Of a stretch of 64,000 nucleotides of DNA, positions 1 through 64,000 are shown piece after piece (positions within the stretch are counted from its first letter, which is position 1; each line of letters starts with the position of its first letter). Both the position numbers and the translations under genes were made by a program. The DNA lies in contig JAHRHZ010000144.1 of NCBI GenBank assembly GCA_024137785.1, forward strand, positions 47,962,537-48,026,536. Reading direction: 5' to 3'. Below the pieces are notes generated by a model. It searched no databases. It was not told the DNA's origin and saw only the letters and a list, made by a program, of their open reading frames with translations. The DNA is from Ginglymostoma cirratum (lineage: Eukaryota).

Positions 1-135
1 AGAAGGGTCTGAAGAAGGGTCTAGGCCCGAAACGTCAGCTTTCCTGCTCCTCTGATGCTGCTTGGCCTGTTGTGTTCATCCATCTCTACACCTTGCTTTC
101 TCAGATTCTCCAGCATCTGCAGTTCCTGCTATCTC
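1..135 (+). mobile_element. Penelope-like terminal-repeat fragment carrying a hammerhead core (family A), cut by the window edge
   Basis: ctgaaga-a-gggt-ctag-gccc-gaaa-cg-tc followed by ttcctgctcctctgatgctgcttggcctg...ctccagcatctgcagttcc. The same sequence recurs at 1685, 4328, 31364, 51918 and 62559. Confidence 0.7.
9..36 (+). ncRNA. Minimal type I hammerhead ribozyme motif
   Basis: CUGAAGA (9-15), an extra A, stem II GGGU/GCCC with loop CUAG, GAAA (29-32), palindromic ACGU in place of stem III, and UC cleavage site. Stem I is weak in this copy. Confidence 0.6.
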
Positions 136-264
136 TAAAAATAATGCAGCCCGTTCTGAAATGGGGCTCTTAAGGGGTTTCCAGCAATTGACCTTTCCCC
201 TCATAAAAACCGTTTGGCAATTCTACTCTAGCCATAGGATGAACAGGAGAAGGATCAGCAACAG

Positions 265-420
265 GGGGAGGTGACTGTGTAGTGGCAACGTCACTGCACA
301 AGTAATCCAGAGACTCAGGTTATTGCTCTGGGAATGTGTTGAATCCCACAATGACAAATGGTGAAATTTGACTTCACTTTAATTAGGAAAAAACTCAAGA
401 GTTAAAAACTCAGCTGGTTC
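265..420 (+). mobile_element. tRNA-derived SINE 5' part, degraded
   Basis: A-box-like gtgtagtgg and B-box-like gttgaatccc, followed by ggtgaaatttga. Confidence 0.55.
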
Positions 421-1206
421 ATTAATTTTGTCCTAAACTAGTCAACAGATTCTGCATTACTCCAGGATAAGAATCCCTTGGACATACTACTCCTACCTGC
501 AGAGTGTCAAAGGCTACACATCACCTTGTAATGGGCTACTTCATGGCCAGTAACATGGTGTGGAAGCTCTCTGACAGTCAGCTCAATGCATTCAGCAGTG
601 GCTGGAGCACAAAAAGCAGGTGCCGTTAAAAGTTGGGCATCCAGTGGCTATTTCTTCACCCTCTCCAGTAGGCCCATGCTCAAGCTGGCTCTTCGGTAAG
701 ATGTTGAAGTAACTTGTGTCAGTGATATTTTTAAGCAATCTGTTCAGATAAGTCTTTACACACTAGCCAATATTTCAGTTGGAAGAGTTGGCATAGAAAA
801 TATGGGACCGAAATCTGATGTGAACTTCATCGTGCCAACTCAGTAGCTGGCCAAGGAGGAAATGTCCCATGTAGTTGTCACTTGGAGGACTACCAGATAT
901 CAGGTACCTGCACAGTCCCAGGCAGGAGATGACTCTGTAGTGACCCTAACCAGTTCATCCAAATGCACATGTCGGAACTGCAATGACAGACAGACATATG
1001 GGGTGCAATGACCATCACTGGCATGAAGCTCAAGCCAGCAGCAAGTCATGCAATCATCTTGTCTACCTCCATGGACAGATTGGTGGCTGCCATGAAGATC
1101 CAGGCGCAGCTTGTTCGGGGTCTGCTAGAGAGGTACACATATCTGCATTCCAGTGCTGCAGACAGTGGTCCTCAGGACTGAAGATGTAGCAACAGGGGAT
1201 AGATTA

Positions 1207-1545
1207 GGGGGCGGCACGGTGGCTCAGTGGTTAGCACTGCTGCCTCACAGCACCAGGGACCCGGGTTTGATTCCAGCCTCGGGCGTCTGTCTGTGTGGAG
1301 TTTGCACATTCTCCCCGTGTCTGCGTGGGTTTCCTCCGGGTGCTCTGGTTTCCTCCTACAGTCCAAAGATGTGCAGGTTAGGTGGATTGGCCATGCTAAA
1401 TTGCCCGTAGTGTTCAGGGCGGTGTAGGTTAGGTGGGTTGTTTGGGGGGGTGGGTCTGGGTGGGACGCTCTGAGGTTCGGTGTGGACTTGTTGGGCCGAA
1501 GGGCCTGTTTCCACACCGTAGGGATTCTGTGTCTGTGTCTGTGTA
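1207..1545 (+). mobile_element. HE1-type V-SINE, full length
   Basis: Starts ggggcggcacggtggctcagtggttagcac (A box) with ggtttgattcc (B box), then V-domain gtgtggagtttgcacattctccccgtgtctgcgtggg, CR1-like tail gggccgaagggcctgtttcc and (tctgtg)n. Possible TSD atagatt at 1199-1205 and 1545-1551. Confidence 0.9.
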
Positions 1546-1672
1546 TAGATTCCACATCCTCCTAAAGAGGCAAGGTGATGCCAGGTGGCACTCAGCTGGA
1601 AGATGAATCATTCACAGGCCTTTCACTAGTTTTCATTCAGGACACTGCAGAGTTGGCCAGGCCGCAGCATGT

Positions 1673-1782
1673 CTGTGACATTTTCCAAAACATCAACTTT
1701 CCTGCTCCTCTGATGCTGCCTGGCCTGCTGTGCTCTTCCAGCTCCACACTGTGTTATCTCTGACTCCAGCATCAGCAGTTCT
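1673..1782 (+). mobile_element. Penelope-like terminal-repeat fragment (family A), hammerhead core decayed
   Basis: aaacatcaactttcctgctcctctgatgctgcctggcctgctg, flanked by cagcatgt at 1665-1672 and 1783-1790. Confidence 0.65.
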
Positions 1783-1944
1783 CAGCATGTGGGCCCAGTT
1801 AGACAAAAGTGTCTCTGGGGTTGCCCGGCCAAACCACAACAGAGCAAGTTCACTTCACCCTGAACCAGAGAGTGCACTGAGGTGCAATGTGAGGGAAAGA
1901 AAGAACAAAATTTATAAGGACACTTCGAATGTTTGATAAGTATC

Positions 1945-2022
1945 CTTAGCTGTGGGTCAGAAATCTGATTCAAGTCCCACCTGCCCCAGAGGTGTGCCTA
2001 GACAGGTTGATTAAAAATATCT
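1945..2022 (+). mobile_element. Short tRNA-like SINE fragment
   Basis: ttcaagtcccacctgccccagaggtgtg...gttgatta is similar to the minus-strand copy at 30670-30780. Confidence 0.5.
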
Positions 2023-2089
2023 ATAATTTCACTAAATGTATCTATGCCTTCCACCGTCTGATTTATAGTGTTTATTTTAATGTGTTTTG

Positions 2090-3420
2090 TATACAATAGT
2101 GAAGACAGAAGCAAAAGATTTGTCCGTATCCTTCTCCATTTCCTTATCATATATTAGTAACTCCCCATTTTCACTCTATACAGGATCAACACTCTCTCTA
2201 TTTGTTCTTTTCCTTTTTAAAATACATGTAGATACTCTTGGATTGCATCTTTGTGTTTGTAACTGGTTTCCTCTCATGTTCCAATTTCTTTCTCCTGGGG
2301 GAGATTAATGTTTTAGTAACTTACCGCTATTCTTTATGCTATGTCCAATCAATTGACCTGCCACTCACTTTTGCGCACAACTATATGCATTTTCCTAAAG
2401 TTTGATGCTATTCTTAATTTCTCTAGTTAACTAACTACGGGATCTGGGTCCTCCTCTTAGAATTTTTCTTCATCGTAGGATTATATTTATGCTGAGCATT
2501 TTGTAAATTATTTTGTAAAATGTTCCCTTTAAATGTCTGCCACTGCTTCTTTATTGATATATCCCCTGGCCTAATATTGCTGTTCGCCTTAGCTAAATCA
2601 GCTCAGCTAGTTGACCTTATTTAAGTTCAAAATATGCATATTAATTACACATATTAATTGTTCCCTTTTCAAACTGCCTATAAAACTCAGTCATATTATG
2701 GTCACTGCTGCTTAGGGGTGCCTATATTCTGAGATAATTAATTAATCCTCTCACATTACTAACGTTCTTTAGGGAAGTTTCACTAAGGAAACTGCCATCC
2801 TTACCTGGTCTGGCCTACATGTGACTACATGCCCACAGCGATATGGTTGATTCTTCACTGCCCTCTGGACAATAAATGCTGCCTAGCCAGTTAAGCCCAT
2901 AAACCGTGATTGCATTAAAAATATTACACTATACTGAGTCTAGTATAACATGCTCTCTCCTTGGTTCCAGAACGTGCCTCTCTAAGAAACCATCTCAAAA
3001 GCATTCTATTGTCATCCAGGCTATCATTTCTTTTCTAATTTTTCCAGAGTATACATTGATTAAAATCAAACGTGGTTGTTATGGTCACTTTAACACAAAC
3101 ACATTTTTATTTGCACATTTCATCCTACATTTTGATTGATTTAGGAGGCTTGGATACAGCCCCAATAGTGGCTTATTTCCCCAAGTATTCTTCACCTCTA
3201 CCCAAACCAATTTTACATCCTGATTTTCCAAAGTAAGGTCATCTCTAATTATTGCATCAATGCATTCCTTCATCAACGGTGCTACTCCACAACTTTACCT
3301 GGCTTTGTATTCTTTTCAAAGTCACTTTCACCTGAATATTTTGGACCCAATCCTTGTCGTCATGCAATCTCATGTCCATAATAATTATTAGATCACATTT
3401 ATTTACTTTATTGCGCACAA
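2090..3420 (-). mobile_element. CR1 LINE ORF2 fragment (AP endonuclease region), degraded and interrupted by a SINE
   Basis: Minus-strand translation gives ...AIIRDDL..ENQDVKLVWVEVKN..G.K.LLG (ORF 3085-3276) and PLSSSDHNM near 2690-2720. Confidence 0.75.
2765..2900 (+). mobile_element. SINE 3' part with CR1-type tail, inserted into a CR1
   Basis: ggaaactgccatccttacctggtctggcctacatgtgact...caataaatgctg...gccag. Confidence 0.65.
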
Positions 3421-4124
3421 TGAATTCCTACTGTTAATCGTTAGATTTTATTGTAAAACAGATCAGCAGCAGAGTCTTGTATTTGCTTGTTTTAAAGAAA
3501 GAGAGATAGACTACTCATTGCACTTAGGTACAAGTTTTTTGGCTTTACATTTAGTGTAGCACTTTAATCTTGGTTATAAACTTCAACTTTGAAGTCAGAT
3601 AGATAACGAGGAATGATAACCATTAAGAAAAATATACTTGTCATTACTGCCACAATGGCATCACCTCATTGGTCTTTAGCATCTACTGAATGCAGTAACT
3701 AGCTGTCACAATTGGCTTTTAGTGTTCACTTGTTTTCACCATGATACATTTCGTGGTTTATCATGTTAGTTTACATTACATATACCATCAATAGTTGTGT
3801 CCTTCTTGAATCAGACATCTTGAAGTTTATTTACAATATTAGCTATTTGCAAGGCTATGACATGCAGATTTACACACATATTCTGATTTCTATGCCTAAT
3901 GATGTTACTGCACATTACACACATAGCAATGAATCTATTAAATAAAGAATGACTGAAGACAAGGCATGCACCTGTATACTGCAATGTCAGATGTCATGTT
4001 GTCATATATTTGTATTATTCATTTAGGCTAGTCCAGTTTGGAATCTATGCCATAATATAAAAATTGTGTACCCTGGAATATTTCTTTCCCAACATTGTAA
4101 AAGTGAGGTAAAGTAACCATTGTC

Positions 4125-4308
4125 CTATTCCCGCATTAGAGGCAGATGACTGGTGGTGGCTTAACCTGAGGCTCACTTTGCCTCAGGTAAGGAGAAAGGT
4201 TGAGAAAGAGAGTTCTTTACAGTAATCTCCGCAGCATGGGAATGGACCCATACTGTTGGTGTTACGCTGCATTGTAAACCAGCCATTCAGCCAACTGAGC
4301 TAACTGAC
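4125..4308 (-). mobile_element. tRNA-derived SINE
   Basis: Minus strand starts gtcagttagctcagttggctg (A box). Homologous to 37800-37955. Confidence 0.7.
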
Positions 4309-4327
4309 TTTATTTAGTCAAATGTAA

Positions 4328-4410
4328 CTAGGCCCGAAACGTCAAGCTTTCCTGCTCCTGTGATGCTGCTTGGCCTGCTGTGTTCATCCAGCTCCACACC
4401 TTGTTATCTC
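4328..4410 (+). mobile_element. Penelope-like terminal-repeat fragment (family A) with the 3' half of a hammerhead
   Basis: ctaggcccgaaacgtcaagctttcctgctcc...ccttgttatctc, with tgtaa on both sides. Confidence 0.7.
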
Positions 4411-6247
4411 TGTAATAACAAATGGGTTTAACCATTCCCCTCTTTTTGTCTGATTAGCTTCTCTAAATGGTTTCAGATGTGCCATGCATTCAGACAAATA
4501 TCTTTTAATTTCAGTTTTTGCTTCTATTTTTGTTAAACTCCCTGTATTTTTCTGTCCTATTTGGCTTGGCTTTATGAACATCACTGTATTGTTTTGATGT
4601 TTCCACCTTTCTCTTTGGATTCCCACTCATTGCTCATTCCCCTGCCCTGAAAATTATCACAAAATTCCTCACCATTAACAGTTCTTGTTATAATGTTCAC
4701 AAACTCCTGAATTCTCCCTTAAAGCACATTAACTGTTCAAAATGCTTTATATCAGTGACACGCTGACAATGGGGATTCAGAAGCTGCTATTATACTGCAC
4801 TGCAGATCAAAGTGTCAAATATAATAAAAGTGATGAATTTAATTCACAAAACAATAATTGCTTTCTATTCATTCCTCACCCAATGTCAGTCTGTGGTACT
4901 ATTTTTATTAGGTTCCCTCAAACTACAATTCCTACTCTGCATTTCCTAATGATTTTGACAAAGCTAATGATCGTTTCTTTCTCTTCATGTTTGGGACACT
5001 TAAGATTCGTGTAACCATTGACCAATAGTCTGTGAGAGCCTAAATGAAATCTGCTGTACTTGATGGGCTGTCAGTGCAGGTGCACCTGTCAACACTTTGA
5101 CAAAATGAAGGATGTTGGAAATTATTTCTGTGCTGCTCAGTGCGGGAGAGAGAAGACCTAAGTCATCCTCGCATCAGTATCTGGAGCTGTTCTCCTTAAG
5201 TCTTTTTGTTCGGAGAGGTGTTACACTTACCATTGCAATTATACACTGAAGGATGCGATCATAGAGGGGGAACTGTTGAGGGTGATGGGGCAAAGTGTGA
5301 AGGAACTGTCACTGAGGAAGATGGAGACATGAAGGACTATATTCACCTTCATTACTCTTGTAAAATCATTCCACCTCTTCTTACATTGACAGTAAGAATA
5401 ATGTTGCTAGCACTAACATCCGCCACCACATCCGTCCAGGTTTATGGAACGTTTCCCTCCTTGTTTTGACACCCTCCACGAGGCCAAAAAATAAGCTGGA
5501 GGCAACCAACTTTGGTGCCAATGATGTTTTTAGTGTGTTCAAATGTTATTCAAATCAACAACTGCAACTTCACTGGCAAGAGGACTAATCCTGCCTTAAA
5601 TAGTGCTATAAAACATGGCTCGAAATTGTGCTTGGTTATCCCTCAATCGTATTAAAATGGGGACCAGAGGTTAAAATTTGCAAGGTGTCACATTTGCACA
5701 GCATAAGGGCTTTCTCCTCATCTCAACCTTCACCTGCCCAACTTGACAGTCCAAGTTAAAACCACAGCTTAACATTTGTCTTTCCATTTATGGTGACACT
5801 CAGATTATATCCTCTGAAATGATAAAAGGCATGACTCACAGATAATTTCAAGAACATCATAAAGATCAATTGATCGATTCATATGCCATTACCAAAGGCC
5901 CATATATTGTGTGAGTAAAACTAGATATGAGGGCCATGAGATGCCATCTGGGAAGCTATGCCACTCTAACGATGATCTGCTAGACCCTTGAAATGCCAGA
6001 AATATGAAAAGTCTCAGAGTTGGATTTTCCACCCTTCTACATTTCTGCTCTTGCTCGGGCGGTAGGAGAATCCACCTCCATAAGGCCTCACAGCATTGCT
6101 GATGTAAGTTTAGGATTTCCTGCTCCCTCAAAATCCATCAGGTCTCTGATCTCCTCCCAGATCTACAAACTCGCCTCAAGTTTTCCATTCTCCTCCCAAA
6201 GGGGCTTCAGTTTGTGACCTATCCTCCCTCACCTGGCTGCTGATCAA

Positions 6248-7010
6248 ACCAGGGCAGGACTTATACAGCTAATGATAGGGCCCTGGGGTGTGTTGCCGAA
6301 AAAAAAGACCTTGGGTGCTGGTGCATAGTTCCTTGAAAATGGCATCGCAGGCAGACAGAGTGGTGAAGAAGACATTGGGCACACTTGCCTTCATTGGTCA
6401 GTGCATTGAGTATTGGAGTTGGAGTGTCATGTTACAGTTGTAAAGGACATTGGTTGGGTCAGTTTTAAAATTTTGTTCTCAATTTTGGTCACCCTGCTAT
6501 AGGAAAGATGTTGTTAAACATGAAAAGGTTCAGAAACAATGTACACGGATTTTGCCAGGTTCGAGGGTTTGGCCTATAAGGGGAGGCTAAATAGGCTGTG
6601 TTTTTTTTTCCTTGGAACATCTGAGGTTGAGTGGTGACCTGACAGAGGTTTATAAAATCATGAGGAGCATGTATAGGGTGAACAGCTAAGATCTTTTTCC
6701 TAGGGAAGGGCAGTCCAAAACTAGAGGACATAGGTTTAAGATGAGAGGGGAAAGATTTCAAATGGACCTGAGGGGCAACTTTTTCACACAGAGGGTGGTG
6801 CCCGTATGGAATGAGTTGCCAGAGAAAGTGGTGGAGGCTGGTACAATTACAATATTTAAAAGGCATCTGAATGGGTATATGAATAGGAAGAGTTGAGAGG
6901 GATATGGGCCAAATTTTGACAAATGGGACTAGATTAATTTAGGATATTTGGTCAATGCGGACAAGTTGGACTGAAAGGTCTGTTTTCGTGCCGTCTAAGT
7001 TTATAACTCT
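6248..7010 (+). mobile_element. HER1/CR1 LINE, 5'-truncated 3' end
   Basis: Decayed ORF2 C-terminus (ggtgacctgacagaggtttataaaatcatgagg; ttcacacagagggtggtg...tggaatgag) and 3' UTR ggacaagttggactgaaaggtctgtt, which is shared with the HE1 tail. Confidence 0.9.
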
Positions 7011-8064
7011 TAAGGTCCAGCCTCATCACCTGACCTCAAATCCATCATGTCTTTGATCTCCACCATTTCATTTCTGGATCTCCTCTGGTTCCAAGACCAC
7101 AGCCCACTTCAGAATTGATTCCCTGCCTGAGTTCAGAAATAGTTCACCCTGGGCTAATGTCTCAAGTTTGAGTGTTGGAATTGCTTGGTTTCTATAACGT
7201 CTTCTACAGTGCATCCTGCCTGACTAGAAATCTCATCTACCAAACAACTTGGTTTCTGGCTGGGGAAATTGTCAGTGATGTCACATACTTACTGTGGAAT
7301 TTAAACTGCACAGCATGAAGGGAAGCGCCATCATCCGGATGCTTCATGTGCTACCACATCCGCTCCACACAATCCTGATCCATCAAAATGTTAAAACACC
7401 CCTCAAAAGGACCACACCAAAACAGCTGCACAATTTTCAGTGCCTTCATGCAAAGAATGCATTTAGGCTATGTGATACACAGCAAAGATCAATAAAAATC
7501 ATCACTTTCAGTATGAGTGATATTCTGTTATTTTATTCAGAATAAAATTGAATCTAACACATTACCTTTAAAGGCTAAACAAGCATGCAGCTCTCAGAAC
7601 AGAGGGGTAAATAGGTCGATATTTTTCTCTCTGATGCAAATATTAGCAAAATAGATATTTCAAACAATTCCAGTTCCTGAGAAAAGTAACTGCCCGTACA
7701 AACACCTACACTTTATTCCCAGCCTGAAGAGCCTCCCACTACAAACTCCTTGATGCATTCTTCTCAATCCATTCTTCGTTCTTTCTTCTGTCCTTGTGCA
7801 ACTCAAAATGTAAGACCTTTTCTTGACAATGTGCACAATATATCCAACACTATAACAGACTGGTGCCTGTAGCAAACTTCCCCATAACAGAAGTAGATTG
7901 ATGAACACCATGATGTTTAGTAAGGGTCTTATAAGTTCTTGGTACATAGTGGATTCCTTCCATCCTACTTTCCCTTTTGATTTATTTGGTTATTTTGGAC
8001 TGCCTCAATAGAAATAAATAATGCAAACTAACGAACAGCTTGTAATCCCAAACAAGATTGCTCT

Positions 8065-8720
8065 TCTTCTTCACAATCCTTAATGGTGGATGATTCAACA
8101 ACTAACCAGAGCAAAACGCTCCAAGACCATTGCCATCCTCGATGAGTTCAAATATATGAGTTCAAAAGATAAGACTGAAGATTTTTGAGCTACATTCACC
8201 CACGAGTGTCAATTGGATGATCCAGCTCTGCTTCCTTTTGAGGCTCCCACCATCTCTGAAGCCAATGTTCAAACAAATTCATCCACCTCACACAATATCA
8301 AGGATTGGCTAAGGGATACAGGAAAAGGGATAGACTGCTGTAATGCATACATCTACTCCAGAATTAAGCGCGCCCTCAGCAAGCTGTTCCATTACAGTTA
8401 TAACAGTGGCATCTAACTGACAATGTGAAAAATTGCCCAGGTCAAATCCATTCAGGTCAATTTACACAGCATCAATCTGCTCTCATTCATAGGCAAAGTG
8501 ATGATAGGTGTCAACAACAGTACTGTCAAATGGCAGTGACGCAGCGAAAACCTGCACACTAATGCTCAGTTTGGGTGTAGCCAGGGCTACAGTGTCTAAA
8601 TCACATCACAATCTTAAGTCAAACATGAAAAATTCAGCCGAATTCCAGAGCTCAGACAGGTAAGAGTGACTGCCCTTAACATTCATACAGCATTTGATCG
8701 AGTGTGGCACCATGCAGCCT
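8065..8720 (+). mobile_element. CR1-clade LINE RT fragment (second family)
   Basis: Translates to VTALNIHTAFDRVWHH and AQFG. Homologous to 49134-49990. Confidence 0.75.
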
Positions 8721-8749
8721 AAGAATAAACAAAAATAATTTCCTCTCTA

Positions 8750-10570
8750 CAAGAGAAACATGGACTAGTCTGACATTCATGCTTGTTGTCCACAACCCTT
8801 CAAATCCCTTTTTCTTGAGATAATTATATAATTCCCTTTCAAAAGCAATGATTGAATCTGCCTTTACCACTCATCGGATTCAAGCCAATCACTGCATGAA
8901 AAGGTTTTGCTCCTTTTTTCCTTCCATGGTTCTTCTTTCATACACTTTAAATTGGTGTCCTTGGGTTCATGACCATTCCATCAACTAATGAAGTTTAGGA
9001 TCCCATTTGTATTTTATTTATCATCTTCCCATTCTGCCCTGCTTTCTTCAAATATTTTTCACATACCAATCCCAGTTTCTCTACACCTGCATCCAATTTT
9101 GATTTGCACTCCTTATTTATATTTTGTAGAATCATAGTATCCCTGCTGTGCAGGCAGAAGCCATTTGGCCCATCAAGCCTGCACCAAAGAGCATCTCACC
9201 CAAACCCAACCTTCCACCCTAGCCCCATATTTACTATGGCTAATCCACCTAACTTGCACATCCGTGAACACTATGGGGCAATTTAGCATGGCCAATTTAC
9301 CTAACCTGCACATCTTTGGACTGTGTGAGGAAACCAGAGCATTTGGCACAAACCTACACAGACGCAGGGAGAATATCTGTGTGAAGTTTGCACAGTCGCC
9401 TGAAGGTAGGATCAAACCCAGGTCCCTGACACTGTGAGGCAGCGGTGCTAACCACTGAGCCATCATGCCATCCATTCCTCTCCCCATTCTTTCTATTAAA
9501 CTGTGTGACTTCATACTCGTTGGAATTAAATTTCATCTGCCATGTATCTGGCCATTCCACCAATCTATTTATGTCTAAGTTTATCACTATTCTCCTCACA
9601 ATTCACACCACTTCTAAGTTTTGTGTCATCCGCAAATGTTGAAGTTGTGCTTATACATCAAGTCTAGATCGTTATTATGGGTCAAGGCAAACAGTGCTCC
9701 CATATAACACTATAAATTTGCACCAGTCCAATAATAACCATTCACCACTACTCTGTTTTTTGTCACGCGGCCAACTTTATGTCAATGTCGCCATTCTTCG
9801 TTTTATTCCACAGCTTCAGCTTTGCTAGCAAGCCTGTTATGTGGCACACTATCAAATGTTGTTTGCAAATCCATCAGTCATTTGACTCACATCAATCTTC
9901 CCTGTTGCTTCATCAAAAAACTTTATCAAATTAGTTAAACATGATTTGATCTTAACAAATCCATATTGGCTTTCTTTAACTGATTTATATTTTCCCAAGC
10001 ACCTGTTAACCACATTGCAGATTACCTCTTCAGAAGGGTTTACCACCATCTTAGTTAACCTGACTGGTCTGTGCATACTTAATTTATACTTGACTCTTCT
10101 GTTAAACAAGGTGTAATGCATGCATTTCTCCAATCCTCTCAGACTAACTACGTTTCTGAAGAAAATGGAAAGATTATGGCCAATGCCTTCATAGTTTTCA
10201 CCTTTGATTCCCTCAATATCCTTGGAAATGTCTAATCTAGTCCTGACGACTTATCAATTAAAGTTCAGCCAGCCTTTTTAATCCTTTCTCTACATTAATT
10301 TGTAGTCCATTTGTGTCTTAGCAACCTTCTATTTCAGATAAATGGTGTTGCATTTTCATCTTTAACAAAGATGGATGCAAACTATTTCAATATCTCAAAG
10401 TGCGTCATTTCATAACTCAGCAACACCCACAGTCTCTAAATCCCTTCTTCACCTGCAATCAGGCATAATCCTCTTTTTAGCACAATTTTACGATTTGTAT
10501 GCATATAGATGTTTAAATTCCCTTTTATGGTATCTGCTAGTCTCTTATCATACTCTTTCTCATCCTGTGG
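8750..10570 (-). mobile_element. CR1 LINE ORF2, decayed, interrupted by an HE1 SINE and continuing at 13335-13590
   Basis: Minus-strand motifs SQYGFVK.KSCLTNLIKFFDE, W.DTWQMKFN and EKEYDKRLA. Confidence 0.8.
9128..9472 (-). mobile_element. HE1-type V-SINE
   Basis: Reverse complement of ggcatgatggctcagtggttagcaccgctgcctcacag, with V-domain and CR1 tail. Confidence 0.9.
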
Positions 10571-10574
10571 CTCT

Positions 10575-13330
10575 GTAGAAGTCAGTCTGGTAGGTGTAAA
10601 ACAGTTGGGAAGATGTGCTGAAGTCTGAGCACTTCTAGTCCAGGACTGGGTCACACCAGAGAGTATGCCGTCATCCATCCATTGGGTACTACCACAGAAA
10701 CTAAGGGAAAATTGAGGAGGGGGAGCAAGATGGTGAACAGGACCCAAGGCTGCATAACACCGGAAGGAAAGTTAGGGACCTATTCATCAGGATTGGTGTG
10801 AGGATGGAATGACAATTGTAAAGGAAGAGCAATAGTATTTGTAAAGTGAGGATGTGGTAAAGAACAAATGGGAAAGGCATCATTCAGGAGGACCGTTCAT
10901 CCGTGGTCAGGAGCTCCTGCCTTCATGTGAGGGAACAATATACGATCAGAATTGACAAAGTCACCTCTTATGAGAGGAACAGGCTCATATAAATGGGTCA
11001 TGTGGAAATCTGGGAAGGTGTAATGGGTTTCATAGAAAGGGATACCAGGAAGGGGATCTGGATAGATGGAGCCTCAACAGCACATAGAAGTGGAGATGAG
11101 TAGCATTGGCTGAGGAGTGCTCACTGTTGCCTTTTATTCTGCTGGAAATCAAAAGAGTGCAGTGGGAAAGAAAATGGCTAAGATCACACCCTGGAGCGGG
11201 CACACCTGACCTGTGAAGGAAGGGTCTACTGGACAAGCGAGGAGATGCCCTTGAAGCGGAGAACAACATTCCAAACATACCATGCTCCGTACCGCACACA
11301 GACTGGCAGGGCTCCTAATTCTTGACTATCCCTTTCTGCTGTGCACCTCCCTGCCCCAGACATCACTGAACAACCCATTCACACCAACACTTTTGGACAC
11401 ATAGGCCAGGGAAAGAACAGGGATATTGTAGGACAACAGACAAAGCTATCAGCAGAATGCATTGCCCAGTATATATCTTCTTCATCTCGCTGTCACACTG
11501 TAGCAGACTCTCAATAAAGAAATCGGTCCATAGTATATCCTGTAAGACTACAAAGTAACGCATCACACTGGCACAGACACACTCAAAACTCAAACAAACA
11601 AATGTAAAGGCAAAACACTGAAATTTACAGAAATTTGAGGATACATGTCCAGTACATTGTCATCCATGCCACCAAACAGCACTCAATAGCTTCTCTTCTT
11701 CTTTCTCTCCCACTCCTTAATATCCAAAGTCTGGTTCCCCAGCTGGGGCGGAAGGACCCTGCTCAGCATTGGCCCTGGAGGTTTGGTTAGGCAGACCTCG
11801 GGGGTGTTTCTGCCTGGATAGCCCAGAGACGATGAAGGTCTTCCTACCAGAGGCAAGTGGACACTCCTCAGCTTCAACTTCCAAGGGTCAGAATGCAGGC
11901 AAACAGTGTGGAGGTGAAGGGCCTGGCCATCTCTGGAGTGTCCTGAAAGGAGATTTCTGAGCAGCCTGTGTGGTTCCTTCTCTGGCTTAGTGGCCACTGA
12001 CACTGCCCTGTCTATTTGTGAGGAAGGGGCACAAGGAGTGAGCACCAGGTTCCCTGTCCCCCTTGTCACCATGCCTTCGGCCCTGAGGACCAATGGGTAG
12101 GACAATGGAGTGAAGGTATATGTGTGTGACTCTCCAACAGTATCTGAACTGGCTGAGGTGCAGGTTGCAGCCTTACAAATGCCTTCCACTAATGCTATGA
12201 TACTCTCATCCTCAGAGATCAAGGAGCTGGCTTCTGGTTGAACTAGCCATTTTTCCGAGAAGGCAGTGAACATGCCAGCGGTACCTGCAATGCACAAGAG
12301 AGAAAAGGTATTGCAGCCTGTGCTTAGAAGTGATATGCAATGAATGAGACTGATAGTGGAGTTAATGGAGATTTGCAGTGGAATGAAGAATGGTACATCT
12401 TCAGTTGGTGGGACTTAGAAGCCTCACATTCCCAAAGGAGCGATCCTGATCTTCTCCTGCAAGGGCCAGGAATCTCTCCTTGTAGGAATTGTGGAGGTGA
12501 AAGTCAGCACCTCTCAACCTGTCAGGGCCCTGTCTACACTATTCTGGGCTGTTCTCTCTTGAAATGAGTGAAAGGAAGAAATTGAGTGGGCTGAAAATGG
12601 GTGGCACAACTGTTAGTGCTAGTGCGGGTGGATGAAAGCTCGGGGGGTGATGGGATGATTGAGGAGGCAGCAAAAATGGCACGCAAGGTTTGTAGTTTGG
12701 GAGGCTGGGGCTAGTGAGACAGTGTGTAGGAAGATGTTGCAGGTAATAGTGAGCATGTGCCTTGGTGTGAGGTGGGCGCAGTAACAGAGATAGAGGAGGG
12801 TGGCACTTTTCCCACCGGAGTGGAGAAGATCATTTCCCCTCTTGCAACACTGCTGGCCATTCCTCCATACCATTGAGATGGCAATGACCCGGGTGCCAAC
12901 CTCTGAGCAGGCTGCCAGGATCTGATGGCATGACCTCCTCGCCTTTCCCAAACCCCATCCTTCACTCAGGATGTCTGAGTCCCTGTCAGAGAATTGCAGC
13001 ATCATCTTCCCCTTTTTCCATACGTTCAGACTTCATCCTTGACTGCCCGTGATAGGGTTGGAATGTCAATTCTCGTCCGGGTGTGCAGCGGCCTTTTAAG
13101 GATGGTGTGGGTGCCAAGGATGCTGGTCTTTTGGCAGACATCCAGGGAGTGGGAAACGGTGTGTGGTAAGATGGGGATAAAATTGGACATGACATCTATC
13201 ATAGGGATGGTGTAAGTAGTTAATGAGGTAAGAGCTGCAGGAAATCTCATCATGCCACCCAAGGAAAATCCCTCCAATAAAACTCAACACAACTTACACT
13301 GAGACAAAAAAATTGCATGATTCAGCCCTG
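10575..13330. mobile_element. PIF/Harbinger DNA transposon, decayed: Myb/SANT gene on minus strand, possible transposase remnant on plus strand
   Basis: Minus strand gives FSDRDSDIL...HQILAACSEVGTRV.AIS.V.RNGQQCCKRGNDLLHS (12815-13005), exon 2 ..RALTG...SYKERFLALAGEDQDRS (12440-12560), and an exon 3 acceptor cattgcag at 12285. Plus strand gives KRGDALEAE near 11235. TIR-like gggctgaatcat at about 13328. Confidence 0.7.
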
Positions 13331-13334
13331 CATC

Positions 13335-13590
13335 TCTTTTATCATGCAGGCAATTTTGGTTTCATTTCTCATATCTTTCCTCTCATGAGAATGTACCTGG
13401 ACTGTATCTAAACTGCCCTGTCTTTAAAGGCAGCTGACTGTAAAATGATGGTTTTTCCTGCCAATCTTTGTTTCAAATTTATCTGGGCCAGATTCCTTCT
13501 CACTGCATTGAAATTGGTCTTTTCCGAATTCATTGCTTTTACTCTGAATTGTACTTTATCCAGCTCAATGGCTAACCTATATGTGTTGAT
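13335..13590 (-). mobile_element. CR1 ORF2 fragment (upstream continuation of 8750-10570)
   Basis: Post-endonuclease region (ggaaaagaccaatttcaatg...), colinear with the left-hand piece. Confidence 0.55.
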
Positions 13591-14044
13591 ATTGAAACTT
13601 TTCTAATCTGGAATGCTTTGAACCAAGTCACTTCTGGACTTTGTAATTTCCTAGATCATAAAATGACGGTAGGATGTGCAACCACATGTGTGTGAACTGG
13701 AAAACACGCTGACAAAAATATTACCCTAAATATCTTCTATTCCCATTGCATTGTATCTTCCATGTTTCCACTTTCAAAGTACTATATTAAAATGATGTCT
13801 ATGACATTGAGGAAATTCTTGTTTCTTCTTAAAGATTTCTGTCAATTGCTATTACCAATCAATAGATTTCCAGACTAGACAGGTTACAGTGTGCAATGTT
13901 CACAGTTACCTAAACGTGCCTTTAATGATACTTGATCCAGTTGACCCATCTCAGTCCTCAGAACCATATGCAATAATGCCACCTTTGTTGTTGTTAGACT
14001 GAAATCAAACTGATGTAGCAAATTTTTCTGGCCACACTTCAATT

Positions 14045-14212
14045 ACCACTGGGTCACATCCTGGAATTCCCTCCCTAACAGCACTATGGGTACAGTTACA
14101 TAACTACAGCAGTTCGAGAAGTTAGCTTATACTCATTTTCTCTAGGGTAATTATCAGTAGGTAATAAACAGTGGACTTGCCAGTGACACTCATTTCCAAG
14201 AATGAATGAAAC
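14045..14212 (+). mobile_element. CR1-clade LINE 3' end
   Basis: ctggaattccctccctaacagcact...gcagttcgagaag...aataaa...ttgccagtgacac...(gaat)n tail. Confidence 0.7.
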
Positions 14213-14499
14213 ACCCACATTAAACTTAATAGATCAGTACAAGTTCACATAGGAATCTCCAGTCCTGTCACAAATGCAGCATTTTACTACAATGGAGCTA
14301 ATTCCTGAAGGAAGGCGTCCCTTGCAACAGACAGTCATGTTTATTGTCTCTGTAATTCCTCTGACAATGCTGACGTCACTTGTAGAGCATTTCACACCTT
14401 GGGTAAGCTCACCCACCAATGCCTTCTGTACAGCTCCATAAAAGAATGCAGATTAATGAATTGCTTCACATTGGGATAGCTGCTTTTTTTCTAATGTTT

Positions 14500-14612
14500 T
14501 TTTTCTAATTCATTGGTGGGATGTGGGCATCACTCACTGGCCAGCATTTCATGTCCCTAGATGTCCTTGAGAACGTGGTGATGAACTACCTTCTTGAACT
14601 GCAGCAGTCCAC
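14500..14612 (-). mobile_element. CR1-clade LINE 3' end
   Basis: Reverse-complement homologue of 14045-14212. Confidence 0.65.
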
Positions 14613-15147
14613 AAGTTGAGTCCGGTGAGTTAGCAATGTTTCAGACCCTCTCGCCGACAATGTCATATCCCACAATGTGCTCTACATCCAAGCTGCTGCC
14701 ACATAGACTGAAGTCAAACACAAAACTTCCAACATATTATTAGTTATTTGATCTCCTGAATGGACTTTTTCAAAATTAAGGGAAATGCTTGTGCCAATTA
14801 TTCATTTACTGTCAAACTTTAAGAGATATTACTTGAATTTTTAAGAGTTTATTTCATAAATTAAGTACTCACTTAGTGAGGATTAACTGATTTGAATATT
14901 TCATTTACAAAACTGTTCCATACAAATTCCATTTTTCTGTTCAATTGACAGCAAAGCTGTATTCATCACATCACATTGCTCAGAGTAGATTTTTAAATTG
15001 TATTTTTGATTCTTCTCCAATGTGAGTAGTAAAGGCATAAGTCAAGTACGCAGTGATAATATCACACGACATGACATTAAAATATGGACTTTATGTAAGT
15101 CAATGCCTTTACAGAATATGCTGTGGAAGCAGGCAAAGAGCATTTAT

Positions 15148-15493
15148 AGAATTATAGAATCCTTACAGTGCGGAAGCAGGCCATTTGGCCCATGAAGTCC
15201 ACATTAACCCTCTGAAGAGCATCCTACCCAGACCCAACCCTCTACATTATCCCTGTAACCCTGGATTCCCCATGGTTAGTCCATCTAGCCTGCACATTCC
15301 TGGACACTATGGGCAATTTAGCTTGGCCAATCTACATAACCTGCACATCGTTGGACTCTAAGCACTTAGAGAAAACCCACGCAAACACGAGGAGAATGTA
15401 CAAACTCTACATAGACAGTCGCCCAACACTGAAATCGAACTCAGGCCCCTGGCACTGTAAGACAGTGTTAACCACAGAGCTACTGTGCCACCC
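15148..15493 (-). mobile_element. HE1-type V-SINE
   Basis: Homologous to 1207-1545 and 9128-9472. Confidence 0.88.
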
Positions 15494-15799
15494 GTTATGG
15501 CTGACCAGGTGATCGAAAGTGTTCATGCTCTTTGCAGAAGTTATATATTAACTTAATTATACTGAAAGAAGTGCTTCTGATAGTGCTTTAAAATTATGGA
15601 TGAATTCTGCACTGAGAAATGTGACTGGAGACTGCATTCTCTCTCATTTTACCACTGCACTGGTCACAACATAAGTTTAAATGATTTACCTTGTAACTGA
15701 TATGGCCAATTATACACTTTATCTATATTAGGTTTAGTGTTGAAAAAACAATTAGGCTCTTTTAATACACAACCAAATTATTGATTTATTGCAAAAACA

Positions 15800-16335
15800 G
15801 GACTTAATCGGCAAAGATGTAAAACTAATGAGAGACGGGGAAAACTTCCAAAACTCCAGAAAAGCATGCTGAACCTGCTCCTGCCACACACGATGGGGAG
15901 AGGCGGGGTTAATGTCACGGAGGATCTCCAGGAAGTGAACAGCCCGCAAGCCTTGCTCTTTTCCTCGGAGGCCTCTGGGATAATCTTGCAGTATAGGGTT
16001 CGCACTGTGGTGCAGGATGAAATGTGCTTGTGTTTCTTCTTCCAGAAGTTTTATTCTTTTCTAAAGACTCAATGGTCTTGGTCAGCTCATCCAGAGATAA
16101 TGGCTGGTCCAGCCTCTCCCCACGTGCTGTTATCCAAGACCTCTGTGATAAGGACAGGAACGACTGGGAGGTCACGCTGTCTGTGGGCTTTGTGTCATAC
16201 ACTCTGCCATAAAAGGATTGGCTGATCCTCAGGACGTCAGATTGAGATGACATTGCTGAGCCGTCTTCTTCATTCAAGCTGCTACCACAGAGCTCTCCTT
16301 GTACAGCCCCTGGAAGAAGAAACAAAAGCACACCA
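15800..16335. mobile_element. Tx1/L1-clade LINE ORF2 fragment with an internal inversion
   Basis: Plus strand gives EASGIILQYRVRTVVQDEMCLCFFFQK. Minus strand continues SSQSDVLRISQSFY..YD.KPTD...RLDQPLSLDELTK.IESLEKNKTSG, the linker region before the RT. Confidence 0.75.
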
Positions 16336-17419
16336 GAGAAGGAGGAGATTTTTCACTTCACAGACATTGACACCAATTGAAGAGATTGGCGTCAATGTTA
16401 TTGGCAGAGAGAAAACACATACCTTTATACATGGTCAGGCAAGAGGCCAAACAGGGCAGGGTGTTTGGGCACCATCAATATCCTTTTTTCTACCTAACTC
16501 TCTCAATTGCACACTCCCACAGTCAGACAGATGAAAACTAAATTCATTGTGCTGCAGCCACAATGGTTTTCCATTATTGCTTTTATGTAAGTTCATCAGA
16601 CAACTTGAGCATTGCAGTAACACAGGTTGAGGAGGAAAACCTGCTGAAGATAAAACTCACTTACCCTTACCCTACTAATAACCATTTAACAATCAGTACT
16701 CTGCATGGTTTGGAGACTGAGTTAGAGGGGTCTCCATGTTTCACTGTACAGAAACGAACAGGAGCAAGTGAGACCAAAACAGATTATCACTGGATAAGTT
16801 GACAAAGAGGTGGTGACTTTAAAGGTTGATGTTTTAAAAGATCGATGCTTTCTATACATCAGCAACTGCTGGGACACCTTCAACTGCTTTTTAATGAGCC
16901 TCGAAAAATATGTTGCATTATCAATTAGTCCAATAGTTCAGTATCAATTTGTGTGATATACTGGCCCATGGTCAGTTAAACACCCCATCTCTCAAACACA
17001 TTGACGCACAAAGTGTAGAATATGTTGAGCCCTTCTCATACGTTGGCAGCCACCTCCCTCAAAAGATGACAAATCTAGAAGTCAACTGTCTTTTGAAGTC
17101 AGCTCTATAAGCATTCAGGCAAAACTCCTGCAAAAGTAATTACAATGGATAAGACACCATTTCTGGATGGCAGAAAAATATCTCTTCAGACAGCAGCCAT
17201 TTTCTCAATTATCAAAAAGTCAACATTCCACAGTAGTTACAAAGACACACTCAAGCCTTCCTTACAGTATGGCAAGATTCGCATTAATAAATAATATTAA
17301 GGAGCTTGCTGATAATTGCTCAAAATAGCAACAGTTTATAGTTTATAAAGCTGTACTATTATTCAAGTCTAAATGTCTTAATGATGAGTCAGATCAGCAA
17401 CAAAGAAGGGAAAATTACA

Positions 17420-19030
17420 TTACCCTTGGGGCATCCTGTCCAATGTGCCCAAAGATCTGTCAGTCGAGAATTGACCTGTTTACTCACATAAAGCCCCACA
17501 GCTGAAACCGACAGCCCTGGTTAGATGTCTTCGCCAAATCCAGGGAGAGCCATGACTGGTATATGGCATTGATACTCTCTAGTGAACCATGGAGTGTGTG
17601 GTCAGCTCAAAAAAACATTGCAGCTGGGTTCTCCTGGCAGAAAACTGTGATACCAGTGATGCCATCTCCAGACGAGGCTTATACTAGGTAATGGATTTCA
17701 CCATCTCTTCTAACGCAACCAGGACACCAAACGATGAAAGTTATAATTGAACTACAGATGTTCTACAAATTGGCTGTCCTGCACACCTGTAGAAGTGCTG
17801 AGCTGTAGTGTAACAGCAAATGTAATCATAAAATGGGAAAGGAACATGCTGTTATCTCAAGATTGACTGAGACTCTGGGATGCTGGAAACCCCTCAATCC
17901 AATGCTCACTTTGGTGTTGGAAAGAAAACTCAATCGAACCATTCATGCTGATATTGTCTGCAACCAAACTTTCTCAGGCTCGGGCTCCTAATGATTCTCA
18001 AGCTTGAGCATATCTCCGGCCTTTAACTGCCTCCCACCTTCGATACTTGGAACAGTCATTAGGCAAGTTTCTAAGAGGAACATTGAAATAGTAAATGAAC
18101 ACTGAAGGCAGCCATTGGATAGGCACAGCAGAGTGATCATTAGTTCATAGTCATTTCAAAAGCAAATAAAGTAATAAACATTTTTGAATCTTTTCACCTT
18201 CTGGTGATATGACAATCTGAAGAATTGTAAGGGTTAGAAGAGAGATGCTACATTAAGCCAAATCTTGACTTCTTGAACATTGTTCATTCAAACAAACACT
18301 GTCAATACAGAGCTGCCCTATATGGATCCTGACATTTGACCCAGGTATGGCAGACCGGGAGGAATGGGCACCCCGCTTTATTGGTAGGAACCTGAAGGTC
18401 TTCATTGGATGAGGTGCACCAAACAGAGCACTCAGCCTTTTCACAGGATCAGTCCTGGAGGCTACAACACCAGCCCATGCCAGATGGGTCCAAGTTTGTC
18501 ACTCAGGTTAAAACAATCTGAGCTATCTGGAAGAATTCCCAGCATTGTAGGAAGAACATCGATATCCTTCCCTACTCCTTTACGATATGTTCTATCATCT
18601 TTACTCTGATTCCTCACACTCAATCTTTCTCTGCTTCCGTACTCACCTTCTACCAAGGCCCATGCTGTACCACTCTCGCTACTGTATGCAACAACTTCCC
18701 TACTCACTCTCACCCACTTCAAACTCCTAGCAATACTGATCCTGTATGCTGCCTGTGCTGCTTATTCACTTGCTCAAGAATTCTCCTCATCTGTACCAAA
18801 AGTAATAGCTGTGCCACTCTCCATCATCTCCTGTAATACTGTCTGTCTCTTATTCCATGGGGAAATAGCCCAAAATAGGGCAGAGATACTCTAGACAAGT
18901 GCCAATCTGCCCAACATTTGGCTCCTTATCCATTATGAGAAGATCCATGCTCTGACCTCCCTGAGCAGTACCAGAATCTGCCATTGACTTACAGTGCCAG
19001 GAACCCCTGACCAAAGGTTTTCACCCGTCA
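17420..19030. mobile_element. Heavily decayed Harbinger-like remnant
   Basis: Plus strand LILGNGF..TPNDESYN resembles the LLGDxGY..P..E.RYN motif of DDE_Tnp_4. Minus strand LVLLREVRA (about 18950) resembles the Myb/SANT start. Confidence 0.35.
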
Positions 19031-19070
19031 CTGAGATCTGCTAACAACTATGACAAGCTTCCCGGCTTTG

Positions 19071-19317
19071 CAAAAACCGGAAGAACTACGGACGCTGAAA
19101 ATCAGGAACAAAAAACAGGAGTTGCTGGAAGCTCAGCAGGTCTGGCAACATCTGTGAAGAAAAAAATCAGAGTTAACATTTCGGTTCCGGTGACCCTTCC
19201 TCAGATCCGTCAGATCACCGGACTCGAAATGTTACCGGACCCGAAATGTTAACTCTGATATTTTTCTTCACAGATGTTGCCAGACCTGCTGAGCTTCCAG
19301 CAACTTCAGTTTTTTTC
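19071..19317. mobile_element. Penelope-like inverted-repeat insertion (family B) with hammerhead motif
   Basis: Inverted arms at about 19120-19191 and 19234-19305. Minus strand ctgagga-agggtcaccggaacc-gaaa-tg-tt-aac. TSD cttcc(c/t)ggctttg at 19058-19070 and 19318-19330. Confidence 0.75.
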
Positions 19318-20657
19318 CTTCCTGGCTTTGTGTCTACAATAAATGGAATGGCAAGGCAGCACTAATATGAGCCTGGTAGCTGGCTGGGGAGGAAAAGTGC
19401 GAAAAGGCAAGTCAATGCGATGGGTTTCGAGTCATTGTGCACTATGATAGCAAACAAGGAGCTCCGATATGCAGTCTGGCCCAGCCAACGAGCTGGGTGA
19501 TTGTTCGCTGAATACAAAGCGTCCTTGCTGCAGCATTACGGAGATAGCTGCCGGTGAAGACCGAAGTGGAGCATTCAAGTGCAGAACTGCCCTATCAGTT
19601 GTAATATGCCATGAGTGTCACATTTCGGGTACATTGTTGGTGGACGTGGGCTATGTGTGGCCGATGTTTACGGAACATGCCCTTAGATCTTGGTTCCCAC
19701 TTTCCACCAAGGTCATTTGGAACAAGTGGCCAGATCCAATTGCCAGACACCTGCTCTGACATCCATGTCGAGTTTTCCTGATGTCTACCTTGCCTGGCAA
19801 ATTTGACAAAATGTGAGGTTGAATATTAATGAAGTGAGTTGTCTGTTAACAAGACACTTAACAAGTGCTCATCCTAGACACTTGGCATCTTGCTGCTGCC
19901 CAGTGAGAATCTCACCACGCCGCATGTGAAAAAATAACACCAGTTACTTCCAACATTAGGATAGGCCTTATTGCGCATGTCACCTGGTTCTGCCACAAAT
20001 CTCGGCACAGTCCCACCACTCAGACCCGATAACATTTGGCAAGTTCCTAATTTCTAGTTCCTTTCAGTCTGAGTTGTTTTCAAACACAAGCAGCATTCTT
20101 GCAAATACTGGAGGTGACTGCATCTGTTCATTGATGTTAGTGAAAATGTTAAACTGAGTATAAAGTAAGATTTAATTTATGCAAATTAATATTTTCACTA
20201 ACATTACAATTTAGAGAATTATCTCCAGACCCTCTCCAACTCCCTCTCTTACTGATTCAAAATGGGCCTGAAGCCCTTTTGTATATGATTCATAAAGCAA
20301 CCCAGAGGAAAAAGAACCCGAGGTAAGTATATTAACTAACAGTTCCATTATTCGGATTTTAACGAAGAAACTCTGCTGCGGGAAGGTTTAAATTAATAAA
20401 TTAGTGTTACCTGACAAAAATTTGCAGTTTTTGGCTAACATATTTGATGACTAAAGTGCATAATCTTTAATATAATTCAGTGCAGTATAAAGCAAAATAC
20501 TTGCATAAGACTTGCAAATGGCAAGAGACTATAATTATAAAGCACGGTCGACCAGATTTTTGAAAATGACCAACTTAAGATACAGCATGAGATATAAATA
20601 TCGTCAGTTGCCAAATGTGTCAGATAATGCCAGAGATAAGTACGCAAAATTACTACT

Positions 20658-21480
20658 TAGAGTCAAAGAGTCATACAGCATAGAAACAGACCCTTCAAAC
20701 CAACCAGTCCATGGACCATGTTTCCAAACTAGTTCCACCTGCCTGCACTTGTCCCATATCCCTCCAAACATTTCCTATTCATGAACTTATCCAAATGTAT
20801 TTTAAACATGGTAACTGTACCTGCATGAATCACATTCTCTGGCAGCTCATTTCACACACAAACCACTCTCTCTAAAAAAGTTACCCCCATGTCCTTTTTA
20901 AAAGTTTCTTCCCTCACCCTAAAAATATGCCCCATAGTTTTGACCTCCCTCATGGTCAGGAAAAAACTCTTGTCATTCACCTTATCTATGTCCCTCATGA
21001 CTTTACAAATCTCTATAAGATCACCCCTCAACCTCCTACACACCAGTGAAAAATGTCCCAGCCTATCCAACCTATTTTATAACTCAAACCCTCCATTCCT
21101 GGCAACATACTGGTAAATCTTTTCTGAGCCCTTTCCAAATTAATAATATCTTTCCAATAGCAGGGCAACTAGAACTGCACACAGTTCTCCAGAAGAGGCC
21201 TCACCAATGTCTGAAACAACCTTATCATGAAGTCCCAACTCCTATCATTGTCTGAGCAATGACGACAAGCATTCTAAATACCTTCTTAACCACTCTGTCT
21301 ACCTGTGATGCAAATTGCAAAGAACTATGTATCTGAACCCCTAGATCTCTCTGTTCTACGACTCTACCTAGGTCACTACCATTAACTGTGTAAGTCCTGT
21401 CCTTGTTTGTAGTTCCAAAATACAGTACCTCACATTTATCCAAATCAACCTCCATCTGCCACTCGTCGGCCCATTGACTC
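20658..21480 (-). mobile_element. HER1/CR1 LINE 3' end
   Basis: ORFs give WADEWQME...DKCEVLYFG and RRLRGDLIE.CK.MR; (gactct) tail at 20660. Confidence 0.9.
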
Positions 21481-23564
21481 AAAGATATATAAAAAGACAG
21501 CATTGCGGTATTTTCTCTTCCTGCAGCAATGACAAACTCAGTAACCTTATGTAGATATCAGGGATGACAGCTGAGAAATACAGCAAAACAAACAAGGATT
21601 CCAATTCTTTCACTCTGGTTTTTGACTTCCCTAAGCTGAGATGATGGGATTGTCTGCAGGAAGACCTGAGTGAAGGAGTGTCAATTTGGTAGAGATCTGC
21701 AGGAGCTGTCATAGTTTATGGAGGTTGTGTGAGAGTGGGGATGAATTTTCATTGAAGCCACACAAAGTCTCCACCATAACTTGACATGAAGTATAGTGGA
21801 AACTCCATTTATACCCATTAGCTGATTTTTTTCCAGCTTATGTTCAGCAAACCAAAGCACTAGTTTTAGGGTTCGCAGAACCTAATTGCCCCAATGCCAC
21901 CAGCAGTGTTGCCTTTAAGCTGCATAAGTGTGTGGCCATGCACTAGCCTAGAATGTACAATGAAAGGAACAAACAGGTAACAAGTAACATTCCCCTTAAG
22001 ATGTATACAGGGTTGTGGAGGAGTATAAAAGAACAGTCCATTAATCAAATTACACATAGCAAACAGAATAAAGGAAATACTGATCCCAGTTAATGTAACA
22101 CTGTTCCCATTAGCTGGAGTGCCTAAGTTATGAAATGTCATTCATTTACTTTGCTTTTGATAATATTTCTTTCAAACCTATTGGAACATAATTTGTCAAT
22201 GTTCCATCCATCCAATTGCTGTGACTTTTCTAGAAGTGCTCCAGAAACTCTGTTTAACTTGGCCAATGATTTTTAAGTAGAAGAAAGCTCTGCACTTCCA
22301 TTGTCCCTCATTTGTTGTTCTCAACCTGTCCACAGTGTGAATCCCAATTAATCAAATTATTTCTTTTGCGTCTCTAATATCAAGATGAAAATATCTAACC
22401 TTAACAAATCCTAACGCATCACAATGATTCAAGGAAACACTATTAGTTATTCTTGAAATTCAGAACTGGTTTCAGATTAATTATATTATCTTGTTTAAAC
22501 TATTTAACTAATACGAATCATTTAAACTTAAACTTGATTGCTCATGTCTTATTGTGGATAACAGTAAGCATAGCAAAGATGAAAAGGCACATTGTTGCCT
22601 ATTACAGAGAAGAAGAGCTCCTACTTTAATATATATTTATAATAAGTGATTGGGCGTTGGTATATATTGATTTCAAATTTATGTCAATGCCTTCACTTAA
22701 TTTACTAACAAGTATTAAATTGTAAATAACCAAATGATTGAATTAAAATATTTTGGAACCATGTTTTCATTTCTTCATAAATGTCGTGGCCTAATTCCAT
22801 AATATCATCATTTTATAGCTTTTATTCATATTTATCAAGCAATTTTTTTTGTTTGGATAATGTTCATGTCGCTAACATGTGCTGAAAAGTGATCACACAA
22901 AACCAACACATGGGTTTCACATACAGATAGCAGCCATCGAAGCCATTGTGTCCCAAATGTGACAGCTGATGAGAAAACAGAAAAGATGTCTTCAGGCAAC
23001 CAAAATGTGTGGGAAACATGCAACTAAAAATCCCATGAGGTTTTTTTTGATATTCAACCTTTTTGCACAGATTGTATGGTGTGTGTTTTGGGGTTGGGGA
23101 GGAGGATCTGGAAAGCAAGAGAAAAATTGAATTTCTACAGCCTTTATAAGAAAATGTATTTTTATATTACTGTACCTACAAAGGAAAAAAAAGGAAGAAA
23201 AACGGGATGAAGGATCAAAACTAATGGAGCACAACGTTGAGATTGCAAATAACAAAAGCAAATTCAAGATTAATCAAAAACTTGGTCATGCTATGATTGG
23301 TTTTTAATGACCCATTGATTAAAGATGTTTCACAGTTAGGTTTATATGTGGGGCTAGATTTTAGGGGATTGGTGCAAGGGTGGAGGTGAGGGAAAGGAAC
23401 CAACTTTTAAAAGGCCAATCAAGTAGCAACAATAAGTCACACACTTTGTGGATGGAGACAAAATATTCTGTTTCAGCTTTTGGATGGATCTATCTTTACC
23501 AACTCCCTAGGTCATAGTAACTGTGCCTGGTTAAATGTAGCTGTGCTTTTTGCTATCATGCAAT

Positions 23565-23725
23565 AAGACCATAAGATATAGCCAAAGAATTAGGCCATTT
23601 GGCCCATCATGTCTGCTCCACCATTCATTCATGGCTGACATGTTTCTCAACAATATTCTCCTGCCTTTTCTGCATAACTCTTAATCCCCTTACTGATCAA
23701 GAATCTATCTATCTCTGACTTAAAC
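23565..23725 (-). mobile_element. CR1 LINE 3' UTR fragment
   Basis: aagaccataagatatag...ggccatttggcccatc...ccattcattcatggctga tail. Confidence 0.7.
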
Positions 23726-23739
23726 CTCATTGATTTCTA

Positions 23740-24980
23740 AGAACTGTATCTCTTCTGCAGAGACTTTATGGTGGTATGAACTACCAGAAATGACCCTTAC
23801 CTAGTACCATATCCAGGAGAGGTGTCAAATACCTTAAGTCACATACTTTAAGTGCCAGAGGTGGTCATCTTTGAAAATACCACGGTGCTCTGACCACATA
23901 GGACAAACGTAGCAGAAATACAATAGCAAAAAGCATGAGACACAACCATTGTATAACCACAGACTATGGAGCCCACAGACTTTGTGAGGTCTGGCCTACA
24001 GAACCTGAGTGGAATACAGGTGTCAGGAACTGCAAAGGTTCCAGCATGTTCTTAAACACAATTTTGTCAGATATTCTTTCAGTTTGAGCCTCTTTTAAAA
24101 AATGATCAGTCCCAATGGAGATCACAATGCAGTGAAGCAAGCTCTCTACAGAAAGTTTGAGAAGTCTGTCAGCAGCCATCCCTTAGGAAAAATGCAAATC
24201 AGCAACATTCGAGGTACCTGGTAACAAATGTTGAAGAAGGCAGGCCTGAGGAAAACTACCAGAATCAAGGCTACCCAAGTAACTGCGCCAAGTATGCATA
24301 TCTCCAAGTGTTTTCTCTAAATCTGTTACTCTTTTAGTGCAGATTCATCCAAAATATTCACACAACCTGACAGCTTTTTTGAATGATTACCAGACATGGT
24401 TATGTCTCAGTATTACGGAAATAGAAGCTGCAGCTTACAACCAAAGCTGTTGTCACATTCAAATCGTAACGGCATTGACATACTGATGCCATCAATGGTT
24501 CCCTGGAGCTTGATAAATTCACAAGTGCAGAGAAATTGAGCAGCCCTGTTATGTTGTTATTACTGATTAGTGAGAAAGCAGTTGAAGGAGTTGGCCTTGC
24601 ACAACAATATCATCTGTTTGGCACAGCACATTTGCTGCTATTACGGAGGTTTTTTTTACACTAGTCCACGAGGAGCCTATGGAATAATGATTGCAGGGCA
24701 CAGTCACTTTCACCGACATTGCCATTGCCATTTCTATGGCAGAGATTGGCTACATGCCTCATTGAGCAGATCACAGCGCGCTGTTATTACCACCTGCTGA
24801 ACTGGAGAGGCATTGCTTCTTTGTCCTTGATTGATAACTGAGCTGAGGCCTGTAGACATAGCTGATGCCAAATAGGTAGGTACTGCCAATTCCTCCGTAG
24901 GAGTTATCTGACATCTCCACTATCCATTCATGGTTTTTTCTTCAGCCTCATGAAAGGTAGTGAGAAGGGAGAACTGAAAG
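23740..24980 (-). mobile_element. Harbinger (HARBI1-like DDE_Tnp_4) transposase pseudogene
   Basis: Minus strand gives VYRPQLSY...KQCL (about 24850), CDLL, MAMSVKVTVPCNHYSIGS (cf. LPVAVKVTVALNFYATGS), LQGTIDG (first catalytic D, about 24490) and YFRN. Confidence 0.7.
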
Positions 24981-25829
24981 CAACCCAATTGATTAAAGTG
25001 GAACAGCAGCAAAGGAATACTGCAACTTTAAAGGATCCTTTCCTGGCAAAAGAGATCCCAAGTAGCTTTGAATAGCAATTGAATAGGCAAGATCACAAGA
25101 AGTGCATAATAAGGAATATAAATAACATTCACTTTTCATGGATCTCACAACCACACCTAGCATGTGTACATAGTAGGCTGCAAATGTTTATCACTAGTTT
25201 AGACTCATTTTAGCTTTTAAATGTTTGAATAAAAGAAGAACCAGCAGCAAGAAAGATAAATATTAGTTTATTAGAGAGCTATTGCTGTACCTAACCAAGT
25301 AGAGCCATAGAGATTAAAAGTAGGCATGGATAAATGACACTTATAAAGGTGAACATAAAGGAGTTTCTGTTATCATTGCTTATCTGACTTGCCTATAAGT
25401 TGTTATTTTCAAGGCAAAGGGTTTGAAGCCATAAGTCATAATTCAGATGTGATGGCTTCAGTAGTTGAATAGCTAGAGGTTTTTCCCAAAGATGGTCTCA
25501 GCAGAGCAGGTTCTGTGGGGAGTAAAATCTTTATTTTAATATATACAGCAGATTGCAGTCTGTGATAGTCTGGTTTACTGCAATAGTCCTGTAACTGCTT
25601 TACTTTCCTCCCTCTCCCTATAGAGAAGTCACATTCTCTGTTGGTGTCTTTCAAATTTCTTCTTGGAATTTGAGTCAAAATGGTGGCTCACACCTTGTCT
25701 TTTCAAATCAAAGCAAAATAACCACTACGTTAATTTCAAATAGGCCTTGTTCCACCCGGCAAAAAAATTGAATTCTTGGTGGTGTCCCTCCAGTGTAACG
25801 CTTTTCAGAAGTTTTGAATTCTCACACAT

Positions 25830-28570
25830 TTAGAAAGATCTACTATGCTGCATTGTCCCAGCAGTAAGCAAATTCTAAATATCTCCTTTTTATGATTGGT
25901 GCTGATTTAACAACCAGTTCATTAGTTGGTGGTCATTTTTCAAGATTCTATAGACTCTGGAACATTTCCCATGAATTGGAAAGTTGCTATTGTAATCTTA
26001 AAAATGATGGTAGAGAGCAAGCAGACAATTATAGACTGGTTAGCCTGACATCAGTAGTGGGAAAATGCTAGAGTCCAATATAAAAGACTTAACATTAAAG
26101 CATTTGAAAAACACTGACAGAATTATACAGAGTCAGCAGAGACTTATGAGAGGGAAATCATACTTGACAAATCTACTGGAATTTTTCAAGGATGTAACTA
26201 GTAGAGTTGATAAAGCAGAACCATGGAATTTGAGAAAGCTTTAGATAAGGTCCCACGTAGAGGTTAGCATGTAAAACAAAGCATATGGGATTGGGGGTAG
26301 TGCAATGATATGGATGGCGAACTGGTTGGCACACAGGAAGCAAAGAATAGGAATAAACAGATCTTTTCCAAGTGATGGGTAGTGCTACAGGGATCAGTGC
26401 TTTGAGCCCACTTAGACATATTATTCATGATTAGATGAGGGAACTAAATACAATATCTATAAGTTTGCTGAAGACAGAAAGCTGGGTGGGAGGCTGAGCT
26501 GTGAGAAGGATGCCAAGATGTTTCTGTGTAATTTGGGTGGGTTGAATGAGTGGGAAAATGCATGGCAGATGAAGTATAATGTGGATAAAAGTGAGACTAT
26601 CCTCTTTGGTAGCAAAAATAGGAAAGTAGATTATTATCTGAATGACAGATTGGGAAACCAGGACATGAAAGGAGACCTGGGTGACCTTGTACACCAGTCA
26701 CTGAAATGAAGCATATAAGTGCAGCAGGCAGTGAAGAAGGCAAATTATATTCTGGCCTTCACAACAAGAGAATTCAAATACAAGAGAAGGGGTGTCTTCC
26801 TGCAGTTATATAGGACTTGGGTGAGACTACATCTGGAGTGTTACGTGCATTCTTGGTCTCTTTATCTGAGGAAGAATGTTCCAGTTATGGAGTACAACAA
26901 AGATTTACCAATATGATCCATTGGATGTCAAGGATGACAAGTGAAGAACAACTGGATTAGTTAGGACTACATGACGAATGATGAGGGCAGACCAGTGGAC
27001 ATGATCTATATGGAATTCAGTAAGGCATTCGACAAGGTTCCACATGGTAGACTGGTTAGCAAGGTTAGATCACATGGAATACATGGAGAACTACCATTTT
27101 GATACAGAACTGACTCAAAGATAGAAGACAAAGGGTGGTGGTGGGGGGTTGCTTTTCAGACTAGAGGCCTGTGACTTGTGCCCCAAGGATCAGTGCTGGG
27201 TCTACTGCTTTTTGTCATTTATATAAATGATTTGGATGTGAACAAGGAGGTATGGTTAGTAAATTTGCAGATGACACCAAGATTGCAGGTGTAGTGGACA
27301 GCGAAGAAGTTTATCTCAGAGTACACTGGAATCTTGATCAGATGGGCCAACGGGCCAAAGGAAAGGCAGGTGGAATTTAATTTAGATAAATGTGAGGTGC
27401 TACATTTTGGGGAGGTAAATCAGGGCAGGACTAAGGTCCTGGGGAATGTTGCTGAACAAAGAAACCTTGGAGTGCAGGTTTATATTTCCCTGAAAGCTGA
27501 GTCACAGGTAGACAGGATAGTGAAGAAGGTATTCGGTATGCTTGCCTTTATTGGTCAGTGCATTGAGTGTGGGAGTTGGGAGGTCATGTTGTGGCGCTAC
27601 AGGACATTGGTTAGGCCACTTTTGGAATACTGTGAGCAATTCTGGTCTTCCTGCTATAGAAAGGACGTTGTGAAATTTGAAAGGGTTCAGAAAAGATTTA
27701 CAAGGATGTTGCCAGAGTTGGAAGATTTGAGCAGTAGGGAGAGGTTGAATCGGCTGGGGCTATTTTCCGTGAAGCATTGGAGGTTGAAGGGTGACCTTAT
27801 AGAGGTTTAGAAAATCATGAGGGGCATGTATAGGGTGAATAGACAAGGTCTTTTCCCCAGGGTGAGGGAGTCCAAAACTATAGGGTATAGGTTTAAAATG
27901 AAAGGGGGAAGATTTAAAAGGGACTTCAGGTGTAACTTTTTCATGCAGAGGGTGGTGCATGTGTGGAATGAGCTGTCAGAGAAAGTTGTAGAGGCTGGTA
28001 CAATTAAAACATTTAAAAGGCACCTGAATGTATATATGAATAAGGATCGTTTAGACGGGTATGGGCCGGCAAATGGAACTAGATTTGTATAGGAAATCTG
28101 GTCAGCATGGATGAGTTGGACAAAAGGGTCTGTTTCCATGCCATACATCTCTATGACTCTATATTCACTGAAGTTCCGAAGAATGAGGGGCAATTACAGA
28201 GAAACCTATAAAATTCTAACAAGACTAGACTGAATATATGCAGGAAGGATGTGCCAGATGACTGGGGAGTGCAGAACCAGGGATTACAGTCTGAGGATAT
28301 GGAGTCGGCCGCTTAGGACTGAGAGGAGGAGAAATGTCTTCACCCAGAGAATGGTGTGCCAGTGAATTCTCTACCATAGACAGTGGTTGAGGTCTAAACA
28401 TTGAATGTTTTCAAGTAGTTAAATATAAATCTTAGGGTTAAGGGGATCAAAGGGTATGGGGCAAAAGTGGGAACAGGGTACTGTGTTGGATAATCAGCCT
28501 TGAACACGTTGAACAGTGGAGCAGGTTCAAACGGCAATATCGCCCACTCGCACTCCTAGTTCTATGTTTC
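25830..28570 (+). mobile_element. CR1 LINE RT and 3' end, split by a nested HER1 insertion
   Basis: YRLVSLTSVVGK, KSYLTNLLEFFKDVT, KFAED, WQMKYNVDK. It resumes tattcactgaagtt.gaagaatgagggg at 28162 and ends in a ctatgttt tail. Confidence 0.85.
26975..28160 (+). mobile_element. HER1/CR1 LINE nested inside another CR1
   Basis: YMEFSKAFDKVPH, PQGSVLG, KFADDTK, ORF 27334-27810 and tail ctctatgactct. Confidence 0.9.
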
Positions 28571-30669
28571 AGCAGGCTTTGATCGAATGGGGCACATGAT
28601 GTCTTCTGTGACTTCCATCTTGAAAGAACTTTTGAAACTTAATTTTGAGTTTTTATTTCCAAGTTAAACTTTTATGCCAAAAATTTTCTAACAGTTTTTT
28701 TAAAAATTAACGGTATCAGAACTCTGGTCATAACAATGGAATTTAAATGTACATCAATCTTTATTTATTGTGAAAAGAAATTTTACCAAATACTGAATTT
28801 CCACACTTGTTATGGGTACAGGACTAAAAAGCGTTAGAAGAATACATTCATTGATTAATATAACTCCAGTTACCGACACTGGCAATATTTGCCATAAGTT
28901 GCTGTAGCAGGAACATCTAATGCTGTCCACCATAAGCTAGACTTGCTCTTCATGTTTAGCCATTTAACATGGCACACTTGTGAAAATGTGAGCTGGTCAC
29001 AGCACAGTGAGGGAAATAAAATCTCTGTGACCTGAGTGAACAAAGCAAGCAACAGAGTTTTGCCTTAAACAATAAGATTAAAATATTTGAAAGCAATAGC
29101 AGAAGGACCAAAAAAGAACTGTAAATAAGAGTTGAGTGAATTCAATGTCGAAATAAGCACAGTGAAATGGAGAAGAAAGAAGATTGAATTAAAAGAGAAA
29201 GCGATGGAAAGGAAAAGCAAATAATAGATTTCAAATGTAATGTTTTAAAATCACCAACCACAATTATTAAAAAAAGAAATCTAACTTTGCACAATTAATG
29301 CTTAACTCACAGTACAAGCGAGATCACTTGGCAGTAACTAGCATAAGCCATTTCATCAAAATGAAACTAAGACTTGAAATGGCATGACTTTCAGTGGTGA
29401 GCTTAGTGCATGTCTACTGCACAAAAGAGCATTGTCATGCTATTCAAACATTTCAATAGTCACACAAACAGCAAGATTCTAATGGTCAAATGATGCATTT
29501 CAGGCAATAACTATTGCATATTTGTATATTACTGTGCAGCTACCCTCACTTGAAGAGCTGTCGCATTTACCTATCCATAACAGTGAGTGCTATTAGACTC
29601 ACAGTTGTTTTGATGTTGAATTTTGATGCATTGTTTACAAATGTATATTTATCCTTGCAGTTTCCTTGCTGAAGCAATGATATTTGTTAAATTCTCAAAT
29701 TAACCACCACACTGGATACACATTTGTAACACTAATAAATGTGTAAATTCAATGACCCCAAACGCCCATTGAAGAGCTGTGCTTGATGGGAGCATTGCTG
29801 GAGATTTGGCACAGCTTTTGGTATCTCTGCGTTTGAGGCACATTTTTGTTGAATGATCTTCATGGAAGTTTGGGATTGCCACAAATACCCCAAACTGGTA
29901 TTTATAGTTAAAATGTTGTTTCTTGATATCACTTTTGGCATCCAACACAGATTATCAGGACTTAGCAAAACTCAAAATAATAAAAACTTTTGGTAAGTGA
30001 AGGTATTTACATGTTGATATTTAATTAGGTCTGATAAGTGATGAAGGTATTTTTAAAACTAATAAAAATGTTTCAGTCCAGTAAAGGACATGTGGATTCT
30101 GACTACATTGGCGCACTGATGTCTTCAGAAGTTACTATTCTTTTTCTCAGCTCTCCCTACCACCAGGAAACCATGATTATTATTTCAATTTTGACGGCTG
30201 TGAAGGCATTTTGACTGATGTATCATATTAATACTTATAGCCTTTGTGCAATGAATGAGTTTGTGAGGATTAAGAACTTCTGTGAATTGTTTTTCACTTA
30301 AGTGAGCTGAACAGAATCAAATCTGTTTCCTACAGGGCAGCAGCTATGTGCCTTGAAAGAAAATGCTTTTTGGATAACTGGAACATTTTAAATTTTAATT
30401 GAAGCATCGACCTCAAAAATAGCAAAGAAAAAGCTTTTCCAATGTCTTATGAAAACAGAATACTGTTCTATTTATTCACTTAATTTCTGCATATTTTGTT
30501 CATGTAACTTACAACACTTTAAAAAACAAGATCCAATCTGTATAAAACAATAGAAAACTTGAAAAAAAATGTATAGATCATAGAGTGGAGTCCAGAAAGT
30601 CATTGGCAGCATGTTGAAAATGCACATTTAAAGACATCTTGATTCAAAATGTGTTTTAATAGATACTGT

Positions 30670-30780
30670 CTAATCAATCTGTTCAGCAATGTTATTACAC
30701 ACCTCTGGAGCAGGTGGAACATGAACCTGGACCTCTTAGCTCAGAGTTAAGGACACGACCACTGCATTGCAAGAGCCCCT
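30670..30780 (-). mobile_element. Short tRNA-derived SINE
   Basis: Minus strand gggctcttgcaatgcagtggt...ggttcatgttccacctgctccagaggtgtg, with A- and B-box-like motifs. Confidence 0.6.
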
Positions 30781-31363
30781 AAATTGGGTCTTAATCATAA
30801 TTTTAATTAATTGGCAAATTGTGAGATCAATCAGGAGTTCAAACACAACACATTGGTCTTTCCTAAAATACCATGCTCAGTACATGTCACCCTTTAGACA
30901 GATCCTGGAAGCAAAGAGGGTAAATTAAATGGATTATCCATGATAATGAGTGTGGACCTTCAGTGTGCTTCAGTATTGTTGTAGGTATTACTGCTCCTCG
31001 TGACATCACAAAAAATTAAGCCAAAAACTTATTTCTCTTATGACCTTACCAAAAGCACCAAATGATATGGTGATCACACAGGAAAGTGATATCGAGCTAG
31101 AAGATTTGCCATGATTTTGTTGAACGGAGGAGTGGATGCAAAGGACTGAATGGCTTACTCCAACTTTTTCTTAAGATCTTATCCCTGCATTAGACCTTAA
31201 AAAGCTGAAAAGATCAGGCTCAGTGCAGACTTCACATAATTAATTTCCAACTTAATATCAGTGACCTATTCAAGACAAATTAACTGGATGACTAAATTGG
31301 CCAATATGAAATGGTAGCTGTTGAACTTCACCTGTGAATTGCATGACCTAGTCCAGTTTTGGT

Positions 31364-31635
31364 ATAACAAGCATGGGGCTGGATGAACACAGCAGGTCAA
31401 GCAGCATCATAGGAGCAGGAAAACTTGACGTTTCGGGCCTAAACCCTTCATAAGAAATGGGGGAGGGGAAGAGGGTTCTGAAATAAATAGGGAGAGAGGG
31501 GGAGGCGGATAGAGGATGGATAGAGGAGAGGATAGGTGGAGAGGAGGCAGACAAGTCGAAGAGGCGGGGATGGAGCCAGTATCCAGCCCCATGCTTGTTA
31601 TCTCGGATTCTCCAGCATCTGCAGTACCTTTTATC
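31364..31635. mobile_element. Penelope-like insertion (family A): inverted terminal repeat plus forward 3' end, 14-bp TSD
   Basis: TSD tccagttttggtat at 31352-31365 and 31636-31649. Inverted repeat ataacaagcatggggctggat / atccagccccatgcttgttat. Minus-strand hammerhead-like core at 31427-31454. Confidence 0.8.
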
Positions 31636-34600
31636 TCCAGTTTTGGTATGCCTGCCTCTCATGTTGCACCTAAAAACAGATAAAACAAAATTGCATTTCT
31701 CTTCACACCTGTCTCATATTGCTTACATTGCCTGAAGATTATACGTCCAACTACTTTGTGTTTCCTTTCTCAAGAATTGCCAGTCGCTCCAGAAAGGGAG
31801 AACATCTAGTATATTCCAACCTACCAATTTAGTATTCTTTCCATAATTCACGCCCANNNNNNNNNNAATATATTCCAACCTACCAATTTAGTATTCTTTC
31901 CATAATTCACGCCTCAACAAAATAATTTTCTGCAAGTCTGTTCACAACATATCTACAGCAAAAATGTGAGCAACACAGCAAGATTTGAGCTGGGCTGACA
32001 AGTGGAAACTGTATGCCACTGCCTTCAGAAATATTGTCTTCTTTAAATACTGACACCAACAACATATCCTACTATCAGTTCACTGCCACTGTGTAACCCA
32101 ATGTCTCAACATTTGAGAAGTTCCTTCATAACTGTCAGTTGAACCTGGATAATTAAGCTGTTAACCATGTACTTGAGGGAACAGCTTGGCCATAAATCTG
32201 TCTTGCCTTGGTTCTTCCTCTTTGTTTAAACAATTCTCAGGGGAGGCACATGAATGGCACTTGACACTATCCAGCTTTGCTGGTAATGGATTAGATCAAC
32301 ACAGCACTACGCACATACCTCTTCTGTTGTATGGATTTCCTAAGATTCATAAATTTTGACAAATCAATAAGATAAAGTTACTTGTGTCATATGATCGTTT
32401 CTGTTTCCGATTGTAATTTTATCCAAATGTAGAACAGAGAGGAAAAAAAACTCTTGCAGAATCCAGCAGCAGCAATTTGCTGGCACGCTGTAGAAATGGT
32501 GATCTGATGCTGATGAGTCTTTAGCAGAATGGTAGTTTGTGTTATGTTTTAACTCCTTGACTGTCGTTGAGTGTTCAGGATCATATTCCTTTCATTTTAA
32601 TAACTTGGAAATTATTATAAAACATTTAAATCACTGTAGAACAGCATTATAAAAATAACGCATTCTAAAATGTATTATTTTGTGATTTTGAGAACAGTAT
32701 TCTATATGAAGTTATACTTCAATAATAATTCGACACCTTATTGAATTTCAGGTCCGGAACCTGCACATCAACTCCTTCACATTCGCCACGCGATTTTTAG
32801 TTTCAAGTACTGTCCCTTAATTGATATTAAACATTTCCAGGAGGCGGATAAATCAGGAAACTTCCCAGTAGAACAAGGACAGAAAGCGGGCGTAAGTAAG
32901 TTAAGTTGCAGAGTTTGTCAAATTTGGTTCTAAATTCAATTCAAACAAATGTACTCGGGGACCCCTCGGTGAACCCGACAGTTGTGTAATGTGTACAGGA
33001 TTGTTCAGGTTCGTACAGGGAAAAAAAACACTAAAATCCTGAGCGGACAGGCAACTTAAACTCCAGCAGGACTTACGGGACCATTCATTGATAACATTTC
33101 CTGCTCTCCTTGTCCGCTGGAGCCAACGTCCAGGACAGAAATTTTGAAACTCCACCGGCACCCAATCCCTCACCTGTTTGACAATTCAGCCTTATATGTT
33201 TTCCTGAGATAAAACGTCTGTGGAGTCGTTATGGTTTCGAGGCAGTGTTTGCTGCTGAAAACTATTTTCACATTTATCTCACTTACTTTCTTAAATGTTC
33301 CAGCATCTGCTAGAATATATGTGATGTAAATATTAAGTTTCTTTTTGCAGCTGTCCTTTATTATTATTAAAAATAATATTATTCTTTTCTTGTGTTAATG
33401 TTTCTGCTAGATCATATTTTCAAAGCTTAGATTTCAAATAAAAAGACATAATAAACTGTACAAAGTCATAAATGTATTTGTTGGATGAAGATATCAACAA
33501 ATCCTTTCCAAGACATCAGCAACTAGTTATTTTCACAAATACCCATGTAACTAAATCACTGTAAACATTATGTTCACAAGTAATACTTGTAATTTTACTG
33601 TTTTCTACATACTCTAGCAATATTTAATGTGTAAATTTGCACCATGTCTTTTAATGAGTAAAGAATATGTTAACTATGAAAGGGCATTCATAGGCAGATT
33701 ATTGCAAGGCCTGGTTATCTGATAAACAGAAAGGAATAAAATCTAATGATTAGGCAGTCTTGACAAATAAACGTATTTTAGAAGTCCATAAATTATCTTA
33801 CCTAATTTTTGAAAAATGCGTATCATCCAAAATTCACTGTGCTATACTGCTGTTCCTTCATAAATAGACATGGTACTAAAACAAACATGCATAAACCTAA
33901 TCAGACTCTGAACATAATTGATCCCCATCTCTGCAAATTTAGGTAGGGAACTGATGGCAACATGTTCATTGAAAGGATGTTTTACTTTGTAGTTCCAGTG
34001 AAAAAGAAGATTAAAAGCAAGAATAGCATGTCTCACATGTGTAAAAAATTTGAAAGATAAATGCAGTTTACTTCTGATGTCTATTATCTCTTTGATGAGT
34101 AATATAAAGAAACACTTTCAATGATACATGTTTTATGTTATAAATGATAACTTGAAGCAGTGTGGATTCCAAGAATTTCACAAAAATCATTTGAAAAATT
34201 ATTGGCTTCCAGAAGTATTTTCTTACACTTTATAAATTACAACTTGCTCCTGATCAATCAGAAGATATCTCCTGGCATGAAACCTAGATTATTCAAGCCT
34301 ACATTGAATGTTAATGTGAACTTGTTAACTATTCGAATCCCAATTCTTGCATTAAAAATGTGTGAGCAGGCAACATACATGTATCCACCACTCAACTCAG
34401 TAAAATTTGCAGAACCAGAGAATGACAACCCCAAGAGCAGATTTTAGTGCAGTTGGGAGGCCCCTCCCCACACCAGAAGAGATTTCAATTTTCTGTAAGT
34501 GCCAAGTCCCATCCCAGGAATAAAATAAGCTTGTCCCTTCTGCCCTATTTATAACAGGTGTTATAATCCTGGTGGAGACCAGTAACTTATAAAATGAAAT

Positions 34601-34701
34601 TCCAAGTCAGTTATCAAATTAAAGAATTATGCCACAAGATGTCACATTTTAAACAAACAATTCTATTGGACAAAAATTAAGCAAGGCAATTATTACATTA
34701 T

Positions 34702-37620
34702 GGGGTGGATTTTACAAAAAATTGTCAAAGTTTGAATTTTGGGAAGTTTCAGGGCTGGTTTCCATCCATGAGCTCTAGAGAATTATCTCACAATTTTCCA
34801 TTGCTCACATCATCAGATATGCACCACCCTTTTACAGCACCACACTCACACTATTGGGTGTTTAGCAATTGTGGAAGTGCTTGCTGCTGCTGGGACGTTC
34901 CATGAAACACAACGCGGGCCATTTAAATCCCAGCTGTGCACCAGGCAGAACACTGCAAACCAGGAATAATCCTCCACAGTTGCCGTGTGGGGAGAATTGT
35001 CCCCTGGTTTTCTAACAGGGACCTGGAAGTCCTGGAGGCTAGGCTGCTGCAGAGGAACACAGAACAAGAGTAGAGGCCAAACCAGCAGACCTTGCCTGAC
35101 TAGTCTGAATTTGTCACCTGAGTCAGTGTGTTGTCCAATGTTCCAGAGGAATTTCCAGCAGTATGGCAAGGATAATTACCTTTTGCGCTCCGCACGGGTA
35201 GGTACCAAACATCTTCTCTCTGCTGTCTCATGTTCAGAGTAACTCCACTTACAGCACACATTTCCCAGCAAGGCTCATTGTCTACTACTCTCACGATTGC
35301 TTACAGCATCTTCCTTCACTGGCTGTCATCCATCTCATTGCCCCAGACTTCAAATTGTGCAAGCCTTCTGCACTGCTTACTTACTCACTAAGGGCACCTT
35401 TACTGTACCTGTGCCAGCCACTCTAATTTCACTCAAAGCCACCGTTGCTCTCATGGCATGAAAAATTAGCAGATAATAGGGTTGAAAGAGTCAAGACAGG
35501 TGGTGGGATGCCCAACATTTGTCTCTTCACCCCATACATAAGATAATCCTTAAATTCACAGGAGAAGATACAGGCTATACACGTGGGCATACCGAGGACC
35601 TCCATGTCACAGCAAGCATCTCAAATTCATGTCACCTGCTGTGCTTCCCTTCCATTATCAACTGTGAATGTACTCTTAACTGACCAAAACCTTTAACCCC
35701 ATTTCAGAACTCATTCTGCAGCTCATTTCCTGCAGGCACCGGTGGAATCTGGGCTGTAGAGAGCAGACCCCCAACCAATATCTCTTCCACCAGAGGTAGG
35801 AATCACAGATCCCTCAGAGAATGCACTGGGAGGGCTGTCTCCTGCACCTCCACCATCCCAGATATTGCCACATCAGTGGATACTTTACCATGTGTTGCGA
35901 ATGCATTCTGATGAGCGCGTTATCATCAAATGACTGCAGCTGGCCAAGGAAGAAATAACCACCATTGCTAGCACTCAGAGAACAGCCAGAGATCAGATAC
36001 TTGCTCAACGCCAGACAGTAAAGGATCCCATAGTGTCAGCCATTATGAGTTTCATCCAAATGCACAGACAGACACAGGAGCAGCAGCGGATTTGTCGGAG
36101 ACACTCAGGAAACTGGATCAAAGGTTGGAAGAGTCTGCCTATTCTATTAGTATCTTGCTAACTCTCATATCTATGCTTCTGGTTGCCTCCATAGAAGGTT
36201 GGTGGCTGTACAGCCAAGCCCAACACTCTCAGTCTCTGCTGACTACATGCACAGAGCTGCACTCAATCACTGTAGCCACTGGTGCACAACAAGAGAGGGG
36301 TTCGGGGCAAGAGGCCTTGAACCCAGCCCCGATATCTCTTCCGCTGCATGAGACAGCGTGGTATAAATAGGAGGAACCACAAACAGGCACTGCAGAATTC
36401 TCCTCTCAGGTCAGTCCAAGACCCTGTCCCTTCTACCTCTGCTCTTCCTGCCACTACAACCCTGTGGAAGTTCAAGTCAATCTGGCCAGGACATTAAGTA
36501 TAAGGACATAAGAAACAGGAGCAGGAGTAGGTCATCTTGCCCATATCGGCTGTTGCACCATTTAATAAGATCATGGCTAATCTTTTTATGGACTCAGCTC
36601 CACTTACCTGCCCACTCACTATAGCCCTTAGTTCCTTTACTGTTCAAATATCTGTCTTTGCCTTAAAAACATTTAACAAGATAGCCTCAGCTGCTTCATT
36701 GGGGAGGAAATTCCAAAGGTTCACAACCCTTTGGGTGAAGAAGTTCTTCCTCAACTCAGTCCTAAATCTGCTCCCCCTTATTTTGAGAATATGACCATCT
36801 GTCCTATTTTCACTTGCCAGTGGAAACAAACTCACTGCTTTTGTCTTATCTATTTTCTTCATAATTTTCTATGTTTCTATAAGATTCCTCCTCATTCTTC
36901 TAAATTCCAATGAATATAGTGCCAGTCTATTCAATCTGTTCTCATAAGACAACCCGTTCAATTCTGGAATCAACCTCGTGAACCTCCTCTGCACTCTTTC
37001 CTTTCTCAAGTAAGGAGACTAAAACTGTACACAGTAGTCCAAGTGTGGTCCCACCGGCACCCTATACAGCTACAGCATAACCTCCCTGTTTTAAAACTCC
37101 ATCCCTCTAGCAATGAAGGACAATATTCCATTTCCCTTCTTAATTACTTGCTGCACCTGCAAACCAACTTTTTGTCATTCATGCACAAGGACACCCAGGT
37201 CCCTTTGTACAGCAGCATGCTGCAATTTTTCACCATTTAAATAATAGTCCATTTTGCTGTTGTTCCTACCAAAATGGATGACCTCACAGTTACTAATATT
37301 GTACTCCATCTGCCAGACCCTTGTCCACTCACTTAACTTATGTATATCCCTCTGCAGACTTTCAGTGTCTGCTGCATACTTTGCTACACCACTTATTTTC
37401 ATATCATCTGCGAACTTTGACAAAATACACTTGGTCTCCAACTCTATTTTCTATCCCTCTTGCCACAAATACCCCCTGGGATTGGCCCAACCAAAACTCT
37501 TAAGCTAACAGGCACCTCTATCTGGCAGACTTCTTCAAGCCCAGTTGGAAAGGCCAGGCCAACATTTAGATGTGGTAGGAGAGAAAGGAAAAGGAAGTCT
37601 TATGAGGGTGCACAGATGAA
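34702..37620 (+). mobile_element. PIF/Harbinger remnant with a spliced Myb/SANT gene, interrupted by CR1
   Basis: TIR-like ggggtggattttac at 34702. Exon 1 gives PWFSNRDLEVL...QQTLPD*SE...NYLLRSAR|gt (35198). Exon 2 gives EKLADNRVERVKTGGGMPNICLFTPY. Confidence 0.72.
36505..37445 (-). mobile_element. CR1 LINE 3' part
   Basis: SKFADDMKI, WQMEYN..CEVIHFG, FRTELRKNFFTQRVVNLWN and 3' tail. Confidence 0.9.
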
Positions 37621-37794
37621 ACATCATTGTAACTAAATCATCATATTTGAAAATATATGTTCACTTTTCATCTTCAGTTATCTAAGCAAGTGTCATTTTT
37701 GTTCCAGGTACAAGATGAAGCTGGAGAGGTTGACTATCCTTAGTGCCACCCAATGTTCAAACCCTATGTGAATGATCACTGGAGAACCATCAGG

Positions 37795-37955
37795 CTACTC
37801 TCTCATTAGAGAGAAATGACTGGTGGTGTGTTTAACCTAAGGTTAAAGATCTCAGCCACCATTAAGACCTCAGCCAGAATAAGAATTGAACCTATGTTGT
37901 TAGCATTACTCAGCATCACAAACCAACCAGCCAGCCAACTGAGCTAATTGATCCC
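37795..37955 (-). mobile_element. tRNA-derived SINE
   Basis: Homologue of 4125-4308, with A box tagctcagttgg on the minus strand. Confidence 0.65.
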
Positions 37956-38357
37956 CATCTTTTCTGCAACCCCAATACCAGCATGAAATTTTGTCACAAT
38001 TGGATGCGAGAACATCAGATATTGTGAACGCTTCAATCAGTTTGAAATTGTAACTTTAATTGATCAACTGGAGAAATGTAAAAGAAGAACAAAGCAGTAA
38101 ATTGTGTTTATAGTTGGATTAAACAGAGGTTGCTCACCTCTACAGCATTATAACATTTACAGTCAGAGAAAGATGATTTCACATAATTCAGTTCCATTGC
38201 AAGTGAATGACAAACAAGTCCTGCCTGGTTTGTTTTGACTAATGATGTTGTGCTGTAGGATGCTGATGGTGATGTTTCTTCTACTGAACATACTACTTGG
38301 TGCAATGTCAATACAGTGTGGAGCTGGAGGCACACAGCAGGGTCTCCATCATCGCAA

Positions 38358-38548
38358 GAACAGAACACAAGAACCAGGAGCAGGAGTAGGCCATCAGACC
38401 CTTTGACCCTGCTCTGCCATTCAATAAGATCATGGCTGATCTTTTTCTGGTCTCAGTTCCACTTACCCATCCTCTCACCATAACCTTTAATTCCTTTACT
38501 GTTCAAAAATTATCTATCTTAGCTTCAAAAACATTTAATGAGGAAACA
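38358..38548 (-). mobile_element. CR1 3' UTR fragment
   Basis: Closely similar to 36505-36690. Confidence 0.75.
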
Positions 38549-38561
38549 TCAGTGAGTTTGC

Positions 38562-39170
38562 TGTGAGACAAAATGTGCCTTTCAGAGGAATTTTCTGTCC
38601 TGGTTCTCTAGAAGAGAGGCATTGTAAAATGGTGACGTCTGTTTCATGGAAACCAGAGTAAATACATTTGTTTTTTTTTTCAAAAATGAAACATGAGTGG
38701 GTTGAGTCAGGATCACACAGACCCAGGGGTTTTAGGTTTGCTTTGTTGTTGAAATTGCGGTTTTGAAGTTGAAACTATTGGATACAACTCTCTCTCTGAT
38801 GCTGCTTGAGGTCTGTCTATGCTGGACTGGAGGAGATAGCAAGTGAGGAAAATCTATTTCACAGAATTTATTTTTGCCAACAGCGTGTTTATGGGATGCT
38901 GTTATATTGGAAAAGTTGATGATTCGGACTTAAATAATGTATTATTTTGTTAAGTATCTTGACAGAGTTAAAATTATGCCAATTCTCTTTTTTGTTTGTA
39001 TTTTAATTGTGGTGTAAGAATAAAGTGTGTTTTACTTCAGGCCAAGCGGTTCAACCAATCAAGTTACACGTGGAATGCAACACCTTACACTTGCCTTTAA
39101 ATAAGATAAAAGTCAGGATTGAGGCTATCTCCTCGATAAGTTTTGAGGGGGTTTGGTCAGGTCCATAACA
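38562..39170 (+). mobile_element. Probable solo LTR
   Basis: About 610 bp with TG...CA ends (tgtgag...ccataaca) and an internal aataaa at about 39018. No clear TSD. Confidence 0.45.
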
Positions 39171-39382
39171 TGTGTAACACCTAATGTTAATTGTTGGTGG
39201 ATTATTATGATATTTTACTCTCCGTCCCCTCCTGATATTCTCTGACCCTAAGTTGCCATTTTACAATTTTCCTCACTTACCATGCATCACATATTTCCAC
39301 ATTTGATCCCTTGCTCCCACTATCTAGTTTAAAACCCGCTAGCATTCCCAGCAGGATCACAGAAGCCCAGCACAATTCAGGT

Positions 39383-39488
39383 ATAACAAAAATGGAAATT
39401 GCTGGACAAGCTCATCAGCTCTGGCAGCATCCTTGGAGAGAACTCAGAGTTAACGTTTCGGGTCGAGTGAGTCTTCCTCAGAACTCCC
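39383..39488 (-). mobile_element. Penelope-like terminal-repeat fragment (family B)
   Basis: Homologous to the left arm of the 19071 element. TSD ttcaggt at 39376-39382 and 39489-39495. Confidence 0.72.
39447..39486 (-). ncRNA. Minimal type I hammerhead ribozyme motif
   Basis: Minus strand GAGUU-CUGAGGA-agacucacucgaccc-GAAA-CG-UU-AACUC. It has a perfect 5-bp stem I and an AACGUU palindrome; stem II is partly mutated. Confidence 0.6.
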
Positions 39489-40424
39489 TTCAGGTGTAGA
39501 CTGTCTCACAGGTACAGACACCACTTCCCTAATAACAGTAGTCCACAAATCAGAACCTACATATCCCATACAAATCTTTGACTACATATTCATTGTTCTA
39601 ATTTTATGTGTACGCTGTGTCGATTTGCTTGCTGCTCAGCTAATAACCTAGGTATTATAACCTTTATCATTCAGTTTACTAATGTGGTGGCTGGCTCCTC
39701 ATACTCTCTGCGTAGAATTTTGTTGCTTGTTCCACTAACATTGTACAAATCCACGTGCACCACAACAGTTAAATTTGTTCCTTCCCACTGCAAATTCCTC
39801 TCCGCCCATGAGAAGATCTCCCAAAATCTAATGTCAGGATGGCAACATAATTTTCGTGTGTCTCATTCTTTGCAGCAGAGAACAGTGTCAATCTCCCTCA
39901 CTGTGCCATCACCTGTGACTACTACATTCCTTGTGGTCTCCCCACATGAACAGCTCGCTGTACCACAGTTGTTTGTTTGTTCAACCATCTTCAGCACCAG
40001 CTGCCATTCCAACAAGCCGAGAGAACGTCAAAGCAATCGGATAATCGAGGAGACTGCATCCTCCTTACCTGCCTCACTTGTAGTTGCACCCTGCTATGCC
40101 TGACTGAAAACCAAGACAAGAAGACATTGGATCCTGTAATATAAAGAATGCAGATAATTTTCCTCTTCCCCCCTGGTGTGTCATAGAGTATGCACCTCAG
40201 CCTCTAGCTCAATGATTCTGAGCCAAAGCTCCGCAAGACGCAAACATTTACTTAGCTTACACATCACCCAGCTGGTTTAAAAAAAGCTTGGGTTCAGGTT
40301 TGTCAGAATAAGTCAGGAATCCCAATCTAGTTTCTAAATCTGATATTTCTCATTTTCACAGGGGTAGTGTAGTTTGTACATGTGTGGTGCTCAGAAGAAC
40401 TGCCTATTTAAATGATCAATAATC

Positions 40425-41830
40425 ATGAATCATATGGCACATTGAGTGTGCCTATTTATTTCCACTAGTCCCACTTTCCTGCCCATAGCCTTTAATGTTA
40501 TGACATTTTAAGTGCTCATCCACATACTTTTTAAAAGTTCTGAGGTCTCCCGCCTCAACTACCATCACAACTAGTGCATTCCAGACTCCCACGATCCTCT
40601 GGGTGAAGAGAATATTTTCTTAAACTCCCTCTAAACGTCCTGTGCTTCACTTTAAAATGATGCCCTCATGTTATTGACCCTTCAGCTAACGGGAACAGCT
40701 GCTTTCTATCATCCTGTCCATGCCCCTCAACATTATACACCTCTATCAGGACTGCTCTTAGTCTTCACTGCTCTTAAGAAAATAACCCGAGCCTATCTAA
40801 TCTCACTTCATAGCTGAATTGCTCCAGCCAGACAACTTCCGAGCAAATCTCCTCTGCACCAGCTCCAGTGCAACCATTTCCTTCCCATAATTTGGTGACC
40901 AGAACTGCCCACAGTACTCCAGCTGTGGCGTTACTAAAGTTCTGGATAGCTCCAATGTAATGAGCTCTTATAATCCATGCCACAGGGATCTGTGGACAAG
41001 CAACCTAAGATTCTTCTGTTCCTTTGAGGTTCCTTGTGTCCTGCCATTTATTACGTATTCCTTTATCTTGTTACACAGTGCATCACCTCATAATTTTCAA
41101 GGTTAGACCATAAGACCATTAGACCATAAGACATGGGACCAGAAATTAGGTCATTCAGCCCATCAAATCTGTTCCGCCATTCAATCATGGCTGATAAGTT
41201 TCTCAATCCCATTCTCCCGCTTTCCCCCAATAACCGTTGATCCGTTAAATTCCATCTGCCACTGTTCAGGCCATCTAAGCAACCCATCTACATCTTTCTG
41301 TAACTTAAGACCTTCTTCCCAGCTGTCAACCACTTGGCCAATCCTTGTGTCTTCTACAAACTTACTTATTGATTCCTCCCTATATTGTCATCTCTATTAT
41401 TTATATATAATAAACAATGAAGGGACCCAGTACTGATCGCAGTGGTATGCCACAGAACACTGGCCTCCAGTCACACCAGCAGTCTTCTACCACCACACTC
41501 TGTCCACTAGCACAGAACCAATTTTGGGTCAAATTCCCCTAGATCCCATGTGCTTTTATCTTCTTCATCAGTATATCCAATGTGGGATTGTGTGGGTTTT
41601 CTGGACTTTGCTGAAAACCATATAAACTACATCAACTCCACCACCCACATCCAAATACTTGATTAACTTCTTGAAAAATTGTATCAAATTTTCTGCACAG
41701 GACCTCCATCTGATAAAGCCATGCTGATTATGCTTGATCAAACCTTGCCTCTGCAAATGGAGATTAATTCTCTCCTACAGAATTTTCTTCAATAGTTTCC
41801 TTACTATTGATGGGAGATTCACTAATCTGT
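40425..41830 (-). mobile_element. CR1 LINE RT and 3' end with a nested CR1 tail at about 41105-41245
   Basis: QHGFIR.RSC..NLIQFF...VDVVYM.FSK and YEVRLDRLGLFS. The nested tail begins (agaccata)n. Confidence 0.85.
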
Positions 41831-42664
41831 AAGATCCTTCACACCACCTTCCCTAAAACTTGCAGTTAAGTTTTATTTTATTAAATAGCCAAGCAACACT
41901 TTTGTTAATAATCATGCTGTCATGCTATATGTTTTTTCAATCTCATGGTGCCATCTGTTGAATTTGGCATTACACATTGCTAAGTGGTAAACATACATAA
42001 ATGTTTTATCAAAGCTCTCTCTGGTAGTGTGTTCATGTATAATCAATACCTCACTGAGGTTTCACAGCAGTCAAAGTAAACGTATTCCTAATACAATACG
42101 ATTCTGCCTTATTCGTCCAATTTAAGACATATCGTTGAATTTGTTTGTAACCAGGAGTACTGAACACAATTCAACAAAACCAAAAGCTGTTTGACACACG
42201 ACAAGCAACATAGTTAGTACGTTAAAAGTCATAACAGCACAACATACCATGTTGGGAGCAATAACACAATAAACATCAAGAAGCTTGGTATTAAAGTTTT
42301 GATTTAGAGTATACAGCATCTCTTCTAGTGATAAGTTCAAGCATGCCATGCAGCAGAAAGCTGACTTGTGTGCTAGTGATGAAGGTATTGGAAGTATCCA
42401 GCATATGATTCTGACTCTTAAACCATCAGATTGCATTCCTCTTATGTCATGTTTTTTAAATAGTGTGAGCATTATCCTGAGAAATAGTTGGAGAAAACTA
42501 AATTTCTTGAAGTCAGTTGCAATGTGCTCATCTTTTCTTTAAAAAACGAGGTTTGAGATGATGGATGTTCTTGGATATAGTATGGGCACTGCTTTCAGGA
42601 CTGCATGTCTAATCGCATGGATGTAAGTAAGATTCAAATTTTGTGTTCTTGTTCAAGTTAAACA

Positions 42665-44870
42665 TTCACACTGCTGTATCCCATGACCTGGATTTGTGCA
42701 GGAAGTGTCGTCACCTTGAACTGTGGGTTTCGGAACTTGGCAGCAGCTGGTGTCATGGCAGCAGTGAAGCTGAGAGCGACATGGATAGCACGTTTATAGA
42801 TGTGGCCACTTGGTAGCTTCAGAGATGCAAGGAAAAAGGGAAAGGTTGACTACCAGCCAGTCAAAAAGGAAAACAAGTAAGTATTACAGGAGCTCCCAAG
42901 AGTGAGCCTCACTTCCCAACAAGTATTCAGTTTGGAAATACAAATGAAGTGCTGGAGAAACCTAGCAGATCTGACAGAGTCCATGGAGAGAGAAACAAAA
43001 GTTAGTGTTTTGAATCCTCTTTGGAATCCTGAAGAAAAGTTCCAGAGAAAACTTATATCAGACTTGAAATGTTAACTCCATTTCTCTCTCCATAGACGCT
43101 GCCTGATCTGCTGAGTTTCTCCAGCAATTTCTGTTTTTTGTTTTAGATCTCTAGCATCTGAAGCACTTTGTCTTTCTTCCAGTTCTGAATATTGATAAGC
43201 AACATTGATAGCTCATCTAACTGCAAGAATATCCAAGTCCATGGCATCACGGAGTTATTCAGCAGTGTGAGGTGTGTGAGAGGTTCAGGGAAAACTGGAA
43301 AAGCTATAGTGCTAAAGTGATTCAATAGTTATGGGAAGAGATAAATGTCTGTGTAGCCAGAGACATGAAATCTTCATATTTAGTGTGTTTAATTAGCAGA
43401 GTATATACTGGGATAGTAATATTGTAAAGGGTAGAGAAAGTCAAGAGTTCCTAAAGTGGGTTCAGGAGAACTTTCTGCAGCAGAATATTTTCTGTGCAAA
43501 GAGAAAAGGTGATCAGCTAGAGCTGGTTCTTGGAAATGAGATGGGCCAAATAGATCAAGCAGCAGTATGAGAATACTTAGGGGATAGTGATCACTTAATA
43601 AGATTTAGAGCAAGTACTGAAAAGGATAATGAACTATCCCTAGTCAGAAGAGTTAATTGGAATAAAACTGACTTCTGTGGGGTGAAAATGGACCTGGGTT
43701 AAATACTTCAGAATCAAAGGCTTTCAGGAAAATTGATAACCCATTGAGCTACCTACAAAGAAGAGAATGCTTGGGCACAATCAAGGTGTATTCCTTGAAA
43801 AAGGAAAGGTAAGGCAAACAAATCCAGATCCTCCTGGATAAGAAATGAGGTAGAAATTATAATAAAGAAGATACAAGGTGCTCATAGAAGTTGTCAAGTA
43901 GTAAATAGGATTAAGAACAAGGCTAAAATATAGAATGTTCAGAGAAGTGGTGTGAGAGCAAAGAGGAGAAACCAAGAGAGAATATGAAAAGGTATTTGTA
44001 TCGAACATAAAAGGGAATTCCAAATACTTCTAGAAACATATAAATGGCAAAAGGACAGTAAAAGGGGAAGTGAGGCTGATTAGGCATCAAAGAGTGATTT
44101 ACACATGGAGGCGGGGGTATGGGTGAGATATTAAAAAATACGTGGAATCTGTCTTGTCCGAGGAGTAAGATGTTATCTAGACCATTTAGTTGCTGGTGCA
44201 GTTTAAAATTTACAAGGAGTACTTAAAATTAGCAAGGCATTGGGACTGGTTGAGAACATTCCAAGTATACTGAGCTAACTGAGAATGGAGATTGGAGATG
44301 CCGTAACAATATTTTTTTCAGTTTTCATTCAACTCAGGGATGGTGCCTCAGGACTGGAAAATTGCAAATGCTAAGTCCATATTCAAAAAAGCACACAGAG
44401 CTGAAGAACTGTAGATCAGTCAATTTAACTTTGGTGGTTGGCGAACTTCTAAAATATTAACTTCAGATGAAATTAATAGGCATTGGGGGTTAATTAAGGA
44501 AAATTAACATCGACTTCTTAAGGAAAAATTATGTCTAACGAACCTATTGGAGTTCTGGAAGAGGTACTTAGATGGTTGATCAGAGCAATGCAGCTGCCTT
44601 GTGAACAAAGAAATAAAAAGCACAGTAGCAAAAATTTTTGGATGAATGACAGGAAATAGAGACTAATTGCTAATGGATGTTTTCTAGGCTGGGGAAAGGT
44701 TTGTAATGGAGTTCATCAATGATAAGTGCTGGAATGGTTACTTTTTCTGCTACACATTAATTGTCTAGACCTTAGCACAATTTCAAAATTTGTAGATGAT
44801 ATGAAACATGGAAGATGTTTAAACTGTGAGGCTAGTATAAAAGTTGAAAAGAACATGGACAAGTATTGGT
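42665..44870 (+). mobile_element. Long decayed CR1 (ORF1 zinc finger through RT)
   Basis: ICRKC..L..VSEL (ORF1), LGDSDH, QDWKIANA and ISKFVDDMK. Confidence 0.75.
42935..43176. mobile_element. Penelope-like inverted-repeat insertion (family B, older)
   Basis: Arms gctggagaaacctagcagatc (42951) and gatctgctgagtttctccagc (to 43125). ctgaaga at 43029 and gaaatgttaac at about 43066. Confidence 0.65.
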
Positions 44871-45084
44871 GCAGGTGGTCACTGGTGGCAAGGAGAAATG
44901 TAATAAGTCTGGATGTTAACACATTGGATACAGCAGTTAAGAAGAATGTTTTGTCCTGGTTACTATAGAGCTCCCTGAACACTGTTAGCTGAATCTATCC
45001 AGGCATGTGGGAAAACATCATGCCACTTGTGACTTTGTGCCTGGGTAGTAGTGAAGTGTTGGGGAGTCAGATATGAGGCACTCA

Positions 45085-45505
45085 TTATAGGTTGGGACTT
45101 GACTCAACGCAATTTAGAAGAATGAGAGGCAATCACATTTAAACAATAAGGATTCTTAAGGAACTTGACAGGATAAATACTGGGAGGATATCTTTGCTCA
45201 TGGAATAGTATAAGACCAGAAGACATAGTCTCAGAATTAAGAGAAACCAATTCAAGACTGAGATAATGAGGAATTTCTTCTTCCAGAGGGTTGAGAGTCT
45301 CCTTGCCACAGAAAGCTGCGTGGCGGTGTCCTTATGTATATTTAAAGCTAAGATAGATTCTTGACTAATAAAAGAATCAAGGGTTATAGGGAAAGGGCAG
45401 GAAAAAGGACGTGAAAAGTGTCATATCAGACATGATCCTTTGAGTAGCAGAGCAGGCTGGAAGGATCAAACGACTTGCTCCTGTTCCTATTTCCTATGGT
45501 CTAAT
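45085..45505 (+). mobile_element. CR1 3' end
   Basis: RRMRGN and FKTEIMRNFFFQRV, with tail cctatggtct. Confidence 0.8.
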
Positions 45506-45519
45506 ACACAGCTTCTGAT

Positions 45520-47200
45520 CATATATAGCTCTAATAGTCATATCAATTATGTGGCTGGTCTAGATCAATTCTAGTGACTAGTGATCTCCAGGGCATTGAT
45601 GTTGGGTTGGGGGGTGGTGGTGTGAGTGATGGAAAGACTAATAAATATCAAGGGAAAGTAGTTATGCTGTATCTTATTGCCTACCAGTTGTGCACATCTT
45701 GTTGATTCTGAAAAAGGACTTCTTCATTATCTGATGATTGGAATGGAAGCTGAACATTGCTGAACCAGTGAACAGTATGATCACATGAAGGATGTAAAGA
45801 GCACTGATGAAGTATGGAAAGTCATCCCAGAGTTGTTGCTCTGTGGCCATGTCGCACATCTGAATGGGTTGTCCTCCAATGTCCACAGCCTCTCACTACA
45901 TGCTAGTTTTGATTGAAGGCAAGAGAAACTTCCTCCTAATTCCCATTGACCTCAGTTTTAATTGTGTTCCTTAGCGCAGCGAGATGGCAAGAAAATCTGG
46001 ATCAGAACTGTTCTCATAGGTTTCAAACTGAGCAGCAAGTGATCAAGTCATGGTTGAGATTTGACAGAACTAATGAGGATGCCTTACATAATTTTTCAGA
46101 TGATGGGGTGAAGATTAATTGGACAATACCTGGTCAAGATTTTATGGACTGAATATAACATGGGCAATATTCTACATTATTGACAGAGGTCAGTATTGTA
46201 GTTAGAATCATAGAATTATCGAATGGATCTATAGCCTTCTTCTGTGCTGTGACCAATCAGTTTCAAGCCAATCTTTACATCCATTTCCCTGCCCCTTCTT
46301 CATAGCCCTGGGAAGTTTCTCCCTTTTGGTACTTATTCAAGTCTGTTTTGGAAACCATGATTGAATTTTCCTTTACCCCACTCTTATACAGTGTATTTCA
46401 GATCCTAACCATTTATTGCAAAGAAAAAAGACATTTTTCCTCATGTTCAGGTTCTTTTGCTAATCACTCTAAACCAGTGTCTTCTGTTTATCAACCCTTC
46501 TGCGAATGAGAAAAGTTTCTATCTAATCTCTCCGGGCCACTCACGATTTTGGTCACTTAAATCAAATTTTCTCTCAACTTTTTCTTCTCTAAGGCGAACA
46601 ATACAAGTCTCTAATTGATCCAAGGAGCTGAATTCCTTCATCCCTGGAACCATTCGACAGTATTCGGTAAATCTCCTCAACAATCTATTTAAAGCCTTTG
46701 CATCCTTCCTAAATTGTAATGATCAGACTTGGACGCAATTCTTCAGGTCAAGCTAAACTAGTGATTTTAAAAGGTGCACCATCACCTCTTCGCTTTGTAC
46801 TCTAGGGCTCCATTCATAAAGCTCAAAACTGATTTGCCGCCATCATGACCTGTCTGACCACCTTCAACACTTAGTGCATAGATACCTCTAGATCTCTTTC
46901 TTCCTGCATTCCCTTCAGAATCATATCCTTTCTTTAATATTTTCTTTCCTTGTTCTTCCTTCCTAAATCTATCACAACAGATATACTGAAAAATTTAAGG
47001 ATTCGTTCTAAAGGGTCAGTTGTCAGAGCTACAGCCTGAACATTGTCAGCACCAACAACTTCTGTTGAGTCCAGAACAATCTTCCAATTCTTGATGATTG
47101 GGGTCACCAGTGGAAGCCAAGAAGCATCATCCATCCAACACTTCTGACTGAAGTTGTTTGTGAAAAACTCAGCCTTTTCTTTTATACTCATAGCTGAGTT
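45520..47200 (-). mobile_element. Mosaic of decayed CR1-clade fragments
   Basis: ORF 46934-47191 (KAEFF...FSQKC.MDD) matches the start of 49134. A 3' tail agaatcatagaat lies at 46204. Confidence 0.6.
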
Positions 47201-47619
47201 ACTCCTGCTCTAAAACAGATGCTAAATTCCAATAGAAGTGGTTGCTGGCAGAAGCTATGTCTACTCAAAAGGTGTCTGCAAATGACAAGATACTGCAAGT
47301 TCAAATTACTCTCTCAAATTTCAATAATTAAGCCAGAACTGTGTTTAATTTGGCTAAAACCTCAGAAAGATCAGCAGTTACCCGATTAATGTGTCAAATC
47401 TGCACTGCGCGTGATTATGAACACTTATGTAAAAGCTGTGCAGTGCTGATCCATGAAAAGCTATCAGAAAACTATATAGGTTAAGATTTGCAAAGATTTG
47501 TGAAGAAAATAGTCAAATTTAGGATGTTTGAACTATATTTGAAGAAGTCACAAAAGTAAATTCGAAGCAACTTTGGTGAAATTAGATAAATCTAATGAGA
47601 GTTAATGGTATCAGCTAGA

Positions 47620-47885
47620 TACTGCAGGGTGTGGACATCACCGAAAAGCATTTATTTTTCATCTCTGCTTGGCCTTAACTGAATGCTGTGGTTGGTTACT
47701 TCAAAAGGAATGTCAGTCAGAGTTCAGATATAGACCAGGATCACTAGTTTCCTTCCCAAAAGGAGGTTAGTAAACCAGTCAGCATCACAGTCAGTAATAA
47801 CAATGTTGTCATTTTATTTCAATATTTAAAAATGAAGTCAATTTCTTAAATAACCATACTGGAGTTGAAGGTTCTCTGGATTATG
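47620..47885 (-). mobile_element. Degraded tRNA SINE with CR1-type tail
   Basis: Weak reverse similarity to 265-420 and 2765-2900. Confidence 0.4.
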
Positions 47886-48061
47886 AATGTAGGTCCCTGT
47901 ATAATAGTGTAATGTAATTAGTTTCTAACCATGTCCCTCAACCTCATACTCAATTCACTATTGTCTAACCAAGTTGCATTTCATAGAAATCAATTACCTT
48001 TTAGTGGTTCTATTTCATTCTTCACATATTCATCCACTTATCCATTTTCCTGTAGTACAGC

Positions 48062-48364
48062 ATATAGAATCTCTACAGTGTGGAAGCAGACCATTCAACC
48101 TATCAAAGTCACCCCCCTCAAAGACCATCCCACGTAGAACCATGCCCCCTACCCTTTCACTGTAACCCTGCATTTTCCATGGTTAGTCCACCTAGCCTGT
48201 ACATCTTTGGACTGTGGGAGGAAATCGGAGCACCCAGCAGAAATCCATGCAAATACAGAAAGAATGTACAACCTCTACGCAGACAATCGTCCAAAGCTGG
48301 AATCAAACCTGGGACACTGATGCTGCGAGGCAGTAGTACTAACCACTGAACCACCATGCTGCCC
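48062..48364 (-). mobile_element. HE1-type V-SINE
   Basis: Reverse complement of gggcagcatggtggttcagtggttagtac...ggtttgattcc. Confidence 0.88.
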
Positions 48365-49133
48365 TCTTTTTCTGTACAAGCAGTACTTCACTGAATTTGT
48401 TCTAGTTTTGTAGATGTTATGGACTGAATTTTCCCAGCTGTTGAATGTTGTGTCCTGCGGCGAATCAGTTGGAAAAATGTGGCAAGATCAGAATGAGATG
48501 CTTGATATCAAGGAAAGAAAAATCTGATTTTGCAACCAGGTTTTGATGGGCAAAATGAGAATTTCAGTTAGCCTACTTGCATACATTGATAACTCATATT
48601 GAGTAATTTCCTCTTGTTGATATGCAGATTCCTATTCGCCCACATGTAGGAGTGAAACTAAAATGGTGATAATTCTTGACATGAAAGTCAAAGCAGATAC
48701 CTTGTAGGTTCAGCTGGCTGCTTGCCTCCATCTAGGACAGTAGTGCCCAATATCTCAGGTTACACTACATGGGCAATGTCTACGTACACATCCCAACTAC
48801 TTGGTAGGTATGGACCTGCACCACCTTCAGCGCATCCTCACAACACTTGTCATAAAACACAGTTCTCCACTTCAATGTTGCACCTTGGAGCGTACTAACA
48901 TTTCTCATTGTAAGGCTGCTACCAGGTCACTTATTGCAGAGGGACAAGCACCTAACTCTGGATTGGAGCAAAGTGCATCTCAGGGATCTTCTCTTGTTCT
49001 CTTGGCACTAAATTACTTTGCACCTACTTGGATGCTTATGGCATATCTGTCATGCCTTGCTTTGCCTTTTGCACTCTCCAGTTTCATTTGGAGCTAGCAG
49101 GCTCACAGGGCTTCCTTTTTACATTGCCTTTTA

Positions 49134-49990
49134 ATGCAGACAAATGATAAGGCTGAAGCATTCACAACAATCTTCAACCAGAAGTGCCAAGTGGCTGATT
49201 CATTTTGGCCTCCTCCAATGATACCTAACATCATAGATGCCAGTCTTCAGATGTTTCAACTCACTGCATGGGATACAAATAAATGGTTGGGACCACTGGA
49301 AAGTGCAAAGACTGTGGGCCTTGACAACATTCTGGGAATAGCACTGAAGGCTTGTGCTCCAGAACTTGGTGCTCCCCCAGCCAACTTTTTCCTGTACAGT
49401 TACAAGACCGGCACCTATCCGCCAATGTGGAAAATTGCCAAGGCATGCCCTGTGGACAAAAAGCAGGAAAAATCCAACCCAACCAGTTACCGCTCCATGA
49501 TACTCACAGTCATCAGTAAAGTGATGGAAGGTGTCATCAACAGTGCTATCAAGCAGCATCTCCTCAGCAATAACCTGCTCAGTGACACCCAGTTTGGGTT
49601 CCGCCAGGGCCACTCAACTCCTGATATCATTACAGCCTTGGTTCAAATATGAACAAATAAGTTGAATTCCAAACAAGTGCCGAGAGTGACTGCTCTTGAT
49701 ATCAAGCCTACATTTAACTGAGTATGGCATCAAGGAGCCCTACCAATACTCAATAAATGGGAATTACTGGAAAAAAATCTCCCCTGGTTGAAGTTGTCCC
49801 TGGCATACAGAAAGATGAGCTGTGGTTGTTGAAGGTCACTCATCTCAACTCCAAGACATCTCTGCATCTCCTTCAGGGAGATGTCCTAGGCCCAACCATC
49901 TTCAGCTGCGTCATCAATGACCTTCCCTCCATCATAAGGTGAGAAGTGGGGATGTTCGCTGATGATTGTGCAATGTTCGGCACCATTCTC
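49134..49990 (+). mobile_element. CR1-clade LINE RT fragment
   Basis: ORF 49134-49652 (WKIAK..PV.KK...YR...SKVMEG...QFGFRQG), ALDIK, QGDVLGP.IF...INDL and MFADD. Confidence 0.88.
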
Positions 49991-50224
49991 AGAGGAGAAT
50001 TCTTGCCAACCTGTATGTGGTCCTCCATCAGCTAGGTGTGAACTGGCACCATGCTTTTTCTTTGTGAGGAAGCGACACCTGGAGCGATTGAGGAAAGATG
50101 GTGCATGCAATTGTGAGAGTGGTAGACCATAGCAATGTAGGAAAATAGGAACAGGGGCTGTTCAGCCCCCCAAACCTGTTCTGGACATGGTGAGAGGTGA
50201 ATGCAGTCGCAAATTAACAAGAGT

Positions 50225-52282
50225 ATTGCAGAACACTCAGAAATTGCAGAGGCCTTTGCAGAGATTTTTGCTACATCTTTAGCCACTGGTGAAGTCCCAG
50301 AAGACTGGGATATGGCTAATGTTGTTCCATTGTTGAAGAAAGATAGCAAAGACAAGCCAGGGAACTGCAGGCCAGTGAGCCTGACATCAGTGGCAGGCAA
50401 CTTATTGGAGAAGATACTGAGGGACTGGATCAAACAACATTTGGATAGTCAAGGTCTGATTAGGGATAGTCAGCATGGATTTATGTGCAAGAAGTCATGC
50501 CTGACAAATATTTTTGAGTTTTTCAAAGAAGTAACAAAGAGGATGGATGAAGGTAGGGCAGTGGATGTTGTCTATATGGACTTTAGTAAGGCCTTTGGCA
50601 AGGTCCCATACGGCAAGCTGACCATGAAAGTCAGGTTGCATGGGACCCAGGGAACGCTAGCTGATTGGATTCAAAATTGGCTCGATGGTAAGAAGCATGA
50701 TGGTTGAAGGTTTTTCTCTGACTGGAGGCCTGTGACTAGAAGTGTGCCACAGGGGTCAGTGCTGGGACCTTTGTTATTTGTTATTAACATAACTGATCTG
50801 GATGTGAATGTACGAGGCATGATTAGTAAGTTTGCAGATGATAAAAAATTAGGAGGTATCGTTGATAGTGAAGAAGGTTATCAAAAATTAGAGAGGGATG
50901 TTGACCAGATGGGGAAGTGGGCTGAGGAATGGCCCAATACAGATAAGTGTGAGGTGTTGCATTTTGGAAAGTCAAGCCAAGGTAGGACTTATACAGTAAA
51001 TGGTAAGGTCCTAAGAAGTGTTGTGGAACAGAGGGACATGGGAGTACAAGTATGTAGTTTGTTCAAAGCAACATCACAATGGACAGGGTGGTAAAGAAGG
51101 CATTTAGCATGTCGGCCTTCATCATTCGAGGCATTGAACATAGGAGCTGGGACGTTATGTTACAGTTATATATGTCATTGGTGAGGTCACACTTGGAGTA
51201 TTGTGTACACTTTTGGTCACCCTGTTATAGGAAAGGCATGGCTATGCTGGAAAGTGTGCAAAGAAGATTTACGAGGATGTTGCCAGAACTAATAGACCTG
51301 AGTTACAGAGAGAGGCTGGCTAGGATAGGACTTTATTCCTTGGCACATAGGAGAATGAGGGGTGACCTTACTGAGGAGTATAAAATCATGAGGGGCATAG
51401 ACAGGATGAATGCGTATAGACTTTTTCCCAGGGATGGGGAATTGAAAACTAGAGGGGTTAAAATTGTTTCAGAGATTTTAGGAACTGCAGATGCTGGAGA
51501 ATCTGAGATAACAAGGCNNNNNNNNNNNNNNNNNNNNNNNNNNNNNNNNNNNNNNNNNNNNNNNNNNNNNNNNNNNNNNNNNNNNNNNNNNNNNNNNNNN
51601 NNNNNNNNNNNNNNNNNNNNNNNNNNNNNNNNNNNNNNNNNNNNNNNNNNNNNNNNNNNNNNNNNNNNNNNNNNNNNNNNNNNNNNNNNNNNNNNNNNNN
51701 NNNNNNNNNNNNNNNNNNNNNNNNNNNNNNNNNNNNNNNNNNNNNNNNNNNNNNNNNNNNNNNNNNNNNNNNNNNNNNNNNNNNNNNNNNNNNNNNNNNN
51801 NNNNNNNNNNNNNNNNNNNNNNNNNNNNNNNNNNNNNNNNNNNNNNNNNNNNNNNNNNNNNNNNNNNNNNNNNNNNNNNNNNNNNNNNNNNNNNNNNNNN
51901 NNNNNNNNNNNNNNNNNGTCAGCCTTCCTGCTCCTCTGATGCTGCTTGGCCTGCTGTGTTCATCTAGCTCTACACCTTGTTATCTCTGAAAACTAGAGGG
52001 AACAGGTTAAAGGTGAAAGGGGATAGATTTAAGAATGACCTGAGGGGCAACTTCTTCTCACAGAGAATGGTGTGTATATGGAATGGGCTGCCGGAGGAAG
52101 TGTTTGAGGCAGGTACAATAGCAACATTTAAAAAACATTTGGATAGGTACATGGATGAGAAGGGTTTAGAGGGATATGGACCAAATGCAGGCAATTGGAA
52201 CTAGCTGAATGGGCACTACAGGCAGCATGGACTAGTTTGGACGGAAGGGCCTGTTTCCAATCTGTATTACTCTGACTCTATG
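50225..52282 (+). mobile_element. HER1/CR1 LINE, relatively young RT and 3' end, frameshifted
   Basis: ORFs 50201-50707, 50732-51094, 51079-51460 and 51977-52204 give VDVVYMDFSKAF, VPQGSVLGPLLF and SKFADD; tail ctctgactctatga. Confidence 0.92.
51457..51986. mobile_element. Penelope-like inverted-repeat insertion (family A) spanning an assembly gap
   Basis: Left arm is on the minus strand (ggaactgcagatgctggagaatctgagataacaagg) and right arm on the plus strand (gtcagccttcctgctcc...ttgttatctc). 14-bp TSD tgaaaactagaggg at 51443-51456 and 51987-52000. Confidence 0.8.
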
Positions 52283-53639
52283 AATGTGAAGTAGCAAAGG
52301 GAAGATTGTAACACTTATACTTGCATAGCGCAGAAGGCCATGAACTTTCTTCCTGCATTGCTTGGTGTTCCCCGGACTTTGGGCACAGCATTGACCAGTG
52401 CAGTAACTTCAGACCAGGCTGACAGAGTCTGGTGCTATGGTCTCCTCAGGCAGTCCGGCAGCAAGAGGATACCCTCCTCTCCATTATCTTGTACACCAGG
52501 ACATTCAGGTTTCTGTCAACAAATCAATATGTCAACTTACCTCTGTCGAACATTTCTGGGGTAATTCTTCCAACCCTGCAACTGTGAAGAGCGGTTCATG
52601 ACTGACAGCACTTGGCTTGGTGCACATCTGCAATTTAAGTATAATGCCAGTGGTGCACACACTAGAAGATACCAGTGAACATACAGTAGTTCAGATGGGG
52701 TGCCATTGGAGGTGCTGTGCATGTATCAGGAGGTAAAATTTAATGGATAAAAGAACTCACTAGGACTCACAGAGAGAAACCCTCCATGAAGCTCCCTGTA
52801 ATTGACACCTTGCTTAGTAAATTTCAGCCCTATGGTTAGTTTCTTATCAAACAGACAAATGCTAAGTTTGAAAGCCAGCATTTACATTCAAATAAAATCA
52901 CCTAGACAATACCAAAATAGATCTATATGTGGACAAACTGATTTTCCCTCCCCAAGTAATAAATTGGAAAAATCTAACTAATTTTTGCAAACTCCTGTTT
53001 TTTTTTAAATTCACTTAAGAAAGTTAGACAGCTGTGACTAATGGCAAATAAATACTTGATTAGGGCTTATGAAGCTGTAGAGTAGTGTGTGCTTGTGATT
53101 AGCAGAAAGTCAGTAGACAAGAAAACTATGTGTAAATGTACAATTACTTCCAGACAGTAATATTCTGGGACAGTTTTACAGGAGCAACCACTTTAAAACC
53201 ACTTTTATATTACCATTGCTTAGTTCCGTAAGTTCACACTGTTAACCCTACTTCCCTATCCTGCTGCGGACTGAAATCCTATGAAGACTAGGTCTCTGAG
53301 CAGAAAGGTAAATTTAATTGTATAACAGCCAGGAAGTAATTCATAGACAATAATCTCTGGTCTCTGGACTAAAAAAAAACTGTCGTTATTAAAACAGGCT
53401 GGACTTGCAAATACTTCAGCCTAAACGGTGTTCCTGCATCTTCAAATAACTAAATGCCCAGATCATTAGTGATTACAAAATAATGGGACATTTATGACAA
53501 CAGCAAGGTGGTATCATTCTGTTCATGATTCTACAACTTGCCACGATTGCTCAATCTTAGCAATCTATTTACATTAAGCTCCATCCCATGGTGAAGTCAA
53601 ATTTTTGTTACAGAAATCACAATGAAAAAGGAAAAAACT

Positions 53640-53755
53640 GAAAACGTTCCAAAGCACTTACAGCCAATTAAGTATTTTTTGAGGATAGTCACTTTTGTCA
53701 TATAGCAAATGGAGCAGCCAGGTCACACACAGTGATATCCTACAACCAGCAATAG
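53640..53755 (-). mobile_element. DeuSINE-like (SacSINE1/AmnSINE1-type) 3' fragment
   Basis: caaagcacttacagccaattaagtattttt...tagtcact...gcagcc resembles the reverse of the recalled AmnSINE1/SacSINE1 3' region. Confidence 0.55.
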
Positions 53756-53879
53756 AATTGCCAATACATCAGTAACTCAGTTCAAGTGAAAAGACGTGTG
53801 CCTATAAATTGTGTGCTTTCATAGAGCTGGATAAAATAGTCTAATGTAAACATAGACAACACTTAAAAATACACTGCAG

Positions 53880-56590
53880 GATCATCAATATGTGAAAAGA
53901 GCAAAACTGGTTTCGCAAAGTGTCGTTTTCAGGGAAGTTCATGGATGGTTCCCGTCCATGAGATCAGCAAGTTATCTGACAAAATTCTCTGCAGATCTTC
54001 TCAATATATATGAACCACACTCCTCTGATGCTATGTGCACTTGCACTCACCAGTGGCAGAAGTACCTACCGCTGCTGGGATCTTCTGGAATTTGTGCTAC
54101 TGATGCCAAGCTGTGCACCAGGTCAAAACACTGCAAGCCAGGTTGTGCCCTTCAGTGTGGTGCTGCACGATTCTCAAGAACATGGTGGACAAAGGGAAGT
54201 TGGCATCCCAGGGACCTGGAGGACTGAGCGAACGGGGCGGCACAGAGGAGGGTTGTCCTCTTTCCACAGGAGTGCCAGAGGACATCATGTACTAGTGTAG
54301 CAACAATGATCTGGAGGAACAGTCAGTAATGCAGGAAGAAAGTTAATGAACTTGTGCGCTCAGGAAGACTGAGGAAGACACAGAGGAAGTGCCACCGCTT
54401 AAACTTTGCTACCTCATACTTCCAATTAAGATTCATGGTCTACCACTCTCACCATTGCCAGTAGCACCCATTCCATAATTACTCTCACTACACCCCCATA
54501 TTACTAACTGTGCGTACCTTCTGCACTTCTTACTCAATCCGAAGACCTCATCACCTTTCCGTCACCTGCACCAGTGCTAACAGCTATGCCAGCCACTTTC
54601 ATTCCACTCAGACCCTCTCTTTGTCTCATTCCAGGTAAAAGCAGCTAACAATAGCATAAACAACACTAAGACATATGGTGGAGTGCCTGACATTTGTCTC
54701 CTCACCTCACGTGGGAGAGATTCTTTGCTTTAGAAGGGAGAAGACCATGACCGCTCATATGGTGATGGCTAGGCCTCCATATCCTGGTAACTAAGTAAGA
54801 TTCATTGCCAAGTCATACACTGTTCTACTATTACCATCACAGTGAAGCTATTCTTACCTTGCACAAGCTTCTAACCCTGTTTTGCAACTCATACCTTCTC
54901 TTGCATTATGCACAAACCCCAAGGGCACCTGCACAGTTTCTGCCATGAGGAGATCTGTCCCTCAAGACATCATTTCCTCCTGCAACTCCGAGTAGGAAAA
55001 CAGACCTGTCAAAGGATGCACACTTCTGCACCCTCTACCAGCTCCAATCTTGCCACGTCAGTGTTACTGGTGGTACATGAGAGTTGGGAACATGATCTGG
55101 TGAACACATCACTACTACACCTTCACAGCTGACTGAGTAACAAGTGGCCCAGGTCGTTGGCACTCAGTGGACAGTCAGAGACCAAGCATCTGTGTAACAC
55201 AAGTCAGGGGATGGTGCCATGGTGGCAGTCATTAATAGCTTCATCAAAATCCATTGGCTGACATATGAGCAGCAGATGGGTTTAAATCAGAACTACTCAG
55301 CAAATTGGAGCAAAGGTTGGAGAAGTCCACCAATGCCAGTTCTACTGTGCTGCCTCTGTGCATCCGTGTATCTGGCTATTATTGACAGGTTGGCAATTCC
55401 CATGAAGAGACAGATCCAAGACACTCAGCATCTGCCAGCTATACGCAGACATATACTTCATTGGTCTAGCCATCAGCGCTCAGCTTCAATGACAAGGCGA
55501 CAGTGTGTTGAGGGACTCAGTCCTCTATTTTGGTGCCTCTCCCTCACAAGGATACATCTTAAAAACATTATGACATTGAGGCCTCCACCAAGGAGGGCAA
55601 CAGAATGCCTCTAGGCGGATCTTTCACATTGTAAATCTGATTCAACTGAATACCGCAAATGTCATTTGACACTCATAGAGTAGGAGATTGTAAGTGTGTG
55701 ACTCTAACTAGACAAGAAATGCAGCACTGCATATATGACAATGGTGTGGATATTTCATAGTCTAAGGTGTGAGATGGGCAGATGCTGGATCTTATATAGA
55801 CCTTGTGGAACCTTGAAAAATCGCTGAGAATTGTGGAACTAAGGTGCTTCATAGCCATTACTGGGATTAATTTGTCATGTTAATTGAGAAATTCAAGCTT
55901 GCGTGTGGTCAGAATTTTCAGTCAAATCAGTGAGACAATGCATGATGTTCAAGGGGGATCCTGAGAGCATCTGAGTAGGTACAGAATGACTGGGAGCCAA
56001 GAAAGGAAGCTTAATGCCATGCAATGCATCTAGTTCCAATACATGAAATCTTTGCTTTACCCTGAGTGCAAAGTGGCCTGATAGCAGCATCAAAAGGTAT
56101 GGTGTTGACACACCCCAAAGTGCAGTACTTAAATAGTGAAGTAGGTTGGAGGCATGCCATGATGATCTGGTGAGGCTAGTGCATACCTGTTGCCAACCTC
56201 CATGGATGTAGAATTTAGGTAGTCGCTGCCCTTGGAGCATGCCCAGAGATCATGGCTGATGCTGGCCAAAATGGAGGCCCAGAGGAGCAGATGGCAGATG
56301 GAGCTGCCAGTACCTGTTCAGATTTTCATGTGGGAAATTGTTGCCATCTAACTTATCTCCCTTGTCGGTGAAAATAGCAAACTGCATATAGAAGAGGCAA
56401 GTTTAGGTAATGATGAGTTGTTAATACAGGTAAATAGGCCCTCAATGATTACGAGTGAGCCGCTCAGGTTTATGGGTGGCAAATCAGACTTTCTTTCCTT
56501 GATGTTGAGAATCCAATTTATCCTGCCACTGTTTACCAGAAACAGACCCATCTTTGCCTATGACATTCAGGGACTGGGGAGATTCTGCCC
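53880..56590. mobile_element. PIF/Harbinger transposon, decayed: Myb/SANT on plus strand, transposase remnant on minus strand
   Basis: MVDKGKLA (ATG at 54182)...QRRVVLFP...CRKKVNELVRSG. Exon 2 follows ttccag at 54635 (KAANN...KTYGGVPDICLLT...GEDHDRSYGDG). Minus strand gives LRVKQRFHVL. TIR-like gattctgccc ends at 56590. Confidence 0.7.
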
Positions 56591-58684
56591 TGTATTACTG
56601 TTTGAGAATAAATCTTTCCCACATTTCCAGCATATTTAGTTTTTTTTTAAATTTCTCAATAAACGTGTTTACGAAATGAGGAAAAGCCTAGGAGTTGTGG
56701 AAAAATAAGGTTTGTTTTGAACAAAGCAATGACCTGCCGATTTACTATTGTCGAGAAAGGAATTCATTTAATCAAGCATGCGGTTTCTAATTATGGAGAG
56801 TGCTGCCTTAAATAAACCAAACTGTAACGACTAAAAGACCCAATTACAAACCCCAGAAGCAGATGCAGTCCTGAAGCAGATATATGGTACAGAAGTGATG
56901 AGGTGCAGACATGGCGGCATAATGTCTCATTCTGTGCTGTAACAATTCAGTGATTCTTCCTTGGCTATTAATAATAGTAACTGCATTTTCATAATGGCTT
57001 TTACATTATAAAACTGCATTATTGGTTAAAATTAAATACCCATAAATATAATAAATTGTTAAAGTTTAACCTTAAGTAGTGTTGTTAATAGCTTGCACCG
57101 CATCTTTAATAGCTTGATCAATACTAGCTTGTTCAATTCCTGTTATAAAATATTTACTCACACCTGAGCAATCGTCAATCTATTATTGATGGTAAGCTCA
57201 GAAGGAGGAAGAGAATGTCCATTCCAAAAGCATTACTGGCTAAACTGTTGTGGAATTATAATGTAATTTATTGTTACCTAACCTATATGCTTTGAAGAGA
57301 TTTTGTACTGCCTCGGTCATCAGAGTTGAGTGTTAAGAATGTGAATCTGACTGGGGAAAAAAAATGTCTCTCTCTTTTACATTTATCTACAGTGTGTGTC
57401 AGGGAGCTTGAATATCCCATTACTGAAATGGGTAGCATCAAGCAGATGGGAAAATCTATCCTGGAATAGCAACAGGAACACATTGCATTAAGCATGTGCT
57501 AATTTAAATGTATTAATGAGTGAACTACATGCATAATTGCATTCTACCAAAATCTGTCAAGACTTTCAGACTGTGACCTTCAATAATCTTTGGATGAACT
57601 TGTACCAATTCTCCAAATTTGCAGTTTGTGTTATGTTCCTTTTCAGAAAACTATAATATTTGGCGTTATTTTTTCTGTGAACAGTTCAATTGGTAAAATA
57701 ATCAACAATAATGCAGAGAACAGAATTATTTTTGTTATTCCACTCGAAGACAGGATTAAATTCTTCTAGAGGGGTTGTTTGTAAAATTAGATGCCTTTAA
57801 GGGCTTTTCCTCTATTATACAATCTTCCAAAAACACGCGCTTACCTTTTCCGCTAAACACAAATTTAAGACTTGTCTGTATTTGTTGTGGTATGAAGCCT
57901 CCCTCAGTAAGCTTACTCAGTTTATGAAAACTAATGCTCAGTTATATACACCCTGCAGCATGTCTTATAGAATGGACCTTCTCTTTTAGTAGTTTGTCTT
58001 AAGGATTGGCGAATGCAATGCATTCAATGACGTTGCTGAAAGATGCAAACTTTATTGGAGCTAGTTGCCTTATTTGATTATGATTGGGGAGTCGACAGTG
58101 CCATTCACACGGTTTCTTGACAGCTTACCGGTTGAAGACTTGTTGTTTAAGTGGCCATGATGTCTTTGGAAGACAGCCCACACCTCTTGAAGGAGAAGTG
58201 CTCTTTGGCAATTTTGAATAAGTGCTTTGAGTCAGTCAGTCTCAAGTGCCTTGAGAGATTGATATGATGGTCAGAACAAGTTATAAAAACGAGCCCCGAT
58301 TTTCAGACATTACTTTGGAGGTGTCCATGGAAAGGGTGACTGGAAGGTGACAGCTGACCATTCTAATAGGCAGGAGAATATCACCAAGGCAAATATTTCA
58401 ATCAGAGTTGGAAACTGAGGTTATTCCAAGAGCATTGTGCCTAGGACTGACCAAAAGAAATTAAATTTTCTGACTCAATCTGTTAATTTTAGAATCCATC
58501 TCCACCATCTCTCTTACTTCTGTTTGGTTCTGTACCACATACGGTGTCATCATTAAACACTTTCGCTCTCTCACTTCTCAATACACTAAACCTCTTTCCA
58601 CTGCCACTTATAAATACTGTTCCTAAGTGAAGTAATTTCACTCGCCTTCAGCTGCACTTTCTTGCTACTAGCTTTTATTGTGGA

Positions 58685-58935
58685 ATGGGAACTATTCCTG
58701 AGCTCCACTTCACAGACAATGTTGTGCAGGGACAAAAGCAACATTACCCAACACAGCAACAACAGGAGCATCAGCTACTTTCAACTCAACCTCATGATCC
58801 TCCACAGGACAGAAGGGATGGACACCAAGATGCAGCATGGAGAAGAAAGATCCACAACACAGGGTCTACAGTCAGATGATCAATTGTCTTGACATATATA
58901 ACCACCAGTGCCTCAGACTGTCAGGGCAGGTTATT
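58685..58935 (+). mobile_element. Harbinger transposase N-terminus, truncated by CR1
   Basis: PQHRVYSQMINCLDIYNHQCLRLS resembles the RVYR.R..YLDMSE.QC.RRLR motif of HARBI1-like transposases. Confidence 0.6.
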
Positions 58936-58939
58936 GAGC

Positions 58940-61020
58940 ATAAAACCATAGGATGTAGAAGCAAAAGAAGGTCATTTGGCCCATTGAGACTGGTCCACTG
59001 GTCAATAAGATCATGGCGATTTGATATTCCTCCACTTCTTGTTCCTGCCTTTTCCCCATTGCCTTTGGCTTTCCTGTTGACCAAAATATTATCTGTAACT
59101 GTCTGCAGTAAAGAAATCCACAGATTCACCTATCCTCTAAGAGAAAAAAATCCTCCTTATCTCAGTCTTAACTGGACAATCCCGTATTTTGAGGTTATGC
59201 CCTCTGATCCCAGACTCTCCCACAAGGAGAAACAACCTCTTGACCCGTACTCTGTCAAGACCCTTCAAAGAAGCTTATATACTTCAATAGAGTCACCTCT
59301 CATTCATCTAAACTCCAATGAGTACAGGCCCAACCTACTCAATATCTCCTCTTTAGAAAATCCCTTCATACCTGGGATCAACTTAGTGAACCTTCTCTGG
59401 ATTGCCTTCAATGCCAGTATATCTTTCCTTTAGTATGGGGATCAAAACAGTTTACAGTATTCTAGATGTGGTCTAACTACTGCCTTAAATAGCTTTTAAA
59501 AAAGTCCCCCGTTTTAAACTCATTTAATCTGAAATAAATGTCAACATCCATTAGCCTTATATATTACTGCTGAACTTATGTAACAGCTTTTTGTGATTTA
59601 TGAAAATGCACAAATTCCTCTGTCTGTAGGTTTCTGCAATTTTCCCTGAATTAGATGTTCAGCTCCTCTATTCTTCTTGCCAATGTGCATAACCTTACAT
59701 TTTCGCACGTTAAATTTCATCTGTTAAGTTTTTGCCCATTCATTTTATCTGTCTATATGCCTCTGCAAACTCTGAAATTCTTACCAATCTATTTCCCCCC
59801 TATTTCTGTTAAATTGGCTATAGTACATTCTCTTCCCTCATCCATGTTTCTAAAATGTATCGTAAACAATTGTGGATCCAGTTCTGATTCCTTTGACACT
59901 CCATTTTTGTTATAGAATTATAGAGTCATAATGTATGGAAACAGTCCGACCTATCATGTTCCCAAGCTAAACTAGTCCCACCTGCCTGCATTTTAGCCCA
60001 TATCCCTCAAACCTTTCCTATTCATGTACTTATCCAAATATATTTTAAATGTTGTCACTATAGCTGCATCCATCACTTTCTCTGGCAGTTCATTCTACAC
60101 ACAAAACATTCTGTGTAAAAACATTGCCCCCCATGTCCTTTTTAAATCTCTCTCTTCTCACCTTAAGGATATGCCCACTAGTTTTGAACTCGATCACCCT
60201 AGGGAAAAGACACTTGGCATTCACCATTCACCATATCTATGCTCCTCACTATTTTATAAATCTCAAAAAGGTCACCCCTCAATCTCCTATGCTCCAATGA
60301 AAAGAAGACCAAGCCTTTCCAGTCTATTTTATTATCTCAAATCCTTTATTCCTGGCAACATCCTGTAAATCTTTTCTGAACCCTCTCCAGTTTAATAATA
60401 TCCTTCCTTTAACAGGGCAACCAAAACTGCACACAGTGCAGAAGAAGCCTCACCAAAGTCCTGTAAAGCCTGAACAAGACATTTCATTCCTATACTTAAA
60501 GGTTTGAACAATGAAGGCCAACCTTCTTAACCACCCTGTCTACTTGTGATGCAAATTTCGAAGAATTATATACCTGAACCCTTAGGTCTCTCTGTTCTAC
60601 AATAAGACTCAGGGGTCTACCATTAATTGTATAAGTCCTGTCCTTGTTTGTACAGGTTGCCATCCTGAAAATACAGCCACTTGCCCCATTCCAACTCTGT
60701 CTTCTATTCTCAATTCTCTATTCACACTCATACTACACATGACGCCACAAGTTCTTACCCTGTGAAATAGCCCAATGTGTGGCACGTTATTGAAAGCCTT
60801 TTGAAAATCCCAAATTTATGTTACATTTACATGTTGCCCTTTATCTGTCCTGTTTGTTACTTTATCAGGCATGATTTCCTTTTCATAAAGCCATGTTGAG
60901 TCTGCTTGCTTGAACGATATAAATCTAAATGCTCTGCTATTACATCTTTCTACCAGACTCTAACATTTTCCCAATGACAGATGTCAAGCTAACTGGTCGG
61001 TAATTACCTTCCTTTTTGAA
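58940..61020 (-). mobile_element. CR1 LINE 3' half, split by a nested HER1
   Basis: 3' tail at 58940 and RT motifs at 60780-61000 (ttttcaaaaggctttc; accagttagcttgacatctg on the minus strand). Confidence 0.8.
59912..60652 (-). mobile_element. HER1/CR1 3' end nested in a CR1
   Basis: Closely similar to 20658-21480. Confidence 0.85.
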
Positions 61021-61074
61021 AAACATTTTTTCAAGTATAGCACTTTTATAGTAGCACTTTTCCAAACCTAGTAT

Positions 61075-61472
61075 GGTGAGCCCTCAATTCCCCAGTATCT
61101 CCCCTCCCATCTCCCTGACCCCCTTTCCCATCCCCCATTCCTATTCCCAACACCATGCCCCCATTTCCCTTCCTCCCATTCTCCCAAAACTTTCCTCCTT
61201 CTGCCTCTACCACCTTTTCCCCCATCCCATCACCATTCTGCCCGCCTGTATAAAAGCAACATGCCCGCCACCTTTGCACCACCTCATGTCTTCTCACCTG
61301 TCCTATCCTCACTCTTCCTCTCTGTTCTCAGTCCTTCACCCTTCCTCACTCCTCCTTCCACATCTCACTCATTATCCATCCTCAAGACTCTCCCAGTACT
61401 CAGTCCTCTCCCCATCCTTACTTCTCCCCTGACTGTTGTAACTCACCCCTCACTGACCCTTTCTAATCCCTA
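61075..61472. repeat. C/T-rich low-complexity tract
   Basis: About 400 bp with very few G on the plus strand and many CCC runs. Confidence 0.8.
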
Positions 61473-62558
61473 ATGAACTCGACTTCAGTTGTGAGCTTCT
61501 TTTTTGCACATGCACAGTTCCTTTGCATCTGACATCATCAAGGTTACATGTAGTGACAGAGTTTCTGGGCTGGTGTGCATATGTATTCACAAGAGAAGCT
61601 GGATGTCACTAGACACTGGCTTTTTAACTTACTTGCTGGTTTACCTTCATTGTTTACCTTTTCCCTTTTTTTTTAGAAACTTTCCAAACCCACTGGCTTA
61701 TCAATAAACTTTGCCACATTGTGCGTTTTTTCTTTCATTATCATTCCTGGATAACTCTTCCTAAAACCCTCCTTCCACACTGGGATATATTAGCTGTGAG
61801 CCATGAACTGTTTCCTTAAATGTCTGCCATTGTTCATCAGTGTCTTTTCTGTTCAACCCCTTTCCCTGTCCATTCCAGATAACTCTATCCACATTCCTTT
61901 GGAACCACACTTATTTAAGTTTAGCACAGTTGTTTCTAAGCCAAGCTTCTTACTCACAAACAGAATACCAAATTCTAACATGTTGTTGTCACTATTTCTC
62001 TTGCTCAAAGCATTTTTTCAACCCGTCACATTACAACATAGTATGATCCTTGCTTGGATCAACACCATACTGTTCTGGAAATTGTTCTGAAAACCCTTTA
62101 TGAATTGTTCTTTGTGACTACCATAATGGCTGTAAGAGCAGACCTGTCAATCCTCTACTTGCACCATTAATTCATTTATTTTCTGAACACCGCGTGCATT
62201 TAAGAACTATTTTACCATTTTATCATTTATCCTCCTCTCACTCTATTTGCTGCTTCTTTTCGTGCTTGGACACCCTGTCCTTTCCTGTTCCACTCATTGT
62301 GTCATTACCTGCCATACCATCACACCCTTTTGCTATGTAAGTCTCTATATCCCTTCTCCAGAACCCTTCACTCCTCTAACCTGTTTTAAAGCCTTATCTA
62401 CAGCCCGAGATATTTAATTTGTCAGGACACTGTTCCCAACGTAGTTCAAATGAAACCTGTCCCAACAAAATATCTCCTTTCTACCCCAGTGCCAGTGCTT
62501 CATGAACTGAAACCTATTCCTCCCACCCCGATCTTTCAATTGCACATTTAACTCCTTG

Positions 62559-62772
62559 ATAACAAGCATGGGGCTGGATGAACACAGCAGGTCAAGCAGC
62601 ATCATAGGAGCAGGAAAACTTGACATTTCGGGCCTAAACCCTTCATCAGAAATAGGGGAGGGGAAGAGGGTTCTGAAATAAATAGGGAGAGAGGGAAAGG
62701 CGGATAGAGGATGGATAGAGGAGAGGATAGGTGGAGAGGAGGCAGACAAGTCGAAGAGGCGGGGATGGAGCC
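62559..62772 (-). mobile_element. Penelope-like terminal repeat (family A), near-identical to 31364-31577
   Basis: 5 differences in about 214 bp by eye. TSD ccttga at 62554-62559 and 62771-62776. Confidence 0.8.
62622..62649 (-). ncRNA. Minimal type I hammerhead ribozyme motif
   Basis: Minus strand auuu-CUGAUGA-a-GGGU-uuag-GCCC-GAAA-UG-UC-aagu. Confidence 0.62.
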
Positions 62773-64000
62773 TTGACTTTGTTTATCCAATGCCAGTTTG
62801 CCTGTGGCTCAGGTATTAATCCAGAGATTAATATTTTGAAGGTTCTGATTTTGAAATTGAATTCCTAACTATTTAAATTCTTTCAGCAAAATCTCCTATC
62901 AAGGTTGTTGGTACCAATGTGGATGATGACAACTTCACCTCCCACCCCAGGTTTTTTGTAAAGCCTGAGATATCCTCAAACAGGCACCAGGCAGGCAACA
63001 CAGCCGTACGCTCACAGTATCACACCACTGACCCCCTCGACCCCCCCACAATTGTGCTGTCCCCCCCTTACTGCTATGTTTCTAGTTTCTTGCCTCCTTC
63101 AATGACTCCCTGTCCTACTACACCATGCTCATCTTTCCAGCAGTCCCTATTCTAATCGTTACAGCTAGCAAAAACATAATAACTGTTGTACAACTTCAGG
63201 GGCTGAGGCTCCTCTAATGTTACCCCCCAGCACCCCATATCTGCTTCACCTGCAGTCACAGCCTTCTAGCCCTGTTCACAGATTAAATTTAGATTACCTA
63301 ATCCGAGGGGCATGACCACTTCCTAGAGCAAAGTGTCCAGGTAACCCTCCCCGGCTATGATATGGTGCATTGTCTGCACCTCAGACTCCATGTCCTCAGT
63401 TTGGACCTGGATTTCCTTGGGCTGCAATCACGAACTGCAAATGTGTTTGTCGTGGATGACTTTTGTATCCAGCAGCTCCCACACACTGCAGCAGCAACAC
63501 ATTACATGCCCTGTCAGCATTATCTTGCCTGGAGAGAGGGGAATGAATGGACTTGAAAGATGTATTGTTCTGAGCACTTAGAATTCTAGGAATGTCAGAT
63601 GGTGAGGTTTGGCACCTCAGTGTGCTATCCAGCTTACCTTTCTATCCCTCTTGGGGGTCCTGGATCCACTCCAAGTTGGAGGAACAGCACTCTTGCTGCC
63701 CCTTTTTTCGTCACTTTCATGTGTGCCTGTTTCATTTAAATGGCTGCCCTCTTCTTTCTGTCCTTTGGAGCACTCACTTCACTGTGGAACCTCAAATGCC
63801 TTGGCACATCCTGTATGTAGTGTTGAGACAAACCTTCCCAGATTTCCTCTCCATCCCTTCAGTTGTTGCAGCCTCAAAAATCCATATGTTGTCAGGTTCC
63901 TGTAATTAAACCAAGGCCACTTTAAGTTGAAATCATTTCTTTGATGAAACAGACATGTCATCTCACATAACATCCCTAACTGGTTGGTCCACTCAGAAAC

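Follow-up and report, generated by a model that had tools for sequence, protein, structure and literature searches.

Penelope-like element ends with hammerhead motifs and a shared 5' end at the ribozyme edge in Ginglymostoma cirratum

Nine inserts in the window

The analysed stretch of 64,000 nucleotides from Ginglymostoma cirratum (hereafter the window) contains nine related inserts, beginning at positions 1, 1673, 4328, 19071, 31364, 39383, 42935, 51457 and 62559, all present where a preliminary description of the sequence had placed them. The two sequence families proposed there were also recovered, namely family A (1, 1673, 4328, 31364, 51457 and 62559) and family B together with a B-related variant (19071, 39383 and 42935). 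The inserts carry all or part of a hammerhead core of the form CUGANGA-A-stem II-GAAAYGUY, and end positions (-/+) are numbered relative to its predicted cleavage site.

The first family A copy is a tailed A1 end of a Penelope-like element (PLE) at 1..136 (+), with a complete core at 9-36 (+), a stem II of 4 bp and the 5' strand of stem I missing; its positions 1-8 repeat part of the core and its 5' flank lies outside the window. A decayed A1 end follows at 1673..1781 (+), alignable from -9 to +89 and flanked by a 10-bp TSD with one mismatch (1663-1672 / 1781-1790), and a tailless family A end at 4328..4410 (+), spanning -15 to +66, retains the 3' half of the core only and has a weak TSD of 5-6 bp. 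The A2 fold-back insertion at 31364..31637 (-), with a 14-bp TSD, consists of a tailless arm (-; -153 to +63), whose core at 31454-31427 (-) has a single mutation, at G5, and a tailed arm at 31581-31637 (+; +43 to +99). The A1 fold-back insertion at 51457..51989 (-) spans a gap of 400 N (51518-51917), has a 14-bp TSD and sits within LINE-like RT remnants; its minus-strand arm continues 14 nt beyond the tail into the element's 5' leader, matching locus L094 at 13/14 positions. The tailless A2 end at 62559..62772 (-; -149 to +64), with a 6-bp TSD, is the sole copy in the window to keep the core (62649-62622, -) together with stems I and II, each of 4 bp, and shows a CpG change in stem III. The pLTR (pseudo-LTR) of the full-length element L101 is 97-98% identical to the copy at 31364 and 96% identical to that at 62559. 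These two copies have near-identical breakpoints.

In family B, the fold-back insertion at 19071..19317 (-), with a 13-bp TSD containing one mismatch, comprises a tailed arm at 19205-19072 (-; -30 to +103), with a complete core (19204-19175, -) and a mispaired stem II, and an inverted tailless arm at 19231-19317 (+) with a 17-bp duplication. The tailless end at 39385..39488 (-) begins at the 5' edge of the ribozyme (about -35 to +68) and has a complete core (39481-39452, -), a stem I of 6 bp, a broken stem II and a 10-bp TSD with one mismatch. The old B-related fold-back insertion at 42935..43178 (+) has a core at 43029-43073 (+) with a long loop II, has lost stem I and bears a weak 5-bp TSD; linkage to an ORF was seen for families A and B, but not for this variant. 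An inverted second arm is thus present in the window at 19071, 31364, 42935 and 51457.

The cores described as whole or singly mutated at 1, 19071, 31364, 39383 and 62559 were borne out. The partial core assigned to 4328 stood, CUGANGA being absent, whereas the one assigned to 42935 proved complete; the copy at 1673 is indeed decayed (without CUGANGA), and the core position at 51457 falls within the N gap. TSDs were present in all eight copies examined (copy 1, at the window edge, was left out), five of them being 14, 14, 13, 10 and 10 bp long, of which three contain one mismatch, and those at 4328, 42935 and 62559 being weak, at 5-6 bp, in agreement with the 5-14 bp first reported. The window contains no PLE coding sequence (tblastn best E 0.77), so that, as described, no RT or GIY-YIG frame is attached to the inserts there.

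Coding copies, abundance and the hammerhead motif

The nine inserts are pLTR/tail ends of autonomous GIY-YIG Penelope-like retrotransposons and not a separate ribozyme element. The early suggestion that they are solo Penelope termini, with hammerheads of the minimal type I, was right, as the same ends run into GIY-YIG coding DNA elsewhere in the genome. Family A joins both GIY-YIG (Pfam PF01541, 23.0-23.3 bits with a cut-off of 22.6; L109 lies above it) and RT (YIDD and DKG motifs; RVT_1 E 3e-5, below cut-off), and a single ORF with RT followed by a C-terminal GIY-YIG was seen in L109, L093 and L101, L109 holding an uninterrupted stop-to-stop frame of 1065 aa. The partial tandem pLTR-ORF-pLTR was found in L094 and L101, that is, in 2/20 loci chosen for long frames, and in family A only. 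Family B joins GIY-YIG frames in L043, L058, L046 and L052, which are 40-63% identical to those of A; its coding part comprises the GIY-YIG region and, in L043 only, a short RT remnant. The C-X4-C-X2-C motif upstream of GIY-YIG in L109 fits the Neptune CX2-5CxxC linker, which also occurs in Nematis (PMC8557442), and the motifs point to a probable Neptune-type assignment. The first ATG lies about 140 nt past the cut.

The 3' ends of copies cluster in two places, at +61 to +74 and at +97 to +100; the spacing of about 35 nt corresponds to a one-sided tail of 35 nt. Copy lengths form a series that begins near 30 bp and reaches 3.6 kb. Since these ends also adjoin RT/GIY-YIG frames and belong to this length series, the non-autonomous family moved in trans that had been offered as an alternative is not needed. 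Other classes were also considered. The arms are unequal by the tail and TSDs vary between 5 and 14 bp, without the symmetric TIRs or fixed TSD of a MITE; Rfam gave no tRNA or 5S matches over the inserts, such as the head of a tRNA/5S-derived SINE might produce; and the window has three tiny tandem arrays, none of them a hammerhead unit as in a non-LTR retrozyme. As to circular RNA, the back-going joints listed from poly(A) reads lie within the ORF start or where tandem units meet, and none of those listed is at the cut.

The density of inserts in the window is ordinary for the genome, with 9 per 63.6 kb (141/Mb) against 151/Mb genome-wide (bootstrap 123-180). The elements account for about 5% of sampled DNA, the ORF was reached in 28/113 clusters, and a first look with the RT piece gave 32,291 candidates in the genome; by extrapolation, the shark family amounts to several hundred thousand insertions.

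The shared motif is a minimal type I hammerhead with covarying stems and a palindromic stem III, for which cleavage is predicted. Strict motifs numbered 28 in 681,709 called random bases (about 41 per Mb), while each of 10 dinucleotide shuffles gave 0-1, and 19/28 of the hits, but none in the shuffles, had a stem I of at least 3 pairs, a feature that the scan did not demand. In an alignment of six families (seven natural copies), C3, U4, G5, A6, G8, A9 and the A's of GAAA are invariant, and all three stems show paired changes; for families D and E stem II and the palindrome, though not stem I, were demanded by the scan. In the Rfam check, none of the 4227 models returned a hammerhead hit in the window at E<=10; the best match, MIR2118, is below cut-off and covers only the palindrome at 19071. 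The hammerhead motif is identical in both pLTRs of L094, and stem II variants are common to short and long copies.

The shared 5' end and its interpretation

While the elements themselves are of a known kind (EN+ PLEs), they have one unexpected feature, a shared 5' end at the edge of the ribozyme. Of 89 arms with a 5' end between -100 and +30, 47 start in -36..-27, where 6.8 would be expected if starts were uniform, and the peak has a shoulder reaching -18. At the cut itself there are 5/89 (4.8 expected), and a peak there, as a sign of in vivo cutting, is absent. Families A and B both show the pile-up, even though the DNA upstream of it is only about 52% alignable between them. An assembly artefact was rejected, since gap-adjacent arms were excluded and 1,095 raw reads have loose ends at the same position. 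Copies chosen only for the ORF start show it as well: 11/21 gap-free ones begin at -34..-29 and none at the cut. Among copies reaching -29, the stop rate is 11/16 for ORF-start copies against 3/13 for random A2 end arms (Fisher p 0.025, as one post-hoc comparison on small samples in which arms of one insertion are not independent). Longer templates also exist, since 5/16 ORF-start copies reach upstream of -34 and the upstream pLTRs of L094 and L101 extend to -63 and -325. At the other side, 12/59 tailed A arms, all short, run on into the leader beyond +100.

The shared end falls on what we take to be an initiator-like motif, which lies at -31 in family A and at -33 in family B; this consensus occurs 6-8 times per 425-490 nt, and a match therefore adds little weight. 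Stalling at a G-quadruplex in the C-rich tract that family A carries was rejected as sole cause, because family B has no such tract and the same peak, as was a splice acceptor at stem I, because short B copies have no common upstream exon. An extra G of the cap-templated kind occurs in a few copies only. Poly(A) reads revealed no site where many molecules begin or end, in a library that would hardly show one; their depth is about 4,200 on the end sequences versus 60-800 on other parts of the element. In the part of the window from 18500 to 33500, unique DNA had no read depth in either run.

These observations can be joined in the following scheme. As in the anole element (PMC11167929), the protein may nick both strands and prime reverse transcription from one or other of two internal positions that flank the tail, and two start sites on both strands would yield tailed, tailless and fold-back inserts. 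The RNA would be capped at the initiator-like motif, so that it would open with the few nucleotides of stem I. A cDNA primed on the upstream tail would then extend for only about 100-135 nt before running off at the RNA 5' end, leaving a tiny insert with the whole hammerhead core. The ribozyme would be selected in source elements, would need a dimer or the protein in order to cut, and would decay passively in inserted copies. That the inserts are PLE pseudo-LTR/tail ends, likely pasted by TPRT, with the shortest class likely run-off copies of the uncleaved RNA front, appears probable to us. We put at even chances the fuller claim that the transcription start coincides with the first strand of the hammerhead, that leader run-off has seeded some 10^5 whole cores, and that the genome is a natural 5'-end map of PLE RNA, with uncleaved RNA as the in vivo template and cleavage acting to decap it.

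The PLE origin could also be kept with a different cause for the pile-up, namely a barrier or joining hot spot on an RNA starting further upstream, where RT stalls at a folded or protein-bound ribozyme or cDNA is joined at the near-palindrome and T-run at the 5' edge of the core. Stalling is favoured by the A2 core, predicted to fold as one long hairpin, but RT meeting a structural block should stop 3' of the fold, and no peak is seen there. Joining is consistent with the inverted partners of 26/64 short arms, often joined at a near-palindrome, and with palindromes published at PLE inverted junctions (PMC3846280), but 38/64 short arms scored as single, without a partner. The full-length pLTRs reaching upstream of the peak agree with an upstream start, while the higher stop rate in ORF-start copies speaks against both barrier and joining, and we regard this account as rather unlikely. 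We find it very unlikely that the 100-135-nt pieces form a self-propagating non-autonomous family, SINE- or retrozyme-like and trans-mobilised from read-through RNA. The short pieces do outnumber ORF-bearing ones, end sequences have the greatest depth in poly(A) reads, the breakpoints at 31364 and 62559 nearly coincide and pLTRs can act in trans (PMC3846280), but the window has no tandem arrays of the pieces, their 5' ends spread over 10-18 nt, and they share their 5' end with ORF-start copies and their stem II variants with long copies.

The preliminary description had also foreseen potential self-cleavage sites scattered across the genome, and solo hammerheads might even work within host transcripts and be retained there as sites of regulatory cleavage, a reading to which we give hardly any credence. 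In its favour are the motif density, the 40,322 of 12,895,792 poly(A) records on the A2 element, and a slightly lower divergence among copies at non-CpG A/U sites of the core (6/571) than at downstream A/T sites (169/5,914); the latter is expected from selection on several source elements and is also compatible with weak selection on copies. Against it, inserted copies lose the essential G12 at the rate of CpG sites (changed in 22/135, versus 41/312 at other CpGs), and the core is intact in 26/50 A1, 16/23 A2 and 16/60 B copies, a share that drops with age. Predicted energies are -3.5 kcal/mol for the monomer in its active fold and -9.3 for an inactive hairpin, monomers were inactive in PMC4209133, and 8/9 Xenopus dimers did not cleave (10.64898/2026.07.22.740005). 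Scattered cleavage is therefore unsupported, given this decay, that 1/9 window copies keeps the core with stems I and II, that no window copy has a close same-strand dimer partner, and that published PLE hammerheads need dimers or PLE protein (PMC4209133, PMC11167929).

The role of the hammerhead in PLE replication is described as unclear (PMC8557442), and in vitro it is dispensable (PMC11167929). In this regard, a sharp 5' end common to tiny and ORF-carrying copies singles out one position to examine by cap mapping. The in vitro assay, to date carried out on a Poseidon element, could be extended to a Neptune-type system through this young family and its uninterrupted ORF. If the ribozyme edge is indeed where the RNA begins, cleavage would remove the cap and might act as a switch between translation and copying, and the genome would show uncleaved RNA to be the template in vivo.

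Comparison with known systems

The shark elements resemble Neptune-type EN+ PLEs, as described in PMC8557442 and PMC3846280, in their single RT-GIY-YIG ORF, CX4CxxC linker, CCHH-type residues, partial-tandem pLTRs, inverted 5' arm, one-sided tail (30-40 bp in those elements), variable TSDs and heavy 5' shortening. Unlike these, they have reached several hundred thousand insertions (extrapolated), show no microsatellite targeting at the eight window TSDs and share a sharp 5' end at the ribozyme edge. Our literature search found no paper on hammerhead-bearing Penelope elements in sharks, for which Repbase/Dfam or published supplements may hold families, and none linking a PLE initiator or transcription start to the hammerhead, where published supplements may show the 5' boundary.

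The motif agrees with published minimal type I hammerheads in its core, the extra nucleotide after A9, the G10.1-C11.1 pair, the palindromic 15.2-16.2 without loop III and the short stem I, as well as in occurring mostly as solo motifs, with opposite-strand pairs 100-700 bp apart. The shark density of about 41 strict motifs per Mb stands beside published counts, for whole genomes, of about 4,000 in the coelacanth and 9,000 in Xenopus, obtained with a different descriptor; sharks are not named in the parts of the survey considered here or in the supplement searched. Animal non-LTR retrozymes (10.64898/2026.07.22.740005) are likewise pLTR-derived, with a type I hammerhead and dispersed monomers, but are defined by tandem units each with a hammerhead, whereas copies in the window stand alone or head-to-head, with PLE tails. 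Poseidon PAc of Anolis carolinensis (PMC11167929) is alike in having two RT start sites that bound the tail, priming on both strands, and uncleaved RNA as template with no ends at the cleavage site. It belongs to another clade, its ORF starts inside the ribozyme and not well downstream of the cut as in the shark, and the parts of that paper considered here report no RNA start at the ribozyme edge, the position at which the shark copies so often begin.

Inserts in the window and their abundance

All nine related inserts of the preliminary description, each named here by its start position, are present in the window. Six are of end-sequence family A (subfamilies A1 and A2), two are of family B, and the remaining one is a variant related to B. 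The target-site duplications, previously put at 5-14 bp, measure 10-14 bp at five copies and, weakly, 5-6 bp at three more. Hammerhead cores had been assigned to five copies; their presence holds, but the count does not, as six copies carry a whole or singly mutated core, and among the window copies core, stem I and stem II occur together only in 62559. Coding DNA of Penelope-like retrotransposons (PLEs) is absent within the window, as had been stated for RT and GIY-YIG sequences, and the Rfam hammerhead models suggested as a check match none of its hammerheads. Two A2 copies (31364-31577 and 62559-62772) show 97.7% identity, and their 5' breakpoints almost coincide (-153 and -149, counted, like all signed positions here, from the predicted cleavage site, or cut), which may be due to chance, or stem from local re-copying or a second stop site. 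Additionally, 33282-33310 weakly resembles (E 0.007) the family A tail, a one-sided 3' extension of ~35 nt, and is possibly a tenth remnant.

The window also includes repeated LINE-like RT remnants, which we take to be CR1/L2-like (6301-6938, 20726-21411, 27247-28193, 49098-52266 and 59969-60652), one of them hosting copy 51457, as well as a dispersed SINE-like repeat of 200-330 bp, presumably resembling elasmobranch HE1 (1187-1520, 9224-9495, 15281-15465 and 48167-48367). At 31804-31919, ~50 bp present twice around a 10-N gap are likely an assembly artefact.

The genome-wide rate was gauged from 100 randomly placed 10-kb stretches on 16 large contigs; 28 of them were unreadable and the rest were counted. 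The readable sample held 103 end-bearing insertions, or 151 per Mb (bootstrap 123-180), with PLEs making up ~5% of the sampled DNA, and the window's density (141 per Mb) is ordinary for the genome. In the 681,709 called bases of the random sample, a descriptor scan found 28 strict hammerhead motifs, versus 0-1 in each of 10 shuffles. Extrapolation to the 4.36-Gb assembly, gaps included, would give several hundred thousand insertions and ~10^5 strict motifs.

Parent elements and their hammerheads

Upstream of the A end, genome copies carry a pyrimidine-rich untranslated stretch followed by GIY-YIG and RT coding DNA, and a related GIY-YIG frame is joined to the B end in at least 4 of 30 loci, in line with the proposal of solo Penelope termini and its suggested check for joined copies. 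Among 20 loci chosen for long frames, two (L094 and L101) are built as pLTR-ORF-pLTR, each of their pseudo-LTRs (pLTRs) containing the hammerhead, and the L101 pLTR is 96-98% identical to window copies 31364 and 62559. At another locus, L109, a stop-to-stop frame runs uninterrupted for 1065 residues; it includes the DKG and YIDD motifs, a C-X4-C-X2-C linker and a GIY-YIG domain scoring above the Pfam cut-off. Chiloscyllium punctatum supplies the closest named proteins (81% and 77%), which makes a shark host likely. The RT relatives ranking after these two shark hits (P0003-P0120) mostly show 46-59% identity, with crinoid, cnidarian, tick and snail names among them, which may indicate old horizontal transfer or sparse sampling. 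Two more hammerhead families of this genome, one of them with AGCU as its dimer helix, are represented by random loci L136, L200, L117 and L121; a distantly PLE-like frame (28-32% identity) lies ~900 bp upstream of L200.

The ribozyme region of A aligns with that of B at 69%, compared with 52-54% upstream and 58-61% downstream. In an alignment of seven natural copies from six families, the core does not vary while the helices change in pairs, the dimer helix, for one, going from ACGU to AGCU (in families D and E, the scan demanded stem II and the palindrome and left stem I free). Among inserted copies, G12 is changed in 22/135 versus 41/312 at other CpGs, and the intact-core share drops with family age. 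By folding prediction, the active form of the monomer is less stable than an inactive hairpin. We conclude that the ribozyme probably matters to source elements and is a passenger in inserts. Non-CpG core A/U sites vary less in inserted copies (6/571 versus 169/5,914 at downstream A/T sites), which fits selection on several source elements, although weak selection on the inserted copies may also lie behind it.

Ends of copies and a possible mechanism

The 3' ends cluster at ~+65 and ~+100. Beyond +100, 12 of 59 tailed A arms (copies of an element end), all short, and window copy 51457 continue into the element's 5' leader, a stretch present only after an upstream pLTR. The 5' ends were taken from random arms (38 A kept at >=88% identity, 23 B at >=84%) and tail-selected arms (17/29 A1, 27/29 B), with arms beside gaps or locus edges dropped. 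Between -100 and +30 there are 89 ends, 47 of them within -36..-27 (6.8 expected) and five at the cut (4.8 expected); loose ends occur at the same place in raw reads. An independent set was picked for the A2 ORF start alone; of its 29 loci, eight were lost to gaps, and 11 of the 21 kept start within -34..-29, with no start at the cut. A match to YYANWYY, which we take to be the initiator consensus, lies at -31 in A and at -33 in B; each pLTR has 6-8 such matches.

In the most likely scenario, transcription would begin on the hammerhead's first strand. The protein would nick both target strands and prime at +65 or +100, downstream-tail priming giving ordinary 5'-shortened copies (31364, 62559), upstream-tail priming giving run-off pieces of ~100-135 nt with a whole core (39383, 19071), and two-strand priming giving fold-back inserts. 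The template would be uncleaved RNA, since ends do not pile up at the cut, and cleavage itself is likewise a prediction. The main rival, that the 5' pile-up marks a stall or joining hot spot, keeps this standing because 5/16 ORF-start copies extend further upstream and 26/64 short arms have inverted partners. Copies reaching -29 stop there in 11/16 ORF-start cases; among random A2 end arms the figure is 3/13 (post hoc comparison, p 0.025).

Poly(A) records on the A2 element (40,322 of 12,895,792) run evenly in both directions and are deepest at the tail, as expected from passive read-through, and no RNA start or end site stood out among them. Neither of two mapped read runs covered the unique DNA of the window. 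At L101:5592-6266, back-going read joints (194 and 107 reads) lie in the 5' part of the ORF, and one form recurs in a contig run; they may represent a rearranged expressed copy or circular RNA.

Comparison with known elements

Among the published papers searched, none dealt with hammerheads of shark PLEs or described a common start at the ribozyme edge. An anole element has been shown to start reverse transcription at two internal sites (PMC11167929), which the +65 and +100 end classes match. Inverted 5' arms, a one-sided 30-40-bp tail and minimal hammerheads inside pLTRs, all present in the shark elements, are known PLE features (PMC8557442, PMC3846280, PMC4209133).
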